Source of the DNA: Candidatus Woesebacteria bacterium
Lineage (GTDB): Bacteria; Patescibacteriota; Saccharimonadia; Saccharimonadales; EFPC-124
Reading direction: 5' to 3'
Length of the DNA: 64,000 nt
NCBI GenBank assembly: GCA_050115675.1
Contig: JASFQB010000003.1
Location: forward strand, 34,673 to 98,672
Shown here: positions 1-64,000 of the stretch, one piece after another
Position numbering within the stretch: position 1 is the first letter of the stretch
Layout of the letters: each line of letters opens with the position of its first letter
Program-made: the position numbers and the translations under genes
The notes under the pieces: model-generated
Told to the model about the DNA's origin: nothing
The model's database searches: none
Seen by the model: only the letters and a program-made list of their open reading frames with translations

Positions 1-430
1 TTACAGGCGGCAGCTGAAAAAAATCACCGCACAAAATAACCTGCAACCCGCCAAAAGGCTCGTCATTCTGGCGCACAGTTTTTGCAATGTTATTTACCAA
101 ATCAAGGCGATAATCGTGCAGCATAGAGATTTCGTCAATAATAAGTACGTCAGCAGTTTGGATTGCCTCTATTCTGCCCTTTGTCATGGTGTCATAAAAG
201 TTACCAGGCAATTTACTATGCACGCCAATGCCGCTCCAGGCATGAATTGTTGTACCACTTAAATGCGTTGCAGCCAATCCTGTTGTGGCCGTAACCGCCA
301 AAACTTTACCATGCTTTTTTGCCAATCTAATAAATTCGTTCAAAACGTAAGTTTTACCCGACCCAGCAGGGCCAGTCAAAAATACGCTCTCGCCCTGCAA
401 CATTACCTCTAAAGCCAAAGATTGGTCCAT
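1..430 (-). CDS. PIF1/RecD-family SF1 helicase, N-terminal part (gene runs off the left edge)
   Basis: Own translation of the minus strand from ATG 430..428: MDQSLALEVMLQGESVFLTGPAGSGKTYVLNEF...DVLIIDEISMLH...VILCGDFFQLPPV. Walker A GPAGSGKT, Walker B DEISM and GDxxQLPPV motif. Absent from the ORF track because it is truncated. Confidence 0.8.
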   Translation of the reverse strand, partial: MDQSLALEVMLQGESVFLTGPAGSGKTYVLNEFIRLAKKHGKVLAVTATTGLAATHLSGTTIHAWSGIGVHSKLPGNFYDTMTKGRIEAIQTADVLIIDEISMLHDYRLDLVNNIAKTVRQNDEPFGGLQVILCGDFFQLPPV

Positions 431-462
431 ACTAGATAAGTATACATAATATAAGACCTAAC

Positions 463-508
463 CAAAAATAAAGCGCCCCACTTTGCGCAAAAAGCACGCA
501 AAGCGGGG
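463..508 (-). terminator. Rho-independent terminator (minus strand)
   Basis: 12-bp stem: revcomp of 497..508 (CCCCGCTTTGCG) pairs with revcomp of 476..487 (CGCAAAGTGGGG) with one G-U. Followed on the minus strand by CGCTTTATTTTTGG. Confidence 0.6.
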
Positions 509-617
509 CAGACACATATCAGTGACCAAAGAGGTTGAACTCACCATTCGACACGTTAAACACAACGATGCCGAACACCCTAAGAACAATCCACGCGCCA
601 TACACAGGCCAAAAGTC

Positions 618-725
618 CTAGCTTTGGCCGCAAGCGCCGTTGGCAACAAGCAAAGTGAGGCCAGCAGGAATTGCCAGAACAATAGCGTTCAGAATAATCA
701 CCAAGACAATCTCACCAAACGACAC
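618..725 (-). CDS. Candidate 35-aa hydrophobic peptide (very tentative)
   Basis: GTG at 725..723 preceded by GGAG (735..732, 6-nt spacer). Translation VSFGEIVLVIILNAIVLAIPAGLTLLVANGACGQS. Lies upstream of the 463..508 terminator. Too short for any homology argument. Confidence 0.2.
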   Translation of the reverse strand: MSFGEIVLVIILNAIVLAIPAGLTLLVANGACGQS

Positions 726-865
726 CAGCTTCTCCTATCTACTAGATGCATGCTAATTATATCACAATGATCAAAAAAATCAATTTTAAACTTCACAACT
801 AATTTCTAGTTAAAAAACGGCCAAAAGCAGTAAACAATTGACTCTTTGCTAGCTAGAAGCTAAAA

Positions 866-1609
866 CTAGTCAATTAATTCAAACGTCCCTGCCAAAACAT
901 CTAGCTGATCTTCGGTAGTAGCATCTGGCTCGCTTGCGTAAATATTTACACCATAATATTCGTTTGTAGGCTGAAGATTAAATCGATACACCTTGTAAGC
1001 TGGCGTGCCCATTAGTTCAGAAGCCTCTACGTTTGTAATTAGCGCCGTAGCATTGCAACCCTGCTTTTGTTCGTAAGGCGGATCTATCTTATAAAGATTG
1101 TGGCGCTCTTCGGTTGCTGCGCCGTCTGTGTAATTCCATAATTCAACAGTATAAAATTCACCAGCCGCCTCAAGATAGCCTGGCAGGTCAGTTACTATAC
1201 CTTCTCGGCCTCCAACTGCATAGTTTACAGCATTACCACCAAACCCAACACCTTCTTTTGCAGAAAAGCTACCTTGCACATAATTGCCAGACTCACTAGC
1301 TATTGGCGTTGTTGTAACGTTTACATCACCCCACTCGCTTGGGTAAGCAAATTTATAACCCAAATCAGCATTTTCGTAAAAAACATAGCCCTCAGGAACG
1401 ATATTTTCTGTACCATCAGTGCATGGGGCCTCTGCAACCAAACTGTAAGATTCCTCTGACGAAACATACTCTACTGCAATATCTTTAGGTTTAAGAAACA
1501 AGCTCCACACCAATGCAACAGCAAGTCCAAGCACAATAATTGACAGGGCAATAATGACGGCTATTGCCTTGTTGCTTTTTGGAGTAGCAGTAGCTAGTGG
1601 CTCATTCAT
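866..1609 (-). CDS. N-terminally membrane-anchored hypothetical protein
   Basis: 247-aa ORF with one N-terminal hydrophobic helix (AIAVIIALSIIVLGLAVALVWSLF) and a soluble Tyr/Gly/Glu-rich domain. No motif recognised. Confidence 0.6.
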   Translation of the reverse strand: MNEPLATATPKSNKAIAVIIALSIIVLGLAVALVWSLFLKPKDIAVEYVSSEESYSLVAEAPCTDGTENIVPEGYVFYENADLGYKFAYPSEWGDVNVTTTPIASESGNYVQGSFSAKEGVGFGGNAVNYAVGGREGIVTDLPGYLEAAGEFYTVELWNYTDGAATEERHNLYKIDPPYEQKQGCNATALITNVEASELMGTPAYKVYRFNLQPTNEYYGVNIYASEPDATTEDQLDVLAGTFELID

Positions 1610-1694
1610 ACTATTAATTATACCCTAGGCAATATAATAATAAAAACCTAACAATCCTAAGTATTTCTTCAGCCTAGTAGATTATAATTATGAT

Positions 1695-2624
1695 ATGATA
1701 AAAAAATCAGTTGCAATATTTATTTTTGTCATTATAGTCATTGTTGCAGCTGGTTTTTTGTGGTCCTCTTGGACAAAAAAGCCCGAAACAACAACCGCCG
1801 CCCTACAGCCACAGCCCGCAGCTCAAGAGCAAACAGTTGACCAAGAGCAAGAAATTAATGAAGTTCAAGATGGCCAAGCGGCCTTAATAGCACAAGAATC
1901 TGCCGAGCTACAGCAGATAGTAGACGATTTTAGCGCAAGCTATCCCAGCACCGTAAGAGTATCTGTAGTAGACCTAAGCAACGGCGCTTCGGCAAGCTAC
2001 AATCCCGACAAACGAACCGTCAGTGCTAGTTTGTATAAAATGTTTGTCGCTTATGGAATATACCAAATGATAGACAATGGCAGTTTATCTGCTTCACAAA
2101 ATATCTCTAGCTTGGGGTTATCCGTAAATCAATGCTTAAATCTTATGATTACAATATCCGATAACCCCTGCGGCAAAGCACTTGGCGGCATAGCTGGATG
2201 GAGCGAGCTCGACAAAGAACTCGCCCAGCAAGGATATTCCAACACAACGTTAGACAATTACGACGGTGCCGGAAACATCATTGACGATAAATACACCACT
2301 ACTTCTGATGCTACCTTGCTTTTAAAAAGACTCTACGAAGGCAATTTACTTGGCCAAGACAGCAGCGATAATTTTGTCTCACTACTAAAACAGCAAACCT
2401 ATAACGACTGGCTACCTGCCGGCCTGCCTGGCAGCGCAACAATTGCACACAAAACTGGCGCCTTGTACGGCTACGTACACGACGCAGGAATTGTTTATGG
2501 CAGCGGTCACGACTACGTCATCGTAGTAATGAGCGGAGAATGGAACAGCCCCGAAGCAACAGCACCACCGGTTTTTGCCGAAATATCTGGCAATATCTGG
2601 CAATATTTTAGCGAAAACTTTTAA
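1695..2624 (+). CDS. Class A beta-lactamase-fold serine hydrolase, membrane-anchored
   Basis: 309 aa with an N-terminal TM helix. The three active-site motifs occur in order: SLYK (SxxK), SDN, KTG (AHKTGAL). Confidence 0.8.
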   Translation: MIKKSVAIFIFVIIVIVAAGFLWSSWTKKPETTTAALQPQPAAQEQTVDQEQEINEVQDGQAALIAQESAELQQIVDDFSASYPSTVRVSVVDLSNGASASYNPDKRTVSASLYKMFVAYGIYQMIDNGSLSASQNISSLGLSVNQCLNLMITISDNPCGKALGGIAGWSELDKELAQQGYSNTTLDNYDGAGNIIDDKYTTTSDATLLLKRLYEGNLLGQDSSDNFVSLLKQQTYNDWLPAGLPGSATIAHKTGALYGYVHDAGIVYGSGHDYVIVVMSGEWNSPEATAPPVFAEISGNIWQYFSENF

Positions 2625-2840
2625 CTATTTTGCCTTGCCAATAAGCTTGAAGAACGGAAAAATCATGTACACAGCTGCAAGTCCAACTAATGCATAGACA
2701 ATCCGCGCCATAACAGAGCCTTCACCAAAGATTGAATCCACCAAATTAAATTCAAACAAACCAACCAAGCCCCAGTTAACTCCACCAACCACAACAAGTA
2801 CGTATCCAATTATGTCAGCTGTGTTTAACTTCATTTCCAC
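2625..2840 (-). CDS. DUF378-family small membrane protein
   Basis: 71 aa, two TM helices, characteristic GGVNWGLVG motif. Confidence 0.75.
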   Translation of the reverse strand: MEMKLNTADIIGYVLVVVGGVNWGLVGLFEFNLVDSIFGEGSVMARIVYALVGLAAVYMIFPFFKLIGKAK

Positions 2841-2952
2841 TCCTTTATCTTGTTAATCACAATTTCAATATACCACTGTGTTGTTATTGCAACAATACCC
2901 AAAGTACCTATCATTAGTGCCCTTACTGGCATCTTCCTGATAAAATATACTC

Positions 2953-3687
2953 ATGTACAGTTTTAGCCTATACGTCATATATTTTTACTTATATTCTTTT
3001 TTGGGTTGGATAAGTGAAACTCTTGTTTTTGCCATAACCGAACGCCGTTTTAGAAATGGAGGTTTTTTAAACATGCCAGTTTTGCCTGTTTATGGCGCTG
3101 GCGCCGTAGCGGTTATATACCTTGTGGGACCATACACTTACAACCCGTTTTTGGTTTTTGTTGCCAGCATAATAATTGCATCCGCAGTAGAATATATTAC
3201 ACACCTAACACTCGACAAGCTACTGCACGTTCAGCTTTGGAACTACAGTCATATAAAATTTAACCTGCAGGGACGAATCTGTCTTCAAAATTGCCTTGGA
3301 TTTGGAGCTTTGTCGCTATTAGTGCTTTATATTTTTCAACCACCGATATCTGGTTTTTTTGCCACTACACCACAATCTTTAATAATGTGGATTGCAATGA
3401 TTTTAATAACACTCAATATTATTGATCTATTTGCAACGATTCATACATTATTTACTATGAGTGCAACAAACTCACAAAATCAAAAAGAATCACTTATAGA
3501 TATTCAAAAAAGTATTACTCCCAAGCTAAAGGATATCGGACTGCTTCATAGCAAAACTCACAAAAATATTACAAAACTTGCAATTAATAAAGTTAACCGT
3601 CGTAACCTAAAGCGCTTGACTAAAGCGTTTCCATACGGATACGTTTTGCCTAAAAAACTTCGAGGTAAACCAACAACAAATAAATAA
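2953..3687 (+). CDS. Polytopic membrane protein (PF06541-like 'ABC-transporter type IV' family), Lys-rich tail
   Basis: 244 aa. N-terminal YLYSFLGWISETLVF...GGFLNMPVLPVYGAGA resembles that family from memory. Multiple TM helices. Confidence 0.55.
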   Translation: MYSFSLYVIYFYLYSFLGWISETLVFAITERRFRNGGFLNMPVLPVYGAGAVAVIYLVGPYTYNPFLVFVASIIIASAVEYITHLTLDKLLHVQLWNYSHIKFNLQGRICLQNCLGFGALSLLVLYIFQPPISGFFATTPQSLIMWIAMILITLNIIDLFATIHTLFTMSATNSQNQKESLIDIQKSITPKLKDIGLLHSKTHKNITKLAINKVNRRNLKRLTKAFPYGYVLPKKLRGKPTTNK

Positions 3688-3697
3688 TAGTTTCGTA

Positions 3698-3728
3698 GCC
3701 CGCCCTGCGGCATTTATGCAGGGCGGGC
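3698..3728. terminator. Perfect 11-bp GC hairpin between convergent genes
   Basis: GCCCGCCCTGC (3698..3708), 9-nt loop, GCAGGGCGGGC (3718..3728). The U-tract is weak on both strands. Confidence 0.5.
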
Positions 3729-3842
3729 TTGGTGTGGAATTACAGTGCAGATACGCGAGCGCCGCACAAATTGCGACAACCTAATCACGTCAACTGCCCT
3801 TCCTCTTAAGAGAGTAGCTACAAAACACAACTAGCACAAACT

Positions 3843-4694
3843 CTACGCGGCTAGTACAGCCGACCTAGACACAAAATTAGCCTTACGGGCGTCTTTTGTT
3901 GCTCTTGTCAATTTTTTTAGGCCTGCGCTTGTAAAATTATGAACACCATGCGGATTGAGCGGATCCCTTCTGTAGGTTACTACTCCTGTAGCATCAACGA
4001 CGTAATGACCATGCCCAATACCACTAGGCTTATCCTTTCCTCCAAAGTAGATATTAATAGTTCCGTCTGATTGAGCGGACATCCAGGTATTGTCTATATA
4101 TTGCTCTGGCACGCCAGCATATCTGGCGATAAAACGTCTGTCATTTTGCTTTCGCCTAGCCTCTTCTTTAAGCTGCTTGATGCGCGCTACGACTGCAGAT
4201 CTAGCAAGCTCAAAATCTGCAGAAGCTCTATCAAACAAAGCGCGCACTGCATCATGTTCAAATTTTGCCTGCTCGTATCTTGATCTTACCTCAGTATAAA
4301 TACGCATATTATCGCGAAAAACTCGCTTTGCATGTGCATACTGCACCGCTGGCTCCTCTGCAAGTTCGTCGATATCACGTAGTCTTGCACGAACCAGCTC
4401 AACACTCCAATATGCAGCATAAGTATCACTTACATTACTCGTTAACTGGTTGAGTTGCATATTAAGCACATCAGTCTGAAGTAGATTATCACTGCGCATC
4501 TTCTTGTAGTTACTGCACATCCGTCGTTGCAACGCATATGCATTTTGGCGATCATGATGTGCCCGAGATAGCTCGACGCTACACTGTTGATACAGACGCC
4601 AGGCAGCCTCTAGATCGCTTCGAGCCTTTTGCTTTCGCTGATGTGCTACATCTCGAGCAGATCGTAGATAATCCAATTCTACATCTCGTACCAC
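3843..4694 (-). CDS. Hypothetical coiled-coil protein with Gly/His-rich C-terminal module (GC-richer orphan)
   Basis: 283-aa ORF with GTG start at 4694 behind AAGGTGG. About 200 aa of Arg/Glu/Gln/Ala-rich helical sequence, then GTINIYFGGKDKPSGIGHGHYVVDATGVVTYRRDPLNPHG. No family recognised. Confidence 0.65.
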   Translation of the reverse strand: MVRDVELDYLRSARDVAHQRKQKARSDLEAAWRLYQQCSVELSRAHHDRQNAYALQRRMCSNYKKMRSDNLLQTDVLNMQLNQLTSNVSDTYAAYWSVELVRARLRDIDELAEEPAVQYAHAKRVFRDNMRIYTEVRSRYEQAKFEHDAVRALFDRASADFELARSAVVARIKQLKEEARRKQNDRRFIARYAGVPEQYIDNTWMSAQSDGTINIYFGGKDKPSGIGHGHYVVDATGVVTYRRDPLNPHGVHNFTSAGLKKLTRATKDARKANFVSRSAVLAA

Positions 4695-4989
4695 TTAACT
4701 CACCACCTTGGTGTAGATGTTCGCGCATCTGTTGATGCGTAGTGCATTTATAGCATAGTTTAGTATATTTTGGCAAATTCTACCCTTCACGCAAGCAACT
4801 TCATATTATATTTTGACTCGTAGCAAACCAACCACAACCACCCTTGTCTGCAAACTAAATTTGACCGATAAAGATGGCTTAAAGCGCAAGCCGGGATCTA
4901 TTTTCAAATTGAAGAAGTTGCAGGTTTACAACGAAAAACAAGCAAAAGATTCAAAGCTCATTATTGAACGTCTGGCAGAAAATTAGCAA

Positions 4990-5024
4990 AAAGAAACCCA
5001 CAAATGTTGGGGTTTCTTTTTTAT
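4990..5024. terminator. Bidirectional rho-independent terminator downstream of tRNA-Asn
   Basis: AAAGAAACCC (4990..4999) pairs with GGGTTTCTTT (5010..5019). T-run follows on the plus strand, and TTTTTGCTAATTTT follows on the minus strand. Confidence 0.65.
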
Positions 5025-5032
5025 TATAATTT

Positions 5033-5107
5033 TGGCTCCGGGGAGAGGGTTCGAACCTCCGGCCTAGTGGTTAACAGCCACCCGCTCTACCGCTGAGCTA
5101 CCCCGGA
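5033..5107 (-). tRNA. tRNA-Asn (anticodon GTT), CCA encoded
   Basis: Revcomp reads TCCGGGGTAGCTCAGCGGTAGAGCGGGTGGCTGTTAACCACTAGGCCGGAGGTTCGAACCCTCTCCCCGGAGCCA. It has a 7-bp acceptor stem, anticodon loop CTGTTAA and T-arm GGTTCGAACC. Confidence 0.95.
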
Positions 5108-5166
5108 ATACGATGGTTATTATAACTGTAAAATTACTTGCGGTCAATCTGGTTTTAATAAAAAAG

Positions 5167-5613
5167 CTACTTTAACGCAATAAGTCTTAGTTTAAACTCT
5201 TTTGCCACATCCTCAAAACCCAATACCTGCAGAGCACCAACTAAAATATAAAGTTGGTCTAAATCATCTGTGGTAATTGTTTTTTTAGACTCAACTTTTT
5301 TTAAACGCTGATCTATGCAATCTGTTAACCATTTTTCATGCTGAGCTGACATTTTTGTTTGCAGCTCTAATTTAACAGGAATATTAGAAGAAATATCCTT
5401 AACTACTTCTAGCGATCTTGCCGATTTATCGCGCTTGCGCAAGTGTCCTTTTGCAATAAGGTTGTCAATATGAGTTGCAACTGTAGAAACAGATTTATAG
5501 TTTAAAGACCTCATTATCTCGCGGTAACTGGGACCGTACCCATGACCGCAGATAAATCCATCTATAAAACTTAGTAACTCGCGCTGTTTTTTTGTTGGCC
5601 TTACTATACCCAT
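5167..5613 (-). CDS. LexA-type winged-helix DNA-binding domain protein lacking the S24 peptidase domain
   Basis: 148 aa. N-terminus PTKKQRELLSFIDGFICGHGYGPSYREIMRSLNYKSVSTVATHIDNLIAKGHLRK matches the LexA N-terminal domain. The C-terminal 70 aa are helical, with no Ala-Gly/Ser-Lys autoprotease motifs. Confidence 0.75.
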   Translation of the reverse strand: MGIVRPTKKQRELLSFIDGFICGHGYGPSYREIMRSLNYKSVSTVATHIDNLIAKGHLRKRDKSARSLEVVKDISSNIPVKLELQTKMSAQHEKWLTDCIDQRLKKVESKKTITTDDLDQLYILVGALQVLGFEDVAKEFKLRLIALK

Positions 5614-5636
5614 AGGTATGTATTATAACGCCAAGA

Positions 5637-5735
5637 TTATTCTTCTACTAAATTTTCTTCACTAATTTTACTTATGTCGTTAATTCGCTTCTCTACGTAG
5701 TATTGAAAGTTTAGGATTCTTGATTCTAGGCTCAT
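5637..5735 (-). CDS. Candidate 32-aa ORF upstream of the LexA-DBD gene (tentative)
   Basis: ATG 5735..5733 behind GAAGGAAAAAC. Translation MSLESRILNFQYYVEKRINDISKISEENLVEE. Ends 24 nt before the next gene. Confidence 0.2.
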   Translation of the reverse strand: MSLESRILNFQYYVEKRINDISKISEENLVEE

Positions 5736-5976
5736 TTTTGTTTTTCCTTCTTTTTTGTTTTTTTGATTTTGTTATTTCTTAATAACTTATTTTTAGCATA
5801 AGCGTTAAATAAAGTCAATACTTTTAACGAAATTAGTTAAATAAATCAGCTCTTTGTATACAACGTTTATGAAACTTGGCAATTATAAAACCAAGCCGTC
5901 CAATGATTTTGACAACACGTGCCGAACACGAGCATCTGTACGGCGGAAAATCATACTTGTATGTCAGGTAAGGCCC

Positions 5977-6003
5977 GGCCGGCTATGCAATATATAGCCG
6001 GCC
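5977..6003 (-). terminator. Perfect 10-bp hairpin downstream of gtrA-like gene
   Basis: GGCCGGCTAT (5977..5986), loop GCAATAT, ATAGCCGGCC (5994..6003). No clear U-tract on the minus strand. Confidence 0.4.
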
Positions 6004-6029
6004 ATAATTTTCATTCACATTATCCTAAT

Positions 6030-6497
6030 TTACATGCCAAATAGCTTTTTTTGCACCTGCCGCGGCCCTTTAAATACCCACAGCCTGTTAGCCGCGTAGT
6101 TCCAAAAGGTCATAAAAAACCAAACCACAAACTTACCAAGTAGCGGAGTTAGCCCTAACCAATTCTCCATCGCCCAAAGCATTATGTATGTAATTATCAA
6201 GTTAACTACCAATATTGTGGCGTAGCGCCAAACACTAGTAAACATACGCAGACCCTTGGCCTTGTCTTTGTAAACCCAAAATCTACTTAACAAATAATTA
6301 ACTATTAGACCAACAATGTATGCCGCAATCGTTGCAATAAGCAATCCCGAATTTGCGACCCAAAATAACATAAAAAAGGTAAAGTAATCTGCTGCAGATG
6401 TAGTCATTCCGGTCACAGAATATCTTACCACTACCCAAATCTCGCCCGACCTATATAATCTTATTACTTGAGGTGTTTTGTAATACGGTTGAATCAT
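6030..6497 (-). CDS. GtrA-family membrane protein
   Basis: 155 aa, four TM helices. RYSVTGMTTSAADYFTFFMLF... and C-terminal NRLWVF are typical of GtrA-like proteins. Confidence 0.85.
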   Translation of the reverse strand: MIQPYYKTPQVIRLYRSGEIWVVVRYSVTGMTTSAADYFTFFMLFWVANSGLLIATIAAYIVGLIVNYLLSRFWVYKDKAKGLRMFTSVWRYATILVVNLIITYIMLWAMENWLGLTPLLGKFVVWFFMTFWNYAANRLWVFKGPRQVQKKLFGM

Positions 6498-6498
6498 G

Positions 6499-7830
6499 CT
6501 AGTGCTTATTATATTTTACTTTGCCACCACTAGCCATATATAACCCCGCTAAAGCCCACCAAGTCATGCCAGTTGGATCATCCGCCCAAGTGTGCTGAAA
6601 AATACACATAAAAGTCAGGCCTATAAAGCTAATTAGCAAAATATGCGAGTTTGCGTCTTTGTTCTTAAGCAATTCTCGCGAGACAATTACGCAAATAACC
6701 AAAAATAAGCCCAAGCCAAGCACACCAACCTCTTGCCCAAGCTGCACAAAATAATCTTCGGTAATTATTGCCTGGCCATTATTGTAAAACGATGCAGGCC
6801 CAGCGTACCCCGGGCCATTACCAATTGGATTTTGCGCTATTCCCTGTATACCGCTAATTGTCGCCTGCCAATGATCTTCTGTTGAACCCTCAAATAAGTA
6901 TGGGTCACTTGGGCTAGAATGAAATATAGCCAGTCTTAAAGCTGGCACATTAACAGAAGCCCAAATTAAGACTCCCCCCGTAACTATTACGGGCAGCACC
7001 AGCAATTTTGCCCATTTTTCAACCTGAGCCATTGGCAACAACGTTACTGCACCAACAATTAGCATCAATACAGCCGCCAACCAGGCGCTTCGCGAACCAG
7101 TTAAGAATAACACTATCAACCCTAACGACAGCGAGCTTAAACTTAAAACCATGTTTTTTCGTTTTACAACGTTATAGCCAGCAAAAGCCAGCCCAATCAA
7201 CAAATACGCACCCAGGGTGTTTGGCCCGCGCATTGTAGCAAAGGCCCGCAAAGCATCTGGATTGTCATCTAGCACAATGTACGGCGCAATTGTCACCTCC
7301 TTGGCATAGCCAAAAGCCGACAAAAAATCTTTTGGTAGCAAGGTAACCTGCAGAATAGCCAGTACAGACAAAAATATTACAACTAACAGCAACCAAGCTG
7401 GAACCAATTGCTTAATTTTAGCAGCCCACTTATTACCACTTTCTATCAAAATTTGCGCCAGTAAAAACATAGCCAAAAACCTTAAGTTCATAGCCAAACC
7501 AACCAAAATGGCCTCTGTTGCGACCCTAGCTGTTGTCGCGGCTAAAACTACATTTACAAGCGCGAATAAAACTGCTACTTTGTTTACCAATCTGGCATAT
7601 AAAATTTTGTAGATTTCTGGCTTTAGGCAAAGATACAAAATAACCAACGGCACCAATAAAACCAGCCAAATTTCCTTCCACGACTTCCAAAATAACAGAG
7701 GTCCAATTGTAGTACCTAGCCATGTAGACAAAAATGCATGCAATGGCAGTAAGACTAAAATAACCACAAAACTAATTAGCATTATTGCTTCAATAAATTT
7801 TATAGTTCTTAGTTTGACAGACGCACTCAT
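6499..7830 (-). CDS. O-antigen ligase/polymerase-like (Wzy_C family) membrane protein
   Basis: 443 aa, more than 10 TM helices, central LTGSRSAWLAAVL motif and a large loop with HWQ. Confidence 0.8.
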   Translation of the reverse strand: MSASVKLRTIKFIEAIMLISFVVILVLLPLHAFLSTWLGTTIGPLLFWKSWKEIWLVLLVPLVILYLCLKPEIYKILYARLVNKVAVLFALVNVVLAATTARVATEAILVGLAMNLRFLAMFLLAQILIESGNKWAAKIKQLVPAWLLLVVIFLSVLAILQVTLLPKDFLSAFGYAKEVTIAPYIVLDDNPDALRAFATMRGPNTLGAYLLIGLAFAGYNVVKRKNMVLSLSSLSLGLIVLFLTGSRSAWLAAVLMLIVGAVTLLPMAQVEKWAKLLVLPVIVTGGVLIWASVNVPALRLAIFHSSPSDPYLFEGSTEDHWQATISGIQGIAQNPIGNGPGYAGPASFYNNGQAIITEDYFVQLGQEVGVLGLGLFLVICVIVSRELLKNKDANSHILLISFIGLTFMCIFQHTWADDPTGMTWWALAGLYMASGGKVKYNKH

Positions 7831-7911
7831 TAATTTAATGGTACAATTATATCAAGTAATTGCATACCCATTATCTAAAAATACCGGGTAACTTAAGCAA
7901 CAAGGAAACAT

Positions 7912-9345
7912 ATGCCCATTCGCAGCGTCAAACTATATAGTATTGCCCTAATAATTGGAGATTTTGTCACTTTACTTGCAGCCTTTGTTTTGGCCTATGT
8001 TTTGCGCGTTCAGTTTGACAATCGCCCCCTACTTAATGACGTTTATGCGATTGATTTTTTACTTACATCTTTAGCACTTATCCCACTTTGGATTGCAGTT
8101 TTTATGACGCTGGGACTTTACCGCAGCAATGTATATAATCGCCGCTTAACAGAGTACGGCAAGCTTATTGAAGGCTGCTTAATTGGCATTTTAATAATAA
8201 TTGGCTTTGCCTTTGTTTTTGACGAGCCGATCTTTCCTGCACGACTAGTGCCTTTTTATGCCTTTTTGGGAGCTCTATTATTTTTATTGATCGAACGAGA
8301 GTCTTTACGCCAATTGCGCGAAGTAATGTACCGCTACGGACGTGGAATCCGTCGTGTGCTAATTATTGGCACATCTGATGCAATTGCTGACATTGCTGCA
8401 AATATTGGAGATACAAAAAAATCTGGCTACAAAGTCGTAGCTATTGCGTCACCAAAAAAATTGCTACCAAAGAACTACAAAGGCCGCCACTACAGCGTTT
8501 TAAATAGCGCCCTAAAAGATCTAGAGCATCTTAAAATTACCACCATAGTTCAAACAGATTTGTACGACTCATCAGAACGTAATCAAGCCATATTACACGC
8601 CGCACAAGCTAACCATATTGCATATAGTTTTATACCTGGCGAACCAGAATTTTACTCCGGAAAAAACACCGTAGATGTATTTTTAGGCTACCCCGTTATA
8701 TCTGTTCATCAAACACCGTTAATAGGCTGGGGTGTAATTGCAAAACGGATATTTGACCTGATAGCGACCACTTTAATTGCAATTATATTGTCACCACTGC
8801 TACTTATTGTAGTTATACTTCAAAAAATATTAAATCCGGGGCCAATTTTGTTTGTAAATAAAAGACTAGGGCTTTACGCCAAACCTTTTGGACTTTACAA
8901 GTTTAGATCCATGAGTCAAAAATACGGCGGTGATGCAATTAAAGCGTTTCAAAAGATGGGCCGCCCAGATCTTATAGAAGAATATAAAATTAATCGAAAA
9001 ATCGTTAACGATCCGCGCGTTACGCCATTTGGCAAATTTTTGCGAGCAACGTCTATAGATGAGCTGCCCCAATTAATAAACGTCTTTAAAGGCGACATTA
9101 GCCTTGTTGGACCTCGTCCAATTTTGCCAGACGAGCTACATTTTTATAAAGGGCGAGGCGCACTGCTACACAGTGTAAAGCCTGGCATAACTGGACTTTG
9201 GCAAGTTTCTGGACGCAGTGATTTATCTTTTGATCAGCGAGTAGAATTAGAGCTTTACTACGCACAAAACTGGAGCTTTTGGCTAGATATTAAGATATTG
9301 TTTAAAACTATCAGCGCAGTTTTTAATAAATCTGGAGCAAGATAA
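7912..9345 (+). CDS. Polyprenyl-phosphate sugar phosphotransferase (WbaP/CpsE-type initiating enzyme)
   Basis: 477 aa with N-terminal TM block. C-terminal KRIFDLIATTL...YKFRSM...DELPQLINVFKGDISLVGPRP bacterial sugar-transferase signature. Confidence 0.9.
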   Translation: MPIRSVKLYSIALIIGDFVTLLAAFVLAYVLRVQFDNRPLLNDVYAIDFLLTSLALIPLWIAVFMTLGLYRSNVYNRRLTEYGKLIEGCLIGILIIIGFAFVFDEPIFPARLVPFYAFLGALLFLLIERESLRQLREVMYRYGRGIRRVLIIGTSDAIADIAANIGDTKKSGYKVVAIASPKKLLPKNYKGRHYSVLNSALKDLEHLKITTIVQTDLYDSSERNQAILHAAQANHIAYSFIPGEPEFYSGKNTVDVFLGYPVISVHQTPLIGWGVIAKRIFDLIATTLIAIILSPLLLIVVILQKILNPGPILFVNKRLGLYAKPFGLYKFRSMSQKYGGDAIKAFQKMGRPDLIEEYKINRKIVNDPRVTPFGKFLRATSIDELPQLINVFKGDISLVGPRPILPDELHFYKGRGALLHSVKPGITGLWQVSGRSDLSFDQRVELELYYAQNWSFWLDIKILFKTISAVFNKSGAR

Positions 9346-10454
9346 TGAGCAAGCCCAAAATTGCTATTGTTACAGATTGGCTAACAAACATGGGCGGCGC
9401 AGAGCATTTACTTTACTCGCTACACATGGCCTTTCCAGACGCGCCAATTTATACCTCTGTTTTTTCTGCAGAAAAATGCCCTCAGTTTAAAAATCTAGAC
9501 GTACGCACTACCTACCTGCAAAAATTACCGCGTTTTTTACGAGAGAAGCATCAGCTATTTCCTGTTTTTAGAACAAGAGCATTTAAAAAGCTAAACCTTA
9601 ACGAATACGATGTTGTTATTTCGTGCGCAAGCGCAGAAGCAAAGGCCGTAAAGGCCAGAAACGGCGCCACTCACATTTGCTATTGCCACACCCCCACCCG
9701 CTACTACTGGAGTCACTACGAAGAATACAAACAAAACCCTGGCTTTGGTGCATTAGATCCAATTATCAAATTACTAATACCCCCATTTGTTAAATGGATG
9801 CGCAAATTAGATTTAGAATCCATAACGGGAGTGGACTATTTTATCGCCAACTCGCACGAGGTACAAAACAGAATTAAAAAGTATTATCACAAAGATTCAA
9901 CCGTAATCTTTCCACCAGTAGAAACCAAGCGCTTTAGTCCAACTACAAAGGTCGAAAAACAAGACTACTATTTGGTTGCAGGACGCCAAACTCCATACAA
10001 GCGCATTGATCTAGCCATTTCTACATGTAACAATCTTCAAAAACCGTTAATAGTAATTGGTCGAGGCAGCGAACATCAAAAACTTGTAGCAATGGCCGGA
10101 CCAACAGTTAAATTTGCCACAAATGTTAGCGACAAAGACATGGCGCAGTACTTTCAGCGCGCAAAAGGCTTTATTTTTCCATCTCTTGAAGACTTTGGAA
10201 TTGTACCCGTTGAGGCATTAGCGGCAGGCACACCAGTGGTAGCATTTAACAAGGGCGGCACGCTCGATTATATTAAAGAAGGCATAAATGGAGTCTTTTT
10301 TGATAAACAAACACCCGAATCTGTCGCAAAAGCTGTAAATAAGTTAGAAAAAACAAAGTTTAACAGTAAAAAAATTACAGAAGACGCTAAGACATTTGAT
10401 GAAGAAGTCTTTATAAAAAACATGCAAAATTTTGTAAAAAGCAAAACAAGCTAA
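9345..10454 (+). CDS. Glycosyltransferase family 4
   Basis: 369 aa. GT-B C-terminal signature FPSLEDFGIVPVEALAAGTPVV. TAATG overlap with the upstream gene. Confidence 0.85.
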   Translation: MSKPKIAIVTDWLTNMGGAEHLLYSLHMAFPDAPIYTSVFSAEKCPQFKNLDVRTTYLQKLPRFLREKHQLFPVFRTRAFKKLNLNEYDVVISCASAEAKAVKARNGATHICYCHTPTRYYWSHYEEYKQNPGFGALDPIIKLLIPPFVKWMRKLDLESITGVDYFIANSHEVQNRIKKYYHKDSTVIFPPVETKRFSPTTKVEKQDYYLVAGRQTPYKRIDLAISTCNNLQKPLIVIGRGSEHQKLVAMAGPTVKFATNVSDKDMAQYFQRAKGFIFPSLEDFGIVPVEALAAGTPVVAFNKGGTLDYIKEGINGVFFDKQTPESVAKAVNKLEKTKFNSKKITEDAKTFDEEVFIKNMQNFVKSKTS

Positions 10455-10484
10455 AAGCGAGCCCCCAAACGAACCCGCTTTTTA
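10454..10484 (+). terminator. Imperfect hairpin plus T-run after GT4 gene
   Basis: AAAGCGAG...CCCGCTTTTT. Stem has one bulge, followed by a TTTTT run. Confidence 0.4.
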
Positions 10485-10498
10485 AGTAAATTGACTAT

Positions 10499-12367
10499 CT
10501 AATATCCACCACCGCAGCACATATTGCCACCATACACGCCCTGATAGTCAGTCATCTTAAACTGATTACCACCATCAACCGACATAATATACAGCTCGCT
10601 ATTATCTTTTGACATCAGCAGATAGCCATCTGTATACCAACCAACTGCACCATACTCTACGCCAGACAATAACACAGTAGAGTTACCTCCTAAAGAATCA
10701 CCCAATAGTAAGGTCTGCTTTCCATCTCGAGACTCGCTCCAAAAGGTTTTTTGCTTATTTGGCGCCAGTATATAATCAGGGTAACTTCTTCCCCAATCCG
10801 AATCTGTAATATTTGGAGCACTAGTCACACTTCCGTCACTGTACCAAAAGTAACTTACTGCCGTACCTGAGTTAAGCCTGATTATAAGTTGATCTGTGTT
10901 GTATTGCTTGGTAATAAGAGTCTGATTTGTTGTATCAACTTCTTTTAATGTGCGAACATTTGAGCCATCTGCATTCATAGCGACCACAACGCCCTTTTTG
11001 CCATCTAATATAGACGACGATCCACTGCCGACTATCCAATCTTTTGTAGCTACTACACTATTCTTTAAAATAGCAAGATTGTTATACACTTCGTACGCGT
11101 AGTTACCAGAATCCCCATTTGCAGCAGCAACATCTATAACGCTAAGCTTTTTTGAGTTTGCATCAAAGCTTTTAATAACGTTTTGGCCAGACTCCCAACG
11201 CTCTACATAGCCGTTGTACTCCAAATACACAAACCTGTCGTCAGACCATCCCATCGTGTTGAACGAAACCTTATCATTACCATCATCTATAACAGACAAT
11301 GAGTCGTTTGAAGTACTAATTAGGTACAGCTTGATGTTGTTTTCTCTGCGAGCTTTAAGCACTAAATATTTTAGGTCAGACGAGGGTATGAGCGCTGTAC
11401 TCCAGTCTTCTTCATTGCCCGTACCAGCCAAAACCGTCTCTGCTGCGGTACCGTCAAGGTTTGACTTCATAACATCTAATTTACCAGTACGCTTACTTAA
11501 AAAGTACACCTTACCGCTTGGGGTTAGATTAAACGAGTTGCTATCGTTCATATCTTCAGTTACTTTAACCTTGGTAGACAGTTCGTTATACCCATCCATC
11601 GATATGGTAGCATCTACCTCTGTTTTTTCAGCAGGCAAAACAATAATCGCCTCGCCATTTTCGTCTGTTTTTGCAGAGTTCTCGCTCGTAACAATGGCGA
11701 CATTTTCTATTGGCGCCTTGGTAATGGTATTCATAACCTTAACGGGAACCTGACGACCAGCGGCTATCAGCTGAACTTGATCAACTTCTGGATTTTTCAA
11801 TATCCAAACATTAACCTGAGCATGCGCACCAGAATAGTAATTTTTTGTAATCGTAGCCGTATATCTACCCACGGAAACACCCTTAAACAAAGCATTGCCA
11901 TCGCTATCAGTAGTAACGCTCTGTCCCGCTAGATCTATCCTCGCCTCGGTTACAGGCTTTTTGGTCTCACTATCAATTACGCTAAGCGTAACGTCTTTTT
12001 TAATAACACTGCCTAAAATTCCGTACCTGGTAGTGGGTATAGCAAGCAAAACGCCAGCCACCACAAACAAAGAGAGCAAAACAATAACTACTTTGCCCCA
12101 TTTGGTTTTTAAAAACGCACGCAGCTTAACAAACTTTTTAGGCTTTTGTGATTTTGCAGAATTTACTGGGGCACTTGACTGCGAAGACTCCAAATCAGGC
12201 ACAAGCTCAGACTTATTTTTTGGATTAACACTAGGCTGCTCTGCTTCATTCTCTATTTTGCGAGCCTCTTCTTCTGCATCGCTAGGTTGCGTATCCACAC
12301 CCACATCAGCAGTGTTGTCTTTTATTTTAAAGTCATCGTCCTGCTTTTTACTGTCTTTTTTTGTCAT
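10499..12367 (-). CDS. Large membrane-anchored surface protein (disordered N-terminus, carboxypeptidase-regulatory-like beta domains, beta-rich C-terminal domain)
   Basis: 622 aa. Acidic/Lys-rich first 90 aa, one TM helix (VVIVLLSLFVVAGVLLAI), two VxVxDxxTxxPxxxAxI...DxxGxAxF repeats, long Ser/Asn/Gly/Tyr-rich C-terminal half ending MCCGGGY. Confidence 0.65.
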   Translation of the reverse strand: MTKKDSKKQDDDFKIKDNTADVGVDTQPSDAEEEARKIENEAEQPSVNPKNKSELVPDLESSQSSAPVNSAKSQKPKKFVKLRAFLKTKWGKVVIVLLSLFVVAGVLLAIPTTRYGILGSVIKKDVTLSVIDSETKKPVTEARIDLAGQSVTTDSDGNALFKGVSVGRYTATITKNYYSGAHAQVNVWILKNPEVDQVQLIAAGRQVPVKVMNTITKAPIENVAIVTSENSAKTDENGEAIIVLPAEKTEVDATISMDGYNELSTKVKVTEDMNDSNSFNLTPSGKVYFLSKRTGKLDVMKSNLDGTAAETVLAGTGNEEDWSTALIPSSDLKYLVLKARRENNIKLYLISTSNDSLSVIDDGNDKVSFNTMGWSDDRFVYLEYNGYVERWESGQNVIKSFDANSKKLSVIDVAAANGDSGNYAYEVYNNLAILKNSVVATKDWIVGSGSSSILDGKKGVVVAMNADGSNVRTLKEVDTTNQTLITKQYNTDQLIIRLNSGTAVSYFWYSDGSVTSAPNITDSDWGRSYPDYILAPNKQKTFWSESRDGKQTLLLGDSLGGNSTVLLSGVEYGAVGWYTDGYLLMSKDNSELYIMSVDGGNQFKMTDYQGVYGGNMCCGGGY

Positions 12368-12419
12368 AACCGCTCCCTATTTACTTTAAAGATTAAACGG
12401 TTTCAACTTAAAGCGCAAG

Positions 12420-13466
12420 CTATTTATCAGAACGTTCTTTAATTTTGTTAACAATATCCTTGACTTTTTGTGACTGGTCCTTGCGTGCAACTAAAATTCC
12501 ATTGTCGGTGTTAATAACCACTACATTATTTAAGCCAATGACCGCCAAGGGTTTATCATCAACATCGTTACGAATGTAAGAATTTTCTACATTTTCTATC
12601 TCTACAAAACCTTGTTCGTAGTTACCGTTATCGTCTGTTTCGGATACACCATGAACATCGTTAAATGAGCCTAAATCCATCCAGTCAAAAGTTGCCGGCA
12701 CAACTAGTAAGTTTTCGGACTTTTCCATTAAGGCGTAGTCGATGGCAATCTTTTCAAAGTTCAAAAATACCTCGTCGCGCGCATGTGCCGTTTTTGTAGC
12801 CTGCAATTGCCGATATCGCTCAAGCATATCTGGGGCATACTTTTGCATAGTATCAACAAATGTATTTATGGAACCCACAAAGTAACCAGCATTCCAAAGA
12901 TAATTGCCACTTCTAATATACTGCTGCGCAACCCTTCGTTCTGGCTTTTCTTTAAAGCCCTTTACTGTAAATACGTTCTCTTTTTCGTCCAAAGCTTCGT
13001 CTTTTTGAATATAGCCAAACCCTGTTGCTGGGTAAGATGGCTCAACACCAATCAAAGTAATAGCGTTATGCTCTTTTGAGGCGTGCTGAGCAATACGAAA
13101 CGATTTTACAAAACCACGAGCATCTCTTATGAAGTGGTCAGCATGCAAAAAGGCAATCGGTTCACTATTGTCGTGACGAGACTGAACATGGTTTAGCGCC
13201 AACAAAATACAACCCGCAGTATCACGCCGAGCTGGCTCAACAATAAAATGCTCGTTGCTAAGCTCTGGCAGCTGGTTTTTAACATGCTGCAGATGATCTT
13301 TGCCAGTTGCAATATAAACATGCTCAGAGATTCTTTTAGCACGCCTATACGTACCCTGAAGCAAAGAGTCGTCGCCCACTAAGTTTAATAGATGTTTTGG
13401 ATATTCATTTGTTGATAGCGGCCACAGACGCGTGCCCGAGCCACCTGCAATAATCACGGTAATCAT
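12420..13466 (-). CDS. manC: Mannose-1-phosphate guanylyltransferase
   Basis: Start moved to ATG 13466 (MITVIIAGGSGTRLWPLS, the nucleotidyltransferase G-loop) behind AAAGG. The rest matches the ManC/CpsB N-terminal domain. Confidence 0.88.
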   Translation of the reverse strand: MITVIIAGGSGTRLWPLSTNEYPKHLLNLVGDDSLLQGTYRRAKRISEHVYIATGKDHLQHVKNQLPELSNEHFIVEPARRDTAGCILLALNHVQSRHDNSEPIAFLHADHFIRDARGFVKSFRIAQHASKEHNAITLIGVEPSYPATGFGYIQKDEALDEKENVFTVKGFKEKPERRVAQQYIRSGNYLWNAGYFVGSINTFVDTMQKYAPDMLERYRQLQATKTAHARDEVFLNFEKIAIDYALMEKSENLLVVPATFDWMDLGSFNDVHGVSETDDNGNYEQGFVEIENVENSYIRNDVDDKPLAVIGLNNVVVINTDNGILVARKDQSQKVKDIVNKIKERSDK

Positions 13467-13571
13467 AGTACCTTTAGTGTAACATATAAAATCATAACAA
13501 TAAGCATGATTCAAGTGTTTATTAACAGATAAGTGCACCCGTTACAATTATCTGTTACACTGTTTATTGAA

Positions 13572-14510
13572 ATGAAAGTTATTATCCAAATCCCTTGCCT
13601 TAACGAAGAAAAAACTTTACCCCTTGTGCTTAAGGGTATTCCTAAAAAAATCAAAAATGCCGACAACGTAGAAGTCTTAATTATTGACGACGGTTCAACA
13701 GACAAAACCATACAAATTGCCAAAGATTACGGCGTAAAACATTTTGTTCGTCACAGACGCAATATGGGACTAGCCAGATCTTTTCATGACGGCATAACCA
13801 AAGCTCTTGAACTAGGAGCAGACATTGTTGTGAATACAGATGGCGACAATCAATATCCTGGCAAGTACATTAACGATTTAGTCCAACCAATAATAAACGG
13901 CCAAGCAGAAATTGTTATTGCAGACAGGCAAACCGCCAAAATTAGCGAGTTTTCGCTTGTTAAAAAGCTTTTACAGCGCTTTGGCAGCTTTATCGTTAAC
14001 AAAGCGGCTGGCACAGATATACCAGACGCACCAAGCGGCTTTAGAGCTTATTCTCGAGAGTCGTTAATGCAGTTAAACATAATTACCCGCTTTAGCTACA
14101 CCATGGAAACCATAATTCAGGCTGGTAACAAACGCTTGGCCATTACCAGTATTCCCATAAAAACCAACCCAAAAACACGTGAATCTCGATTGTTTAAAAA
14201 TATATGGCAGCACGTTTTTAAGTCTGCCAGCGCCATAATTCGCGCATACATTATGTACAGACCATACGTCGTCTTTATTACTGCGGGAGTAGTGTTCTTT
14301 GTTTGCGGCATAGCTCCGTTTGTAAGATATGCCGTACTTTTAGCCAGCGGCGACAAAGGTGACCATATCCAATCGCTACTGTTTGGCGCAGTATTACTAA
14401 TATTTGCGCTACTTTGTGGCGCACTAGGTGTAATATCTGATCTTATCCGAACCAACAGAATTTTACACGAGGACACGCTTGAGCGAGTAAAAAGAATTCA
14501 GCTTAAGTAG
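13572..14510 (+). CDS. Glycosyltransferase family 2 with C-terminal TM helices (polyprenol-phosphate sugar synthase type)
   Basis: Start moved to ATG 13572 (MKVIIQIPCLNEE). Contains DDGSTD, TDGDNQ (DxD) and two C-terminal TM helices. Confidence 0.85.
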   Translation: MKVIIQIPCLNEEKTLPLVLKGIPKKIKNADNVEVLIIDDGSTDKTIQIAKDYGVKHFVRHRRNMGLARSFHDGITKALELGADIVVNTDGDNQYPGKYINDLVQPIINGQAEIVIADRQTAKISEFSLVKKLLQRFGSFIVNKAAGTDIPDAPSGFRAYSRESLMQLNIITRFSYTMETIIQAGNKRLAITSIPIKTNPKTRESRLFKNIWQHVFKSASAIIRAYIMYRPYVVFITAGVVFFVCGIAPFVRYAVLLASGDKGDHIQSLLFGAVLLIFALLCGALGVISDLIRTNRILHEDTLERVKRIQLK

Positions 14511-15450
14511 ATTTTACAAACCTAGAAACCACGTAGCTTAACAGCCAATAAACAACGTCCAGTAGTACCGACCACACTCTTAGCAAAACAACGACTGCCA
14601 AGCTTATTTCTGCCGGCAAAATCTTTACTAAAAACAGCATGATTACTCCTTCGCGAACACCAAGACCACTTGGAGCAAATATTGCCAAGGTTCCTATTGC
14701 ACCTGCAAAAATAAACGCACCCGATATATACAGTAGCTCAACAATGCCTATATCAAAACCTGCAGCTTTAACCAAAAAATATATTGGCAAGCCGCTTAAA
14801 GCATTAACAAAGGTGTATTCTAGCGCAACCTTTACAAGATCGGGCAATTTTATAGTGTATTTGGCGTCTAATGGTCGCTTTTTAAGCAGCTTGTAGGCTT
14901 TTTTAAGCATAAAGTTAAATACAGGAGGACTTACCGCAATAAGCCCGACCACCGTCGCAAATAAAAAGAAGATGTTGTACCAAACCGAAAAATTTGAATA
15001 CGCACCACTTACAAACAAGAATGCCACCCCAATTAAAAGCGCCGTCAAAAGCTGCAAAGCAGCCTCAACAAGCGCAGTCACGCCAAGAGTTGTTTTGCCA
15101 ATGCCCATTCCCATGGCAAAGTAGATTTTGCCACCTACCCAAGCAACCTTACCTGGGATATACCTGCCAAGCCACGATTTTGCGTAAATGTAATTTAGCT
15201 GCCAGTAAGCATAATGGCCACGCACTTCCTCGTACATCTTAATTAGCTGCACCCAAATACTCGGCAAAAAAACCCGCGATAATATACTTACAGGAACAGC
15301 AGCAGCCATAAACCACCAATTAATGTGTACGCTGGCAAGCTTAGAAAAATCCAATTTTACAACATACCAACCAATAAAAATGGCCATCACTGCATAAAAA
15401 AGCAGCGTAATAGCAGTTTTAAGCTTTTTATTTATCAGAGTATTTTTCAT
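14503..15450 (-). CDS. Flippase-like membrane protein (lysyl-PG-synthase TM-domain family)
   Basis: About 315 aa, 8 TM helices. SWLGRYIPGKVAWVGGKIYF motif. ATG 15450 preferred over the TTG at 15453. Confidence 0.7.
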   Translation of the reverse strand: MKNTLINKKLKTAITLLFYAVMAIFIGWYVVKLDFSKLASVHINWWFMAAAVPVSILSRVFLPSIWVQLIKMYEEVRGHYAYWQLNYIYAKSWLGRYIPGKVAWVGGKIYFAMGMGIGKTTLGVTALVEAALQLLTALLIGVAFLFVSGAYSNFSVWYNIFFLFATVVGLIAVSPPVFNFMLKKAYKLLKKRPLDAKYTIKLPDLVKVALEYTFVNALSGLPIYFLVKAAGFDIGIVELLYISGAFIFAGAIGTLAIFAPSGLGVREGVIMLFLVKILPAEISLAVVVLLRVWSVLLDVVYWLLSYVVSRFVKST

Positions 15451-16630
15451 CAATTTTTAGAACGTTTTCTGCATCTTTTAAAATAAGCTGACGCAGTTTG
15501 CTTACTCGTTCGTTTAAGTGCTGACTAGAACTGTCATGGTTTGCATAAGCCTTTTCTATAGTTTTTGTAAGATCGCTTGCCGAAAAATCAAATAAATCTA
15601 AAACATATTCGTCAATTTTTAATCGCTTAAACAAGTGTTTAACCTTTGTTTCGTAAGCAATACCAACCACAGGAGTATACATGGACGCAGACAACAGCAA
15701 AGAGTGCAGTCTCATACCCAAAACCATGTAGGCGTGTTTAAATAACGCAATACCTACCTCTGCCCGCAGCTCCTCGGCAATAACCACTACGTTTTTTGAC
15801 TTGGCAAGCCGAGCAATTTGGTTCATTAGCTCTACGTCAGAATCTGGACCATAATAATGCATAGCCATAAGCACAATCTTGTCAAATTTTGACGACACTT
15901 CGTCAATGGTTTTGGCAATTTTTTTAGGAGTTTCGTCTATTACTTTTGAACCCATGTACTCGTCAAGATAAAGTCGTTTTTTGTCTGGCGACATAACGCG
16001 CGGAGCCACAACCAAAAGTTTTTCGTCCCAACCAATTTTGTATCGTTGCAAAACGTTTTTAAGCTGATCATCAGGTGCGGCAGGAGCAAAAAACGCAGAA
16101 TCTGCCGTTTTTACCACTCCATTTACACCTAAACCACTTAAGATCTTCTGCGATCCGTCGTCTCGAGCACTAACATAGCTAGCTTTGTTTAAAACTTTTG
16201 GAATATACCATTTGCCGTAGCTGCTTTTTATTGGTTTTACGCCTGCGCCAAAAACCATAAATGGCTTTTTAAGCAATACGGGTAAAACAAAATAAAGTGT
16301 CCTGATTTTGTGCGAAAAATCAAAAATTGGCGTTCCACCACTAATAATAACTCTGTCAGAGTCTTTAAAAATCGCAACCAGGCTTGCCCATTTCCATGGC
16401 TTTATGGCATCAGATTTTACCAAGGCGCGCTTTCCTGTAACGCCGTTTGTGCTTGTGTAATCTACATCTGTAGATAAAAAGCCCATATAGTAATGCTTGC
16501 CAGCATTTATTTTGCCGTACAGCTCTTTAATACCTAATAATATTGCGGTATCGCCAATGTTGCGACTTCCATACCAACCGCCCCAAACTAACGTTTTATG
16601 GATTTTTTTAGGTCTGTGCAGATCACTCAT
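15428..16630 (-). CDS. Polysaccharide pyruvyl transferase family protein
   Basis: 400 aa. N-terminal GGWYGSRNIGDTAIL and overall WcaK/CsaB-like layout. Confidence 0.8.
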   Translation of the reverse strand: MSDLHRPKKIHKTLVWGGWYGSRNIGDTAILLGIKELYGKINAGKHYYMGFLSTDVDYTSTNGVTGKRALVKSDAIKPWKWASLVAIFKDSDRVIISGGTPIFDFSHKIRTLYFVLPVLLKKPFMVFGAGVKPIKSSYGKWYIPKVLNKASYVSARDDGSQKILSGLGVNGVVKTADSAFFAPAAPDDQLKNVLQRYKIGWDEKLLVVAPRVMSPDKKRLYLDEYMGSKVIDETPKKIAKTIDEVSSKFDKIVLMAMHYYGPDSDVELMNQIARLAKSKNVVVIAEELRAEVGIALFKHAYMVLGMRLHSLLLSASMYTPVVGIAYETKVKHLFKRLKIDEYVLDLFDFSASDLTKTIEKAYANHDSSSQHLNERVSKLRQLILKDAENVLKIDEKYSDK

Positions 16631-17808
16631 TATTTTACTTCCTTAAGATACTCTTGGGCGATTTTTTTAAAATCAAACTCTTCTTTTACTTTGGTCATTG
16701 CGTTTTTAGATATTGCACCTCTTAGCTTATCATCATCTAACAGCTTTTTCACTTTGTTAACCCAATCTTTTGTGTTTTTTTCTTCTACAAAAACGCCTGT
16801 TTGCCAATCTTCAATAAACTGCTCGCGAGTTTTGTAATAGGTTGACACAACTGGCGCACCACAAGCCATTGCCTCTACAATTGTTGTTGGCAGAGGGTCG
16901 TAACCCTTAGAAAAAACCGAAACCACATCTGCCATGCTGTAATAAAGTGGCAAATCTTTGTCTGGCACATTTTGCTTTAAAACAATTTTATTTTTGCAGT
17001 CAGAGCCTTTAATTGTCTTTAACATTTCTTGATAGTACGAGCTATCGTGAGAATGCTGAACTCCCACAATGACAAGCTTTGCGTCTGGCGATTTTAACCG
17101 CTCAAAAGCATTAATAGTTTCGGCAATACCTTTTGCAGGCGTAAATCTTGAGACAGACAGGATTATACGGTCTTTCTGCCCAATTTTTAACTTTTCACGC
17201 AGACTTTTCACGCTGTTCAGATTTGCTGGACAAAACCTTCTTGCGTCCACGCCAGAGGTTATTGTGCCAATTTTGCTACTTTGCACACCCCACTTTTTTA
17301 AAGTTGTATCTTCAAATTTTGCCGTCGTGTTTACTAGCTTAGACTTACGCCAAGTTAGCTTTTTGGCTGGATCTCGCAGCAATTTTATAGCCAAAAAACC
17401 CAGCACTTCTTTGGGTTTTAAGGAGTAATTTTTTACGTCCTCTAGCCCGCTGGCAACATAAATTATTGGGGCATTTATTTTTTGCAGATGCTCTAGCGAC
17501 AATGGCGAGTTGCAAATTATTAAATCTGCTTGTTTTTGTAGTTTTTTAAATAAGCTCGCGCGGTTTGCGCTAACATCAAAACTTGTACCAAAAAATTTGG
17601 CTAGTTCACTTTTATATCTGTAAATTTTAACACCATCTAGTGCGGACTGCTCTGGATCATCACCTTCCCTCCGAGTTAAAACTGTAACTTCGTGACCCAT
17701 TTTGGCAAGCGTACGCGACAGCGTAAAGCTATAGCGTAAATCGCCGCAGGTCAGTGGTTCGTTAAGCGAATTTGGATACCTATATCCTGGCAAAAATAAT
17801 ATCTTCAT
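16630..17808 (-). CDS. Glycosyltransferase family 4
   Basis: 392 aa GT-B. C-terminal ...SKGYDPLPTTIVEAMACGAPVV. Confidence 0.85.
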   Translation of the reverse strand: MKILFLPGYRYPNSLNEPLTCGDLRYSFTLSRTLAKMGHEVTVLTRREGDDPEQSALDGVKIYRYKSELAKFFGTSFDVSANRASLFKKLQKQADLIICNSPLSLEHLQKINAPIIYVASGLEDVKNYSLKPKEVLGFLAIKLLRDPAKKLTWRKSKLVNTTAKFEDTTLKKWGVQSSKIGTITSGVDARRFCPANLNSVKSLREKLKIGQKDRIILSVSRFTPAKGIAETINAFERLKSPDAKLVIVGVQHSHDSSYYQEMLKTIKGSDCKNKIVLKQNVPDKDLPLYYSMADVVSVFSKGYDPLPTTIVEAMACGAPVVSTYYKTREQFIEDWQTGVFVEEKNTKDWVNKVKKLLDDDKLRGAISKNAMTKVKEEFDFKKIAQEYLKEVK

Positions 17809-17810
17809 GG

Positions 17811-18974
17811 CTAAAAAAGTTTAATGTATTTGTCTGCAATGTCGTTCCAGTTATAGCTTTGTAATATTTTTTTACGAGCTTGTTCGCCCATTTGCTTGGT
17901 TTTTTTAGGATTATCAACCAGCAGTTGCATTTTTTGAGCTATTTGATCAATGTTGTCTACGTCTGTCAAATAACCATCCTTGCCATCATCTATTAAATCA
18001 ATCATGCCCGAAGCCTTGCTGGTTAATATTGCCTTACCGCTTGCCATGGCCTCTAAAATTGCGATTGGCATGCCCTCGTACGACGAAAGCGTGCAAAACA
18101 CATCACAAACTCTGAGGTAATTTACTACCTCTGTATTTGGAACTTTGCCAACAAAAATTACATGCTTTTTTAAGCCTAAATCATCAATTAGTTTTAAAAT
18201 GTCCGCCTCGTAATCTCGGCCACCACCCACCAGAACAAGAACAACATTTGAGTTGATCTTTACAACTTTTTGCAGCGCAAACAACAGGTTAAACACGCGT
18301 TTGCGAGCCCTGAACACACCCACATATAGCAGCGCTGTCTTGCCCGCTAGCTGGTCTAAAAATTTTTGGTCTAGCCTAGGTTTGCCTGGTGTAAAATTAC
18401 CTGGGTTAACTCCGTTGGCAATAATTTTTATGTTTTTTGATGAAGTCATATTGTAGGTGCGCATAAATTCTTTTTTGTTTTCGCTGCTCACTACAGTTAC
18501 TTCGTCTGCACAAACGTATCCAATCCAGCCCAAAAAGACGTGAACAGGCGAAAAAACCCATTTTTCTATATGCTCTTTGCGCGCTGGCTTAAATTCTTTG
18601 CCTTTAACTTTTACCGTTTTTATATGGGCAAATTCCGAAAAATATGACACCTGAAAAGAGTTAATAATTTTAGGAAAGCGCTCATTAAACAGCTTGGCCA
18701 ACAAAAACAAGGTCGTAGATGATTGATGCAGGTTTATAACATCAATTTTTTGCTGTTTTATAATTTTTAGCGCACGTAAGTTATTTAAAAATGCGCCTTT
18801 TATTAGGCTTTTTGAGCTTCTAATGACCTTGGGATCATCTTGCGCCTGACCCGTTGTTAACACCCAAACCTCGTGACCTTTTGCTTGGTAGGATTCTTTT
18901 AGGTTTTTTGCAATTTCGCCTACTCCACCAATTTTATCTGGCGGGTAGTAATCTGTTAAAATTAGAATTTTCAC
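17811..18974 (-). CDS. Glycosyltransferase family 4
   Basis: 387 aa. PPDKIGGVGEIA N-terminal motif and SSYEGMPIAILEAMASGKAIL. GTG start in a GTGA overlap. Confidence 0.85.
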   Translation of the reverse strand: MKILILTDYYPPDKIGGVGEIAKNLKESYQAKGHEVWVLTTGQAQDDPKVIRSSKSLIKGAFLNNLRALKIIKQQKIDVINLHQSSTTLFLLAKLFNERFPKIINSFQVSYFSEFAHIKTVKVKGKEFKPARKEHIEKWVFSPVHVFLGWIGYVCADEVTVVSSENKKEFMRTYNMTSSKNIKIIANGVNPGNFTPGKPRLDQKFLDQLAGKTALLYVGVFRARKRVFNLLFALQKVVKINSNVVLVLVGGGRDYEADILKLIDDLGLKKHVIFVGKVPNTEVVNYLRVCDVFCTLSSYEGMPIAILEAMASGKAILTSKASGMIDLIDDGKDGYLTDVDNIDQIAQKMQLLVDNPKKTKQMGEQARKKILQSYNWNDIADKYIKLF

Positions 18975-19618
18975 TTTATAACCTTTCCAAAATACACCCT
19001 AACAAATGCATCTGTTTTATCAAACCTGTCTAGTTTTACACTTAGCCAAAGTCCAGGATAAAGCAACGCTCGTACCAGCCAGCCAACTTTAATTTTGTCA
19101 AAAATATGAGTAATTTTAAAAACAAGGTTGGCATTTACAGAAAACCAGCCACCACGAGAGTGAATTTGAACGTTTTTAAAATCTTCAAAAAGTTTTTGTA
19201 GGCCAAATTTTGTAAACCGCGCGTAATCGTGAGGCGCCTCGTGCACGGGATACAAAAATGGCACCGTAAAGTAAATTTTTCCGCCCTTTTTTAAAACTCG
19301 CTTCATCTCTTTTACGGCTTTTTGCGGATTGTAAAAATGTTCTATTACATTGTTGGCCAAAATTATGTCAAAGCTAGAATCTTTAAAAGGCAAAGTGTGG
19401 GCGTCTGCAATAATATCTGCGCCAGAATCTGGATTTATGTCTATGGTTGTGTATTTTTGCGAGTTTTTTAATTTTTTTTCGTCAAACTTTTTAGATTTTT
19501 TAAATGATCCAACAGAACTGCCAATGTCTAAAATGCTTTTATTACTAAAATCAATCGCAAAAAAATCATAATAATTCTGTTTTGAATAACAAGGGGCTGT
19601 GCTTAAAAATTTTGACAT
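18971..19618 (-). CDS. Class I SAM-dependent methyltransferase
   Basis: 215 aa. ILDIGSSVGS (motif I), DIILANNVIEHF, MKRVLKKGGKIYFTVP. Confidence 0.85.
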   Translation of the reverse strand: MSKFLSTAPCYSKQNYYDFFAIDFSNKSILDIGSSVGSFKKSKKFDEKKLKNSQKYTTIDINPDSGADIIADAHTLPFKDSSFDIILANNVIEHFYNPQKAVKEMKRVLKKGGKIYFTVPFLYPVHEAPHDYARFTKFGLQKLFEDFKNVQIHSRGGWFSVNANLVFKITHIFDKIKVGWLVRALLYPGLWLSVKLDRFDKTDAFVRVYFGKVIK

Positions 19619-19620
19619 GC

Positions 19621-20913
19621 TTATAAAACTTTTTTAAAAATCTGATAGTGTTTATCTGCTATTGTAGCCCAATCAAACTGTTGAGCCAATTTTTTGGCAT
19701 TTTGCTGCATTTTTTGCTTATCGCCAGAGATCATGCTTGAAAAATTTTCTATAGCGTTTTTGATTTCTTTTGACGATTTTTGCTTAAAAATAAATCCGTC
19801 AACTCCACTTTTTATTACATCCTCTGCGCCAGATACATCTGTAGTCATAACAATTTTGCCTGCAGCTAGACTTTCCATAACCACCACGGGAAATCCTTCT
19901 GAATCTTTTTTAGAATCAATAATAGACGGGAAGCACGTTGCATCTGCAATACTTAGCAAGGCTTGCTTGTCAGCTCCATGAACGTAACCCGTAAAAGTTA
20001 CCGTTGCTAGCCCCGCGTCTGAGGAAGAAGGAGAGGGGCTCATAATACCCAAAAAATTGGCTTTTGCAATAAGATCGTCTTTAAGTTGACCGTCACCTGC
20101 AATAATAAAGTGCAGTGTTTTTAATATTTTTGGATTAATTTGCGGTATTGCCTCAAGCAAATACTCTACGCCTTTTTTCTCGGCCAATCTGCCAATAAAA
20201 AGCACAAACTTTTTATCTTGGGGTAAATTATATTTTTGAATCACCGCTTTAAGCCGGTCAGGACTTACAACCGTTTTTTTTGCACTCACCCCCATTGGCA
20301 CAACATATAATTTTGATTTAAAGTTTTTTTGCCAATCTTCTGCCGAAAAAGAGTCACGCAATTTATTTGCCGTTCGCTTTGACACAGCCGTATACGCACC
20401 AGCCTGATGGCATGCCGACCTAATTAGCTTGCGAGTAAACGGCACTTTGCGCAGCACAGAAACGTCTGACGCATGAGTTGTAAACGCAAACGGCACCCCT
20501 GTTATTTTTGACACCAGCGAAGCAGTTATGGCCTGTGGCATAAACCAATGAGCGTAAATTAAATCAGGTTTTTCTTTTTTTGTTAAGTTTAGCAAAGTTA
20601 AAAATTCAAAAAATATAAAAAACGGAATCTGCGCATACAGAAGCTTGTTCTTGCGCAATGCAGGCATAATTCCCCTACCCACCAAAAGCTCCCATTTGTA
20701 AGGCTTAAAGTAATGATATCTTACTTCTTTATAGTCGTTGTGACTACTTAATTTTGATACTGTCTGACTGTAATAATTGTGAGGAGTGTGCACCACAAAA
20801 TCCAACTCAGGATAAAGCTTTTTAAGCTCGATAATTTGATCTTTTACAAACGCAGGAACTTCATCTTTATCAGATACAGGAAAGCTAGAAGTTGTAACTA
20901 AAATTTTTGTCAT
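19621..20913 (-). CDS. Glycosyltransferase family 4
   Basis: 430 aa GT-B. ...DSEGFPVVVMESLAAGKIV. Confidence 0.85.
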   Translation of the reverse strand: MTKILVTTSSFPVSDKDEVPAFVKDQIIELKKLYPELDFVVHTPHNYYSQTVSKLSSHNDYKEVRYHYFKPYKWELLVGRGIMPALRKNKLLYAQIPFFIFFEFLTLLNLTKKEKPDLIYAHWFMPQAITASLVSKITGVPFAFTTHASDVSVLRKVPFTRKLIRSACHQAGAYTAVSKRTANKLRDSFSAEDWQKNFKSKLYVVPMGVSAKKTVVSPDRLKAVIQKYNLPQDKKFVLFIGRLAEKKGVEYLLEAIPQINPKILKTLHFIIAGDGQLKDDLIAKANFLGIMSPSPSSSDAGLATVTFTGYVHGADKQALLSIADATCFPSIIDSKKDSEGFPVVVMESLAAGKIVMTTDVSGAEDVIKSGVDGFIFKQKSSKEIKNAIENFSSMISGDKQKMQQNAKKLAQQFDWATIADKHYQIFKKVL

Positions 20914-21927
20914 TTAATAAACACTCTTGTCTAAGCTTTTTTGCCAGCGCCATGTGTCTGCCAATGCTTGTTTTACACTTAGTTCTGCTTCCCAGCCCAA
21001 CATTTTTTTTGCTTTGTCGCCAGATGCGTACGAGCTTGCAATGTCACCCTTGCGCCTTGGCCCAACTTTGTGTGGAATTTTGACTCCCGTTGCGTCCTCA
21101 AACGCTTCAATGAACTGAAAGACACTTGTGCCGCTACCTGTACAAATATTAAATGTGTCTACGCTTTTATCGACTTTACCTAGGTAATTTAGTGATTTAA
21201 TATGAGCTCTGGCAAGATCCATGATATGAATATAATCCCTGACAGGACTGCCGTCTATGGTATTGTAGTCGTCGCCATAAACAGTTAGGTCTTCGCGCGC
21301 ACCCGTTGCAACTTGCATTACGTAAGGCAATAAAAAGCTCGGAACTCCGATTGGCAACTCGCCAATCAAGCCAGTTGGGTGAGCACCTATTGGATTAAAA
21401 TACCTAAGAATCAATGCACGCATTTTTGTTGCACTGCAAACGTCTTTAATGATTTGCTCGGACATTTGCTTAGTGGCACCGTAAGGGTTCATTGGTGGCT
21501 GAACTGGGCTGTCTTCTGTCATTGGTAGTTTATTTGTATTTCCATAAACAGTGGTAGACGAAGAGTAAATAAATTGCCTCACATTAGCGGCGTTCATTGC
21601 TTGCAACATTGCAACTAGACCGCAAATGTTATTGTCGTAATATTTTAGGGGATCGCCAACGCTTTCAACTACCGATTTATATGCAGCCAAATATATTACC
21701 GCCTTGCAGTTATGTTTTTTTAGAATAGACGTCATAAAGTCAACGTCACGTACGTCGTGATTATAATGGATAATTGATCTTCCAACTATTTTTGCAATTC
21801 TGTCGTAAATAAATGGTCTACTGTTGGTTAAATTATCAACAACAATTGGCTCATAGCCCGCTGCAATCAGTTCTGTACAAATGTGCGAGCCAATATAGCC
21901 CGCACCTCCGGCAATAAGAATATTCAT
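20914..21927 (-). CDS. galE: UDP-glucose 4-epimerase
   Basis: 337 aa. MNILIAGGAGYIGSH Rossmann motif, YGATK catalytic YxxxK, full-length GalE-like sequence. Confidence 0.92.
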   Translation of the reverse strand: MNILIAGGAGYIGSHICTELIAAGYEPIVVDNLTNSRPFIYDRIAKIVGRSIIHYNHDVRDVDFMTSILKKHNCKAVIYLAAYKSVVESVGDPLKYYDNNICGLVAMLQAMNAANVRQFIYSSSTTVYGNTNKLPMTEDSPVQPPMNPYGATKQMSEQIIKDVCSATKMRALILRYFNPIGAHPTGLIGELPIGVPSFLLPYVMQVATGAREDLTVYGDDYNTIDGSPVRDYIHIMDLARAHIKSLNYLGKVDKSVDTFNICTGSGTSVFQFIEAFEDATGVKIPHKVGPRRKGDIASSYASGDKAKKMLGWEAELSVKQALADTWRWQKSLDKSVY

Positions 21928-21956
21928 GTTTTTTATTATATCAAAATTATCTTTCG

Positions 21957-23993
21957 TTATTCGCCAATTACTGATATATGAACTCTAAAAGTCTTTTCTT
22001 CGCTAAATCTTGGGGAGCCAAGTAGGCGATTTTCCATCTCTACAAAAGTACACTCACTTACCTGTCTAAATTTATACCCGAGATCGGCTTTAATATCCTC
22101 CACGCCATCGCCCATTGTCGCCACAACTGGCATATAGCCGGCCTTTTTGGCATTGCTTATTGCCTGAGAAAAATCTTTTGTGTTAATTGGCTGCCATTTG
22201 TAAGCCGCAGAGACAGCTCCACAGTAGGTTCTGGTAGCCTGAACAAGATAATATTGGCCATCGCCCACCCATAAAACAGCAGCGTTATCTGGCAATTTCT
22301 CACACATGCCCTGAATTAGCGATAATTCGGTCATGCTGCGAGTTTCTAAAAACGGCTTACTAACAATCAATGGAGCAATCACGACACTTATTGCCAAAAA
22401 TAACGAGAATACTGCGCTTAATGGCAGCTTTTTTAGATATTTTTTATCAATTATATCCATCATAACTACACCAAAGATTACAAGAGACGGCATAATAACT
22501 GGCAACATTCGCCTAGATGCCCAAATTTGCGCTGGCGAAACAGATGGCTGCACTACATAAACAATGGATACCACAAGAAACATTAGCACAACCGCAAAAA
22601 TGGCAAGTTGACGCCTATCTTTCATTGCGTTTGAAGCTACAAACGACAACCCCACTATTCCTAGTAAAGCAATTATTGGGCCAATGTACCAAACCACCCA
22701 ATCTACAGTAAGCTCTGTGTAAATTCGCGGCTCTATTGGCACTCCCTCTTTGGTTTGCATGTTCGCAATGTTTACACTTTGTTTTGGACTTTCTGCGGTC
22801 ATCCACAGAGGACGGCTGGCCAACACCAAGGTCGCCCCAATAATAATCACAGGCACCAACATCACGCGCCAGCTACGAGTTAGTTTGTTTAGTTTAGGTA
22901 AAAGTTTTGTCCGCCAACATACGACAACCCCCGCAACGCCAACAGCAACAACAGCGAACAATGCAACAACTTCTTGCTTTATATATTCTTTATGGAACAA
23001 AAAATATGGCAATGACATTATTTTTAAATCTTGCATAGCCAGCCACGACAGGGCTGCTATGCTTGCCAAAAACATTACACTCCCTAATGCAACTTTTTTG
23101 CGTTTTTTAGGCAATGTCAATGCCAAATTAATTAGCACATACAAAACAATGCCAATTACGGCCAGATAGCTGTCGATTCTTGTCATTATTGCTGCGCCAA
23201 TAAATAAACCAGCCAATAACCAACCCTGAATATTCTCATTTTTATTTGCGCTCCAAAGAGCACTTAGTCCACCAAAAATAAACGCCATAGTCAGAGGTTC
23301 TGTAAAAGCATCTCTAGAAAAATGAATAAAGGGCAGACACACTCCAAGTATCGCCACAGCAACCAGCGCCCAGCGTGGACGGGCTACTTGACTTGCAAAA
23401 ACATAAACTGATAAAAGCGCTAATCCACCAGTTATTGGTGCCAGCAATAAAACATTCTCTACGCCAATTAGTCTGCCGCCTAAGCCCATCAACACCTGAG
23501 ATAGATGCTGCCCCTGTGCGTAAATTTTACCTGAGTCATATGACAGATTGTCAAAACCTGGGCTGCCAGGACTAATGTTTGGGACGTCGCCAAAAGGATT
23601 AGACACAAACATCTGCAACGTATCATGCGTTACTAGCCACGCGCTAGCATTTGCATAAGTTGCTGGGTCGCTGTCTGTCATAATGTGCTGATAAGATAAC
23701 GGGACATTCCATACACACCACATCACAACGGCAACCAGCGCAATCACATTACATAACAATCGTTCTTTTGTCTTTTTTCCTGGTTTACCACTGCTTAATC
23801 CGCAAACTAACCAAATAGCAAAAGTAGACATTAAAAGACCCAGCGGCCAGACCAAGCCACTGGTGAGTCTTTCTTGTAGCAATAAAACCATACCAACAAC
23901 ACCAAAAGATGCTGCAATAGACAGCAAAGCCAAAGGAAATCCGTTTATTAAGGCATAAAAAAAATTGGCTAGCTTGTGAATCATATGTTTCAT
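21957..23993 (-). CDS. Large polytopic membrane protein, probable GT-C-fold glycosyltransferase (ArnT/PMT-like)
   Basis: 678 aa, at least 12 TM helices followed by a roughly 130-aa soluble C-terminal domain. First gene of the galE operon. Family assignment is by architecture only. Confidence 0.6.
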   Translation of the reverse strand: MKHMIHKLANFFYALINGFPLALLSIAASFGVVGMVLLLQERLTSGLVWPLGLLMSTFAIWLVCGLSSGKPGKKTKERLLCNVIALVAVVMWCVWNVPLSYQHIMTDSDPATYANASAWLVTHDTLQMFVSNPFGDVPNISPGSPGFDNLSYDSGKIYAQGQHLSQVLMGLGGRLIGVENVLLLAPITGGLALLSVYVFASQVARPRWALVAVAILGVCLPFIHFSRDAFTEPLTMAFIFGGLSALWSANKNENIQGWLLAGLFIGAAIMTRIDSYLAVIGIVLYVLINLALTLPKKRKKVALGSVMFLASIAALSWLAMQDLKIMSLPYFLFHKEYIKQEVVALFAVVAVGVAGVVVCWRTKLLPKLNKLTRSWRVMLVPVIIIGATLVLASRPLWMTAESPKQSVNIANMQTKEGVPIEPRIYTELTVDWVVWYIGPIIALLGIVGLSFVASNAMKDRRQLAIFAVVLMFLVVSIVYVVQPSVSPAQIWASRRMLPVIMPSLVIFGVVMMDIIDKKYLKKLPLSAVFSLFLAISVVIAPLIVSKPFLETRSMTELSLIQGMCEKLPDNAAVLWVGDGQYYLVQATRTYCGAVSAAYKWQPINTKDFSQAISNAKKAGYMPVVATMGDGVEDIKADLGYKFRQVSECTFVEMENRLLGSPRFSEEKTFRVHISVIGE

Positions 23994-24096
23994 ATTCTAT
24001 CAGTAATTTGCTCTCTTAAAAACTGCCCTCAATTACTTATTGAAACTACAAAGCATTCTTGATATGTTTAAAGTAGCTACCTAAAAAACAAATACC

Positions 24097-24669
24097 ATGA
24101 AAATTACCCAAAAAAAGAAATCTTTTCCTAAAAACATAATTATTGGAATAGTCATTGCAATACTTGCAATCGCGGCTGCAGCTATATTTTTTTTCTACAG
24201 TCAACGCAACAGTTCAAAATCTAGCGACATAAACCCCGTCAACACCGTCAACTATGATGCACCTACAGAAGAAGAAAAAACACAAAATGACGCCCAAAAA
24301 GAACAAATTATCAATGATTACACCGAGTCGCAAGAAAAATCAGCAAACACTGAAACAATAGGAGTTGACGGCTCAATCATCGCCACCATAACACGAGCCA
24401 ACCAAACCGGCTCAACAATTAGCATAGGTATTTTAGTAGAAGGAACTATGAGCGGCACCTGTGCAGTATCACTATCAAAGGAGGGCCAATCAACAATGAC
24501 AAAAACATTTGACATCATTTACGAAGGAACAACATCGATGTGCAACAATGTGTCTTTCCCCCTTAGCGATTTGCCCGAAAGCGGAGAATGGCTAATCACG
24601 GCAACAGCCAAAAACGACACTTCAACGTCTGAGCCAGCAGCATTTAAACAAAATTTTTATAAGAACTAA
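24097..24669 (+). CDS. N-terminally anchored hypothetical protein
   Basis: 190 aa, TM helix IIIGIVIAILAIAAAAIFFFY, soluble beta-rich domain. Confidence 0.6.
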   Translation: MKITQKKKSFPKNIIIGIVIAILAIAAAAIFFFYSQRNSSKSSDINPVNTVNYDAPTEEEKTQNDAQKEQIINDYTESQEKSANTETIGVDGSIIATITRANQTGSTISIGILVEGTMSGTCAVSLSKEGQSTMTKTFDIIYEGTTSMCNNVSFPLSDLPESGEWLITATAKNDTSTSEPAAFKQNFYKN

Positions 24670-24670
24670 A

Positions 24671-26521
24671 ATGAAATACAAAAAAATCACTCACAATCTT
24701 ACAAGATTTTTTTACATCTCTGTTGCGCTAACTTGTGTTTTTGGCATCGTTCGCCCAGCACAGCTTATGGCTTTAAACGGCTCTGATTTTCAATCAGGGC
24801 GAATAATTGACGATGCTGTATTTAACAACTCTGAATCAATGTCTCCCGGCCAAATTCAAGATTTTTTAAACGCCAAAGTGCCAAATTGCGATAGCGAGGG
24901 AGCCTTACCTTATGCTGGCACCACTCGACGCGCCTATTCCGAAAGCAAAGGCGTTGCCTTTCCTCTTGTTTGTCTTAAGGATTACTACGAAAATCCCGAG
25001 ACACACGAAAACAATTTAAGTGGCAACCCCATTCCAAGTGGCGCAAAAAGTGCTGCACAAATAATATACGATGTTGGACGTCAATATTCCATCAATCCAC
25101 AAGTAATATTGGTTATGTTGCAAAAAGAACAAGCCTTAGTAATGGACGACTGGCCTTGGCCAATTCAATATCGAAGCGCCATGGGATACGGCTGCCCTGA
25201 CACCGCTGCCTGCGATAGTACATACTACGGTTTTTACAACCAGGTTGTAAACGCGGCATGGCAATTTAGACGCTATGCCAGCAATCCAAACTCTTACAGT
25301 CACGTCGCTGGCATAAACAACCAGGTGCGCTACAACCCAGATGCAAGCTGTGGATCTGGCACAGTATTCATCCAAAACCAATCGACAGCATCTTTATACA
25401 ACTACACACCATATCAGCCAAACGTAGCCGCACTAAGCAATCTTTACGGAACTGGCGACGGATGTAGCGCATATGGCAACCGTAACTTTTGGCGATATTT
25501 TACCGAGTGGTTTGGCAGTACGTTTTCTACAACTGGACCAGTGGTAAGAAATATCCGCAAAACAACCTACGGTCGTGCAAACCAGGTCTTTACTGCAACG
25601 GATAGTCAAATTTTTGAAAACGCCTGGTGGGATGGCAGTGGTGGCTTGCACAAATCGCTAATAACCAACACACCCAGCGGTGAACGAATCACAGATATCG
25701 ATAAGATCAATATACCAAATAGTACCGCTCAAGCTGTATTCTTCTCTACATGGAGTGGCGTCTATAAAGCAACCTGGAATGGTGACAATCCTACAGTTAC
25801 AAAAATTGTCAGTGGCTTATCTGACGTAAAACAAGTTATTGCAGATGGAAGGCTAGAAGATGGCACCTACACTTACAGACTATATATACTAACTAACGAC
25901 GGTCCATACGAAGTTTGGTGGCGCGACGGTACAGAAGTAAGCTCTCCATACAGACTTTGGAATATTAATAACGGACTTGATATGGTTAAAACTACTGCCT
26001 ACGACGGCTGTGACGAGGTTTATGTTGCCACAAATGGTGAAGTTTATCGCATGAAATGGCCAGTAAACGGCGGCATCGAAAGAAAAACAATTACTACTTT
26101 GCGTGACACAGTGGCTATCGACAAACAAACCCTAAACGACGGAACCGAACTGTTATATACAGCCACGCAAACAGGCGTGCACGAAACCTGGTGGCGTCCA
26201 GACACTGGCTTTAGCAACCCTGCAAAAATAATAACCAGCAAAAACCCAGTGGTTAGTGTGCAAAAAACAATGACCAGTGGATATCACCAGGTTTACGTAG
26301 CTGAAGTTGGCGCAGTAAACGAGTACTGGTGGGGGCCTGGCAGTAACGGCATACACGGATCACGCGTAGTGACAATTCCGCAAAGAGATGTAATGGAATT
26401 TGAAAAAGTCAATATAGGCAGCTATCAAAACATTTATACCTCTAGATCTGCGTTTGTGTACGAGACCTGGTGGGGTAATGGCGCCATGGGCAACGCCGAG
26501 ATAATAAACATTAGCCGATAA
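24671..26521 (+). CDS. Secreted protein: unassigned N-terminal domain plus seven-fold Trp-repeat (beta-propeller-like) C-terminal domain
   Basis: 616 aa with a signal-like N-terminus. Residues about 300-616 contain seven repeats spaced 45-50 aa, marked by xxWW/xxW (AWW319, ATW369, VWW416, MKW463, TWW507, YWW553, TWW600). Confidence 0.75.
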   Translation: MKYKKITHNLTRFFYISVALTCVFGIVRPAQLMALNGSDFQSGRIIDDAVFNNSESMSPGQIQDFLNAKVPNCDSEGALPYAGTTRRAYSESKGVAFPLVCLKDYYENPETHENNLSGNPIPSGAKSAAQIIYDVGRQYSINPQVILVMLQKEQALVMDDWPWPIQYRSAMGYGCPDTAACDSTYYGFYNQVVNAAWQFRRYASNPNSYSHVAGINNQVRYNPDASCGSGTVFIQNQSTASLYNYTPYQPNVAALSNLYGTGDGCSAYGNRNFWRYFTEWFGSTFSTTGPVVRNIRKTTYGRANQVFTATDSQIFENAWWDGSGGLHKSLITNTPSGERITDIDKINIPNSTAQAVFFSTWSGVYKATWNGDNPTVTKIVSGLSDVKQVIADGRLEDGTYTYRLYILTNDGPYEVWWRDGTEVSSPYRLWNINNGLDMVKTTAYDGCDEVYVATNGEVYRMKWPVNGGIERKTITTLRDTVAIDKQTLNDGTELLYTATQTGVHETWWRPDTGFSNPAKIITSKNPVVSVQKTMTSGYHQVYVAEVGAVNEYWWGPGSNGIHGSRVVTIPQRDVMEFEKVNIGSYQNIYTSRSAFVYETWWGNGAMGNAEIINISR

Positions 26522-26531
26522 GAATACATAC

Positions 26532-26570
26532 AAATTCAAAACGCGCCCATAAAGAGCGCGTTTTGAATTT
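26532..26570. terminator. Bidirectional terminator between convergent genes
   Basis: Perfect 15-bp inverted repeat AAATTCAAAACGCGC (26532..26546) / GCGCGTTTTGAATTT (26556..26570). Confidence 0.8.
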
Positions 26571-26577
26571 AATCGTC

Positions 26578-28440
26578 TTACAGCTTGAGTAAGGCGTAGC
26601 GTTGATCTTCGTACAAAACTTTTAGGTTCTTTTTTAAATTATCAGCTAAATGAGGTCTGTTATTAGAAAGCTGCTTATCAACAATTACATATTGCAGGCC
26701 AATTGCCTTCATTTTTGCTATGTCATCTGGCTCAAAGTCTTTGTACTCGGCATATTCTATAAAGTAGTTTGGTGGAGTGTATCCGCTGTAGCCGTTAAAT
26801 ATATTACGATTATGATACCCTGACCAAAGCACATCCTCTGCCCTAACTACAGGTATGGGCGCGCCAGGATAGTCCTCGTCACCCCTTAAAACTATGATAT
26901 TGTTAATCTCTTTGTGCTCTTTAACATATTTATAAACTTCTGGTATTGTCAAATTAAAGTTAAACGAATTTTCTGCATGCACTGGAACTTGATAAAGAGG
27001 CATCAGTTCAAAAGCTAGCAATGCACACACAGCAATACTAATTAGCTTTTCGCGCTTTTTAAACCACTGTTTTTCATGAACGTAGTAAGCGGCATACGCC
27101 AACAAACAACAAAGAACAAACAAAAACAATACGCTCCAACGACCAACAGCCCTAATAAACGTTAGCTGCGGCAAAAATTTATCAATTAGCAAATATGGCA
27201 ACGGAAGTGCCAGTTGGATACCATCGGCAGCCGACCCATAAGCATAATTACCTTTTATCTTAAGTAAGGGCCCAAGCGACAGCACCAAACCAACAAGTCC
27301 TATAGAAGTCATTGTGATAACCAAGCCAAAACGACGCATAGCCTCTGCACCCTTTTTACGCTTTAGAAATACAAACACCACTAAAGCCGCAGCCAAAACA
27401 TACAAGGTGATACCATGATAAGAAATGCTATCTAAATTATAAGCATTAAGCCCTGGGCCAATATGAAGCCAGCTTGCTATTTTTCCCCACAAAGTGCCAC
27501 TGTTTGGCAAAAAATAATCTAACAAGCTAGACGAATAAAGGGTTTGATCCTTCAGGCTAAATGCCGCCCCAGTCTCTTCTGAAAACCTCATATATTGCAA
27601 GGCCAAAGGCAAAATTGCAATAATCGCCGCCAGCATTGCGGCAGCCACCGCCATAACCTGCTTTAGCTTGGCAATTTTAAATATCAAAAATCCTAGTAGC
27701 AAAATACCAATCGCAACACCAACAAAAACCATATTGTACCAAGACGCATAAAACTGCAAAGTCAGTGTTGCAAATAGTCCAACTAAATAACCCTTTTTGC
27801 GTGTATCAAAATACTTAAATATCAGCAAAAAGGCCAACGGCAAATAGAATATGCTCCAGTTTTGCAAATGAAAAATTGCAGCCATTCTAAACGGCGCAAA
27901 AGCAAAGATTAAACCCGCAGCAGTAGACACCAATTCACTACCTCGGCTCAAATACTTGGCAAGCAAATACATAAAAAAGCCACACAAAAATACACTAACT
28001 ATCGTCCAAACATTGTAGGCAAATATAGGATTACTATTTATAAAGTGCAAAGGCAACGTAAGAACTCCGGCAGAAAGCTGAGTTTCTGAGTACAACATAG
28101 TATCTTTGTTTGGAAAGTATATATTGGCATCTACGTAATTTGGGCAATTGTCTCCTAAAATGCAGTTGTGATTACGGCTCAATGTCCATGCGTTAAACAT
28201 CGCATCTCCGCCTTCACTCCAAGAATCAATGCGAACTATCATTGGCCAGAAAAAAACAATGGCTGCAAGCAGTATTACAACCGTTCCTATCCAGTTTTGC
28301 TTGAAGAATGCGCAAACAATAGCAAAAGTTTTTTTAAGCCACGCGTTAACGTTTTGACCTCGTGCAGAGATTTTTGCATTTTTAGATTGTTTTTTATCAC
28401 CCACTGTAAGCTTTTTTAGCAACGCTCTTGCTCTTTTCAT
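26578..28440 (-). CDS. Large polytopic membrane protein, probable GT-C-type glycosyltransferase (GtrC-like role)
   Basis: 620 aa, many TM helices plus a C-terminal soluble domain. Directly upstream of a GT2 (GtrB-like) gene and across from a GtrA gene. Confidence 0.6.
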   Translation of the reverse strand: MKRARALLKKLTVGDKKQSKNAKISARGQNVNAWLKKTFAIVCAFFKQNWIGTVVILLAAIVFFWPMIVRIDSWSEGGDAMFNAWTLSRNHNCILGDNCPNYVDANIYFPNKDTMLYSETQLSAGVLTLPLHFINSNPIFAYNVWTIVSVFLCGFFMYLLAKYLSRGSELVSTAAGLIFAFAPFRMAAIFHLQNWSIFYLPLAFLLIFKYFDTRKKGYLVGLFATLTLQFYASWYNMVFVGVAIGILLLGFLIFKIAKLKQVMAVAAAMLAAIIAILPLALQYMRFSEETGAAFSLKDQTLYSSSLLDYFLPNSGTLWGKIASWLHIGPGLNAYNLDSISYHGITLYVLAAALVVFVFLKRKKGAEAMRRFGLVITMTSIGLVGLVLSLGPLLKIKGNYAYGSAADGIQLALPLPYLLIDKFLPQLTFIRAVGRWSVLFLFVLCCLLAYAAYYVHEKQWFKKREKLISIAVCALLAFELMPLYQVPVHAENSFNFNLTIPEVYKYVKEHKEINNIIVLRGDEDYPGAPIPVVRAEDVLWSGYHNRNIFNGYSGYTPPNYFIEYAEYKDFEPDDIAKMKAIGLQYVIVDKQLSNNRPHLADNLKKNLKVLYEDQRYALLKL

Positions 28441-28447
28441 GCCAAAT

Positions 28448-29167
28448 TTACCTGTTTATCGTGTTATATCTAACAATCTCTACAATCGCCTTTACGCCAT
28501 CTTTAAAGCCAATTTTTTTACCCTCTTCTTTGCTGCGACCATAGTAGCTAATGCCAATTTCGTATACCTTTGCTCCGCTTCGGGCAACTCGCGCAGTAAC
28601 TTCTGGCTCAAAACCAAACCTTTTAGCCTGCAATTTGTCTGCAATTTTGCGAATCAAATCACCCCTAAACACTTTGTAGCACGTTTCCATATCTGTAAGA
28701 TTTAGCCCAGTAAACATGTTTGACAGCATTGTTAAAAACTTATTTGCAACCTGATTGCGATAGTAAATTATACGATGCGGTTCGCCACCAATAAATCGTG
28801 ATCCATAAACTACGTCTGCATGTCCTCGTTCAATAGGGTAAAGAAGCCTTGTGTACTCTTGTGGGTCATATTCTAAATCAGCATCCTGAATAACAACTAC
28901 GTCGCCAGTGCTCTCTTGTATGCCCTTCTTTAAAGCAGCACCCTTTCCTTGGTTTACCTCTTGAAATACTAATTTAATGTCTTTATTTTTTTGAGCAAGT
29001 TTTTTTAGTATATCGCGGGTACCATCTTTTGAACCATCATCAACAATAATAATTTCTTTCTTAGTTGAGCCCAAGTCTACATCCTCTACCTCTTGCAAGA
29101 TAGTCTCGATAGTGTCTTTTTCGTTGTAGCATGGCATAATAATTGACAGCTTTTTAGCTTTGGCCAT
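28448..29167 (-). CDS. Glycosyltransferase family 2 (polyprenol-phosphate sugar synthase, GtrB/Dpm1-like)
   Basis: 239 aa. [28 protein letters not shown] (DxD). Confidence 0.88.
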
Positions 29168-29251
29168 AGATTTTACCTCTCATCACAGTCATTATAAGTT
29201 AAATTTATGCTAACATAAGCATAGCAAGAAGTATAGTTTAAAGAGAGATAA

Positions 29252-29680
29252 ATGAAACAATTACTGCGAGTTGATTTTGTACGCTTTTGCATTGTGGGTG
29301 CAACTGGCTTTGCGGCCAATTTTATAATTCTAACCATGCTTTTTAAAGTTTTTGGCTGGCCAATTTTTATTGCGCAGCTTGTTGCAAGTGAAATATCACT
29401 ATTTAGCAATTTTATTCTGCACGACCGCTGGACTTATAAGCATAAAACTGTTACAAAAACCATTTCACAACTGCTTATACAGTTTCATATTTCATCGTGG
29501 ATGGCAATTCTAGGTAGCGCCCTACTTGTAGCATTTATGGTAGATAGATTAAATTGGAGCTACGTAATAGCTTTAATGGTAAGCTCTGCTATTGCTATGA
29601 TTTGGAATTTTAGCTGGACAAAATTTGTTATTTGGAGAAACGAGCAAGAGGCATTAAAAGGAGAAAATCATGAAAATTAG
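29252..29680 (+). CDS. GtrA-family membrane protein
   Basis: 142 aa. VRFCIVGATGFAANFIIL... and HDRWTY motif, four TM helices. Confidence 0.85.
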   Translation: MKQLLRVDFVRFCIVGATGFAANFIILTMLFKVFGWPIFIAQLVASEISLFSNFILHDRWTYKHKTVTKTISQLLIQFHISSWMAILGSALLVAFMVDRLNWSYVIALMVSSAIAMIWNFSWTKFVIWRNEQEALKGENHEN

Positions 29681-30989
29681 CGTCATCGGCACAGGATACG
29701 TTGGACTTGTTACTGGCACTTGCTTTGCAGAAGCTGGAAATCAAGTAACCTGCATGGACATCGACAAAGATAAGGTTAAAAGGATGGAAAACGGCCATAT
29801 ACCTATTTACGAACCCGGCCTAGAAGAAATGTTCAAACGCAACATTCGAGATAAAAAATTACACTTTACCTCTAGTTTGACAGACGCCATTAAAGGTGCT
29901 GAACTAATATTTTTATCACTACCAACCCCTCCCGGCGAAGATGGCTCAGCAGATTTATCTTACGTATTAGAGGTAGCCGAACAACTCGGAAAAACGATCA
30001 AAGAGTTTGTGGTTATCGTAAACAAAAGCACAGTACCAATTGAAACCACAGAAAAAATTCGCAAAACAGTCGCAAAAAATGCAAAGGTAGATTTTACTGT
30101 CGCCTCTAATCCCGAGTTCTTGAAGGAGGGCGTTGCCGTTGCTGACTTTATGAAACCTGATCGAATCGTAATTGGGACATCGTCGCAAAAAGTTCGAAAC
30201 ATAATGACAAAGTTGTACGAACCCTTTGTAGATGACACACGCAACATCCTATTTATGGACGAGCGCTCGGCTGAAATGACCAAATACGCTGCAAATTCAT
30301 TTTTAGCAACAAAAATCTCCTTTATGAACGAGATTGCAAATCTATGTGAAAAAGCCGGAGCAGATGTTGATCAAGTACGAATAGGCATTGGTGCTGACGT
30401 CAGAATCGGTAAACACTTTCTTTATGCAGGTATTGGTTATGGCGGCAGCTGTTTTCCTAAAGACGTAAAAGCCCTACACTACACCGCCTCAAGCTACGAT
30501 AGCTCAACATGCATATTAAAAGCCGTCATGGAAACAAACAAAGAACAAAAACAGCGTCTTGCACAAAAAACACTCCACTACTTTAAGGGCGACGTTGCCG
30601 GCAAAACCTTTGCACTATGGGGATTGGCCTTTAAGCCCTGCACCGACGACATTCGCGAAGCCCCAGCGCTAGAAATTATAAAAGAATTGACCAGTAACGG
30701 AGCAACGGTCATAACATACGACCCAGAAGCAGCAGAAAATGTTAAAAAATTCTATGGCGATAACAAACGGCTAAAATTTGCCAACAACGAATATGACGCA
30801 CTAAAAAATGCCGATGCTCTGCTAATAGCTACTGATTGGTCAGAATTTAAAAATCCAGATTTTGCACAAATTAAAAAATTACTCAAAAACCCAGTTATCT
30901 TTGACGGCCGCAACATATTCGACCTAAAAACAATGAAGTCAGAAGGTTTTTATTACGAAAGCATAGGAAGGAAAATCATAAATGGATAA
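29670..30989 (+). CDS. ugd: UDP-glucose 6-dehydrogenase
   Basis: 439 aa. MKISVIGTGYVGLVTG, catalytic GGSCFPKD, full-length match to the Ugd layout. Confidence 0.93.
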   Translation: MKISVIGTGYVGLVTGTCFAEAGNQVTCMDIDKDKVKRMENGHIPIYEPGLEEMFKRNIRDKKLHFTSSLTDAIKGAELIFLSLPTPPGEDGSADLSYVLEVAEQLGKTIKEFVVIVNKSTVPIETTEKIRKTVAKNAKVDFTVASNPEFLKEGVAVADFMKPDRIVIGTSSQKVRNIMTKLYEPFVDDTRNILFMDERSAEMTKYAANSFLATKISFMNEIANLCEKAGADVDQVRIGIGADVRIGKHFLYAGIGYGGSCFPKDVKALHYTASSYDSSTCILKAVMETNKEQKQRLAQKTLHYFKGDVAGKTFALWGLAFKPCTDDIREAPALEIIKELTSNGATVITYDPEAAENVKKFYGDNKRLKFANNEYDALKNADALLIATDWSEFKNPDFAQIKKLLKNPVIFDGRNIFDLKTMKSEGFYYESIGRKIING

Positions 30990-31935
30990 GCCAACTATTT
31001 TAATTGCAGGAGGCGCTGGCTTTTTGGGATCGCACCTTTGCGACGCCTATACCGCAAAAGACTATAACGTCATAGCTGTGGATAACCTGTGTACTGGTGC
31101 GCACCAAAATATCGAGCATCTAGTTGGCAACCCAAACTTTACATTTGTAAAACACGATATTTGTCAACCACTACCTCAAGAGGTAACTAGCAAAGATATA
31201 AAAATAGTTGCCAACTTAGCTTCTCCCGCCAGCCCCCCTCATTATCAAAGACTGTCTATGGAAACTTTAAACGTTGGTTCAATTGGCGTGCAAAATTTAC
31301 TTGAACTTACCCGGCAAAAAAATGCTCGCTTTATGCAAGCATCTACAAGCGAAGTTTACGGCGACCCAGAAGTTCACCCACAACCTGAAAGCTATCGCGG
31401 CTGCGTTAACTCGTACGGACCACGCAGCATGTACGACGAATCAAAACGCTTTGCCGAAGCTATGATTTACTCTTACAAGACAAAATATAACCTAAACACT
31501 GGAATAATCCGCATCTTCAACACCTACGGCCCGCGGATGGACAAAGACGATGGTCGAGTTGTATCTAACTTTGTTGTACAGGCGCTACAAAACAAGCCTC
31601 TAACCGTGTACGGCAAAGGCGACCAGACCAGAAGCTTCTGCTATGTTAGCGACTTAATAGCAGGCATGGTTGCAATGATGGACTCTAGCGAAGAAGGCCC
31701 AATAAACCTCGGCAATCCTGACGAATTTACAATTATAGAGCTCGCAAATATCATAAACGATCTTGTAGGCAATAAGTCAGAGATAATTTACAAGCCACTT
31801 CCGGGCGACGACCCAACCCAACGAAAACCAATAATCGACAGAGCCAAAACAAAGCTCAATTGGCAACCAAGCGTAAAATTAAAAGACGGCCTAAAGCCGA
31901 CTATTGAGTATTTTGCAAAAGAAATTAGCAAATAA
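30982..31935 (+). CDS. uxs: UDP-glucuronate decarboxylase (UDP-xylose synthase)
   Basis: 317 aa. GGAGFLGSH, YDESKRFAE (YxxxK), RIFNTYGPRM...DGRVVSNF, typical of the UXS subgroup of SDRs. Confidence 0.88.
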   Translation: MDKPTILIAGGAGFLGSHLCDAYTAKDYNVIAVDNLCTGAHQNIEHLVGNPNFTFVKHDICQPLPQEVTSKDIKIVANLASPASPPHYQRLSMETLNVGSIGVQNLLELTRQKNARFMQASTSEVYGDPEVHPQPESYRGCVNSYGPRSMYDESKRFAEAMIYSYKTKYNLNTGIIRIFNTYGPRMDKDDGRVVSNFVVQALQNKPLTVYGKGDQTRSFCYVSDLIAGMVAMMDSSEEGPINLGNPDEFTIIELANIINDLVGNKSEIIYKPLPGDDPTQRKPIIDRAKTKLNWQPSVKLKDGLKPTIEYFAKEISK

Positions 31936-31991
31936 ACGTTCGTGGCTGGGTCAAAGATAAGATCATCCTTAACCCAGCCTGCTATACTAAA

Positions 31992-32372
31992 CTAAAACTT
32001 TAGGACTTGCCTATTGCCGCTGCCAATCTGCACGCCGCTTACACCGTCCATCGTTACGTTGCATGTGCGAGTTGCTACCTCCATTCTAGCGCTACCGGGC
32101 GAACCAACCACTGTTACCTCATCGGCCCTTTTAACAATAGCAACTCGCGAGCCCGCAGGTGGCTCCGCGCTAAGCGCAGCCGGGTCGATATATCCTTCGT
32201 CTTCAGGATTCAGAAAAACAATCCTTGCTCCTTCTCGGGCAATAATCCTGCCTGTTCGCAGGTTGACCATTGAAGCACCATCAAAGTGAATGCGTGGCCA
32301 TTCGACCTCAATAAACGCAACGCTACTACCGATAACGATTTTGTCGTTAACCACGATGTAGTGCGCAAACAT
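31992..32372 (-). CDS. Hypothetical 126-aa protein (GC-richer orphan)
   Basis: ORF with stop-poor antisense strand (two antisense ORFs of 88-91 aa in the track). Beta-rich sequence, C-terminus CNVTMDGVSGVQIGSGNRQVLKF. Confidence 0.6.
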   Translation of the reverse strand: MFAHYIVVNDKIVIGSSVAFIEVEWPRIHFDGASMVNLRTGRIIAREGARIVFLNPEDEGYIDPAALSAEPPAGSRVAIVKRADEVTVVGSPGSARMEVATRTCNVTMDGVSGVQIGSGNRQVLKF

Positions 32373-32482
32373 CTCGCAAACTCCTCATTTTGTAGTTTTC
32401 AGTCTGATATAATTATGCCAGATTTTTATATAAATAGCAATAGCCCGAACTGCTACATCAGTCTCTTTTTATAATTTCATTA

Positions 32483-32920
32483 TTAAGTTTCGTCAGCTTC
32501 GGCAAAAAGTATAGTTTGCAAACCATCGTCACTATTTGCTTTAGATTTTTCAGATAGTTTGACTCTTCTAATATTTGACAGCTCTATCGATACCTTTTCG
32601 TGAAGCTCAACAAACCTGCGTTCTTGATTGTCTACCTTTGTATATAGCCTTAGTATTAAAAACAAACAAAAACTTATGCCAGTGACCAACACAACATCCA
32701 CAATACTTAATGGAGTACTGTCTGTTAGGTTTTTTCTAATTAGAAATTCATAAATTTCTTGAACAAAAACCAAACCAATTAGAATTGTTACCCAAAAGCC
32801 AAGTCGCGTTATAAACCCAATAGTCTTTATTGAACCTTTTTTATATGCCGAAATCGCCTTAAGCATGCCGTATATTACCAACGGCACATTAAGTAACATT
32901 AGAAGCGTATATTTACCCAT
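32483..32920 (-). CDS. Small multi-TM membrane protein coupled to GT2 (DUF2304-like arrangement)
   Basis: 145 aa with four hydrophobic helices and a charged C-terminal tail. 8-nt overlap with the upstream GT2 gene. Confidence 0.55.
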   Translation of the reverse strand: MGKYTLLMLLNVPLVIYGMLKAISAYKKGSIKTIGFITRLGFWVTILIGLVFVQEIYEFLIRKNLTDSTPLSIVDVVLVTGISFCLFLILRLYTKVDNQERRFVELHEKVSIELSNIRRVKLSEKSKANSDDGLQTILFAEADET

Positions 32921-33641
32921 TTATCAAACCTATTACTCGTCTTTTAATAAGCTCCCAAACCAGCGGCAGTCCGTTCCAGTTTGATTGCCCTTTGCCCAAA
33001 GAATAATCAGAATATATCGCTTTAATTGGAAGCTCTTTTAAGCGCAATCCACTGCGATGCGCCATCCAAATCATCTCTGAACAAAAAGCATACGAACTAC
33101 TATGAAATGTCATCTTTTCTAAAGCTTGCCTGTTTATTGCTTTTAACCCAGATTGGGAATCTGTCACCAGCACCCCAAACAGCATAAACGTAATTATGTT
33201 TAGGCCATAATTGCCAATGATCCTGTACCACACCATGCCTTCTTGACGTTTTAGCAATCGACTACCAATAATAAAGTCTGCCTCGTCTTTTACAATGGCG
33301 CGCGCAAGTTTTATTACATCGTCAACAGCATGCTGGCCATCTGCATCCATAGTAATAACATAGTCATATCCGTTATCTTTTGCATACCTAAGACCCGTGC
33401 GCGTTGCTCCTCCTGCCCCACTGTTTAGAATATGATCAACAATAACTACATGATTGCGCCTTGCAACAACGTTATAAGTGCTGTCCACCGAGCCATCATT
33501 TACAACAACAGCAGTAATAGAGACTTTATTTTTGCGAACAACAACATATCGTGGCAGACTGTCCAGAACACTGCCAATAACTTTAGCTTCGTTATAGGCA
33601 GGGATAATAACACACACCCCCTTGCCTCGACCTCTATTCAT
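32913..33641 (-). CDS. Glycosyltransferase family 2
   Basis: 242 aa. VCVIIPAYNE, NDGSVDST, MDADGQH (DxD). Confidence 0.88.
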   Translation of the reverse strand: MNRGRGKGVCVIIPAYNEAKVIGSVLDSLPRYVVVRKNKVSITAVVVNDGSVDSTYNVVARRNHVVIVDHILNSGAGGATRTGLRYAKDNGYDYVITMDADGQHAVDDVIKLARAIVKDEADFIIGSRLLKRQEGMVWYRIIGNYGLNIITFMLFGVLVTDSQSGLKAINRQALEKMTFHSSSYAFCSEMIWMAHRSGLRLKELPIKAIYSDYSLGKGQSNWNGLPLVWELIKRRVIGLING

Positions 33642-33669
33642 TATTTATCTCCATATTCTTATTTATAGA

Positions 33670-35580
33670 TTACAAGAAGGTAACCGCTTTCCCAAGGACT
33701 CCTTTAAAATACTCTTCTGAGGCGGGATCAGTTATTACATAATACTTGCGGCCATCTTTTGCATATTCTTCTGAGCATTTTTTGACAGCCTCAACGACCT
33801 CTTGCTGCTCCGTTTTACTTCCAGTGCCATACGTCATTAAACCATAGATTTTACTACTATAAGCCAGGGAGCCACCAACAACATCAAGATTTTGACTTAC
33901 ATTACCAGCCCAACTTGGCAATAGTTGACTACCAAAAACCCTTTTTTCACTAAAATCATAATGCAAAACAACCACGTTATAACTACGAATCCTATTAGTC
34001 GTACCCAGGTCTACCATTTTTTGAATATCTTCTCTGTAAAATGCCGGCCCGCCAGTCATTGCTCGTTCCGACATCAACGGATTACCACTAATAGCCAACA
34101 ATAAAAATATTAGCAAACCAAATACCGTAGGGGCAAAAAGCCATTTAACCATTTCTTTTAGGCGTGTTTTTGAGATTATTTTTATAAACAACACAGCAAA
34201 AATTACCAGCAAAACTAGTTCAAGCATATAAGAAGTTTTTATAGCATAATAACGGACCTCACCCACCATAAATAAATGAACAGCTGCTAGCCCACCAACT
34301 AATAAAAACGACGGCAAAAGCACGCATACCATAAAACGTCGTAAGCTATCTGATACACGCCCGATTACAACAACGTAAATCAGCAACAGCAACCCCGCAA
34401 GCACAAAAGCGCCATTAAACACGGTTATACTTCCGCCGTTGGTAAACTGATTTATTTCGTAATACTTAAAGTGAAAGTACAGGGGTACCAGAAAAGACAA
34501 AAAACCAACATAAACCGGTAAATATTTTTTATCTAAAAGCTTTTTGACATCACCAAGCTTTTTAAAATTATAAATTAAATACAATCCAGGAATTGCCACA
34601 AACAATGGCAGCGCCGTTGGGCCCCAGCTCATAGCCACAGAAAAACCAAAAGCCATATACGCCACAGCAAACCAGCAATCTTTAGACGTTTTTAGTTTTA
34701 AGCCGCTCAAAAACAATAAACTCGCAACAAAAACCGCGCATATGTAATAGTAATTTAAAAAGCCTTGCTGTGCATATAGAAATAGATAAAATACACTAAG
34801 ACTTGGCCCAATCAGCAAAGACAGCATAATATTATTGTTGTTTTTTGCCTTTATCTTTACCAACTCAAACAATTTTTGACCCGCATAGTACAAAACATAA
34901 GCCAAAATGAATCCCCAAACAATATACTGAGCAATAAACAATCTTGCACAGCCCGCCCAATCTAAATCAGATTGATGAACATTAAATGCATCCATAAAAA
35001 CTGTTTGGGCAATATGAAATCCTTTAGGATAATATCCGTTTTTGCCGTAAGTTAAATGTTGATTATGATGCATTTCACTCAACATAGAATTATGGGCAGA
35101 TCCATCCGGGCTTTGCAACGCCCCAAAAGAAGTTATGCGCGCAAGATCATCTCCCCAAATTGTAAATAGCATAAACGGCACCACAAAAAACAATGCTGTC
35201 ATAATCGCACCAAGATCTTTGCCATTTAAAAATCTTGCAGACTTATCACGGCTATTACCCAAAAAAGCCATTGTTAAAAGTATTAAGAATGTCGATATAA
35301 GACTAAGTATTTTAAAATCGCTTTGGGGAGCAACAAAAAACTGCACAGCTGCCGCCACTTGAAAAAAGCTAAAAGCTATCAAGATAGCAAAAATAAATCT
35401 AGCAAAAATACTCTGAATTACGCGCGGATACGGCAAACCGTATGCCAAAACAAGTATCACGCCAATTACAAATAAAAATCTTACATCAAAAAAGTATAGC
35501 ACCTGCCCCGCAAGCAGCGTCGCCAAACACGCCAATATGCATTTGTCTTTGGCGATCGCCTTAAGATTATTGGCTAGCAT
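33670..35580 (-). CDS. Large polytopic membrane protein, paralogue 1 of a tandem pair
   Basis: About 636 aa (ATG 35580 preferred over the TTG at 35601). At least 12 TM helices and a C-terminal soluble domain. Shares motifs IFARF, LQSPD, YPKGFH, GFLNYYY, PAFY, LHYD and YYVITD with the next gene. Confidence 0.75.
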   Translation of the reverse strand: MLANNLKAIAKDKCILACLATLLAGQVLYFFDVRFLFVIGVILVLAYGLPYPRVIQSIFARFIFAILIAFSFFQVAAAVQFFVAPQSDFKILSLISTFLILLTMAFLGNSRDKSARFLNGKDLGAIMTALFFVVPFMLFTIWGDDLARITSFGALQSPDGSAHNSMLSEMHHNQHLTYGKNGYYPKGFHIAQTVFMDAFNVHQSDLDWAGCARLFIAQYIVWGFILAYVLYYAGQKLFELVKIKAKNNNNIMLSLLIGPSLSVFYLFLYAQQGFLNYYYICAVFVASLLFLSGLKLKTSKDCWFAVAYMAFGFSVAMSWGPTALPLFVAIPGLYLIYNFKKLGDVKKLLDKKYLPVYVGFLSFLVPLYFHFKYYEINQFTNGGSITVFNGAFVLAGLLLLIYVVVIGRVSDSLRRFMVCVLLPSFLLVGGLAAVHLFMVGEVRYYAIKTSYMLELVLLVIFAVLFIKIISKTRLKEMVKWLFAPTVFGLLIFLLLAISGNPLMSERAMTGGPAFYREDIQKMVDLGTTNRIRSYNVVVLHYDFSEKRVFGSQLLPSWAGNVSQNLDVVGGSLAYSSKIYGLMTYGTGSKTEQQEVVEAVKKCSEEYAKDGRKYYVITDPASEEYFKGVLGKAVTFL

Positions 35581-37510
35581 ATTCAATTCCGTCCTCTCCA
35601 ATTATACTTTTTAGACTGCCGAGTGATTTTTTGTCTGTAACTACATAAAATTTATCGCCTGCTTGTTGAGCCAATTGTACACACTGCTTAATATTTAGCA
35701 CTAAATCTTTTTGCTCTTGCTCGCTAAAAGTTCCATATGCTAAGTTGCTAAATACTTGGTCATAGCATTTATCAGCCTGCGCACCCTCTGTTGTACGAGG
35801 ATACTTAATGTTTACTATTGTCTGAGCTAAAAATGCATGCGCATAAATAGTCTTTTTATCATTATCATAATGCAAAGTTACAGCATTGTTATTGTTTATT
35901 AGATCGCTCTTGCCAAGTTTTGCCAGCAAATATGCATCTTGGTCGTAAAAAGCTGGCTTGCCCGTATCTGAAGCATCTCTAAAAAATCCTCGTAAATCGT
36001 CAAATGGTTTTGGTCCTGCTCCAATAAGCAAAATGGTTAATGCCATCGGCACAAATGCAAGCAATGGCAGGTATACTTTTTTGTATATCTTTGACTCAAC
36101 AAAGGCTCCAAATAACAATGCGACCCCAAGCAATATTACTATAGCTTCTACCAACAAAGAGACTTTTATTGAAAAATAAATCGCCTGTCCCAGCGAAAAC
36201 TGCTGCATAAATATTACTAACGCTGCAAATAGCCCTAATGGCAACATGACATTTAAAATATTGCGCTTAAAATCAATTGCAACCTTTTTCTGTAACATCA
36301 CTAAGAGACATACTGCAAATCCAGCAATAAGAACAAACGTATGCAAAATAGTTAGGTCGCCAGGTGAATTTATATAAGAAACGCTATCTTTTGTAAAGAT
36401 TATTTGCGTTACAACAGGCAAAGGCTGAATTGCCACTACAAACAATAAAGCCGGGTTGCGAAAACACCATTCTTTAACATTATTTAACTTAGGCATTTTA
36501 TTTGGCCAGATGGTCAAAATTAAAATTGCAATTACAATAGGCACAACTAAAGGCCAACTTTGCGATGAACCATAAAATAGCATCATAGCTGCAAATAGCA
36601 TAAAACCAACATCAGCACTCTGCTCTGATTTTTTTTGAAAACAATACCGATCGATAAATATCAATCCCAGCAAAAATGCAGCAATTGTATAATAGTAGTT
36701 TAAAAAACCATGCGCAATATATGGCCACAAAAACAAAGTGCAAATCGGCAATCCAATTGCTACCGCCAAGCTTATAACACCCACAAGCGACAACTGCTTA
36801 CTAGTTTGACGCTCAAGCCAAGTCGTACATAAATATACACTCGACACAGCCAACAATGAGCCCATTAGCAAATACTGGCCAAAAAACATAACAAGATTTA
36901 CCTGCCAGCTAAAGTCTGCTTGCTTGCCAAAAAAGGCGTCTTGCAAAAAGCCTACGCCTAAATGAAAACCCTTAGGATAGCCCGTCGTATCTAAGTGTTG
37001 ATCGTAGCTTCTAGAATTTATGTTCTCAAAGTGATGTGCTGCATCTGGCGACTGTAGTCCAGCAATCTCTACAATTTTGTACACGCTGTCTTGTCCGCAA
37101 ATAATCGCGCCAAAGGGCAACAAAAACATCACAACAACTACCAGTCCAGCAATATCTTGCCTGGTTATTAGTTGCATTTTTTTCTTTTGACTGCCATAAA
37201 AAAGCAATATCAAATAGCCAAACACTGAATACAATACGGCAACTGCCATAAAATCGCTCCATGGCAATATTATTTGTTGTATTGCAGCAGCCAACTGCAG
37301 CAACGCCAAAGACAATACAACTTGCGTAACAAAACGAGCAAACATACTACCAAGCACTTTTGGCGCAGGCAAATACATTACGGACAAAACGACTACAACA
37401 ACTGGCAAAAAAACTTTAATACCAAAAACATAAAGTAAAAGAGAGCCAAAAATAGCAGCGGCAAACTTGACGTTTAATCCACCCCAAATTCTCTGACCCA
37501 AATTTAGCAT
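35567..37510 (-). CDS. Large polytopic membrane protein, paralogue 2 of a tandem pair
   Basis: 647 aa. Same architecture and motifs (MFARF, LQSPD, YPKGFH, GFLNYYY, KPAFY, LHYD, FYVVTD). TAATG overlap with the upstream GT gene. Confidence 0.75.
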   Translation of the reverse strand: MLNLGQRIWGGLNVKFAAAIFGSLLLYVFGIKVFLPVVVVVLSVMYLPAPKVLGSMFARFVTQVVLSLALLQLAAAIQQIILPWSDFMAVAVLYSVFGYLILLFYGSQKKKMQLITRQDIAGLVVVVMFLLPFGAIICGQDSVYKIVEIAGLQSPDAAHHFENINSRSYDQHLDTTGYPKGFHLGVGFLQDAFFGKQADFSWQVNLVMFFGQYLLMGSLLAVSSVYLCTTWLERQTSKQLSLVGVISLAVAIGLPICTLFLWPYIAHGFLNYYYTIAAFLLGLIFIDRYCFQKKSEQSADVGFMLFAAMMLFYGSSQSWPLVVPIVIAILILTIWPNKMPKLNNVKEWCFRNPALLFVVAIQPLPVVTQIIFTKDSVSYINSPGDLTILHTFVLIAGFAVCLLVMLQKKVAIDFKRNILNVMLPLGLFAALVIFMQQFSLGQAIYFSIKVSLLVEAIVILLGVALLFGAFVESKIYKKVYLPLLAFVPMALTILLIGAGPKPFDDLRGFFRDASDTGKPAFYDQDAYLLAKLGKSDLINNNNAVTLHYDNDKKTIYAHAFLAQTIVNIKYPRTTEGAQADKCYDQVFSNLAYGTFSEQEQKDLVLNIKQCVQLAQQAGDKFYVVTDKKSLGSLKSIIGEDGIEYASQ

Positions 37511-38811
37511 TATATATCCTTTAAAATACTCTTAACCTGATTAGCAGACTCATCCCAAGTAAACTGCTTATACTCTTTAACTTTTTTACGCGTAGCGCTT
37601 AGCTCTGACGGCTTAATTAGCTTTTGAATTACGGCCAAGCATTCATCTGACGAAGCAGGCGAGAAATGCTCTACTAAGCCCTCGGCAATCTCTACCATAC
37701 TGCTTGTATTGGCACAGGCGCAAGGAACCCCTCTGCCCAAGCTCTCTGCAATTGGAATACCCCAGCCCTCATGAAAACTTGGCAAAACAGTAAACATGCA
37801 GTGGTCGTACAACCACGATAGTTCTTCGTCGCTCGTATTATGCAAAAGTATAAAACATTCTTTTACCTCTGGATCTTCTGTCATTAATGTGCGCGTTGCG
37901 TCTGACATCCATCCACGTCTACCTACAATAACCAGCTTTGGTAATTTTATGCCGCGTGCTTTTGCTAATTTGTAGACATAGTAAAACAGCATGTGGTTCT
38001 TTTTTGCTTCAAGTGTTCCAATGCATATTATATAATCACCACCTTTTAGGCCAGACTCTTTAAAGGCAGGATCAATCGGGCTCATTGGTTTAGCTACATT
38101 TAGATCGTCGCCTAGCCTAAACGATTCGATTTTGGGAACATTTAAATCGCTCTCTTTTAGCCACTGAATCAGTTCTTTTTTAGTGTTTTTAGAAACAGTT
38201 AAAACAAGGTCGCACACCGGCACAATTTGGCTATTGTATGTTGTTGGGCTAACTTTAACTTGCTCGTAAAACTGCGGACAGACAGTTGTGCCAATGTCGT
38301 GAATAATCTGAACCAACTTAACACCTTTTTGGTGCATGCCAACCAAATACGCCGTAAAGTTAGAGTCCCACCATTCGCCCCACGGAATAAACAGCTTGTC
38401 CCCCTTTTCAAATTCAACACGCTTTACATCTGCAAAATGACTTTGCCTTAAATTATTCTCTACACGATTTGCAAGTTCTGGGTTGATTTTTGCACCATGG
38501 CGTAAAGCTATCTTAGCAACCTTAACTACTCCACGACGCAACAATGTTTTTTTTAAAACCACTATGTCCTCTGATGGCTTTTGACCATAGCGCTTATAAA
38601 TAACCCCATGACCCCTATTAGCCATAGATCTCTCTAGATCAACCTCACACAGCGATTGAAGCTCTTTAACCCAGGATACAAAAACCACATTGCTGTCTTT
38701 TTCAAAACGAACTGCTAATTCGTGCATCACGCGTGGAATACCCGCCAATTTACCAGCCCAGTGCACCAGTTGCGTTACATCAAAGTAAATTTTTGGATTA
38801 TTGTCTGACAT
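37510..38811 (-). CDS. Glycosyltransferase family 4 (WbdA-like)
   Basis: 433 aa. C-terminal PSFHEGWGIPIAESLGRGVP. Confidence 0.85.
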   Translation of the reverse strand: MSDNNPKIYFDVTQLVHWAGKLAGIPRVMHELAVRFEKDSNVVFVSWVKELQSLCEVDLERSMANRGHGVIYKRYGQKPSEDIVVLKKTLLRRGVVKVAKIALRHGAKINPELANRVENNLRQSHFADVKRVEFEKGDKLFIPWGEWWDSNFTAYLVGMHQKGVKLVQIIHDIGTTVCPQFYEQVKVSPTTYNSQIVPVCDLVLTVSKNTKKELIQWLKESDLNVPKIESFRLGDDLNVAKPMSPIDPAFKESGLKGGDYIICIGTLEAKKNHMLFYYVYKLAKARGIKLPKLVIVGRRGWMSDATRTLMTEDPEVKECFILLHNTSDEELSWLYDHCMFTVLPSFHEGWGIPIAESLGRGVPCACANTSSMVEIAEGLVEHFSPASSDECLAVIQKLIKPSELSATRKKVKEYKQFTWDESANQVKSILKDI

Positions 38812-38814
38812 ATT

Positions 38815-39846
38815 CTATTCCTTATTTACGGCCAGCCTGGAATTTTTTGAAAACACTGGCATAACCCAATCGTCTGCATCACCAATTACCGAGCTATACG
38901 AGCTGTCTTTTGGTACAACAAAGTTACCATCATCATCTATTGTATAGACATTGCCAAAATCATTTAACATTTTATTGTAAAACTTTTCTGGATGTTCATA
39001 GCCATCTTTCGTAAATTCAATAAAGAAAGTCATATTTGGACTAGTTTTTACTGTATCGCGCATACCCTCGTATGCAATTTCTTCATAGCCTTCAATGTCC
39101 ATCTTGACCAAATCAACTTGCTCAATCTTGTTATTTTTGCAATATTCATCAATACTAACAGATTTAACCTTAATTTTCTCTTCTGTCTCAAGATACATTT
39201 TTTCACGCATGTAGCTATTTAGCTGCTCTGTTGTCTGAAGGGACGAGCTTCCTACGTAATCTTTTAGTAGGTTTAGCGTTACTTCGCCTTTTTTATCAGA
39301 AATAGCCAAGTTCTCTACAACGCACTGCTCGTTAAGCCAATTTACAGCTAAAGTCTTTTTAATATATGGTATTAGATGAGGGTTCGCCTCAAACATTACA
39401 ATTTTTGACTCTTTTTTGCTGGTTTGCTGAGCTGCTAAAACGCCATAATATCCAAAGTTAGCACCAACATCTAGCACTACATCATTCTTTTTAACAACCT
39501 TTTGCCAAGCTGCAGTAATACGATGCTCCCAAATTCCGTCCAATACCAAATGTGGCACCACTGCAATATCGCGCGGGTCAAGATACATCTTTAAGCCGCT
39601 AAAAATTTTAGAAACAACTTCTTTTTCGGACAAAGGCAAAACACCAGAATTTTTTGCAAGCGAATGTATCTCTCGCAATAGCTCTGTTTGCTCGTGATTT
39701 ATTTTAAGCTGCATTCCACTTAATACTTTTTCTGATGCATCTATCTTGCCGTTAAGCTCATCAAGAATAAAGTAAATATCACTCAAAAGCGTTTTAGTGA
39801 CAGCACTTCGGGCTCTTTTTGCTACACCTTTTACACCATCAGACAT
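38815..39846 (-). CDS. FkbM-family methyltransferase with N-terminal coiled-coil extension
   Basis: 343 aa. VVLDVGANFGYYG (FkbM SAM motif), preceded by about 80 aa of helical heptad-like sequence. Confidence 0.85.
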   Translation of the reverse strand: MSDGVKGVAKRARSAVTKTLLSDIYFILDELNGKIDASEKVLSGMQLKINHEQTELLREIHSLAKNSGVLPLSEKEVVSKIFSGLKMYLDPRDIAVVPHLVLDGIWEHRITAAWQKVVKKNDVVLDVGANFGYYGVLAAQQTSKKESKIVMFEANPHLIPYIKKTLAVNWLNEQCVVENLAISDKKGEVTLNLLKDYVGSSSLQTTEQLNSYMREKMYLETEEKIKVKSVSIDEYCKNNKIEQVDLVKMDIEGYEEIAYEGMRDTVKTSPNMTFFIEFTKDGYEHPEKFYNKMLNDFGNVYTIDDDGNFVVPKDSSYSSVIGDADDWVMPVFSKNSRLAVNKE

Positions 39847-39862
39847 CTATTAAACTCCCCAT

Positions 39863-41041
39863 CTATTTTTTGACACTATAATCAACTTTAACTGGCGGCA
39901 ATACAGCAGTTGTAGACCTGTCTTGCCGTTTTACAGTAAAGCTATCAGCTTTAACAAACCAGTCAAGAGTGTTTGCAACATCGTCAACCAAAGTCAACAT
40001 TACATAGTAGTTTCCGTCGTTAAACACATTAAGCACGTTCCACTCAAATGTGATCGTTGAGCCAACTTCTGGACTTTGCACATCATCCTTGTGGATCATG
40101 CGATTATTCATGGCTGTGATTTCTGCACCGTCTTCGCCCATAACATGTAGTCCGTAAATTACCCGGTCAACTGGTTTTTTAACCTTTGCCTTTACGGTAA
40201 TTATAATATCGTCTTTTTGTACCTTGGTTTTAACATCGGTTACATATACATCGCCATTGCCAAATCTTTTGCCGTCGCCTTTTTTTGCGTGATCGCTAGC
40301 ATTATCCATAAATAGCATGGCATATTCTTGAGCAATTTCTTGCGGTTCGCCAATCATTTGAATTTCGCTCTTATCAATTAGCATCGCACGCGTACAATAT
40401 TCGCGAACAGCACCCATATCGTGAGTTACAAACACAACGGTTTTTTTATTTGCTTTGAGTTTTTTAAAATATTCAAAACACTTACGTTGAAAATCAGCAT
40501 CACCAACAGCCAAAACTTCATCAACAAGTAAAATATCTGCTTCTGCACGAGTAGCCAAAGAAAACGCAAGCCTAACTTGCATGCCAGAAGAATAATTTTT
40601 AAGTTTTTGGTCCATAAACCTTTCTAGCTCGGCAAATTTAACAATGTCATCGTATTGTGCATCTATCTCTTTTTTAGAAAAACCAAGCAACGCACCATTT
40701 AAATATACGTTTTCGCGACCAGTAAGCTCTGGATTAAAACCAACGCCAAGCTCGATAAATGGAACAAGCTTTCCTTTTGTCTTAACCTTGCCATGCGAAG
40801 GTTGATAAATTCCTGCTAAAATCTTTAGCAAGGTACTTTTACCACTACCATTACGGCCAACGATTCCAAAAAATTCGCCCTTCTTTACCTCAAAATCAAT
40901 TCCATGCAAAGCATGCTGCATCTCTGACTTTCCGCCTTCGCGAAACATACTTGTAAAAATAGACTTTACCGAACGCTTTTTTTCGTGCGGCAAAACAAAG
41001 TTTTTTGATACACCGTCTACCTGTATTGCATTGTCCGACAT
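39863..41041 (-). CDS. wzt: Polysaccharide ABC exporter ATP-binding protein with C-terminal glycan-binding-type domain
   Basis: 392 aa. Walker A GRNGSGKST, signature YSSGMQVRL, Walker B ILLVDE, plus about 150 extra beta-rich C-terminal residues as in Wzt_C. Confidence 0.9.
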   Translation of the reverse strand: MSDNAIQVDGVSKNFVLPHEKKRSVKSIFTSMFREGGKSEMQHALHGIDFEVKKGEFFGIVGRNGSGKSTLLKILAGIYQPSHGKVKTKGKLVPFIELGVGFNPELTGRENVYLNGALLGFSKKEIDAQYDDIVKFAELERFMDQKLKNYSSGMQVRLAFSLATRAEADILLVDEVLAVGDADFQRKCFEYFKKLKANKKTVVFVTHDMGAVREYCTRAMLIDKSEIQMIGEPQEIAQEYAMLFMDNASDHAKKGDGKRFGNGDVYVTDVKTKVQKDDIIITVKAKVKKPVDRVIYGLHVMGEDGAEITAMNNRMIHKDDVQSPEVGSTITFEWNVLNVFNDGNYYVMLTLVDDVANTLDWFVKADSFTVKRQDRSTTAVLPPVKVDYSVKK

Positions 41042-41925
41042 TAAATATCCTCCGCAAAATATGGCGAACGTTTTTTAAAGTAGTAAGCCGCTCCTAGTGC
41101 CATCAACAATGTGGCAATAATTGGAACAAATCTTACCCATTCGTTTCCATAAAGTTTATCAATTGTAACAGTTTGATCAGTAATTAGCAGATATCGTAAA
41201 TCTTGTATAATTTGTGCAACAGGATTTAAAATAAGTATCTTGGCGACTCCAACAGGAATAAGATCTAGTGGATAAATAATCGGCGTAGCATAAAAAGCGC
41301 CCTGCATTATAACTTCCCATATATAGTTAACGTCTCTAAATTGCACAAACAATGCACTTAAAAGAAAGGCCATTGCTATAGAAATTACAAATAACTCTAT
41401 TATAAGCATCGGTACAAATAAAATTGCAGTAGCGTGCGGATCAGCTCCAGTAAATAGCATAAACGCAAACACAACAAGCAAGTTTATAGCCAAATTAATC
41501 AGTGCAGAGAAGGAGCCCGCTAAAACTATGACGTATTTTGGAAAATTGATTTTTCGTAGCACATCTCCGCGCCCTACCACAGAACTAACTCCGCCGTTTG
41601 TGACCTCCGAAAAATAGTTCCAAACAACAATACCCAGCAACAAATAAACAGCAAAGTGAGGCAGGTCACCGCCAAATCGCAAAAACTTTACAAAAACAAA
41701 ATACAAAATTGTAAATAGAGCCAAAGGTCGCAAAAGGGACCAGACATACCCCAATGCCGACCCTTGATAGCGCAGCTTAAAATCGGTAATTACCAATTCG
41801 CGCAACAAGATTATTGAATAGCGATATCGCTGAAAAAAAGTCTTCACGTTGGCCTTATTATAGTATTTGTTTGCGCTTGCAGCAAGAAGGCAAGCCAAGC
41901 AAATTGTTTTACATTGTTTTTTCAA
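41041..41925 (-). CDS. wzm: Polysaccharide ABC exporter permease (ABC-2 type)
   Basis: ELVITDFKLRYQGSALGYVWSLLRPL signature and six TM helices. The listed TTG start overlaps the upstream gene; the true start may be GTG at 41847. Confidence 0.85.
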   Translation of the reverse strand: MKKQCKTICLACLLAASANKYYNKANVKTFFQRYRYSIILLRELVITDFKLRYQGSALGYVWSLLRPLALFTILYFVFVKFLRFGGDLPHFAVYLLLGIVVWNYFSEVTNGGVSSVVGRGDVLRKINFPKYVIVLAGSFSALINLAINLLVVFAFMLFTGADPHATAILFVPMLIIELFVISIAMAFLLSALFVQFRDVNYIWEVIMQGAFYATPIIYPLDLIPVGVAKILILNPVAQIIQDLRYLLITDQTVTIDKLYGNEWVRFVPIIATLLMALGAAYYFKKRSPYFAEDI

Positions 41926-43066
41926 TTTTTAGCAAAATCTTTGCCAGTCCGTCTGCGCTTGCTTGCCAGCTAAATTCTTTTGACTGTTTTTTGCCTCTTG
42001 TTATTAGTGCGTCTTTTTGAGCTTTCGACATCTCTGTTGATTTTTTCATTGCGTTTGCAATAGAATCAACATCTTCAGGGTTGCAAAGTATGCCCGCCTG
42101 CCCAACCACTTCTCTTAAAGAAAGTATATCTGACACAATTGCAGGAGTACCAGCAGTTAAGGCCTCTAGTGCCGGCATGCCAAAGCCTTCATAAAACGAC
42201 GGTAAAACTAGAGCCTCCGCACCGCTTAAAAGCTTTGCTAAATCATCATCCGAAACATACGTCCTTGGCTTAACAACCAAGTGCCCTGATTCGTTTGCTG
42301 CATCAACAAGATTAAACACTTCTTGGTTTAGCCAGCCATCACTCCCGACCATAATTAAAGCGTATTCTTTAGGTAGCTTTGCGATTGCTTTAAGTAGACC
42401 TTCTAAGTTTTTACGAGGTTCAATATTGCCAATGTACAAAAAATACTTTTTGCCACCTAGTTTGTATTTTTTGGTTACTTTTTTTATTTCTTCTTCTGGA
42501 TATTTTTTGTACAAATTTGCGTCTGCGCCATTATAAACCACCAAGATTCGGTCATTTTTTACTTCAAAATATTTGGCAATTTCTTGTTTAGCACTTTTAG
42601 AAACAGTAATTACATAGTCTGTCTGCTTAATGTACCTTGGCACATTTTTAGCTAACGATTTTTGGTTGTCTGGCTGCACGTACTGTGGGTATACAGCAAA
42701 GCAAACGTCATGAATATATGTTAACGACTTTGAGCGTTTAGTCAGTGGCCAATTAAAAAAATTGCCAAATAAATATACTCCGCGACCAAGCAAGAGATCC
42801 ATTGGTGGCAACAATCCGCGGCGTCCAAGGCCGTTCATAATTCTAAATTTCATAGGAATTGGCTTGCGCGTACAGCTTTCTAGCCCCTTCCAGCGATCAA
42901 GTAGTCTCATTCGATTTCCAGGCGCAACTAAAACTATTTCAAACTTTTTTTGAACGTCCTGATTAGCTGCAAGCGCCGCCACCAAACCAGCCAAGGCATG
43001 TGGAATACCACCAATTTGCCTGTCTACAAGTGGTACTGCTTCTATAAATAGTTTTGTCTTCTTCAT
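41909..43066 (-). CDS. Glycosyltransferase family 4
   Basis: 385 aa. PSFYEGFGMPALEALTAGTPAIV. Confidence 0.85.
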   Translation of the reverse strand: MKKTKLFIEAVPLVDRQIGGIPHALAGLVAALAANQDVQKKFEIVLVAPGNRMRLLDRWKGLESCTRKPIPMKFRIMNGLGRRGLLPPMDLLLGRGVYLFGNFFNWPLTKRSKSLTYIHDVCFAVYPQYVQPDNQKSLAKNVPRYIKQTDYVITVSKSAKQEIAKYFEVKNDRILVVYNGADANLYKKYPEEEIKKVTKKYKLGGKKYFLYIGNIEPRKNLEGLLKAIAKLPKEYALIMVGSDGWLNQEVFNLVDAANESGHLVVKPRTYVSDDDLAKLLSGAEALVLPSFYEGFGMPALEALTAGTPAIVSDILSLREVVGQAGILCNPEDVDSIANAMKKSTEMSKAQKDALITRGKKQSKEFSWQASADGLAKILLKIEKTM

Positions 43067-43110
43067 GTCTAAAATAATTTTAACATGTTGTACGCTGCAT
43101 CATATTGTCT

Positions 43111-43148
43111 CAAAAATTAAATGCCCTGCGCCTATCAAGGCGCAGGGC
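43111..43148 (-). terminator. Rho-independent terminator of the helicase gene
   Basis: Perfect 10-bp stem GCCCTGCGCC (43123..43132) / GGCGCAGGGC (43139..43148). On the minus strand it is followed by ATTTAATTTTTG. Confidence 0.75.
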
Positions 43149-43200
43149 TTGTGAGATGGCCAGACTGCATCCAGCCAAAACAGTCTCACGCTGCTTCTTA

Positions 43201-45351
43201 CTACACAGGCAGCCTAAGCGTTGCCTTTACGTTGCCAAGGATTGCCCTTGTGTTCATGACCCAGTTTTCCAGATCGCACACGTCCGACGGCAGTTCTTCA
43301 TCCGCAACATCGATAGCACAAAGGGCTTCCCAGTGCGCGTCCGTCAGTTGCAGTTTGTAGACTCTCAGCAACTCGTTGGCTTCGTCGCGCAAATCTAGCG
43401 CATGCTCGCGAAGCAACTCCGGGTCAGCCTCTCTGCTAATTTCAACACCAGCAAATCTGCTGACAATCTCGTACCCCTCTCTAGTCTTGACTGCGTAGCG
43501 CATGGCCACGTCATTCGGAATAACCGTACCTTCAATTGTGGCACGCTCATAACCAGCCCTGCTCGTCCAGTGGCGAATGGTACCCATAACCGAGTATCCT
43601 AGGGTAACGCCAAACTGGTCGTTGCCAAACAGGGTTCGGGTTGGCCTGTCGACATATTCCAGCGACTGCACCATTGCAAGCAGCTCGACAAAGCCCAAGT
43701 GCAACAGTTCACCACAGTCAACAACCATGATGTCCTGCAGCTTTGGCAGTTGCTCTCCAACCGCCCGAAGGACGGTCATAAAGCGCATCACCACATGTCG
43801 GATCTCTTTGCCAGAGTACCCCCACTGTCTGCACCATGAATCGTAGTCGTTGCCGCCAATGCGATAGGCGGTTCCAGCATCGTTCGGCTTTCCGAACTGC
43901 CGCAGAGCTTCCGCGACAATGTTGTATCCAGTAAGATGGTCCGACCCCTGAACTACATTGGGATCGGCATACTTCTGCAGCTTCTTGCCGGTAATGCCAT
44001 ACAGCTCACCGATGCTCGCAACAATACAAACTACAAACAGCAGGTCAACAACATCAAGGCCTTTAGCGGTAGCGATGATCTCGCCCCACCTACAACCAAC
44101 CGGCAAACGCTCAACGCGCTCACCAAGATCGGTCAGACCAAGCCGCCCACCAACACTACTAACCAATCCGCGAGTAATGAGCCTTGTAAGAACATCCTGG
44201 TAAGCCTCTTGATCAATTTTACCAATCAACTCCAACTCTCTGGCGTCAACGCCAATCTTGGCCGTCGACAGAGCCAAAAGCTCCAGGTTACCGCTCAAAA
44301 CAAACTCGGGATCAACTGTAGAGAGGCTGTGCAAATCCAAATAACAGTCGGTCACAATGTGGACCTCGCCGTCGGTCGCACGCCCGTCTACGCGCCCAGC
44401 CATCTGCAAAATGGTGTTGTTATCAAGCGCGCTGCGCCTGAGCTGACGAACGCCACCGCTAATAAACTCTTTGTACTGAGCGTCAACGATGATTACGGTA
44501 TCAAGTCCTCCAATGTTAAGACTAGAGGCCCCGGCGGCCGTCATAAAAAGCACAAACGGACGAGGAGCGTTGCCTTCGATGTAACTGCGCAGCTTCTCTG
44601 CAGACTCGCCACCGTGGTAAAAACCCGCGCTCACACCGTGCTGTCCGTCGCACCAAGTGGCAAGCCTTTCGGCCTCCTCTCTGGTCGGAACAAAAACAGC
44701 AACTCCTCGCTGCCGAGCAGCGATCTCTGGCAGGTGCTCGTCCAGAACCCTTTCTACATCCGAAAAACGGTGGCAAAGCACCTTGGCCCGGCGAGTAGGA
44801 TCGTAAGCCGAACAACTGATAACCTGACGAGCTTCAAGATACCGACTATACGAGTCCGGATTAACCGTTGCCGACATCCAAACAAACGTGCAGCCAGCCC
44901 GCTTAAGCAAAGCCATGGCAAGCTCAAGATGCTCGGAAGTCTGGTGGATCTCATCGATTACCACCAAATCCTCCACACCAATACTGCCAGACTTTGCCCA
45001 CTTTACTGCAACACCAGGAGTAATAACGATCACGTTGTGTCGATCCACCTTGGTATTGCGGTGCTCTTGCGTCACGATACCAATCGAGAGGCTCCGCCCC
45101 AGCACATCCAGGCAAATCTGCCTAATTGCAGCGGATTTACCAGTGCCGGCGCCAGCCACAACACCAAAACCGCCGTCAGACAGCAGGCCAGTAGCGCAGC
45201 TCAGATCAAACCCGCATTCACGCTGAATTAGCGTTTCAGGCAAAGAATCGTTTGCAATCAAAGCCGACAGGTTCACACATGTACTACGAGTAGGAGCAAT
45301 AACCACAACTCGCTTAAAAACCAGCATGTCACACCCTTCAATAGGTGCCAT
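43201..45351 (-). CDS. DEAH/RHA-family (HrpA/HrpB-like) SF2 helicase
   Basis: 716 aa. GAGTGKS, DEIH, SAT, TAAGASSLNIGGLD, QMAGRVDGR in order. Downstream region resembles HA2/ratchet (LTDLGERVERLP). Start could instead be the second ATG (45327), which has GAAGGG upstream. Confidence 0.85.
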   Translation of the reverse strand: MAPIEGCDMLVFKRVVVIAPTRSTCVNLSALIANDSLPETLIQRECGFDLSCATGLLSDGGFGVVAGAGTGKSAAIRQICLDVLGRSLSIGIVTQEHRNTKVDRHNVIVITPGVAVKWAKSGSIGVEDLVVIDEIHQTSEHLELAMALLKRAGCTFVWMSATVNPDSYSRYLEARQVISCSAYDPTRRAKVLCHRFSDVERVLDEHLPEIAARQRGVAVFVPTREEAERLATWCDGQHGVSAGFYHGGESAEKLRSYIEGNAPRPFVLFMTAAGASSLNIGGLDTVIIVDAQYKEFISGGVRQLRRSALDNNTILQMAGRVDGRATDGEVHIVTDCYLDLHSLSTVDPEFVLSGNLELLALSTAKIGVDARELELIGKIDQEAYQDVLTRLITRGLVSSVGGRLGLTDLGERVERLPVGCRWGEIIATAKGLDVVDLLFVVCIVASIGELYGITGKKLQKYADPNVVQGSDHLTGYNIVAEALRQFGKPNDAGTAYRIGGNDYDSWCRQWGYSGKEIRHVVMRFMTVLRAVGEQLPKLQDIMVVDCGELLHLGFVELLAMVQSLEYVDRPTRTLFGNDQFGVTLGYSVMGTIRHWTSRAGYERATIEGTVIPNDVAMRYAVKTREGYEIVSRFAGVEISREADPELLREHALDLRDEANELLRVYKLQLTDAHWEALCAIDVADEELPSDVCDLENWVMNTRAILGNVKATLRLPV

Positions 45352-45517
45352 TTGGCACAGTCTGTAACGTACTAGCCCCTGAATAGCTCAAAGACTAGGC
45401 GGCAGCTATTCTAAACAGCCACAACTCAACCTTCAAACAGATATTATATTAACATAAAAAGCATAAAAAATCAACACATTAAGTCGTCTTCGTAAATATA
45501 TACTATAATAAATCTAA

Positions 45518-46621
45518 ATGAAAATAGTAATTGATACCAGAATTATCAACTCTAGCACCGGACGCTACGTTGAGCGACTTGTGCATTATCTAGAAAAAAT
45601 CGACCAAGACAACGAATATATCTTGCTAGTGCCCAAAAAAGACCTAAATTATTACAAACCAACTAATCCTAATTTTTCTATACAAGAGGCAAATTTTGCA
45701 AATTACAGCTTGGCAGAGCAATTTGGACTACTTAAACTTTTAGACCAGCTCAAGCCAGACCTGGTACATTTTTGCATGCCTCAGCAGCCCATATTTTACA
45801 GAGGCAAACACGTTACAACAGTGCACGACCTAACGCTTTTAAACACCTATAACAGCGATAAAAACTGGCTTGTATTTAAATTTAAACAGCTTATTGGACG
45901 TTTTGTTTTCTACCTTATTGGCCACACCTCGGCTCAAATCATAACACCAAGCCAATTTACCAAAGATCAATATGCCAAATTTGCCAATATAAGTTTTGAT
46001 AAAATTACAGTCACATATGAAGCTAGTGATGTAAATACAACAACATCTGAGGCTTACTCACCTCTGTTAAATAAGCAATTTTTGCTTTACGTAGGGCAGC
46101 AAAGTGACTATAAAAACATCCGCCGTCTAATGCAAGCTCATCAACAACTTCGCAAAAAACATCCTAATCTAATGTTGGTTTTTGCAGGCAGTTTAAGCGG
46201 CAAAAACGGCGCGCCGCTAGTTGCAAATAAAGATTGGGCAATAAAGCAGAGATACGGGGGAATACTGTTTACTGATTTTGTTTCTGACGCTCAGCTTACT
46301 TGGCTATATCAACATTGTGCGACATATGTTTTTCCATCTCTTATGGAGGGCTTTGGACTACCAGGACTCGAGGCCATGACCGCTGGCGCGCCGGTTGCAA
46401 GCAGCAATGCCACTTGTTTGCCAGAAATCTATAAAGATGCCGCCTACTACTTTGACCCCCACAATGTAACCGACATGGCACAAAAAATTGACGATATTCT
46501 ACAAAATTCTAGCTTACGTAAAAAACTAATCAACAGAGGTCACAAGCTCGCTAAAACTTACTCCTGGCAAAAAATGGCCAAGCAAACCCTAAACGTCTAC
46601 AATAACATACTAACTAAATAA
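45518..46621 (+). CDS. Glycosyltransferase family 4
   Basis: 367 aa. PSLMEGFGLPGLEAMTAGAPV. Confidence 0.85.
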   Translation: MKIVIDTRIINSSTGRYVERLVHYLEKIDQDNEYILLVPKKDLNYYKPTNPNFSIQEANFANYSLAEQFGLLKLLDQLKPDLVHFCMPQQPIFYRGKHVTTVHDLTLLNTYNSDKNWLVFKFKQLIGRFVFYLIGHTSAQIITPSQFTKDQYAKFANISFDKITVTYEASDVNTTTSEAYSPLLNKQFLLYVGQQSDYKNIRRLMQAHQQLRKKHPNLMLVFAGSLSGKNGAPLVANKDWAIKQRYGGILFTDFVSDAQLTWLYQHCATYVFPSLMEGFGLPGLEAMTAGAPVASSNATCLPEIYKDAAYYFDPHNVTDMAQKIDDILQNSSLRKKLINRGHKLAKTYSWQKMAKQTLNVYNNILTK

Positions 46622-46693
46622 CTTTTGTTTTGTTACGATTTCTTGATAAAATGCGTTCGTAGCACTACAAGTTTGCGCAAATTGGAGGGCAAG

Positions 46694-46825
46694 ATGGCTC
46701 GTTTGGCGAAGCTAATTACATACGCCTACCAAGGATTCAAGCGCCTTTATTGCTGTTATTGCGACTGTGACCTATGTAAAAGAAATGTTCACTGTCGAAT
46801 ACGAGAAAACCAGTGTCACGTCTAA
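46694..46825 (+). CDS. Candidate 43-aa cysteine-rich peptide (tentative)
   Basis: ATG 46694 behind GGAGG (46684..46688, 5-nt spacer). Translation MARLAKLITYAYQGFKRLYCCYCDCDLCKRNVHCRIRENQCHV, with 7 Cys and 2 His in the last 24 residues. Confidence 0.3.
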   Translation: MARLAKLITYAYQGFKRLYCCYCDCDLCKRNVHCRIRENQCHV

Positions 46826-46894
46826 AGTAGTAGACATATACGAGTCAGAGCCGCCACATCAAGAGTACTCTGACTCGTAAAAAATTAATGCAAT

Positions 46895-47374
46895 CTACTC
46901 TTCTGACTCTTTTGTAATTATAAGATGGCGATTTTTGCCTTCGCCCTCTGAATGGCTTTGTAGGCGGCCAAACTCAGACACAACACCGTGTGCAACACGC
47001 CTGTCAGCTGGGTTCATTGGCCTAAGGTCCATTTGTTGGCCTGTTTTCATAACTTCTTCGCACCACTGTCGTACTTGCTCGGCAAGACGCTCTGCACGAT
47101 GCTGTTTATAGCTTGCAACATCAATATTTACACGATTTAACTGAGCACCAGCGTTTTTAAGCGCCATAGAAAGCAAGTATTGCAACGATCGCAAGGTTTC
47201 ACCTCGTTGCCCAATCAAAAACCCATTAAGATGAGTAGAAGGTATAGACAACTCAATAACTTCGTCTTCACATCTGACCGTAATATCTGTATTTAGACCA
47301 AAAAACGACAACAAATCCTCTAAATATCGTTTTGCAAAGTCGATAGATTGATCGCGGTTTAGTGTTTGGTCCAT
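46895..47374 (-). CDS. jag: Jag/KhpB-type RNA-binding protein (KH + R3H domains)
   Basis: 159 aa. LIGQRGETLRSLQYL (KH GxxG) and NPADRRVAHGVVSEF (R3H). Located directly downstream of yidC. Confidence 0.88.
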   Translation of the reverse strand: MDQTLNRDQSIDFAKRYLEDLLSFFGLNTDITVRCEDEVIELSIPSTHLNGFLIGQRGETLRSLQYLLSMALKNAGAQLNRVNIDVASYKQHRAERLAEQVRQWCEEVMKTGQQMDLRPMNPADRRVAHGVVSEFGRLQSHSEGEGKNRHLIITKESEE

Positions 47375-47375
47375 A

Positions 47376-48296
47376 CTATTTTTTCCTTCGCTTCTTAACT
47401 GTCTTGTCCTCAGTTTTTGTAACTACTGCCTCTTTAGCATTTTTAAGCTTTTTTTGCGCAGATTTATCAGCAGATTCTATCATTTCTTCGCTATCTTCGC
47501 GCAAAACATAACCCTGTTGGGCAATTGCTACCAAGCTGGTCACTAACAGATACAAAACCAGTGCACCCGCAAAGTAAATAGATATTACAAAAGTAAGCGC
47601 AGGAAACACATAAACCATGCGATTGCTCATTAATGCACTAATTTCGCTTTGATCAACTGTTTTGCCCGCTGCTTGGTCTTTTAGCATATCGCGTAGTTTG
47701 CGCTTCTCTTTAACTTTAGGCAAAAGCTGTTTAGATTGAACAAATTGCAACATTGCTGCAATTACAGCCATTACAAATAGCGGAAAGTAAAATCCGTCGT
47801 TTGAAACAGCCTGTTTTGTAAGATCAACCATACCAAACATCATGTAATTAAACTTGCTTGGGTCGGCAATTATATCTGTTATGTACGGTAAATTGTGAAT
47901 AAATCCGTAAGCATAGTGAGCAATATTTGTAGCGTGGTCGGTTGTAACTAAGCGAACAACGGCAAACAGCGCAATCAAAACTGGCAATTGAACAATAAGA
48001 AGCCCCATTGATCCAAAAGGATTTACGCCGCGCTCTTTATAAAGCTCCATCATCATTTGGGCTTCTAGCTGCTTGTTGCCCTTGGTTTTTTGCTTGATCT
48101 TTTGCAACTCTGGCTGAAGTTTTTGCATAACTTTTGTTTGATGCAACTGCTTTTTAACCAGAGGCCACATTAACACTCTAATAAGAATGGTAAATAATAT
48201 TAAAGCTAAGCCAAAATCGTGCCCAGGAATAATGCCATAAATAAACAATAAAATATTAAAAATTGGTTGAACTAAGATAATGTCAAATAAACTCAT
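47376..48296 (-). CDS. yidC: Membrane protein insertase YidC
   Basis: 306 aa. LTILIRVLMWPL, QPELQKIKQK, YKERGVNPFGS, basic C-terminal tail. Confidence 0.92.
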   Translation of the reverse strand: MSLFDIILVQPIFNILLFIYGIIPGHDFGLALILFTILIRVLMWPLVKKQLHQTKVMQKLQPELQKIKQKTKGNKQLEAQMMMELYKERGVNPFGSMGLLIVQLPVLIALFAVVRLVTTDHATNIAHYAYGFIHNLPYITDIIADPSKFNYMMFGMVDLTKQAVSNDGFYFPLFVMAVIAAMLQFVQSKQLLPKVKEKRKLRDMLKDQAAGKTVDQSEISALMSNRMVYVFPALTFVISIYFAGALVLYLLVTSLVAIAQQGYVLREDSEEMIESADKSAQKKLKNAKEAVVTKTEDKTVKKRRKK

Positions 48297-48433
48297 AACT
48301 TATTATATAATATCACAAATTGTGATTTTTGCAGATAATGCAGCCTGTTTTTTGCAAAAATGTTGCATTATTAACTAAAATATTGTAGAGTATACGAAGG
48401 CTATTCGCCTTTTACCCTTTTGGAGGGATTAAC

Positions 48434-48616
48434 TTGCCTAGCAAGCTTTACAGCACCCGCCGCAACGGCGATGTTGTTACTGTCGAAATTCCCGAACTCG
48501 GAACAATTGACCTTCGAGGAGGAGAACGATACGACTGGAACGTGCGAGTCTTTCTTACCCCCGACTACATTGGTGATCTGAACGACATCGATCCGGTTCC
48601 CGCAGGGACGCCCTGA
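48434..48616 (+). CDS. 60-aa ORF in the same frame as the downstream CPBP gene, ended by TGA
   Basis: TTG start behind strong SD GGAGGG (48422..48427). Translation MPSKLYSTRRNGDVVTVEIPELGTIDLRGGERYDWNVRVFLTPDYIGDLNDIDPVPAGTP. May be the N-terminus of a disrupted longer gene. Confidence 0.4.
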   Translation: MPSKLYSTRRNGDVVTVEIPELGTIDLRGGERYDWNVRVFLTPDYIGDLNDIDPVPAGTP

Positions 48617-49510
48617 TTGCAGTGCACGGAAGTATCTGCGATCAACAACGGTAAACTGCGTCGGCTGTGCGAGGTACTCAAACACTTTGACATTGACAAA
48701 GATGGCACACCAGATTGCGACATGATTTTGGCCGTCATCGAGGGTTTGCTGACCCAGAGCACCGAGGAGCCCGATCCGCTTACCCGACCCACAGGTAAAT
48801 TTTTTACCAGGCTTATCATGGCCGTAATGCCACCTCAGCCGGACCGCCACATTGTTTACGGGTTTGGCGATATCAAGCGGCGCTTTAGGTGGTATCACTA
48901 TCCCGTTGCACTGGCGACGATGCTGCTGATTATGGCAATGATTCAGGTTCAGGTTCATCTTGTGCCCTGGACGAAATACTCCGCCATTTCTGGCGCACAT
49001 GCAATTGCCGAAAAGACCGGCCTTGCGGGCTGGAAGCTGACGATGATGTTTTTTGTGACAGTGCTTGTGCTTGCCATAGCTCTTAAAAGCAGGCTGGGCA
49101 AGCATTCGCAGTTCACGCACGGAATTCTCAGCAAATCGGCAGTGTACGAGGAACAGGCGTTTCGAGAGGGAGCCGAGAACTGGAGTTTTACTCAGCGGTT
49201 TGTTAGCTGTGTGGTGTTTGGCGCATTGCATATGATCAACATGATCTACAGTATCGCCATGATTCTGCCACTGGCTTTTGGTGGTGCCGTGTTTATGGTT
49301 GAATACCTGCGCGTTTACCGCCGTACCCGCTCGCGCCGAGCTGCGGTGTTGGCGTCTTCAATTGTGCATCGTGTTTACAATCGCCTTGCACTGTGGGTGT
49401 TTGTGATTTGGATGATCCTTCTGTCTGGCGTTGACGTTACCAGTCTTGCTACATCGTTTGCAATCGGCCTGATTTCGCTGGGCTTTTCAGAAAAACTTGT
49501 GTCCAAGTAA
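48617..49510 (+). CDS. CPBP-family (CAAX protease / Abi) intramembrane glutamic endopeptidase; start uncertain
   Basis: Motifs EEQAFR (EExxxR), FGALH (FxxxH) and HRVYN (HxxxN) within a multi-TM C-terminal half. The frame is continuous with 48434..48613 apart from one TGA. Confidence 0.75.
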   Translation: MQCTEVSAINNGKLRRLCEVLKHFDIDKDGTPDCDMILAVIEGLLTQSTEEPDPLTRPTGKFFTRLIMAVMPPQPDRHIVYGFGDIKRRFRWYHYPVALATMLLIMAMIQVQVHLVPWTKYSAISGAHAIAEKTGLAGWKLTMMFFVTVLVLAIALKSRLGKHSQFTHGILSKSAVYEEQAFREGAENWSFTQRFVSCVVFGALHMINMIYSIAMILPLAFGGAVFMVEYLRVYRRTRSRRAAVLASSIVHRVYNRLALWVFVIWMILLSGVDVTSLATSFAIGLISLGFSEKLVSK

Positions 49511-49523
49511 CACGCAAGTAGCC

Positions 49524-49547
49524 GCCCGGAGGGTAAAACCTCCGGGC
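49524..49547. terminator. GC hairpin between convergent CPBP and rnpA genes
   Basis: GCCCGGAGG / CCTCCGGGC with loop GTAAAA. A/T-rich flanks on both sides. Confidence 0.6.
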
Positions 49548-49559
49548 ATCACTTTAAAA

Positions 49560-49913
49560 TTATTTTTCTTGCCATAAATCTGCTTTTACAAACGCATCTA
49601 CAACTAACTCTTTTAGATCGTCGTAAGGCATGTCGTAAAAACGCGGTTCAAAAATATTTATAGCAATATCTGTTGGTGATTTTATGTGTTGCCAGTTTGT
49701 GCGCAGCGCTTCGTAAACTCTGCGACGAATACGGTTTCGCTTGGGGGCTGATTTGTATAATTTTCTGGTGACAATAATGGCACATCTTGAATCCTTGCGC
49801 TTTGAATTGTGTACATACCTAATAGACAACGCTCGGTTGCGCACTACTTTGCCATTTTTATACAGGTAACGCAAGCTACCATGGCCATGAAATCTATATT
49901 TATACTGAAGCAT
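49560..49913 (-). CDS. rnpA: Ribonuclease P protein component
   Basis: 117 aa, basic. KSAPKRNRIRRRVYEALR (RNR motif). Immediately downstream of rpmH. Confidence 0.9.
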   Translation of the reverse strand: MLQYKYRFHGHGSLRYLYKNGKVVRNRALSIRYVHNSKRKDSRCAIIVTRKLYKSAPKRNRIRRRVYEALRTNWQHIKSPTDIAINIFEPRFYDMPYDDLKELVVDAFVKADLWQEK

Positions 49914-49934
49914 TACTATTATTGTAAAAGTATT

Positions 49935-49970
49935 TTTTAAAAAAGATAACCGCCTTCTTTCGAGGGCGGC
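49935..49970 (-). terminator. Hairpin plus U-tract between rpmH and rnpA (attenuator/terminator)
   Basis: Minus strand GCCGCCCT...AGGCGGT stem followed by TATCTTTTTTAAAAAA. Confidence 0.45.
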
Positions 49971-49978
49971 TTAGCTTT

Positions 49979-50116
49979 TTAAGCAGAAAGGCTACGGCGC
50001 CCCTTTAAACGACGCAATTTCATTACTTTGCGACCTGCTTTTGTGGCAATTCGTGCACGAAAACCGTGTTGTTTAGCCTGCTTGCGTTTTTTAGGCTGAA
50101 ATGTTCTTTTTGGCAT
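49979..50116 (-). CDS. rpmH: 50S ribosomal protein L34
   Basis: Own translation [45 protein letters not shown] (45 aa). Not in the ORF track because it is under 60 aa. Confidence 0.95.
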
Positions 50117-50220
50117 GTATGTAATCCTCTACACTTATTCTACTAAAAATAAAGCTATCTGTCGTAGTTTTGTCTATACTGTCATACATTTTGACAGAGT
50201 TTTCCCCAATTTGCAAGCAG

Positions 50221-50313
50221 TTTTCCACAATTTTACAGGGGTGACCCCAAACTGTGTATAACTCCCCCATCAATTGACAAATAAAACATTGTCTTTTTTA
50301 CGGTTGTGGAAAA
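50221..50313. promoter_or_regulatory. Pair of inverted DnaA-box-like 9-mers upstream of dnaA
   Basis: TTTTCCACA at 50221..50229 (+) and at 50305..50313 (-). Each is one mismatch from TTATCCACA. Confidence 0.5.
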
Positions 50314-50375
50314 GTCCCCTCATCACTTATAGTAAAGGTAGCTTGAAAGTAAGTGGAGAGGTAGAAACAAGGAGT

Positions 50376-51746
50376 ATGAACAACGCGCTGTGGCAGACCG
50401 TGCTTGGAGAGATAGAACTAACAGTGTCGCGCGCCAGCTTTATGACTTGGTTTAAGAATACCGAGTTAATAGAGCAAAACGCCGAATACGCAACTATCTC
50501 TGTGCCAAATATTTTTGCAAAACAACAGCTTGAGGTTAAGTTTTCTAATCAAATATTAGAAACTCTCAACAAAAATGGAGCAAGTGTATCAAAAGTTAGA
50601 TACACTATTCAGTCTGCAACCAAAAAGAAGGGCGCCGAAGCAAAAAACTCAAACGTTGCAACCGTGGGTCAAGTTGCAACTAAAATTGTAAATACCTCTA
50701 ATTCGGGCAACTCAGCCAGCACTAAACAAGACACTAGCCTTAATCCGCGTTACACATTTGAAACATTTATCGTTGGGTCAAGCAATGAGCTTGCCTACAC
50801 TGCTTGCCAGGCTGTTGCAAATAGCCCAGGCACAAAATATAATCCACTATTTTTGTACGGCGGGGTTGGACTTGGTAAAACTCATCTTATACAGGCAGTC
50901 GGTAACGGAATAGCTGCCAACGACCCAAGCGCACGTATTTTGTATATTTCTTCAGAAACATTTGTAAGCGACTTTTTAGATAGCATTAGATTCAAAAAGA
51001 ATGGTTTTTCTGACAGATACCGCAACGTTGACGTTTTAATTATTGACGACATGCAATTTATTGCCGGAAAAGAAAAAACACAAGAAGAATTTTTTCACAC
51101 ATTTAACGCACTACACCAGGCAAACAAGCAAATTATAATTAGCTCGGACCGCCCGCCAAAATCTATTCCTACACTTACCGATCGCTTGCGAAGCCGTTTT
51201 GAATGGGGCATGACAATAGACATACAAATGCCAGACTTTGAAACACGTTGCGCCATTTTGCAAACCAAAGCAAATTGCGCAGGCTTTACGCTAGATAAAG
51301 AAACCGTAGACTATTTGGCAACACACATTCAAACCAACATTCGCGAGCTAGAAGGCGCGCTTAACCAGCTACTAGCATTTTGCGAAATGCGAGGAATCGA
51401 CCCAGACCTACAAACAGCAGCTGGGCTTTTGGGCAACGTGCGAACCACTCGCCCGCACCACCTAACCTGCAAGCAAGTCATAGACAAAACCGCCAAGCAC
51501 TTTCAAGTGGACGCTGGCGACATTTTAAGCGCAAAACGCGATAAACACATTGTTGTGCCGCGCCAAATCGCCATGTATTTACTGCGAAGCGAATTGCATT
51601 TGAGCTTTCCTAAAATTGCCAAAGAATTGGGGCGAAAAGACCACACTACTGCGATTCACTCTGTAGAAAAAATCGAAAAAGCGTTAAAGCTCGACTACAT
51701 CATTCGCCAACAAGTTACCGAAATACGAGACAAGCTGTATGTATAA
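50376..51746 (+). CDS. dnaA: Chromosomal replication initiator protein DnaA
   Basis: Start moved to ATG 50376 (MNNALWQTVLGEIE...). Walker A GGVGLGKTHL, Walker B LIIDDMQF, C-terminal DNA-binding HTTAIHSVEKI. Confidence 0.95.
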   Translation: MNNALWQTVLGEIELTVSRASFMTWFKNTELIEQNAEYATISVPNIFAKQQLEVKFSNQILETLNKNGASVSKVRYTIQSATKKKGAEAKNSNVATVGQVATKIVNTSNSGNSASTKQDTSLNPRYTFETFIVGSSNELAYTACQAVANSPGTKYNPLFLYGGVGLGKTHLIQAVGNGIAANDPSARILYISSETFVSDFLDSIRFKKNGFSDRYRNVDVLIIDDMQFIAGKEKTQEEFFHTFNALHQANKQIIISSDRPPKSIPTLTDRLRSRFEWGMTIDIQMPDFETRCAILQTKANCAGFTLDKETVDYLATHIQTNIRELEGALNQLLAFCEMRGIDPDLQTAAGLLGNVRTTRPHHLTCKQVIDKTAKHFQVDAGDILSAKRDKHIVVPRQIAMYLLRSELHLSFPKIAKELGRKDHTTAIHSVEKIEKALKLDYIIRQQVTEIRDKLYV

Positions 51747-51749
51747 AAA

Positions 51750-52010
51750 ATGTGCACAACTTGTCGAAACGTGGGGGCAAAACCATGTGGAAGCACATAC
51801 ACAATATCCACAAACCGCGCAAAAACGCAGCGCAAGCCCACAACTTTTCCAGCATTTACACAGTTTTACACGGCAGTATACACACATACAATCCCACGTT
51901 TTGCACAAGCAATTTTTACAAAACTTCCCTATAAAATTACATTTTTGCACATTATACACACAGCCTACTACTACCACTACTACTTATATAAATAATAAAA
52001 AGAACTACTA
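51750..52010. promoter_or_regulatory. Putative oriC (dnaA-dnaN spacer) with DnaA-box-like 9-mers and AT-rich tract
   Basis: ATATCCACA 51804..51812, TTTTGCACA 51943..51951 and TTATACACA 51952..51960, plus further xxxxxCACA-type variants. AT-rich TACTTATATAAATAATAAAAAG at about 51981..52003. The ORFs listed here are compositionally implausible. Confidence 0.6.
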
Positions 52011-52020
52011 AGGAGGTTTT

Positions 52021-53115
52021 ATGAAACTAGTCGTAACGCAAGAAAACCTTACTAAAGCCTTGCAGGTTGTTGGTCGAGTAGCTTCGGGCAAAACACCACT
52101 ACCCATTTTGAATAATATTTTGTTCAAAACATCTAATAACCGACTTTTACTTGCAGCAACAAACCTAGAGATTGCAATTACCCAGTACATTGGCAGTAAA
52201 ATTGAGGCTGAAGGCGCAATCACTGTACCAGCTAAACTGATGAGCGAATTTATTAGCAACTTACCCAAAGGTAATGTTACCTTAGAGGTTGAAGGCACAA
52301 AGCTTAATATTAAAAGCGGTACGTATAAATCTGTTATTAACGGAATGCTACCAGACGAGTTTCCTGCTTTGCCAGAAATTACTGCAGAACAAGAAGTTAC
52401 TTTGGCGCCATCTATTGTAAAACGCGCTATTCAGCAAACGGTTTTGGTTGCATCGGCAGATGACACTCGCCCAGTTTTAACGGGGGTTTATTGTCATACC
52501 TTTGAAGGAGGTCTGTACTTTGCCGGAACAGACGGCTATAGACTTGCCGAGCGAAACTTGGGCCCATGTGAACAAACTGTGGATGCTATTGTTCCTGCGC
52601 AAACAATGCAAGATGTACTGCGCGTTATGTCTGATGGTTTGCACGAGGTTAAAATGATTTTTGACGAAAACCAGGTTAGATTTTTGTTAGAAGACATAGA
52701 AATTACTAGTCGTTTAATTGACGGCAAATTCCCACCGTACAGGCAACTTATTCCCGCTAAAACAGAGGTAGATATTACTGTAGACAAGTCTGAATTTGCG
52801 CGCATAACAAAAGTTGCAAGCTTATTTGCTCGCGAATCTGCTGGAAGCATTACGCTAAAAGCTAGCGAGGCCGATCAAAAATTGGGCATTCACTCTATTG
52901 CTTCGCAACTTGGCGAAAACACCTCAGAAACAGAGGCAAGAGTAACAGCCGCTGGTCAAGTTACTTTAAACTCTAGGTACTTGTTAGAGGCACTAAACTG
53001 CATTGACAGCCCAACAATTAATTTTGGATTTTCTGGAAAACTCTCGCCATGCGTGCTTACCGCGGCAGAAGCAGGCAGCGACTACAAGCATGTGATAATG
53101 CCGCTTAAAAGCTAG
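52021..53115 (+). CDS. dnaN: DNA polymerase III beta sliding clamp
   Basis: 364 aa behind AAGGAGG. LPILNNILF, RLIDGKFPPY and the C-terminal MPLK motif are typical of DnaN. Confidence 0.95.
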   Translation: MKLVVTQENLTKALQVVGRVASGKTPLPILNNILFKTSNNRLLLAATNLEIAITQYIGSKIEAEGAITVPAKLMSEFISNLPKGNVTLEVEGTKLNIKSGTYKSVINGMLPDEFPALPEITAEQEVTLAPSIVKRAIQQTVLVASADDTRPVLTGVYCHTFEGGLYFAGTDGYRLAERNLGPCEQTVDAIVPAQTMQDVLRVMSDGLHEVKMIFDENQVRFLLEDIEITSRLIDGKFPPYRQLIPAKTEVDITVDKSEFARITKVASLFARESAGSITLKASEADQKLGIHSIASQLGENTSETEARVTAAGQVTLNSRYLLEALNCIDSPTINFGFSGKLSPCVLTAAEAGSDYKHVIMPLKS

Positions 53116-53120
53116 ATAAA

Positions 53121-54191
53121 ATGGCCTATTCTTCCCTATCCCTTAAAAACTTTCGCTCGTATGTGGATTACTTTGTGGATTTCTCGCCTGGGGTTAATAT
53201 TGTTGTTGGGCAAAATGGTAGCGGCAAGACTAATTTATTAGAGGCTGTTTATGTTTTGTCTTACGGTAGTTCTTTTAGGGTTAGCGACAAAGAGATGGTT
53301 AAAAATGACGCCCAGTGGTTTAGGGTAGATGGTGTTTACGACGAGCAACGCCGAATTTTAACATACAAGCAAGAAGGCAAACCGGCTAAGCAGTTTACGT
53401 TAGATGGCGTTAAAAATCAGCGTTTAATGTACGCACAGCGCGTTCCGTTGGTTTTGTTTGAGCCCAATGAGCTGCGATTGCTAAATGGCTCTCCACAGCG
53501 CCGTAGAGACTATCTAGACGTGCTTATAGGTCGTCTTTGGCCTGCTGCCGGCCGTTGCAAGGGTCAGTTTGAGCGCGCATTGTTGCAGCGTAACAATATG
53601 CTTAAGCAGGCGGCCGAGTATTCTAGCAAAACTTTGGATGACCAGTTTTTTGTTTGGGATATAAAACTTGCAGAATATGCACAGGCGGTTGTGCAAAACC
53701 GGCTAAAAGTTGTGGACATTTGGAACGGTCAGCTTTCTGAACTTTACAGCTCTTTGGCTGGCACAAATTACAGTGTAAAAGTTGACTATAAAACAGATAT
53801 TTTGGCGCAAGACTACAAGCAGCAATTTATTGCCAAATTAAACGAATCTCGACAAAAAGACATTTACAGAGGTTACACAAGCGTTGGCCCGCATCGAGAT
53901 GACTACACCGTAATACTTAATGGTTCTGACGCTGCTGTTTCTGCCTCTCGTGGCGAGGTTCGCTGTTTAGTATTAGCCATAAAAATGATCGAACTTAACC
54001 TGTTAAAAGACTTAAGCGAGCGCAAGCCAATACTTTTAATGGACGATGTTTTTAGCGAGCTAGACGCCTCTCGCCGCCAAGCACTTGCAAAATTAGCAAA
54101 AGATTATCAAACAATTATAACCACTACAGATGCCGATCACGTAACATCGCATTTTGCTGGTGAGTATAAAGTAATAAAATCTGGAGATTAG
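53121..54191 (+). CDS. recF: DNA replication and repair protein RecF
   Basis: 356 aa. Walker A GQNGSGKTNLLEA, signature SRGEVRCL, Walker B LLMDDVFSELD. Confidence 0.93.
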   Translation: MAYSSLSLKNFRSYVDYFVDFSPGVNIVVGQNGSGKTNLLEAVYVLSYGSSFRVSDKEMVKNDAQWFRVDGVYDEQRRILTYKQEGKPAKQFTLDGVKNQRLMYAQRVPLVLFEPNELRLLNGSPQRRRDYLDVLIGRLWPAAGRCKGQFERALLQRNNMLKQAAEYSSKTLDDQFFVWDIKLAEYAQAVVQNRLKVVDIWNGQLSELYSSLAGTNYSVKVDYKTDILAQDYKQQFIAKLNESRQKDIYRGYTSVGPHRDDYTVILNGSDAAVSASRGEVRCLVLAIKMIELNLLKDLSERKPILLMDDVFSELDASRRQALAKLAKDYQTIITTTDADHVTSHFAGEYKVIKSGD

Positions 54192-54478
54192 TAGTAATTA
54201 TTACGACGATTTTTGCGCTTAACGTAAATAATACTTCCGACAATAATGCCCGGAAAAAGTGTTACAAATCCAGCGGCTCCAAATATATAAACTAAAATGT
54301 TTAGGGCTGGTTCTAGTGAAGGTTGTTCACCAAAAAGATTTGCCTCTGTATTAGATGTGTCTGGAGCGATTATTTTTGTAGTTGCATACGCTAAAAAAGA
54401 ACAAGCAAGCAGCAAAATTGGCCCAAACGCCAAAATCGCAGGCAAAACGTAGCTAGTTTTATTAGATTGTTGTGTCAT
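54188..54478 (-). CDS. Small two-TM membrane protein
   Basis: 96 aa, two hydrophobic helices and a basic C-terminus (KRKNRRNNYY). Confidence 0.55.
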   Translation of the reverse strand: MTQQSNKTSYVLPAILAFGPILLLACSFLAYATTKIIAPDTSNTEANLFGEQPSLEPALNILVYIFGAAGFVTLFPGIIVGSIIYVKRKNRRNNYY

Positions 54479-54640
54479 AACTCCCCTTTTTGTTATCTGT
54501 CAGATATTTTTGCAAATATTCCCCAAGAGGTCAAGTTTACAAACATTAGCGACAAAAAAAACTTTACATGTTTGCCAATGTGTATTAACATTCTTGTTAA
54601 GTCGCAAAAACGTGGCTTACCTTAACAATTAGGAGGCTAA

Positions 54641-55078
54641 ATGCACAAGCTAAAGTTTGCAGTTCTGGCTGCGGTGCTGCTAATTGTGGTTGTTGTTGCA
54701 GCTTGGTTGTTTGTTGGGTCGTCTAAAAACGATTCTGCAAATAACTCTGCACAGGTGGCAGCGCCAAACGCAAGTACTACATCAATGTCGGCAGACGACG
54801 AGCGCAGGTTTGAGCTGGCGCTTAACAGCGCTGACATTAACCAACAAGCGTCCGTCATGACCGCCGAAATGGGCGCAGCTTACAAATCTATGGGTCAATC
54901 TATGTTGCCAGATGGTAGCCAGGTTGATATTTTGCCCGAGACCATGACCGTAAGCGATAATGTAGCCAGTGTAGAGGCAACTCTTACGTTTTCTGGTCAA
55001 ACAAGCGAGTATTGGCTTGTTTTGGCGCGCACTGATGCAAGCAGTCCGTGGCTACTACTTACTACCGAGGGGAAGTGA
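54641..55078 (+). CDS. N-terminally anchored small extracytoplasmic protein
   Basis: 145 aa behind AGGAGG. TM helix FAVLAAVLLIVVVVAAWLFV and a roughly 90-aa soluble domain. TGA stop. Confidence 0.65.
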   Translation: MHKLKFAVLAAVLLIVVVVAAWLFVGSSKNDSANNSAQVAAPNASTTSMSADDERRFELALNSADINQQASVMTAEMGAAYKSMGQSMLPDGSQVDILPETMTVSDNVASVEATLTFSGQTSEYWLVLARTDASSPWLLLTTEGK

Positions 55079-55084
55079 TGCAAA

Positions 55085-56431
55085 GTGAGGCTTTACAGAG
55101 GGGCTATTGCTGCCTTTGCTGTTTTGTCTATGATGCTCTCTTTTTTGCTGGTGGCAACGCCGGCCAAAGCCGAAACCCCAGGTTGCATGCCTGATATTGG
55201 CAAAAAATTGCCTGTGCTGTTTGTGCACGGGCTAAATGCCAAAGGTTCAGACTGGGATGGTTTTAGAAGTTACCTAAGTGGCGAAAACGCAAATGTTGCA
55301 ACCGAGGCCTTTGACTACAGCGCCAACAACACTAAATGGGTTACCGATCCAAATATTGGCGCTGCATTGGCCGACAAGATTGCCTGCATGGCTACTTCTT
55401 CGCGCGAGCAAGGTGGCCAAGGCAAGGTTGTTGTAGTTGCGCACTCTATGGGCGGTCTGGCGACGCGTCAGTCCATCTCGGAGCGATCTGACATCCTGAA
55501 TGATCTTGGCATAGTAATTACTATTGCCACGCCAAATACCGGGTCAGACACGGGTGAATTTTTGGGCGATAGTCTGATAAAACTATGTAAAAAAGCTCTT
55601 GGCTTTGGATCAAGTCTGATTTGCGATAGCCTGACCAGCCGCGCCAACGATGCTGGCTTTTCTGCCTACCCTGCACTTATGACTGGCTCGCCAGAAATTA
55701 GTGCCTTGGCTAATTGGCCAAACGATTTGTCTGTGTACGCTATTGCTGGCGATATTAGGCCACACTACGACTTCTTTTTTGCAGAGTTTGATGGGTCTGC
55801 GAGTGGTACTGATACTTTGGTTACGGTGTCATCTGCGCTAAACGGTGCAAGTGAGAATACGCTCAGGTACGAATGCAGTGGCGACACGCCTATCGTGGTA
55901 CTTGGTTGGACTAAGGCGGATTGCGAACACAGCACTCTAGATAATAGTCAAGCCGTGCAGCAAAAAGTTGCCGATGTGGTTGGCAAATATATTGAGAAGA
56001 ACAAGCCGAAGCCGAGTGCTACGGGTACAGAAGTTGCTTTTAAGAATATGAAGCTTACTTTGCCAGATAATTGGAAGTATCAGTACGAAGATTGGAACAA
56101 TTCCCTGTCTTTGTATAGGGTCTCTGGCTGTTCTGCTCCAAATTGCCCCACTGTCCATGTTCGTGATATCGAAGGCATTGATTGGACGATTGGCGACGCT
56201 GGGGAGTGCAGTACTGGAGAGGGTTCCATCGGAAGCCTGGAGTCCCAGGGCACTTTTACGATGGGGTCAAAGAAAGCTAACTATTACACCATCCAGGTGT
56301 GTCCTAATACGCATGACGAGGACTATCATTTTTGGGAATTGCCAAAATCGGCAATTCTAATTGATACATGTGGGACGATTGTCCTGCCAGAGCTGCGTCA
56401 AATTTTAGCCAACGCCAAGTTTACTGATTAG
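55085..56431 (+). CDS. Secreted alpha/beta-hydrolase (lipase/esterase, PGAP1-/class-2-lipase-like) with extra C-terminal domain
   Basis: 448 aa, GTG start. Signal peptide ...LLVATPAKA, PVLFVHGL oxyanion-type motif, nucleophile elbow AHSMGG (GxSxG). Confidence 0.75.
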   Translation: MRLYRGAIAAFAVLSMMLSFLLVATPAKAETPGCMPDIGKKLPVLFVHGLNAKGSDWDGFRSYLSGENANVATEAFDYSANNTKWVTDPNIGAALADKIACMATSSREQGGQGKVVVVAHSMGGLATRQSISERSDILNDLGIVITIATPNTGSDTGEFLGDSLIKLCKKALGFGSSLICDSLTSRANDAGFSAYPALMTGSPEISALANWPNDLSVYAIAGDIRPHYDFFFAEFDGSASGTDTLVTVSSALNGASENTLRYECSGDTPIVVLGWTKADCEHSTLDNSQAVQQKVADVVGKYIEKNKPKPSATGTEVAFKNMKLTLPDNWKYQYEDWNNSLSLYRVSGCSAPNCPTVHVRDIEGIDWTIGDAGECSTGEGSIGSLESQGTFTMGSKKANYYTIQVCPNTHDEDYHFWELPKSAILIDTCGTIVLPELRQILANAKFTD

Positions 56432-56440
56432 TTTTGGTAG

Positions 56441-56472
56441 CCCTCGCCGATATGTTGTTGGCGAGGGTTTTT
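56441..56472 (+). terminator. Rho-independent terminator
   Basis: CCCTCGCC (56441..56448) / GGCGAGGG (56460..56467) followed by TTTTT. Confidence 0.8.
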
Positions 56473-56561
56473 AAATTCCATCCAAAAAGCATCTTGCCAC
56501 GCTGGCCAATTAATGCTATAAATTAAACATCCTGTTCATCCCTCTTTTTGTGAGGTGTTAA

Positions 56562-58166
56562 ATGAGGAAGTTCTTTGCATTGCGGCGCGCGGTTGCGCTT
56601 GGTTTGTCGCTTACTTTGCTGACGGCCGAGGGCGGCTGTGGTGGCGAATATTCTGGTGTTGCGCCGTCTAAAACCTTTTCGGCTACAGTTAAGTCGGGCA
56701 AGGCCGGCACTTACAAGCTTGGCGATATTACGGTTACTGTACCAGAGGGTGCGGTGCCAAAAGACACCAAGCTAACGGCCACCTCCCCTGTCAATATTAA
56801 CAGTGTAAACGCACCGCTTGGCGCCACGTCTGTAAAGTTTGACTTGTCGTTTGATGGTGGGCTTGAGCCTTCAAAGCCGCTAAAAGTTGCTATTCCGCTT
56901 AAGGGCGACTATTTGCCCGATGGCGTTCAGGTCGAGCGAGCTTTTTTGTACTCGCCTGACGACGCTGGCAACCAATGGCTTGTTCCATCTGCGGTGACCG
57001 ATGGCGTGCTTTATGCGCAGCTTAATCACCTTTCGCCAAAGATTGTTAGCTACCTAGACGACGCAAGTTTGCTGTCGCTGATTGGTGGGATTCCAGATCA
57101 AGTCGATTTTACGTCGGACTGCAAAACATCTGTCGAAACTCCATCTGGCAAGGTTAAGCTTACTGGCAAAAACTGGTCTAATGGTGATGAAGGCAGTCCA
57201 ATTAATGCCTGTTTAACAATAGAAGGCAGTGACGTCAAGCTAACTATTAAGAACCGGGTTAGTTACATTTTGTCTGTGGCTTCTACAAATGTTTCTGTAG
57301 ATACTGCAACCAGTTCAACCGAGGACGGCATTGTTGTTGAGCTTGCTAAAAGAATGTATCCTGCTCGAAACACCAAAGCCTTTTTGGGTCGAGACAGCGA
57401 GCTTGAAGTAGCTCTTTCTACCGACAACCTGCCGACCACGCTTGATCTAATTGCTGATACTAACACGTATTTTGCCGAAATTAGTTGGGCGTCGCTAAAG
57501 TTTTTACTTGGTGTGTTTGCTGGTGCTAATGAAAGCGATAAGATTGTCGAACTGGCAGACAAAGTCATAAGTGCACCAGAGGTTGTTGACTGCTTGCGCA
57601 CTGCTGTTGAAGCTGATGGTGATGATGTGTCTGCACTTGACAAGTTTAACTCTGTAACTGGCAAGTGCACAGAGCTAATCGTAACAAAAGCAAGCGCCAT
57701 TGCTACAAGTGGTGTTGCTGAGTGGGGGCAATTTTGGAATCGGATTTTTGCTATTGGCAGTGGAATTTCGACAGCGGTAAACACTGTTGTGACGGCTTAT
57801 TATGGTATTAAGCTGCAGTTAAACAATACTATGCGAATTACCGTGTCTTTTGCTTCTGGATCTTCTGGTAGTTCGCCGACGTGTTTGACGGTTGCGCAAG
57901 CTGAGAGAATGCTGAATGATGCACTGGCGGAGCACGCAAGTCTAACTGGCGATGAAGCAGTAGCCTCAGATGTTGTTAGTGTAAAGTGCTTTGATGGATG
58001 GGCGGTGTCTCACGATAAATACGGTGCAGTTGCTGTTTTTAAGCTAGATTTTGCTACATCGAAATGGTCATATGTTAGCACGCTGGGTGCAGGTGGCGGG
58101 GATATCTATTGTGAAACTGGAGTTCCCTCCGACGTTCTCGAAGAAGCTGACTATAGCTGTTCGTAG
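56562..58166 (+). CDS. Secreted/lipoprotein-like hypothetical protein
   Basis: 534 aa behind GAGGTG. N-terminal signal with Cys at LLTAEGGC (non-canonical lipobox). No catalytic motif recognised. Confidence 0.65.
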   Translation: MRKFFALRRAVALGLSLTLLTAEGGCGGEYSGVAPSKTFSATVKSGKAGTYKLGDITVTVPEGAVPKDTKLTATSPVNINSVNAPLGATSVKFDLSFDGGLEPSKPLKVAIPLKGDYLPDGVQVERAFLYSPDDAGNQWLVPSAVTDGVLYAQLNHLSPKIVSYLDDASLLSLIGGIPDQVDFTSDCKTSVETPSGKVKLTGKNWSNGDEGSPINACLTIEGSDVKLTIKNRVSYILSVASTNVSVDTATSSTEDGIVVELAKRMYPARNTKAFLGRDSELEVALSTDNLPTTLDLIADTNTYFAEISWASLKFLLGVFAGANESDKIVELADKVISAPEVVDCLRTAVEADGDDVSALDKFNSVTGKCTELIVTKASAIATSGVAEWGQFWNRIFAIGSGISTAVNTVVTAYYGIKLQLNNTMRITVSFASGSSGSSPTCLTVAQAERMLNDALAEHASLTGDEAVASDVVSVKCFDGWAVSHDKYGAVAVFKLDFATSKWSYVSTLGAGGGDIYCETGVPSDVLEEADYSCS

Positions 58167-58174
58167 TGCGAATC

Positions 58175-58206
58175 AAAGACCCTACCAGTTTTTTGGTAGG
58201 GTCTTT
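58175..58206. terminator. Bidirectional terminator between convergent genes
   Basis: Perfect 12-bp stem AAAGACCCTACC / GGTAGGGTCTTT with loop AGTTTTTT. Confidence 0.8.
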
Positions 58207-58210
58207 TAAA

Positions 58211-59485
58211 TTAATTACCCGACGACCTCAACTCCTGCCAAATATAATTTATCTGCACTAGCTCTGGTGTTACTCCGCTAGCTTTTAGTTGGTCGGCTAT
58301 CATTTTGCGGGTTTCTTGGGTGTCTGGTCCAAATGTTGTGGCTATAAAGTAGCCTTGGTTTGGGTAGTATTCTATTGTGGTGTCGCCTTGAGTTATGGTT
58401 TTAAAATTATCTGGTATTTTAAATTTACTTGCGCTTGAGCTATCTGATGCTAGGTAGATGGAGTCAAAATCTGTAGCAATAAACAAGTTTGCATTTTGTG
58501 CGTAAGGTACAGATAACATGCCAATTTTTAGTTCAGTGCTTTTGTAGAGTGTTTCTTTTTGTGTTTCGACGTTGATCGATTTCATGGTTATCTCGCTTGA
58601 TCCACCTTGGTATGTTACAAAAATTGTTTGGTCGTCTTTTGCCCAACTTGCGTAGGCTTCTTGCGACTGACTTTGAAGAATCTTCTTTTTTGAATCAAAA
58701 TTATAGATGTATGTATTTACTTTTTCAGAACTTACGGGCTCGTATATAAAAGCCCAGCTGCCCGTTGGAGATATAACTGCTGTGCTGACATTGTCTAGAA
58801 TTTGTGTTGGGTTATTAGTGTAGAGGTTGCTTTGTGAAATGGTTATATTGCTTTGGTAGATAATTTTTCCGTCATTTACGGCAAAGCTACTAATAGATCC
58901 ATTAATGTTATATTGCGTTTTTAAGGTTTTAAGGTCGCTAAAAATGCTAATTTGAGTTTGTGTTTCTAGCGATGTTGAGCCCACAAAAGAATTGTTATCT
59001 ATCCAGGCGACCTGCCTAAATTCTACAGGCTGGTTGTTTTGCGGGTTTGTAATAAGCGTGTAGCTGTTGCTGTCAAAATCTATGTACCACCAGTATGGTT
59101 GGTTTAGGTCAATGCCGCGCTCGTTTAGTGCTGGCGCAAGGTTGTCGTTAAAGGTTTGGCTTACGGTCTGAAACAGTGCCCCCTTACTGTCTGGTCTCAT
59201 TAGCATTGTGCCAATTGTTGGCAGAGTTGTCTCTGGCGTTAGCTGGCTTACTTCTCCGCTGTCGGGGTTGTAAGCAATAAATGATCGTCCGTTGTTAAAA
59301 ACAATCGAGCCATCACTGGCACGCGTGTCTGTGGCAAGTGGGTACTGAAGCGACATTTTTGTATAGGAAATGTCTTGCACTAGAGTGTTTTTTGGGTAAA
59401 ACGCCCATATTGCAAGGATTGCAGTTGTGGTGATTGCTAAAAAAATGATGATATTACGTTTTGTAAAAAGTTTTGCTATATCCAT
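58211..59485 (-). CDS. N-terminally anchored extracytoplasmic beta-rich protein (last gene of hydrolase operon)
   Basis: Start moved to ATG 59485 (MDIAKLFTKRNIIIFLAITTTAILAIWAF), which makes a TAATG overlap with the upstream stop. About 400-aa Ser/Thr/Asn/Tyr-rich domain. Confidence 0.7.
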   Translation of the reverse strand: MDIAKLFTKRNIIIFLAITTTAILAIWAFYPKNTLVQDISYTKMSLQYPLATDTRASDGSIVFNNGRSFIAYNPDSGEVSQLTPETTLPTIGTMLMRPDSKGALFQTVSQTFNDNLAPALNERGIDLNQPYWWYIDFDSNSYTLITNPQNNQPVEFRQVAWIDNNSFVGSTSLETQTQISIFSDLKTLKTQYNINGSISSFAVNDGKIIYQSNITISQSNLYTNNPTQILDNVSTAVISPTGSWAFIYEPVSSEKVNTYIYNFDSKKKILQSQSQEAYASWAKDDQTIFVTYQGGSSEITMKSINVETQKETLYKSTELKIGMLSVPYAQNANLFIATDFDSIYLASDSSSASKFKIPDNFKTITQGDTTIEYYPNQGYFIATTFGPDTQETRKMIADQLKASGVTPELVQINYIWQELRSSGN

Positions 59486-60840
59486 TATGATTCTACTCCT
59501 ACATGTATGTGATGCCAGTGAATGTAAAGGTCTCCGCCGTAAAATGCTGCGCAATCAACGGGTTTACTTCCACCAATGCACTTGGCGCTTGATTGTGGTA
59601 AGTTCCATATTAGCTGGTCTATCTTAAGCTGTTGATAGTTTGTGTATAAAAAGCTATACAACTTGTTGCCTTCTGCAGTGCCACAGATTGATGAGTTTCC
59701 TTGCGATATGCATGGCTCCCCATTTGCGTAAAATCCAAAATCAGCCGCGCGTCCAGCGGGGTGATCCCCTCCGTTGTCTCTGTGGTCTGATTTTAATGCA
59801 TTAATTGGCAACGAAGACACCCCGCTTTGCTCTAGCGATGCTACCAAGACTACTAACGTATTCATGGTTAGTTCGTTTTGAATGTCGGTTTTTTGCGTTG
59901 CGGCGTTGCCAAAGTTGCCTAACTTTAACTTGCTATTGCCGAGTATGCGTGATACTAGCTCTTCGCGCGACCCGGTAATTTCTTGGTAGGTTCCACTGGC
60001 GCCAACGCAATTAGCGCTTGCTATACTGCCTACATCGCCAGATTTTAGCATTACCCAAATGGTAAGAGCGCCTGGGCGATTTTGGGTTTTACCGGGCTTT
60101 TCATCACCTGGTGGAGTTGGGTCATTGGTACTACCCCACGCCATTGGTAGTTTATGCTCGGGTGTTGTATCGTAGCCCGCCCAAGTGTAGGCGTGTAAAT
60201 TCGGATCACCTCCGCCTGTCAGCCAGGGTGAACCTTGTCCGGATTTGTAGGCAATGAATAGCTTCATAGCATCGTTAACAGAAAGCGATTTGGACGTATC
60301 GACATTTACAGTGCTAGCTTTTGCCTTGCCTTTTATAAAAATCTTTATTGCCGATCTTGCCTGAGTGACTATCTCGTCGTCTGTTAGCTGTCGCCCAGAG
60401 TCATATGGAGCGGCATATGGGTCAATTCCGTTAGATCGAAGCGACCCTTCGTTTTGTTGAAATATACCGCGATAGTTCGGGTTACTAGTTGGATTGGTTG
60501 TCGATAAGCTTGTCTCAAGTGCATGAATTGCGGCTATTAACTGCCAGTCTGCAACGTCTTCTGCCGCAGATGCTTTTTGATACAAGGGTATTAGCCGCTC
60601 GTACTTTGCCTTGTAGTTTTCGTTAAAATACTCCACCGCAGCTGGGTCAGGGCTAAATCCCTCTACTCCTTCGGTTGTGCCACAGATGGTTAAGGAGTCG
60701 CGCGGGTCGTAAGTTTGGATGTTGTTTTGCGTAAAATCTAGGTAGTCAGATATAGCCGCAGATGCAGGTTGTGCAATAATTACCAGGCTGGCTGTTATAG
60801 CTAGCGATAGTTTGCAAAGGGTTTTTGTAAGACTAGCCAT
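59485..60840 (-). CDS. Secreted bifunctional cell-wall hydrolase candidate (lytic-transglycosylase-like + LAS/M15 zinc peptidase-like)
   Basis: 451 aa. Signal peptide ...IAQPASAA, ALETS...GIFQQ (SLT-like E-S/T...G-x-x-Q), DHPAGRAAD (HxxGxAxD) and WHHIH near the C-terminus. Confidence 0.7.
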   Translation of the reverse strand: MASLTKTLCKLSLAITASLVIIAQPASAAISDYLDFTQNNIQTYDPRDSLTICGTTEGVEGFSPDPAAVEYFNENYKAKYERLIPLYQKASAAEDVADWQLIAAIHALETSLSTTNPTSNPNYRGIFQQNEGSLRSNGIDPYAAPYDSGRQLTDDEIVTQARSAIKIFIKGKAKASTVNVDTSKSLSVNDAMKLFIAYKSGQGSPWLTGGGDPNLHAYTWAGYDTTPEHKLPMAWGSTNDPTPPGDEKPGKTQNRPGALTIWVMLKSGDVGSIASANCVGASGTYQEITGSREELVSRILGNSKLKLGNFGNAATQKTDIQNELTMNTLVVLVASLEQSGVSSLPINALKSDHRDNGGDHPAGRAADFGFYANGEPCISQGNSSICGTAEGNKLYSFLYTNYQQLKIDQLIWNLPQSSAKCIGGSKPVDCAAFYGGDLYIHWHHIHVGVES

Positions 60841-61517
60841 TATTGGATATATCCCTTTTCTTGCATAAAAGATACTAGGCTGGGTGGCAGACCAGCGGTA
60901 GTTGAGCCGTCAAAGTTGGTTCCCGGTCCCATTATAACAGTGTATTTGTCGTCGTTTTTTTCTACTACCACTAAGGCATTGTCTGTTGTGTTTGGTGGCT
61001 GTTTCGCAATAACATATGCAATATAGCTTCCATAGTCTAAAACTTTTGTTTCTACAATATCTACATTTAGCGCCTGGTTAAAGTCCATAATGCTGGTTGT
61101 TCCTGTTGTTAGGGCGGCTTGCAGTAGTATATCGCTTAACTCGTTTGGCGCAATTGTAGTGTCTGGAGCTTGGTAATTGTTGATTATTTGAGCATTTAGC
61201 GATGTATCGGTGCCAGTTGGATTTGCAGTTAGCTCAATGGTAAAGACTTGCTGAGTTTGCTGCTTGGGGTCTAAGGTCCAGCTTGCTGGGTAATAGCCCT
61301 CTTTTTCTACCTCAATTGTGGTTGCATCTGCAAAAGGTATGCTCATGCCATCTGTAAAGGCGGTTTCGGTGCCATTAACTTTTATAGTTGTTAAGTCGTC
61401 AACATTGCTGTACAGAGTTAGCTTTGGCTGCATGGCAAAGTAAACCGACACGCCAACACCAATTAATGTAAGTATGCCAATAATTATTGCTATAGTTCGC
61501 CATTTGTTGTTAATCAT
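60840..61517 (-). CDS. N-terminally anchored protein with PEGA-like beta domain
   Basis: 225 aa. TM helix TIAIIIGILTLIGVGVSVYFA, then KVNGTETAFTDGMSIPF...VEKEGYYP. Confidence 0.6.
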   Translation of the reverse strand: MINNKWRTIAIIIGILTLIGVGVSVYFAMQPKLTLYSNVDDLTTIKVNGTETAFTDGMSIPFADATTIEVEKEGYYPASWTLDPKQQTQQVFTIELTANPTGTDTSLNAQIINNYQAPDTTIAPNELSDILLQAALTTGTTSIMDFNQALNVDIVETKVLDYGSYIAYVIAKQPPNTTDNALVVVEKNDDKYTVIMGPGTNFDGSTTAGLPPSLVSFMQEKGYIQ

Positions 61518-64000
61518 TTTTTGGTCCTATGTATCTGTATGCATTTGTACCCGAGTATGATCTTGTACTTTGCAATATTTGGTTTGCTATTTCACCTTTG
61601 CCGGTGCTGGCGTGGAATATATCAAATTTTTTTGCGTCTGTGTGATTTTCTACAATTATTCCCGTGTGATCCATGCTGGTGGTTGTGAATAGATCTCCAG
61701 GTTTTGCTTCTTCAAGTGATATCTTTTGAAAATACTTGGTTTGAGGGAACATTGTGGCCACAGATCCCGGAATATCTACTTTAAACGCGTCCCAAATAGA
61801 CATGCGCACAAGGCTGCTGCAGTCTAAAATTTTACTTTCGTTAGGTATGAACTCTCCTGAAGCAAACCTTTCTGCAAACCCTGCCGCTGTCCCGCCATGT
61901 CCGGCTCCCCATTCATACCCATACGCATCATACTTCAACGCCTCACACAAAATCTTAATATTATCCCCAGCTGGGATGGAGCCGTTGCAGGCTTCGATGC
62001 TTAGTGTAGAACCAGTTGTTGTTGATGCATAACTTGTTGGTGCGCCAAGTGTGCCGTTTGCGCTGTCGTCCATGCCGTCTAAAATGTTTGTATCGGCGTA
62101 AAACATGCCAAACATGGTTGTTTGCGTATCTGTTTTAACACATATTCTTGTGTCTACCGAATCGTCGGTTACTTCTACTCCTCCCCCATCGGGCGTAATT
62201 GGAGTTGTGCCTTCTACGCAAGAGGCAAGATATTTTTTATAATCATCACTTTTTGGACTACCGTCAGATTCGTTTACATGACCGTTGTCTACCATGTAAT
62301 CAACCACAGCTTCTGGAGTGTATTCTGCGCTTGTTGTTGTGTTGTCGTCGCGGCCGTAAACAGGGTTGCAGTATGCATCTGTTAAAATTCCCATGCTTCG
62401 CAGGTCTTCGTCTACGCAATATTCGCCGCCGTATGATGTACTAAGTGCGCCAACCTTTTTGTTAAACAATTGGTTGATAGAATTGCCAATCATTTGCAAT
62501 GGAGCAACAGCCAATGATGATAAATCCTGATAGGTTGATTGAGAGGTTGGCGCGCTTACGTATGGTGCGGCGGCTATTGCAAGCTTGCTTGTAATAGAGT
62601 CTGCAGAATCAAGCGAGAAAGGACTTTTGTCTACATGGTCTGCTTCTTTTATTTTTGCCATTTCTGCATTTGTTTCGTTAATAACTGCAATGGCTTCTTC
62701 GGTTTTTAGTGGTCTCATTCCGCCTTTTCCAAGTTCCGCCGCCATGCCGCCAAGCCCAGCTGCAATGGCCTCGCCTGCTACGTATCCCCCACCTGGGTCA
62801 TTTGGATCTGGCGCAACGGTGCCGGCAACGTATTGTATTAGTAAAGGAATAGCATAAGCTTGTAAAACGGCAATAATTGCGCTGAGTCCTACGCCAACGG
62901 CAATGCCCAACCATGCATTGCCTGATCCACTTAGTACTGTTAGTGTTAACCCGCCAAGAGCAAGACCAACTTGAGCTGGCCAGCTTTTAATTTTAGAGCA
63001 AGTGGCCTTGTTGGCGCCTACGTTTTCTAATGCGTCTTTTGCGGTACTTACAGCTTTTAGCGCGGCCGTGCCTATTACGCCGTACGCTAGTCCTGATCTG
63101 CTGCTAACTTTACCCTGAGTTATTAAGCTGTATAAGTTTGAATTTGCTGCAGTTTTGCCCTTTGACCCAGAAAGAGTACTTGGCGTAACTAAAATTCCGG
63201 CTACCAGTGCAATTTGCTCGGGCGATATATCTCCTGCTTTTATGGCGTCTGCGTGCGTCATAAATATCATAGAGTACTGAATTAACGCCTGGTATTTAAG
63301 GACTTTTGCCCCAAATTCAACCGTGCGCAATATTTGATAGCCACTACAAGCGCGGTCGATTGTGTTAAAAACACCCAAAACGGCACCTTTAAGTCCACCA
63401 CTGACCGCACCTTTGGCTGCTGCTTCTGTGGCGGCGGTTGAGTCGAGACTGCTAACGTCGATAGATACACTGGGTGCTTTTTCGTAATCGTTGGCGGCCA
63501 GTTCTTCTGTAATTTCGCGCGCAGCTTTATCTATACTGTCGTCAACTTCGCTTGCGGCTTTAGACGCGTCAGATTCTGCGTCGTCCGCATCTGTGCTTGG
63601 TTTTGTTCTAACGTCTTTTCGCCCCCCTCCGTATACGTATTTTCTAAAATCTTTTGCTTTCGAAAACAGCTTATTGCGGGCAATTCTAAAAACGTTAAAC
63701 TTATTTACGGCATGTTGAGCTCGCCACACCAAGGCCTGCGGCTTAGAGATTACCCATGCTTGGCTTCTAAACTTGGCGCTTTGGTCGTAAACAGTACCAA
63801 AGTTGGACTTATCTATTTTTATGGGCTTTCCATCATCGCCAGTGGTGGTAAACGATTTTATGTATTTCTTGCCGTTTTCTTCGCCAACCTCTGGGCTAAG
63901 CCCGGCTTTTTTATATTTTTCAATCTCTTTGTCGCTAATTCCCTTTTTTAGGCGGCATTTTATGCTAATTGTTCCACAAGCCTCTGGCTTGTTAAAGATT
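61510..64000 (-). CDS. Large membrane-associated protein with C-terminal NlpC/P60 cysteine peptidase domain (5' end beyond window or start uncertain)
   Basis: C-terminal ILDCSSLV...GDLF...DHTGIIV...FHAS. Central Gly/Ala-rich hydrophobic helices. My translation shows the frame stays open from the listed TTG (63732) to position 64000 (…GISDKEIEKYKKAGLSPEVGEENGKKYIKSF…QALVWRAQH). Confidence 0.75.
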   Translation of the reverse strand, partial: IFNKPEACGTISIKCRLKKGISDKEIEKYKKAGLSPEVGEENGKKYIKSFTTTGDDGKPIKIDKSNFGTVYDQSAKFRSQAWVISKPQALVWRAQHAVNKFNVFRIARNKLFSKAKDFRKYVYGGGRKDVRTKPSTDADDAESDASKAASEVDDSIDKAAREITEELAANDYEKAPSVSIDVSSLDSTAATEAAAKGAVSGGLKGAVLGVFNTIDRACSGYQILRTVEFGAKVLKYQALIQYSMIFMTHADAIKAGDISPEQIALVAGILVTPSTLSGSKGKTAANSNLYSLITQGKVSSRSGLAYGVIGTAALKAVSTAKDALENVGANKATCSKIKSWPAQVGLALGGLTLTVLSGSGNAWLGIAVGVGLSAIIAVLQAYAIPLLIQYVAGTVAPDPNDPGGGYVAGEAIAAGLGGMAAELGKGGMRPLKTEEAIAVINETNAEMAKIKEADHVDKSPFSLDSADSITSKLAIAAAPYVSAPTSQSTYQDLSSLAVAPLQMIGNSINQLFNKKVGALSTSYGGEYCVDEDLRSMGILTDAYCNPVYGRDDNTTTSAEYTPEAVVDYMVDNGHVNESDGSPKSDDYKKYLASCVEGTTPITPDGGGVEVTDDSVDTRICVKTDTQTTMFGMFYADTNILDGMDDSANGTLGAPTSYASTTTGSTLSIEACNGSIPAGDNIKILCEALKYDAYGYEWGAGHGGTAAGFAERFASGEFIPNESKILDCSSLVRMSIWDAFKVDIPGSVATMFPQTKYFQKISLEEAKPGDLFTTTSMDHTGIIVENHTDAKKFDIFHASTGKGEIANQILQSTRSYSGTNAYRYIGPKND

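Follow-up and report, generated by a model that had tools for sequence, protein, structure and literature searches.

The DNA analysed here, the window, is a stretch of 64,000 nucleotides with a GC content of 0.415. That its source might be a Saccharibacteria-like organism had been raised as a possibility, and the sequence agrees: the best 80 YidC loci are all Saccharibacteria or Saccharimonadales-type origin regions, and the window DnaA is 72-74% identical to the DnaA of such loci. Judged from these genes, the source organism is Saccharibacteria-like. A sister contig (L083, spanning just 12.8 kb) has ~85% nucleotide identity to the window, a YidC that is 92% identical, and a GC content of 0.427; a more distant relative, L091, has 0.443, and the nearest GTDB relatives (L003-L007, with L003 the nearest) have 0.47-0.50. 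The features discussed below are as follows (GC3, G+C of third codon positions; z scores in brackets where given).

3843-4694, minus strand: Arg/Ala-rich coiled-coil-like hypothetical protein; GC 0.454 (z +2.1), GC3 0.356 (z -0.2), codon-usage z -3.6; excluded below, as no GC3 outlier
5033-5107: tRNA-Asn, the only tRNA in the window, adjoining 3843-4694
31992-32372, minus strand: gene for a near-orphan 126-aa protein, located where two glycan operons converge; GC 0.512 (z +4.2), GC3 0.496 (z +3.5), codon-usage z -1.8
43201-45351, minus strand: DExH-box helicase, distantly HrpA/HrpB-like, a 716-aa ORF (708 aa from the likely start at 45327); GC 0.532 (z +4.9), GC3 0.559 (z +5.2), codon-usage z -9.8
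47376-48296, minus strand: yidC, one flank of the insert
48331-49559, no strand assigned: insert of ~1.2 kb between yidC and rnpA, missing from the sister genome
48352-48381, plus strand: promoter-like TTGCAA-18-TAAAAT
48422-48427, plus strand: Shine-Dalgarno-like GGAGGG, 6 nt 5' of a TTG start, read from the sequence
48434-49510, plus strand: gene of a rare ~360-aa family, with an in-frame stop inside; GC 0.517 (z +4.4), GC3 0.579 (z +5.7), codon-usage z -7.0
48614-48616, plus strand: in-frame TGA dividing that gene into 60-aa and 297-aa ORFs, with a TTG directly after it
49524-49547, no strand assigned: GC-rich hairpin (CCCGGAGG, loop GTAAAA, CCTCCGGG), read from the sequence
49560-49913, minus strand: rnpA, the other flank of the insert
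54641-55078, plus strand: trio gene 1, 145-aa protein with a signal anchor; GC 0.495, GC3 0.479, codon-usage z -0.9
55085-56431, plus strand: trio gene 2, 448-aa secreted alpha/beta-hydrolase (DUF676/PGAP1-like esterase or lipase); GC 0.483, GC3 0.479, codon-usage z -5.0
56562-58166, plus strand: trio gene 3, 534-aa putative lipoprotein/surface protein, the weakest outlier of the trio; GC 0.477, GC3 0.424 (z +1.6), codon-usage z -3.7

The original prediction held that five units, namely 3843-4694, 31992-32372, 43201-45351, 48434-49510 and the trio 54641-58166, are GC-richer than their surroundings. The non-focal window genes have a median GC of 0.398 (MAD-sd 0.027) and a median GC3 of 0.365 (MAD-sd 0.038, maximum 0.436). 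Four of the five units stand out, as predicted. The helicase and gene 48434-49510 are strong outliers that lie outside the normal gene spread of the window in GC, GC3, codon usage and tetranucleotide composition; the helicase is the strongest outlier in GC, GC3 and codon usage overall, with the highest GC3 z found in 48434-49510. Gene 31992-32372 and the trio are clear or moderate composition outliers: 31992-32372 deviates from its host as the two strong units do, and the trio does so moderately and, as anticipated, more weakly (GC z ~ +3; GC3 z +1.6 to +3.0). In 1-kb windows, which are too long to resolve 31992-32372, the tetranucleotide distance reached z 5.2 at the helicase, 3.7 at 48434-49510 and 2.7 at the trio. 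Across the window, tetranucleotide composition deviates most in an AT-rich stretch at 18.6-20.4 kb, which had not been pointed out before. When a single criterion was applied to all ORFs (dGC > 0.08 and dGC3 > 0.10), 4 of the 52 window ORFs qualified, compared with 2 of 884 ORFs in 52 related Saccharibacteria loci (Fisher p = 1.2e-4). These data indicate that the GC-rich outliers in the window are more numerous than expected by chance; outliers in the related loci are mostly AT-rich (11, compared with 2 GC-rich).

The fifth unit, 3843-4694, was rejected as a GC-rich islet. Its GC3 z is -0.2, and its GC excess sits at codon position 1 (GC1 = 0.595) and therefore reflects amino-acid composition. 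The gene had no match in Pfam, NCBIfam, PHROG or PADLOC scans. Long antisense ORFs, which had been predicted for all of the units, do lie over the helicase (431 aa), 48434-49510 (276 aa), 31992-32372 (88 and 91 aa) and 56562-58166 (173 aa); 3843-4694 has none of at least 80 aa, and some native genes have long ones as well.

The clearest structural evidence comes from the rnpA-yidC interval, whose linkage had been proposed to be interrupted. We found that L083 1-745 aligns to window 50310-49569 and L083 817-2251 to window 48330-46896, such that the insert replaces ~71 bp of L083, where the site is empty. Moreover, the rnpA-yidC gap is at most 171 bp in 73 of 75 related species. These results demonstrate that 48331-49559 is an insertion that breaks the rnpA-yidC linkage, that it is specific to this lineage, and that it postdates the split from the sister genome. 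The segment could be an intragenomic relocation instead of a transfer, as the L083 comparison covers 12.8 kb. A search for terminal direct or inverted repeats around 48331-49559 found none. The insert resembles a self-contained single-gene cassette, with a putative Shine-Dalgarno site, a 359-codon ORF and a hairpin. The hairpin lies where the inserted gene and rnpA converge, between their 3' ends; it lacks a following T-run and hence was not scored as an intrinsic terminator in a simple scan. The upstream promoter-like sequence comes from a promoter scan in which such sites were no commoner than chance gives.

The inserted gene itself is not a single open frame, a feature that had been overlooked. 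Its product has an EF-hand-like loop (DIDKDGTPDCDM), a beta-rich domain at the N-terminus and, at the C-terminus, a membrane domain bearing the CPBP/Rce1-like motifs EEQAFR, FGALH and HRVYN, which are invariant in family alignments of 15 and 28 sequences. Homologues are 350-383 aa long, with alignments spanning as much as 95% of the read-through sequence; when full-length, they run across the position of the TGA, which aligns with a Tyr/Phe/Leu column between conserved residues. The same TGA is present in an independent Logan assembly (most likely of the same population), and the window gave no further hint of TGA recoding. A search of 5.8 billion proteins yielded a family of 31 members, all from uncultured small-genome contigs and none from a cultured organism, plasmid or phage, and the genomic context differs in every genome. 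The eight other family loci that we compared have gene GC of 0.58-0.65 and GC3 of 0.71-0.92 in loci of GC 0.41-0.55; among the nine, the window copy ranks last in both GC and GC3. The gene would appear to have gained its premature TGA since insertion; a premature stop together with the lowest GC3 of the family is what is expected of a decaying, partly ameliorated gene.

The history of the helicase is different. An orthologue that is 72% identical occupies the identical site in L083, and another contig (L084) also has an orthologue there. Between the window and L083, the helicase has a dS of 1.12 (immediate flanking genes, 0.8-1.36) and a dN/dS of 0.17 (immediate flanking genes, 0.03-0.09), indicating that helicase and flanks diverged together and that purifying selection acts on the helicase. 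The ancestor from which the window and the sister genome descend would therefore already have carried it, placed between two glycosyltransferase genes. It was not found within ±10 kb of yidC in any of 80 GTDB loci, yet it is present in the sister genome. The proposal that it interrupts a conserved glycan arrangement is not demonstrable because the region varies among relatives. The named helicase matches belong to Uhrbacteria, Ryanbacteria, 'Patescibacteria group' and Candidatus Saccharimonas, followed by Gemmatimonadota. In a neighbour-joining tree, the helicase groups with the Candidatus Saccharimonas copy, inside the ultrasmall bacteria of the candidate phyla radiation (CPR) and with Gemmatimonadota outside; this copy, which lies among the core genes iscS, DUF218 and mnmA, comes from the same MAG as L003. 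In five genomes, family GC3 exceeds host GC3 by 0.09-0.21.

The trio, which is predicted to encode secreted proteins, is older still. In L091, the order is recF, a small ORF, the three genes and four downstream genes, with identities to the window of 50-59% for the three (59% for gene 1, at the matching position, 52% for the esterase and 50% for gene 3) and 64-71% for the downstream four. Because the trio is syntenic in this more distant relative, its vertical inheritance reaches as far as the last ancestor in common with L091 or further; at that depth the homologous site is occupied. Gene 1 also pairs with the esterase in L092, and a 31% identical homologue of gene 3 adjoins recF in L003. Trio GC2 is 0.46, compared with ~0.35 in typical genes, and about half of the GC excess is amino-acid composition. 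Among the genes of the flagged units, distant actinobacterial homologues were seen for the esterase only.

The small gene 31992-32372 appears to be a near-orphan, with just ~3 true homologues in 1.84 billion representatives. Tandem paralogues adjoin thyX in a contig of GC 0.54. Its C-terminal RHIM/BASS3-like motif, SGVQIGSGN (Pfam RHIM E = 0.0016; 18.4 against a cutoff of 20), is kept in the homologues.

The searches linked none of the flagged units to a phage or plasmid. As predicted, Pfam scans of 54 gene-sized ORFs and two further small ORFs revealed no integrase, transposase or other mobility gene, PHROG and PADLOC scans of the window gave nothing relevant, and the families had no match among 72,556 plasmids and 50,697 phage records, many of them from Actinobacteria. 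Nor do the outliers lie at a tRNA or between flanking direct repeats; the only tRNA sits by 3843-4694, which is not an outlier.

Together, our results show that the units do not form the single class that had been envisaged: the insert arrived after the sister split, the helicase was in place before it, and the trio is vertical across a deeper split. The insert is missing from L083, whereas the helicase is present there and the trio in L091. The reading that we favour, with a probability of roughly 0.55, is that the GC-rich units are accessory genes from a gene pool of Saccharibacteria or other CPR bacteria, acquired or retained at different times. They stand out because their families are GC-rich wherever found and because this lineage has come down to ~41% GC, compared with 47-50% in its nearest relatives. 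Donors would have been GC-richer Saccharibacteria or other CPR bacteria, not Actinobacteria, and entry without dedicated mobility genes would most likely have involved uptake of DNA and then its recombination, either illegitimate or homology-facilitated; natural competence is documented for Saccharibacteria (PMC10633639). Two observations count against this reading. Both the helicase and the inserted-gene families exceed even the GC-richer CPR genomes by ~0.1 GC, and most homologue-carrying contigs lack firm taxonomy: only one (L094) has neighbours that match a Saccharibacteria MAG (60% and 37% identity), L102, L103 and L092 come from MAGs of Saccharibacteria-labelled accession series, and the Verrucomicrobiae label of one carrier belongs to a MAG series with seemingly unreliable labelling.

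A single result was unexpected: wherever the two families were examined, they stood out as GC-rich within their genome (13 locus observations over both families, with the window counted for each); in all 8 homologue loci the focal gene was flagged as a GC-rich outlier, and in 6 it was the sole one. It is thus conceivable, though we consider it clearly less probable than the gene-pool reading, that the GC excess is intrinsic to the families: Saccharibacteria genomes would have housed the helicase and the EF-hand/CPBP-like gene for a long time and shuffled them by rearrangement, with a gene-specific force keeping GC3 high, such as GC-biased gene conversion in often recombining accessory loci or synonymous-site selection. 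If so, composition carries no information on foreign origin. Such residence would fit the fact that every copy examined lies above its host, the deep divergence of the copies (38-50% identity, on par with host divergence), the core-gene neighbours of the Candidatus Saccharimonas helicase, and the lack of relatives in cultured organisms, plasmids or phages. Inserted-gene GC also tracks host GC (r = 0.81, p = 0.008, n = 9, offset +0.085 to +0.17), as does helicase GC3 (r = 0.90, p = 0.04, n = 5), but the former correlation weakens once the window is left out (r = 0.65, p = 0.08). Furthermore, the helicase dS is not below that of its neighbours, so its synonymous sites bear no sign of constraint, and GC3 differs between the helicase orthologues (0.56 and 0.49), as ongoing amelioration predicts. 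The rarity of the inserted gene (31 in 5.8 billion) and its varying context fit mobility better than ancient residence, and the window copy is demonstrably inserted relative to the sister genome.

The original prediction suggested uptake from a high-GC host of an epibiont, such as an actinobacterium; in this model the units would now be ameliorating. We regard this as improbable, and recent gain from such a host is not supported. Several inserted-gene family members do have a GC3 of 0.85-0.92, which is typical of Actinomycetota, and the only named non-metagenomic homologues of the esterase are from Rathayibacter, Streptomyces and Kitasatospora. Yet these share 33-36% identity over ~41% of the length, compared with 40-63% for unnamed metagenomic matches, and the gene is vertical in the clade. 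For none of the helicase, the inserted gene and the esterase does the closest homologue or sister branch fall in Actinomycetota: relatives of the two strongest units are CPR (helicase) or uncultured small-genome contigs (inserted gene). No actinobacterial helicase appeared among the best 120 matches, in a search built on shared 5-residue words that could miss very distant actinobacterial relatives, and the helicase nests with Saccharibacteria and CPR, an outcome that the prediction had itself named as speaking against it. None of the 31 inserted-gene homologues comes from a cultured organism, and the plasmid and phage records were equally silent. What lends the actinobacterial proposal some plausibility is lifestyle, as cultivated Saccharibacteria grow on Actinobacteria and are competent (PMC10633639), together with the motif of 31992-32372, whose class is reported mainly from filamentous Actinobacteria and Cyanobacteria (10.1101/2020.01.06.895854). 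Finally, although the source is a metagenome-assembled genome with a wrong phylum label at NCBI (Woesebacteria), it is very improbable that the units are assembly or binning artefacts, with foreign reads joined into a Saccharibacteria contig: all are embedded in native sequence of a single contig, an independently built Logan assembly (SRR11713588) has the helicase, insert and trio at 100% identity over the units covered, the helicase recurs at the identical site in contigs of two other samples, and the trio recurs in a fourth.

Several of the products resemble known proteins. Like BASS3 (RHIM-like) amyloid signalling proteins, the 31992-32372 product has a ~100-aa domain followed by a C-terminal G-V-Q-I-G-S-G-N at residues 106-120, a range that matches the motif position in published BASS3 constructs (10.1101/2020.01.06.895854). 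However, its RHIM score is under the Pfam cutoff, its N-terminal domain, judged by sequence, looks beta-rich and not Bell-like, and no NB-ARC/NACHT (NLR-type) gene adjoins it, the neighbours encoding a DUF2304 protein and an epimerase. The helicase shares with the DEAH/RHA helicases HrpA and HrpB a Walker A motif (GAGTGKS), motif II (DEIH) and Helicase_C (33.5 bits, cutoff 23.5; DEAD, 25.7 bits, is slightly under its 26-bit cutoff); its closest solved relatives are PDB structures of HrpA (E = 4e-5, residues 108-436), and it has a weak NCBIfam match to HrpB. It nevertheless scores far under the equivalog cutoffs (TIGR01970, 40.9 bits against 546), has no HA2 or OB_NTP_bind (OB-fold) Pfam match at E <= 0.01 and, at 708-716 aa, falls in a CPR-centred clade. 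The inserted gene has the EExxxR, FxxxH and HxxxN motifs of CPBP/Rce1-like intramembrane glutamic proteases (PF02517, 'Abi' family) in the correct order. PF02517 matches 9 of 15 family members weakly (best E = 5.6e-4), with scores below the gathering threshold (22.4 bits; window read-through sequence, 14.7 bits, E = 0.039). The family differs further in its additional N-terminal soluble domain and EF-hand-like loop (its profile matches EF-hand proteins at E = 0.004), and the window copy is broken by a stop codon; an AlphaFold model of a homologue (pLDDT 83.6) gave no PDB match in Foldseek. The 55085-56431 product passes the Pfam thresholds for DUF676 (31.3 bits), PGAP1 (27.2 bits) and Abhydrolase_6 and has a signal peptide, as expected of PGAP1-like/DUF676 esterases and lipases, but it carries a C-terminal extension of ~120-150 aa with no known domain and belongs to a conserved pair with a small signal-anchored protein.

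As a group, the units are best compared with genomic islets, the compositionally atypical acquired single genes that, in the Lawrence-Ochman amelioration framework, reportedly drift toward host composition. They differ from islets in being GC-richer than their host (AT-richness is the rule for foreign DNA in bacteria), in having no integrase, tRNA target or flanking repeats, and in belonging to families that are outliers in every host examined, which a simple one-off acquisition does not predict. Like islets, however, they show sharp, gene-sized steps in composition and atypical codon usage, they are patchy among relatives, with an empty site in the sister genome, and one, interrupted by a premature stop and lowest in GC3 within its family, is decaying.

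The original prediction described five GC-richer units scattered among lower-GC native genes. The window as a whole has a GC of 0.415, and the genes outside these units have a median GC of 0.398 (robust sd 0.027) and a median G+C of third codon positions (GC3) of 0.365 (robust sd 0.038, maximum 0.436). The units compare as follows:

3843-4694: GC 0.454, owed to codon position 1; GC3 0.356, not a GC3 outlier
31992-32372: GC 0.512, GC3 0.496; clear outlier given its size
43201-45351, helicase gene: GC 0.532, GC3 0.559, codon-usage z -9.8
48434-49510, gene in an insert between yidC and rnpA: GC 0.517, GC3 0.579, codon-usage z -7.0
54641-58166, trio of genes: GC 0.477-0.495, GC3 0.424-0.479; moderate outlier

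In codon-usage and tetranucleotide analyses over the window, the helicase gene and 48434-49510 stood out: both lie about 5 robust sd out, their synonymous codons are very improbable under native usage, and an ORF-independent tetranucleotide scan flags each of them (z 5.2 and 3.7, respectively). The trio had been expected to show the signal more weakly, as it does; part of its excess is held at codon position 2 (GC 0.46 vs about 0.35) and thus reflects amino-acid composition. For 3843-4694 the elevated GC stood, but its GC3 is ordinary and the predicted long antisense ORF was not found. Under a fixed outlier criterion (dGC > 0.08 and dGC3 > 0.10), 4 of 52 window ORFs qualified, vs 2 of 884 in 52 related Saccharibacteria origin regions (Fisher p = 1.2e-4), regions in which AT-rich outliers (11) are commoner than GC-rich ones (2). 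Together, these data indicate that the pattern is real and unusual, for four units only.

The strongest tetranucleotide outlier (18600-20400, z 6.5) is AT-rich rather than GC-rich and had not been flagged. It lies in the glycan cluster and involves two genes:

18971-19618: methyltransferase, GC 0.343
19621-20913: GT4 glycosyltransferase, GC 0.380

The 64 kb of genome analyzed here include the replication-origin region, with rnpA, yidC and jag/khpB on one side, dnaA, dnaN and recF on the other, the minimum of cumulative GC skew near 52 kb, and a glycan-synthesis cluster of about 40 kb to the left:

46895-47374, minus strand: jag/khpB
47376-48296, minus strand: yidC
49560-49913, minus strand: rnpA
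50274-51746: dnaA

This layout is of the Saccharibacteria type and is common to the 80 best YidC loci among GTDB species representatives, the majority of which are labelled Saccharibacteria or Saccharimonadales; identity to these loci is at most 64% for YidC and 72-74% for DnaA. From these results, we conclude that the guess of a Saccharibacteria-like organism was right, and that the NCBI label of the source MAG (PVI21_ locus tags), 'Candidatus Woesebacteria bacterium', is probably wrong. Among the same 80 loci, several TPA 'SMAG_U' MAGs bear names (Magnetospirillaceae, Nevskiaceae, Binatia) that are implausible given their Saccharibacteria-like origin regions.

The linkage of rnpA and yidC, beside the replication origin, is among the most conserved in bacteria, and it was correctly predicted to be broken here. 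In a sister-genome contig from another sample (L083; YidC 92% identical, nucleotide identity about 85%), the two genes lie 40 bp apart, and about 71 bp of that contig are replaced by window 48331-49568. The rnpA product is shorter in the window (117 aa) than in the sister genome (136 aa; L083 401-811); homology stops at the window's stop codon, so that the insertion apparently displaced the final 19 rnpA codons. The empty site in L083, together with a gap of at most 171 bp in 73 of 75 related species, marks the unit as a lineage-specific insertion postdating the split from L083. Relocation inside the genome, rather than transfer, is possible, as the sister contig spans only 12.8 kb. The insert has its own Shine-Dalgarno site and 3' hairpin; in line with the prediction that no integrase or transposase accompanies it, neither terminal repeats nor a mobility gene were found, and a search for transposon-like ends found none. 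We also rejected the idea that this site is a recurrent hot spot for GC-rich inserts, as the inserts in two other Saccharibacteria species have native-like or AT-rich composition:

L019 7061-9957: 875-aa secreted protein and 93-aa ORF
L071 9395-9850: 151-aa NUDIX-like protein

The inserted gene had been taken as a single frame. We found instead that a TGA at 48614-48616 cuts it into ORFs of 60 and 297 aa. The read-through sequence has matches in a rare family (31 proteins of 350-383 aa among 5.8 billion clusters, in searches that rely on shared words). Its members align to as much as 95% of that sequence, before and after the stop, and the TGA falls in a Tyr/Phe/Leu column. The family comprises an N-terminal beta-rich domain, an EF-hand-like loop (DIDKDGTPDCDM in the window copy) and a membrane domain. 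Its profile matches secretagogin and calbindin (E = 0.004), and its predicted structure is confident (pLDDT 83.6); a Foldseek search with this model against the PDB gave no match. Recoding of TGA is an unlikely explanation, since the standard code (table 11) leaves the native genes intact; the window holds no other credible TGA-split ORF pair, with the sole exception of 54641/55085, which are in frame here and out of frame in the more distant relative L091. The window copy is now disrupted, and the locus shows a dated gene gain with early decay in an epibiotic bacterium of the candidate phyla radiation (CPR), achieved without an integrase and controlled by an empty site in a sister genome. The stop codons of all 54 gene-sized window ORFs are TAA in 33, TAG in 19 and TGA in 2; such rarity of TGA is unusual for a 41%-GC genome, and no evidence of recoding was seen in the window.

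The helicase ORF (716 aa; 708 aa from the likely start at 45327) encodes GAGTGKS and DEIH motifs and a Helicase_C domain. It is missing from the ±10 kb around yidC in all 80 GTDB loci. An orthologue with 72% amino-acid identity occupies exactly the same site in L083 and in a further contig, L084. Compared with the L083 orthologue, the gene has a dS of 1.12, inside the range of the immediate flanking genes (0.8-1.36), and a dN/dS of 0.17 vs 0.03-0.09 for those genes. As judged from these comparisons, the helicase already occupied this site in the common ancestor and has diverged together with its flanks; it is functional, if less constrained than they are. The named homologues come from Uhrbacteria, Ryanbacteria, 'Patescibacteria group' and Candidatus Saccharimonas, followed by Gemmatimonadota at 39-41%. 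A rough neighbour-joining tree joins the window clade to the Saccharimonas copy, apart from a Parcubacteria-type clade and with Gemmatimonadota outside; the Saccharimonas copy sits among core genes in the same MAG as the nearest GTDB relative (L003). Both lines of evidence nest the helicase within the CPR, which speaks against a cross-phylum origin by the very measure that the original prediction had proposed. Membership in a defence system was rejected, as only sub-threshold Cas3 and mads8 fragments were detected.

Two further differences set the sister lineages apart near this site. L083 carries an extra 247-aa gene without a known domain between the glycosyltransferase and the helicase (3712-4455). 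In addition, the ABC-transporter ATPase with a Wzt C-terminal domain (window 39863-41041, L083 8937-10124) is only 61-62% identical, vs 93% for its membrane partner, which suggests a switch of glycan specificity.

The trio consists of the following genes:

54641-55078: small signal-anchored protein
55085-56431: secreted DUF676/PGAP1-like esterase
56562-58166: putative lipoprotein

In L091, from a fourth sample, recF is followed by a small ORF, the three trio genes and four downstream genes, with identities to the window of 50-59% for the trio and 64-71% for the downstream genes. In L091, too, the trio is modestly and similarly elevated in GC, and its first two genes are also paired in a MAG contig (L092), where they are barely above background composition. 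By this synteny, the trio is vertically inherited in this clade. The first two genes share one reading frame (54641-56431), separated by TGA and 6 nt; the spacing recurs in L092, not in L091, and is probably coincidence.

For the small gene 31992-32372, a search of 1.84 billion representative proteins gave about three true homologues; two are tandem paralogues adjoining thyX on a short contig of GC 0.54. Its residues 106-120 include a C-terminal SGVQIGSGN, with a sub-threshold match to Pfam RHIM (18.4 bits vs a cutoff of 20); the motif is kept in one homologue (P0243) and duplicated in another (P0239). No NLR-type partner gene lies beside it. Next to 3843-4694, the only tRNA of the window (Asn-GTT, 5033-5107) precedes a gene for a 148-aa protein (5167-5613) with a LexA-type DNA-binding domain only. 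This neighbourhood could be a relic of an old integration event; searches turned up no sign of phage or mobility genes.

Both strongest outliers belong to families that are GC-rich in every genome examined. At eight other independent loci, the EF-hand/CPBP-like gene has a GC of 0.58-0.65 and a GC3 of 0.71-0.92, compared with a GC of 0.41-0.55 for the rest of the locus, and it ranks first or second in GC3 wherever the locus is long enough for ranking. These copies share only 38-50% identity and each has a different gene context. In five genomes, one of them an Uhrbacteria MAG, the GC3 of helicase homologues lies 0.09-0.21 above the local median; the taxonomy of most homologue-bearing contigs is judged from contig size, gene content and a few matches. 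The outlier criterion flags the focal gene in 8 of 8 homologue loci, in six as the sole flagged gene. In the EF-hand/CPBP-like family, gene GC goes up with that of the host (r = 0.81, p = 0.008, n = 9), as does helicase GC3 (r = 0.90, n = 5), both being small samples and the former correlation weaker without the window. Unannotated ORFs near helicase homologues (L085 5246-6142 and 16121-16534, L104 13829-15313) are also strong GC3 outliers (for example, 0.816 vs a median of 0.50), so GC-rich single genes may be more widespread in variable regions of CPR genomes.

The best reading of these data is that the units belong, as accessory genes, to the CPR/Saccharibacteria gene pool. The lineage would have acquired them at various times with no mobility genes of their own, plausibly by DNA uptake, since Saccharibacteria are naturally competent (PMC10633639). 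Two things make the units conspicuous: their families are GC-rich, and lineage GC (0.415 in the window, 0.427 in L083, 0.443 in L091) has dropped below that of the nearest relatives (0.47-0.50). Within its family, the disrupted window copy shows the lowest GC3, a value consistent with partial amelioration. The main rival attributes the GC excess to the families themselves, by way of biased gene conversion or selection. In its favor are the offset over every host and the tracking of host GC; against it stand the unremarkable helicase dS and the rarity and ever-changing gene context of the EF-hand/CPBP-like family. Acquisition from an actinobacterial host, as originally proposed, finds little support. 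The only named esterase homologues outside metagenomes are from Actinomycetota (Rathayibacter, Streptomyces, Kitasatospora), and at most hint at an old link; they align over about 41% of the protein at 33-36% identity and are outranked by unnamed metagenomic matches (40-63%), and the helicase nests with the CPR. High GC here does not imply an actinobacterial host, the strongest outliers tracing to the CPR gene pool. Misassembly is a very unlikely source of the units, since they recur in an independent assembly and in contigs from three further samples. Phage or plasmid origin was likewise rejected: the helicase, the EF-hand/CPBP-like family, 3843-4694 and the esterase lack relatives in IMG/VR, the first two also among 50,697 phage and 72,556 plasmid records, and PHROG matches were negligible.

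It is conceivable, at a little over one chance in four, that two or more accessory gene families of Saccharibacteria/CPR bacteria, the DExH helicase clade and the rare EF-hand/CPBP-like family among them, keep a GC excess of about +0.1 (GC3 +0.1 to +0.35) over any carrier genome while tracking host GC. If this excess holds genome-wide, it bears on the evolution of base composition in reduced genomes and on the trust placed in compositional screens for transfer. Unless transfer is serial and recent, a gene-specific process must hold synonymous sites off genomic equilibrium in these genomes. GC-biased gene conversion at loci often exchanged through natural competence is a candidate, in which case composition-based detection of transfer would systematically misread such genes.

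Several of the encoded proteins resemble known systems. The helicase is distantly similar to HrpA/HrpB. Two uncharacterised proteins are of particular interest. The tail of the small 31992-32372 protein is similar to RHIM-like BASS3 motifs, which have been described from filamentous Actinobacteria and Cyanobacteria, where small proteins carry them C-terminally (10.1101/2020.01.06.895854). The EF-hand/CPBP-like membrane protein matches Pfam PF02517 only below threshold (9 of 15 family members), yet its membrane domain shares with CPBP/Rce1-like proteases the EExxxR, FxxxH and HxxxN motifs, which are invariant in the family.

Follow-up and report, generated by a model that had tools for sequence, protein, structure and literature searches.

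A gene for a putative CPBP-like membrane protease, inserted between yidC and rnpA in a Saccharibacteria genome and interrupted by an in-frame TGA

The window, by which we mean the whole stretch of 64,000 nucleotides analyzed here, carries on its minus strand the genes jag (46895-47374), yidC (47376..48296; Pfam 60KD_IMP, E = 2e-38), rnpA (49560..49913; Pfam Ribonuclease_P, E = 1.5e-16), and rpmH (49979-50116), with dnaA on the plus strand in the same neighborhood; jag, rpmH, and dnaA were recognized by Pfam and by comparison with relatives. Between yidC on the left and rnpA on the right lies a plus-strand gene that opens at TTG 48434 behind the Shine-Dalgarno sequence GGAGGG (48421..48426, plus strand), 6-7 nt before the TTG (a Shine-Dalgarno scan calls GGAGG with a spacer of 7); such signals of at least 4 nt precede about half of the window's genes. 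Sixty codons (48434..48613) lead to an in-frame TGA at codon 61 (48614..48616), a premature stop, and a TTG at 48617 directly abuts it; the frame is then open through codons 62-358 to a TAA at 49508-49510 (48617..49510). A first-pass annotation of this DNA had described a start at this TTG with a 6-nt spacer, the 60 codons ended by TGA, the open frame to 49510, and a 276-aa antisense ORF across the gene, and the sequence, its translation, and the list of open reading frames bear it out on each point, the antisense ORF lying at 48401..49231 on the minus strand.

The organism is a Saccharibacterium (TM7). That annotation had also held that the plus-strand unit splits two minus-strand genes, rnpA and yidC, that are normally adjacent, and relatives agree. 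The order GT-jag-yidC-rnpA-rpmH-dnaA-dnaN is kept in 69 dnaA loci of other Saccharibacteria species that span the junction; the yidC-rnpA gap in these loci is usually 45-125 bp (101 bp in L010, the closest junction-spanning relative, with a DnaA 79% identical), and none of them holds a homologue of the gene in that gap. Since it is absent from 69 of 69 spanning loci, this plus-strand accessory gene is a lineage-specific insertion between yidC and rnpA in Saccharibacteria. Homologues elsewhere occupy unrelated contexts: beside a Cu-ATPase gene, or flanked by bipA and terC. The rnpA|yidC junction near the origin carries three different accessory genes in three lineages. A yidD gene considered for the gaps of ~400 bp in Nanosynbacter was rejected, as no such ORF is present and the gap was inflated by alignment ends.

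The inserted unit is GC-richer than its flanks, as had been claimed from the letters alone: GC is 0.47-0.54 across 48350-49550 and 0.51-0.54 in the gene, compared with 0.32-0.40 in yidC, rnpA, and the spacers, and the GC3 of the inserted gene is 0.55/0.59, compared with 0.36 for yidC, rnpA, and jag. A site that is empty in relatives and a composition that is atypical (GC3 0.55-0.59 vs 0.36) are marks of a genomic island. We nevertheless downgraded GC-richness as a sign of recent transfer: the family is GC3-rich relative to its host at 13 of the 13 loci examined, a family trait that is therefore no proof of a recent arrival, and in the window copy GC3 (0.58) is lower than in any other member. 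Repeats bounding the insert are limited to short matches at chance level; neither an integrase, a transposase, nor a tRNA target was found at the insert, where the adjacent genes are housekeeping genes and the nearest tRNA is at position 5033; and a DNA search of the inserted unit against phage and plasmid collections gave no match. We infer gene transfer as its route of entry.

Signals at the edges of the unit can be read only tentatively. A promoter-like TTGCAA-18 nt-TAAAAT (48352..48381, plus strand) sits upstream of the inserted gene in AT-rich, host-like spacer and could serve as a promoter, in a consensus scan whose site count was no higher than in shuffled sequence. A perfect 9-bp GC-rich hairpin, GCCCGGAGG-gtaaaa-CCTCCGGGC, can be read at 49524..49547, in the space where the inserted gene and rnpA converge; a terminator scan left it uncalled because no T-run follows directly, and it may be both a terminator and the 3′ edge of the insert. 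On the other flank, yidC probably has its own promoter, because TATAAT lies 6 nt upstream of its ATG; a similar TATAAA precedes yidC in L010.

The homologues of the interrupted gene bear directly on whether its two parts belong together. About 55 homologue clusters are single proteins of 350-385 aa that span both halves: a first search gave 29 full-length homologues (350-383 aa) whose alignments extend over 80-95% of the fused query and take in its first 60 aa, and a second gave ~20 more (360-386 aa). Single proteins spanning both halves indicate that codons 1-60 and 62-358 are one gene, cut at codon 61. In the first alignment (A1, 32 sequences; a broad alignment, A2, holds 48), all 29 full-length homologues continue at codon 61 of ~358, where the window copy has its stop. 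The TGA column in A1 is Y, F, or L, just before the conserved strand "V-YLEC"; TTG 48617 is the codon of a family-conserved Leu; and the conserved L22, L41, L49, and GDLND are retained in the window's first 60 codons. The first-pass annotation had allowed that a 60-aa protein and a protease beginning downstream of the TGA might be two genuine genes. Our searches found no independent homologue of the 60-aa piece and no homologue organized as 60 aa plus 297 aa. Core-only homologues are numerous (~230-310 aa, e.g., P0047) and match from profile position 100-150 onward; natural short forms start near residue 100-110, not 62. The 60-aa part thus goes with the same protein as the protease. The family comprises ~400 clusters at 50% identity, largely unannotated and lacking a Pfam or NCBIfam assignment.

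By alignment and an AlphaFold2 (AF2) model, codons 1-60 would encode the beta-strand part of an N-terminal soluble domain, and codons 62-358 the rest of that domain (helices and a DxDxDG loop) followed by a multi-helix membrane core. The model places strands at residues 7-11, 14-19, 23-28, and 37-41 (pLDDT 75-92) and puts the TGA site in a stretch without regular secondary structure (residues 50-62), flanked by a short helix (47-49) and a short strand (63-64); the predicted domain is thus a small beta-sheet, then helices with the DxDxDG loop. This EF-hand-like loop, DIDKDGTPDCDM, occupies residues 86-97 (48689..48724, plus strand) and reads DxDxDGxFDxDE in many homologues; position 12 is variable in the family and is Met in the window copy. 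Searched with the family profile, the segment gave weak matches to the EF-hand proteins secretagogin (E = 0.0019) and calbindin (E = 0.01). Calcium binding by the loop is possible, as a lead at the level of a motif.

The CPBP/Abi class includes eukaryotic and archaeal Rce1, MroQ and SpdC of Staphylococcus aureus, and Abx1 of group B Streptococcus; not every CPBP protein is a catalyst, SpdC and Abx1 being examples that serve as non-catalytic partners (PMC3578759). The window family resembles the CPBP/Abi glutamic endopeptidases in having a multi-helix membrane core with EExxxR (motif 1 as defined in PMC3578759), FxxxH, and HxxxN in order. In the window copy these are EEQAFR (E239, E240, R244, or E178, E179, R183 in A2 numbering; 49148..49165), FGALH (F262, H266; 49217..49231), and HRVYN (H312, N316; 49367..49381), all on the plus strand. 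The E, E, and R of the first, the F and H of the second, and the H and N of the third are invariant in A1 and in A2, that is, across 48 diverse relatives, and EEQAFR (residues 239-244) falls within a modelled helix at 233-242. Unlike the known class, the long form of this family adds an N-terminal domain of ~130 aa that matches no Pfam family, and its members lie below the Pfam threshold, with no match to NCBIfam or a solved structure. The Pfam Rce1-like score is 15.2 bits for the 297-aa part and 14.7 bits for the fused protein, against a gathering threshold of 22.4. The weak PF02517 match spans residues 249-316, taking in FGALH; the same family is the top, in-register weak Pfam match in 16 of the 32 family members at E <= 0.1 (best E 5.6e-4) and matches 2 of 10 distant members (17.1 and 20.6 bits), all members tested being below the gathering threshold. 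NCBIfam and PADLOC gave no match for the family or the protein, sequence and Foldseek searches found none among solved structures including Rce1, and profile searches of the PDB returned no CPBP match, A1 yielding only weak EF-hand matches on the N-domain and A2 nothing. One full-length homologue, P0285 of Saccharimonadales, carries the NCBI name "CPBP family intramembrane glutamic endopeptidase." Because the Pfam score is sub-threshold, the assignment rests on the motifs and on weak, consistent matches. The annotation's call of a CPBP protease from EEQAFR, FGALH, and HRVYN accordingly holds for the motifs, which are in order and invariant, and is not secured by Pfam (~15 vs 22.4 bits). The family, found in Saccharibacteria, looks like one of CPBP-type membrane proteases whose N-terminal domain sets them apart, and its members presumably have protease activity.

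How TGA is used in this genome matters to the reading of codon 61. The 53 non-nested ORFs of at least 100 aa in the window end in 32 TAA, 19 TAG, and 2 TGA (18971 and 55076), and the internal TGA 48614 is additional to these, so that the count of three TGAs in the first-pass annotation stands as two terminal and one internal. In relatives, TGA makes up 156 of 1045 stops (15%), and its depletion in the window (2/53) has a binomial P of ~0.01. TGA 18971 is part of a GTGA stop/start overlap. TGA 55076 ends a 145-aa gene, and the lipase gene behind it encodes a signal peptide of its own, as do the lipase-only homologues P0194 and P0195; we had considered this TGA as a second in-frame interruption, since the ORFs of 145 and 448 aa are in the same frame and both domains are joined in one protein in the distant homologues P0205, P0206, and P0208, and rejected it on the grounds that the 448-aa ORF starts with that signal peptide. 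Core ORFs, including dnaA, dnaN, recF, and yidC, have no in-frame TGA. TGA is a working stop codon in this genome, and its scarcity does not amount to recoding, because the other two TGAs are genuine stops and relatives use TGA at 15%. Nor is there a recoding signal at TGA 48614: no Rfam match or SECIS-like element follows it, and the RNA fold downstream is not significant (z = -0.37).

Other members of the family are also broken. In L090 an in-frame TGA stands where the family conserves a Trp, and L099 has lost 1 nt in a T-run, leaving ORFs of 115 and 237 aa; together they point to a dispensable gene that has decayed repeatedly. At columns conserved in at least 80% of the family, the window copy deviates more than any other member (23/108); at columns conserved in at least 90% its deviation is ordinary (4/66), and all 34 family-invariant residues, those of the motifs included, are intact. 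Its deviance at the former columns and its low GC3 would fit long residence in an AT-rich host, perhaps under relaxed constraint. With a single lesion and its invariant residues intact, the gene would be at the very outset of any decay and may still function.

Several explanations of the TGA must be weighed. A sequencing or assembly error in a gene that is really intact would suit a lesion on the scale of a single base in an otherwise perfect ORF; we judge it very improbable, for the TGA is not peculiar to a single assembly. Over 12,789 bp a Logan contig matches the window without a difference; the IMG gene call P0032, made on a separate JGI contig of 180.5 kb, takes as its start the TTG that abuts the TGA; and the NCBI MAG gene call P0033 starts further downstream, so that the same truncated ORF appears in all three; consensus substitution errors, moreover, are rare. 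JGI metagenomes scanned for an exact pattern around the TGA yielded 0 hits, and no contigs encoding P0032, P0033, or the Met-start variant are on record. If the stop is real, ribosomes might read through it, at a low or an enhanced level (e.g., with a near-cognate tRNA-Trp), and make the full-length protein. Of the three stops UGA is the leakiest, with Trp as its main misreading; TGA stops are depleted here (2/53 vs 15%, P ~0.01); and the TGA stands at an aromatic or hydrophobic column where Trp would be tolerable, as that of L090 stands at a conserved Trp. Such read-through would be tolerated if TGA termination were weak in the lineage. Against this, two genuine TGA stops are in use and core genes are free of in-frame TGA; the next base is U, and in E. 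coli UGAU terminates strongly; the downstream RNA offers no stimulatory structure; among trivial nonsense changes, TGG to TGA at a Trp codon is the most frequent; and the frameshift of L099 is beyond rescue by read-through. We therefore regard read-through as improbable. A stronger form of the idea, in which UGA termination is weak in this lineage and some relatives, in-frame UGAs are read as Trp, and the gene stays functional, is hinted at because TGA is depleted, the TGAs fall at Y/F/L and W positions, and the ORFs are otherwise undamaged; we would give it only a slim chance. Programmed recoding, either as selenocysteine or in a genome or donor where TGA encodes Trp (code 4) or Gly (code 25), can draw on the in-frame TGAs of two family members, on the scarcity of TGA in the window, and on code 25 (UGA = Gly) in other CPR lineages, Gracilibacteria and Absconditabacteria (PMC10746230). 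The window genome does resemble code 25 and code 4 lineages in being a CPR genome with an in-frame TGA and few TGA stops, but it differs from them in that TGA terminates genuine genes in it and in its relatives, and Saccharibacteria are treated as code 11 (PMC10746230). Sense TGA would be frequent in a genome of 40% GC whose core ORFs have none in frame, ~50 homologues are intact under the standard code, and a selenoprotein is further disfavored by the lack of a SECIS-like hairpin and by an aligned column that holds Y, F, or L and no Cys. We give recoding almost no credence.

A reading that we find unlikely, yet worth keeping in view, is that the gene is split or truncated and still functional: termination at TGA 48614 would be followed by reinitiation at TTG 48617, giving a 297-aa membrane-core protein that works alone or with the 60-aa peptide assisting it non-covalently. 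The two codons are contiguous, the upstream ORF has a strong Shine-Dalgarno sequence, and in several gene pairs of the window the stop of one gene and the start of the next overlap or abut. The cut falls within the modelled stretch that has no regular secondary structure, the catalytic-motif residues are all intact, and many family members are core-only without an N-terminal domain, so a core-only product might work. On the other side, TTG 48617 is the codon of a family-conserved Leu and a weak initiator; it has no Shine-Dalgarno sequence, as the first-pass annotation had said and the scan confirms, and the same is true of the other restart candidates, ATG 48722, ATG 48818, and ATG 48827, none of the four having a nearby -10 box. 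The product would keep half a domain, helices without their sheet, unlike the natural short forms that begin at ~100-110; no homologue is organized as 60 aa plus 297 aa; and L090 and L099 are broken at other sites and in differing ways, which resembles decay and not design. With moderate confidence, we instead favor the view that an accessory gene, once acquired, has recently suffered a nonsense mutation and is now an early-stage pseudogene. Of the three readings offered by the first-pass annotation, nonsense inactivation is thus the one preferred, and read-through and a 60-aa protein with a shorter protease are less favored.

The unit at ~48390-49550 is one accessory gene that this Saccharibacteria lineage gained and that entered the short yidC-rnpA spacer, presumably bringing its own Shine-Dalgarno sequence and 3′ hairpin. 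Its intact product would be a membrane protein of ~358 aa, with an N-terminal soluble domain and a CPBP-motif membrane core. A point mutation would then have created the TGA at codon 61, within the N-terminal domain; ribosomes starting at TTG 48434 would release a 60-aa peptide, leaving the catalytic core below normal levels, and the gene, its function presumably lost, would now be an early-stage pseudogene of a dispensable and repeatedly lost family. Like nonsense pseudogenes of other accessory genes, it has a single premature stop, is absent from relatives, and belongs to a family of which other members have been independently disrupted; it is unlike them in having one lesion, intact conserved residues, and a stop that abuts a potential restart.

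Most likely, then, the gene records ordinary gene gain and decay and not an unusual genetic code. The practical value of the locus lies mainly in annotation, as three gene callers each produced a truncated protein of a different length (262, 297, and 227 aa) without flagging the interruption. What is understood of genetic-code evolution is unaffected unless the low-probability read-through reading is true; should UGA termination prove weak in this lineage, we would be seeing an early, ambiguous capture of UGA by Trp in a phylum where, to our knowledge, only UGA-to-Gly lineages exist. For the organisms themselves, the locus indicates that the rnpA|yidC junction by the origin can be breached in the reduced genomes of Saccharibacteria, and it offers an example of how accessory genes in ultra-small epibiont genomes may be gained and then eroded.

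The plus-strand unit at 48434-49510 reads as the first-pass annotation described it. A TTG start at 48434 follows a strong Shine-Dalgarno sequence (SD; GGAGGG at 48421-48426, 6-nt spacer), TGA 48614-48616 interrupts the frame after 60 codons, and TTG 48617 then opens a frame that continues through TAA 49508-49510; at the 3′ end the unit finishes in a GC hairpin of 9 perfectly paired bp (49524-49547). The unit separates two minus-strand genes, yidC (47376-48296) and rnpA (49560-49913); on the left jag lies beyond yidC, and on the right rpmH and dnaA lie beyond rnpA. It is GC-richer than its flanks, as had been claimed (0.47-0.54 vs 0.32-0.40), and its GC3 is 0.55-0.59 vs 0.36 for the flanking genes. 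The 276-aa antisense ORF reported across it is among the ORFs listed, and we read it as an expected by-product of a GC-richer stretch.

When the two halves were joined across the TGA and used as a query, 31 proteins were matched, of which 28, each 350-383 aa long, align over 80-95% of the query, its first 60 residues included. About 20 further full-length members (360-386 aa) came from a subsequent profile search. The 60-aa piece, for which a separate protein had also been considered, aligns as the conserved N-terminus of the full-length protein; the organization of 60 aa plus 297 aa was found in no homologue retrieved. At the position of the TGA the homologues have Y, F, or L, directly before a conserved strand. 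AlphaFold modeling from the family alignment (pLDDT 80, pTM 0.77) places the TGA in an N-terminal domain that comprises four beta-strands (residues 7-41), a short strand (63-64), and helices (73-131); membrane helices follow from about residue 155 to 356. Given the full-length homologues, the conserved N-terminus, and the location of the TGA within a modeled domain, the unit is a single gene cut at codon 61.

The claim that this gene encodes a CPBP protease is borne out by its motifs and not by its profile. EEQAFR, FGALH, and HRVYN are all present in the product; motifs of this type define CPBP/Abi proteins (PMC3578759), and the motif residues (E, E, R, F, H, H, and N) do not vary among 32 close and 48 diverse relatives. 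The top Pfam match, Rce1-like, scores 15 bits against a threshold of 22.4, and this model gives weak in-register matches in 16 of the 32 members and matches in 2 of 10 distant ones. Searches of NCBIfam, PADLOC, PDB sequences, and Foldseek gave no support for the assignment; one full-length homologue from Saccharimonadales carries the NCBI name CPBP family intramembrane glutamic endopeptidase. With the motifs present and the profile below threshold, we file the family as divergent CPBP-like, supported at the motif level, without profile or fold confirmation. An exhaustive profile search yielded about 400 representative clusters, roughly 20 of the long architecture; most are 230-310 aa and match from about position 100-150 only, without the N-domain. 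That domain carries an EF-hand-like loop of the DxDxDG(x)FDxDE type (48689-48724, plus strand), where the family profile weakly matches secretagogin and calbindin (E = 0.002-0.01). Position 12 of the loop is variable in the family; in the window copy it is Met, and position 8 is Pro. We treat possible calcium-dependent regulation as a lead only.

The window DnaA finds matches in Saccharibacteria/Saccharimonadia genomes only (best identity 80%). Among 80 species-level relatives' loci examined, 69 span the yidC-rnpA junction. These keep the order glycosyltransferase-jag-yidC-rnpA-rpmH-dnaA-dnaN, mostly with a yidC-rnpA gap of 45-125 bp (101 bp in L010, the closest spanning relative), and in none of the 69 does a homologue of the gene lie in that gap. 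Homologues outside the window sit in unrelated neighborhoods. The empty gap in relatives and the unrelated contexts elsewhere show the gene to be a lineage-specific insertion between yidC and rnpA. No integrase, bounding repeats, or nearby tRNA was found around the unit, and its DNA matched nothing in phage and plasmid collections. Since a TATAAT box precedes the yidC ATG by 6 nt, with a similar box at the L010 orthologue, the insertion probably does not starve yidC-jag of transcription. Many other window genes have TATAAT just 5-10 nt upstream of the ATG (e.g., 866-1609, 1695-2624, 5167-5613, 6030-6497, 20914-21927, and 45518-46621), a spacing that points to mRNAs with no leader or almost none; of the 43 listed window starts, only about half (21) have an SD of 4 nt or more.

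Two relatives have other genes at the junction, both of host-like GC: a 331-aa Fic-domain protein with the motif HPFADGNGRIGR (L018, 7606-8601, minus strand) and a 224-aa hypothetical protein (L063, 8513-9187, minus strand). The yidC-rnpA junction is a recurrent landing site. A 716-aa helicase-like ORF (window 43201-45351, minus strand; Helicase_C plus a sub-threshold DEAD match) has a GC of 0.53 and a GC3 of 0.56 in surroundings of about 0.39 GC. It has no tblastn counterpart in the 80 relatives' dnaA loci and, at a distance of just 3 kb from the CPBP-like gene, resembles a second accessory or foreign gene. Its PADLOC matches are marginal only. The NCBI MAG with the window's gene (P0033) is labeled 'Candidatus Woesebacteria bacterium', and two SMAG soil MAGs, one with a family member (P0019) and one with a Saccharibacteria-type dnaA locus (L017), are labeled Verrucomicrobiae/Verrucomicrobiia. 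The window DnaA locus is clearly Saccharibacteria-like, so these three labels are probably wrong.

The family gene exceeds its flanks by 4-18 GC points in all 13 loci examined (L001, L002, L005, L089-L096, L098, and L099), with a GC3 of 0.58-0.91 vs a flank GC of about 0.42-0.55. The family is thus GC-rich in whatever setting it occurs, and GC alone gives no date for the transfer. The cause could be transfer, more than once, out of a high-GC pool, or else a codon bias specific to this gene. The window copy has the family's lowest GC3 (0.58), in the most AT-rich host, which fits long residence with partial amelioration.

TGA is rare among stop codons, as had been noted: the 53 non-nested window ORFs of at least 100 aa end in TAA (32), TAG (19), or TGA (2). 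For a genome of 40% GC these proportions (TAG 36%, TGA 4%) are unusual. Across 80 loci of related Saccharibacteria (L009-L088; 1045 ORFs) the figures are TAA 49%, TAG 36%, and TGA 15%; no other stop is used as little in the clade, and the under-use of TGA in the window relative to relatives (2/53) has a binomial P of about 0.01. Low TGA use reflects a bias of degree in a member with low GC, not reassignment. TGA works as a stop in this genome: reading it as sense changes no core gene in the window, and Saccharibacteria are treated as code 11 (PMC10746230). No SECIS or read-through stimulator was found 3′ of TGA 48614, with no Rfam match and a fold z-score of -0.37. TGA 18971 lies in a GTGA stop/start overlap, the next gene being in a different frame. 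TGA 55076 is followed in the same frame by a 448-aa ORF, and distant homologues (P0205, P0206, and P0208; 540-558 aa) have a similar N-domain fused to a lipase domain. We rejected it as a second in-frame interruption because the 448-aa lipase ORF has its own signal peptide, then GCMPDIGKKLPVLFVHG, as do the lipase-only homologues P0194 and P0195; there are two genes, and this TGA terminates the first. The 145-aa membrane-anchored ORF and the 448-aa secreted esterase/lipase ORF (DUF676/PGAP1-like; 54641-56431, plus strand) are a gene fission/fusion pair, not a second interrupted gene. The block at 54.6-58.2 kb is also GC-richer (0.48-0.50).

How, then, is TGA 48614 to be read? We favor, with some reservation, a recent nonsense mutation and an early pseudogene. 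Two other family members are broken. In L090 (ENA ERZ23486849 scaffold_54452), an in-frame TGA at 313-315 takes precisely the place of the AIExALW motif's conserved Trp. It belongs to the 5′ arm of an inverted repeat, perfect over 10 bp (CGTCCTGACG...CGTCAGGACG, dG -21.9 kcal/mol), in which TGG would be the single mismatch; this suggests a quasi-palindrome-templated TGG-to-TGA mutation. In L099 (Logan SRR33619835, 5654-6714), which has the core closest to that of the window copy (52% identity), a T-run is one T short (GTTTTAAG in place of the expected GTTTTTAAG), leaving ORFs of 115 and 237 aa, either as a frameshift pseudogene or through a homopolymer assembly error. That about 55 clusters include three different lesions, each at its own site, speaks for repeated decay of a dispensable gene rather than for a designed feature. 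The nonsense reading is favored by this recurrence, by the window copy departing further than any other member at columns with conservation of 80% or more (23/108), and by downstream start candidates, none of which has an SD or nearby -10 box; against it, the copy has one lesion alone and keeps 34 of 34 invariant residues. Because the stop abuts a TTG, termination-reinitiation could instead yield the 297-aa core, and natural core-only relatives indicate that the N-domain is not universally required; we consider this possible, at distinctly lower probability.

The remaining readings are progressively less likely. Functional UGA read-through is improbable, and an assembly error is more doubtful still. 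Gene calls at the locus disagree (Logan 262 aa; IMG 297 aa, from the TTG; NCBI 227 aa). A separate 180.5-kb contig is the source of the IMG and NCBI calls, and over 12.8 kb the Logan contig does not differ from the window, so the TGA is reproduced across assemblies, at the level of assembled sequence. True recoding we consider very unlikely.

In our reading, a Saccharibacterium gained an accessory gene for a CPBP-like membrane protein at its rnpA|yidC junction, and a premature stop struck this gene recently. The feature is real and was correctly described in the first-pass annotation, the explanation is ordinary, and the novelty is confined to a poorly annotated family variant.
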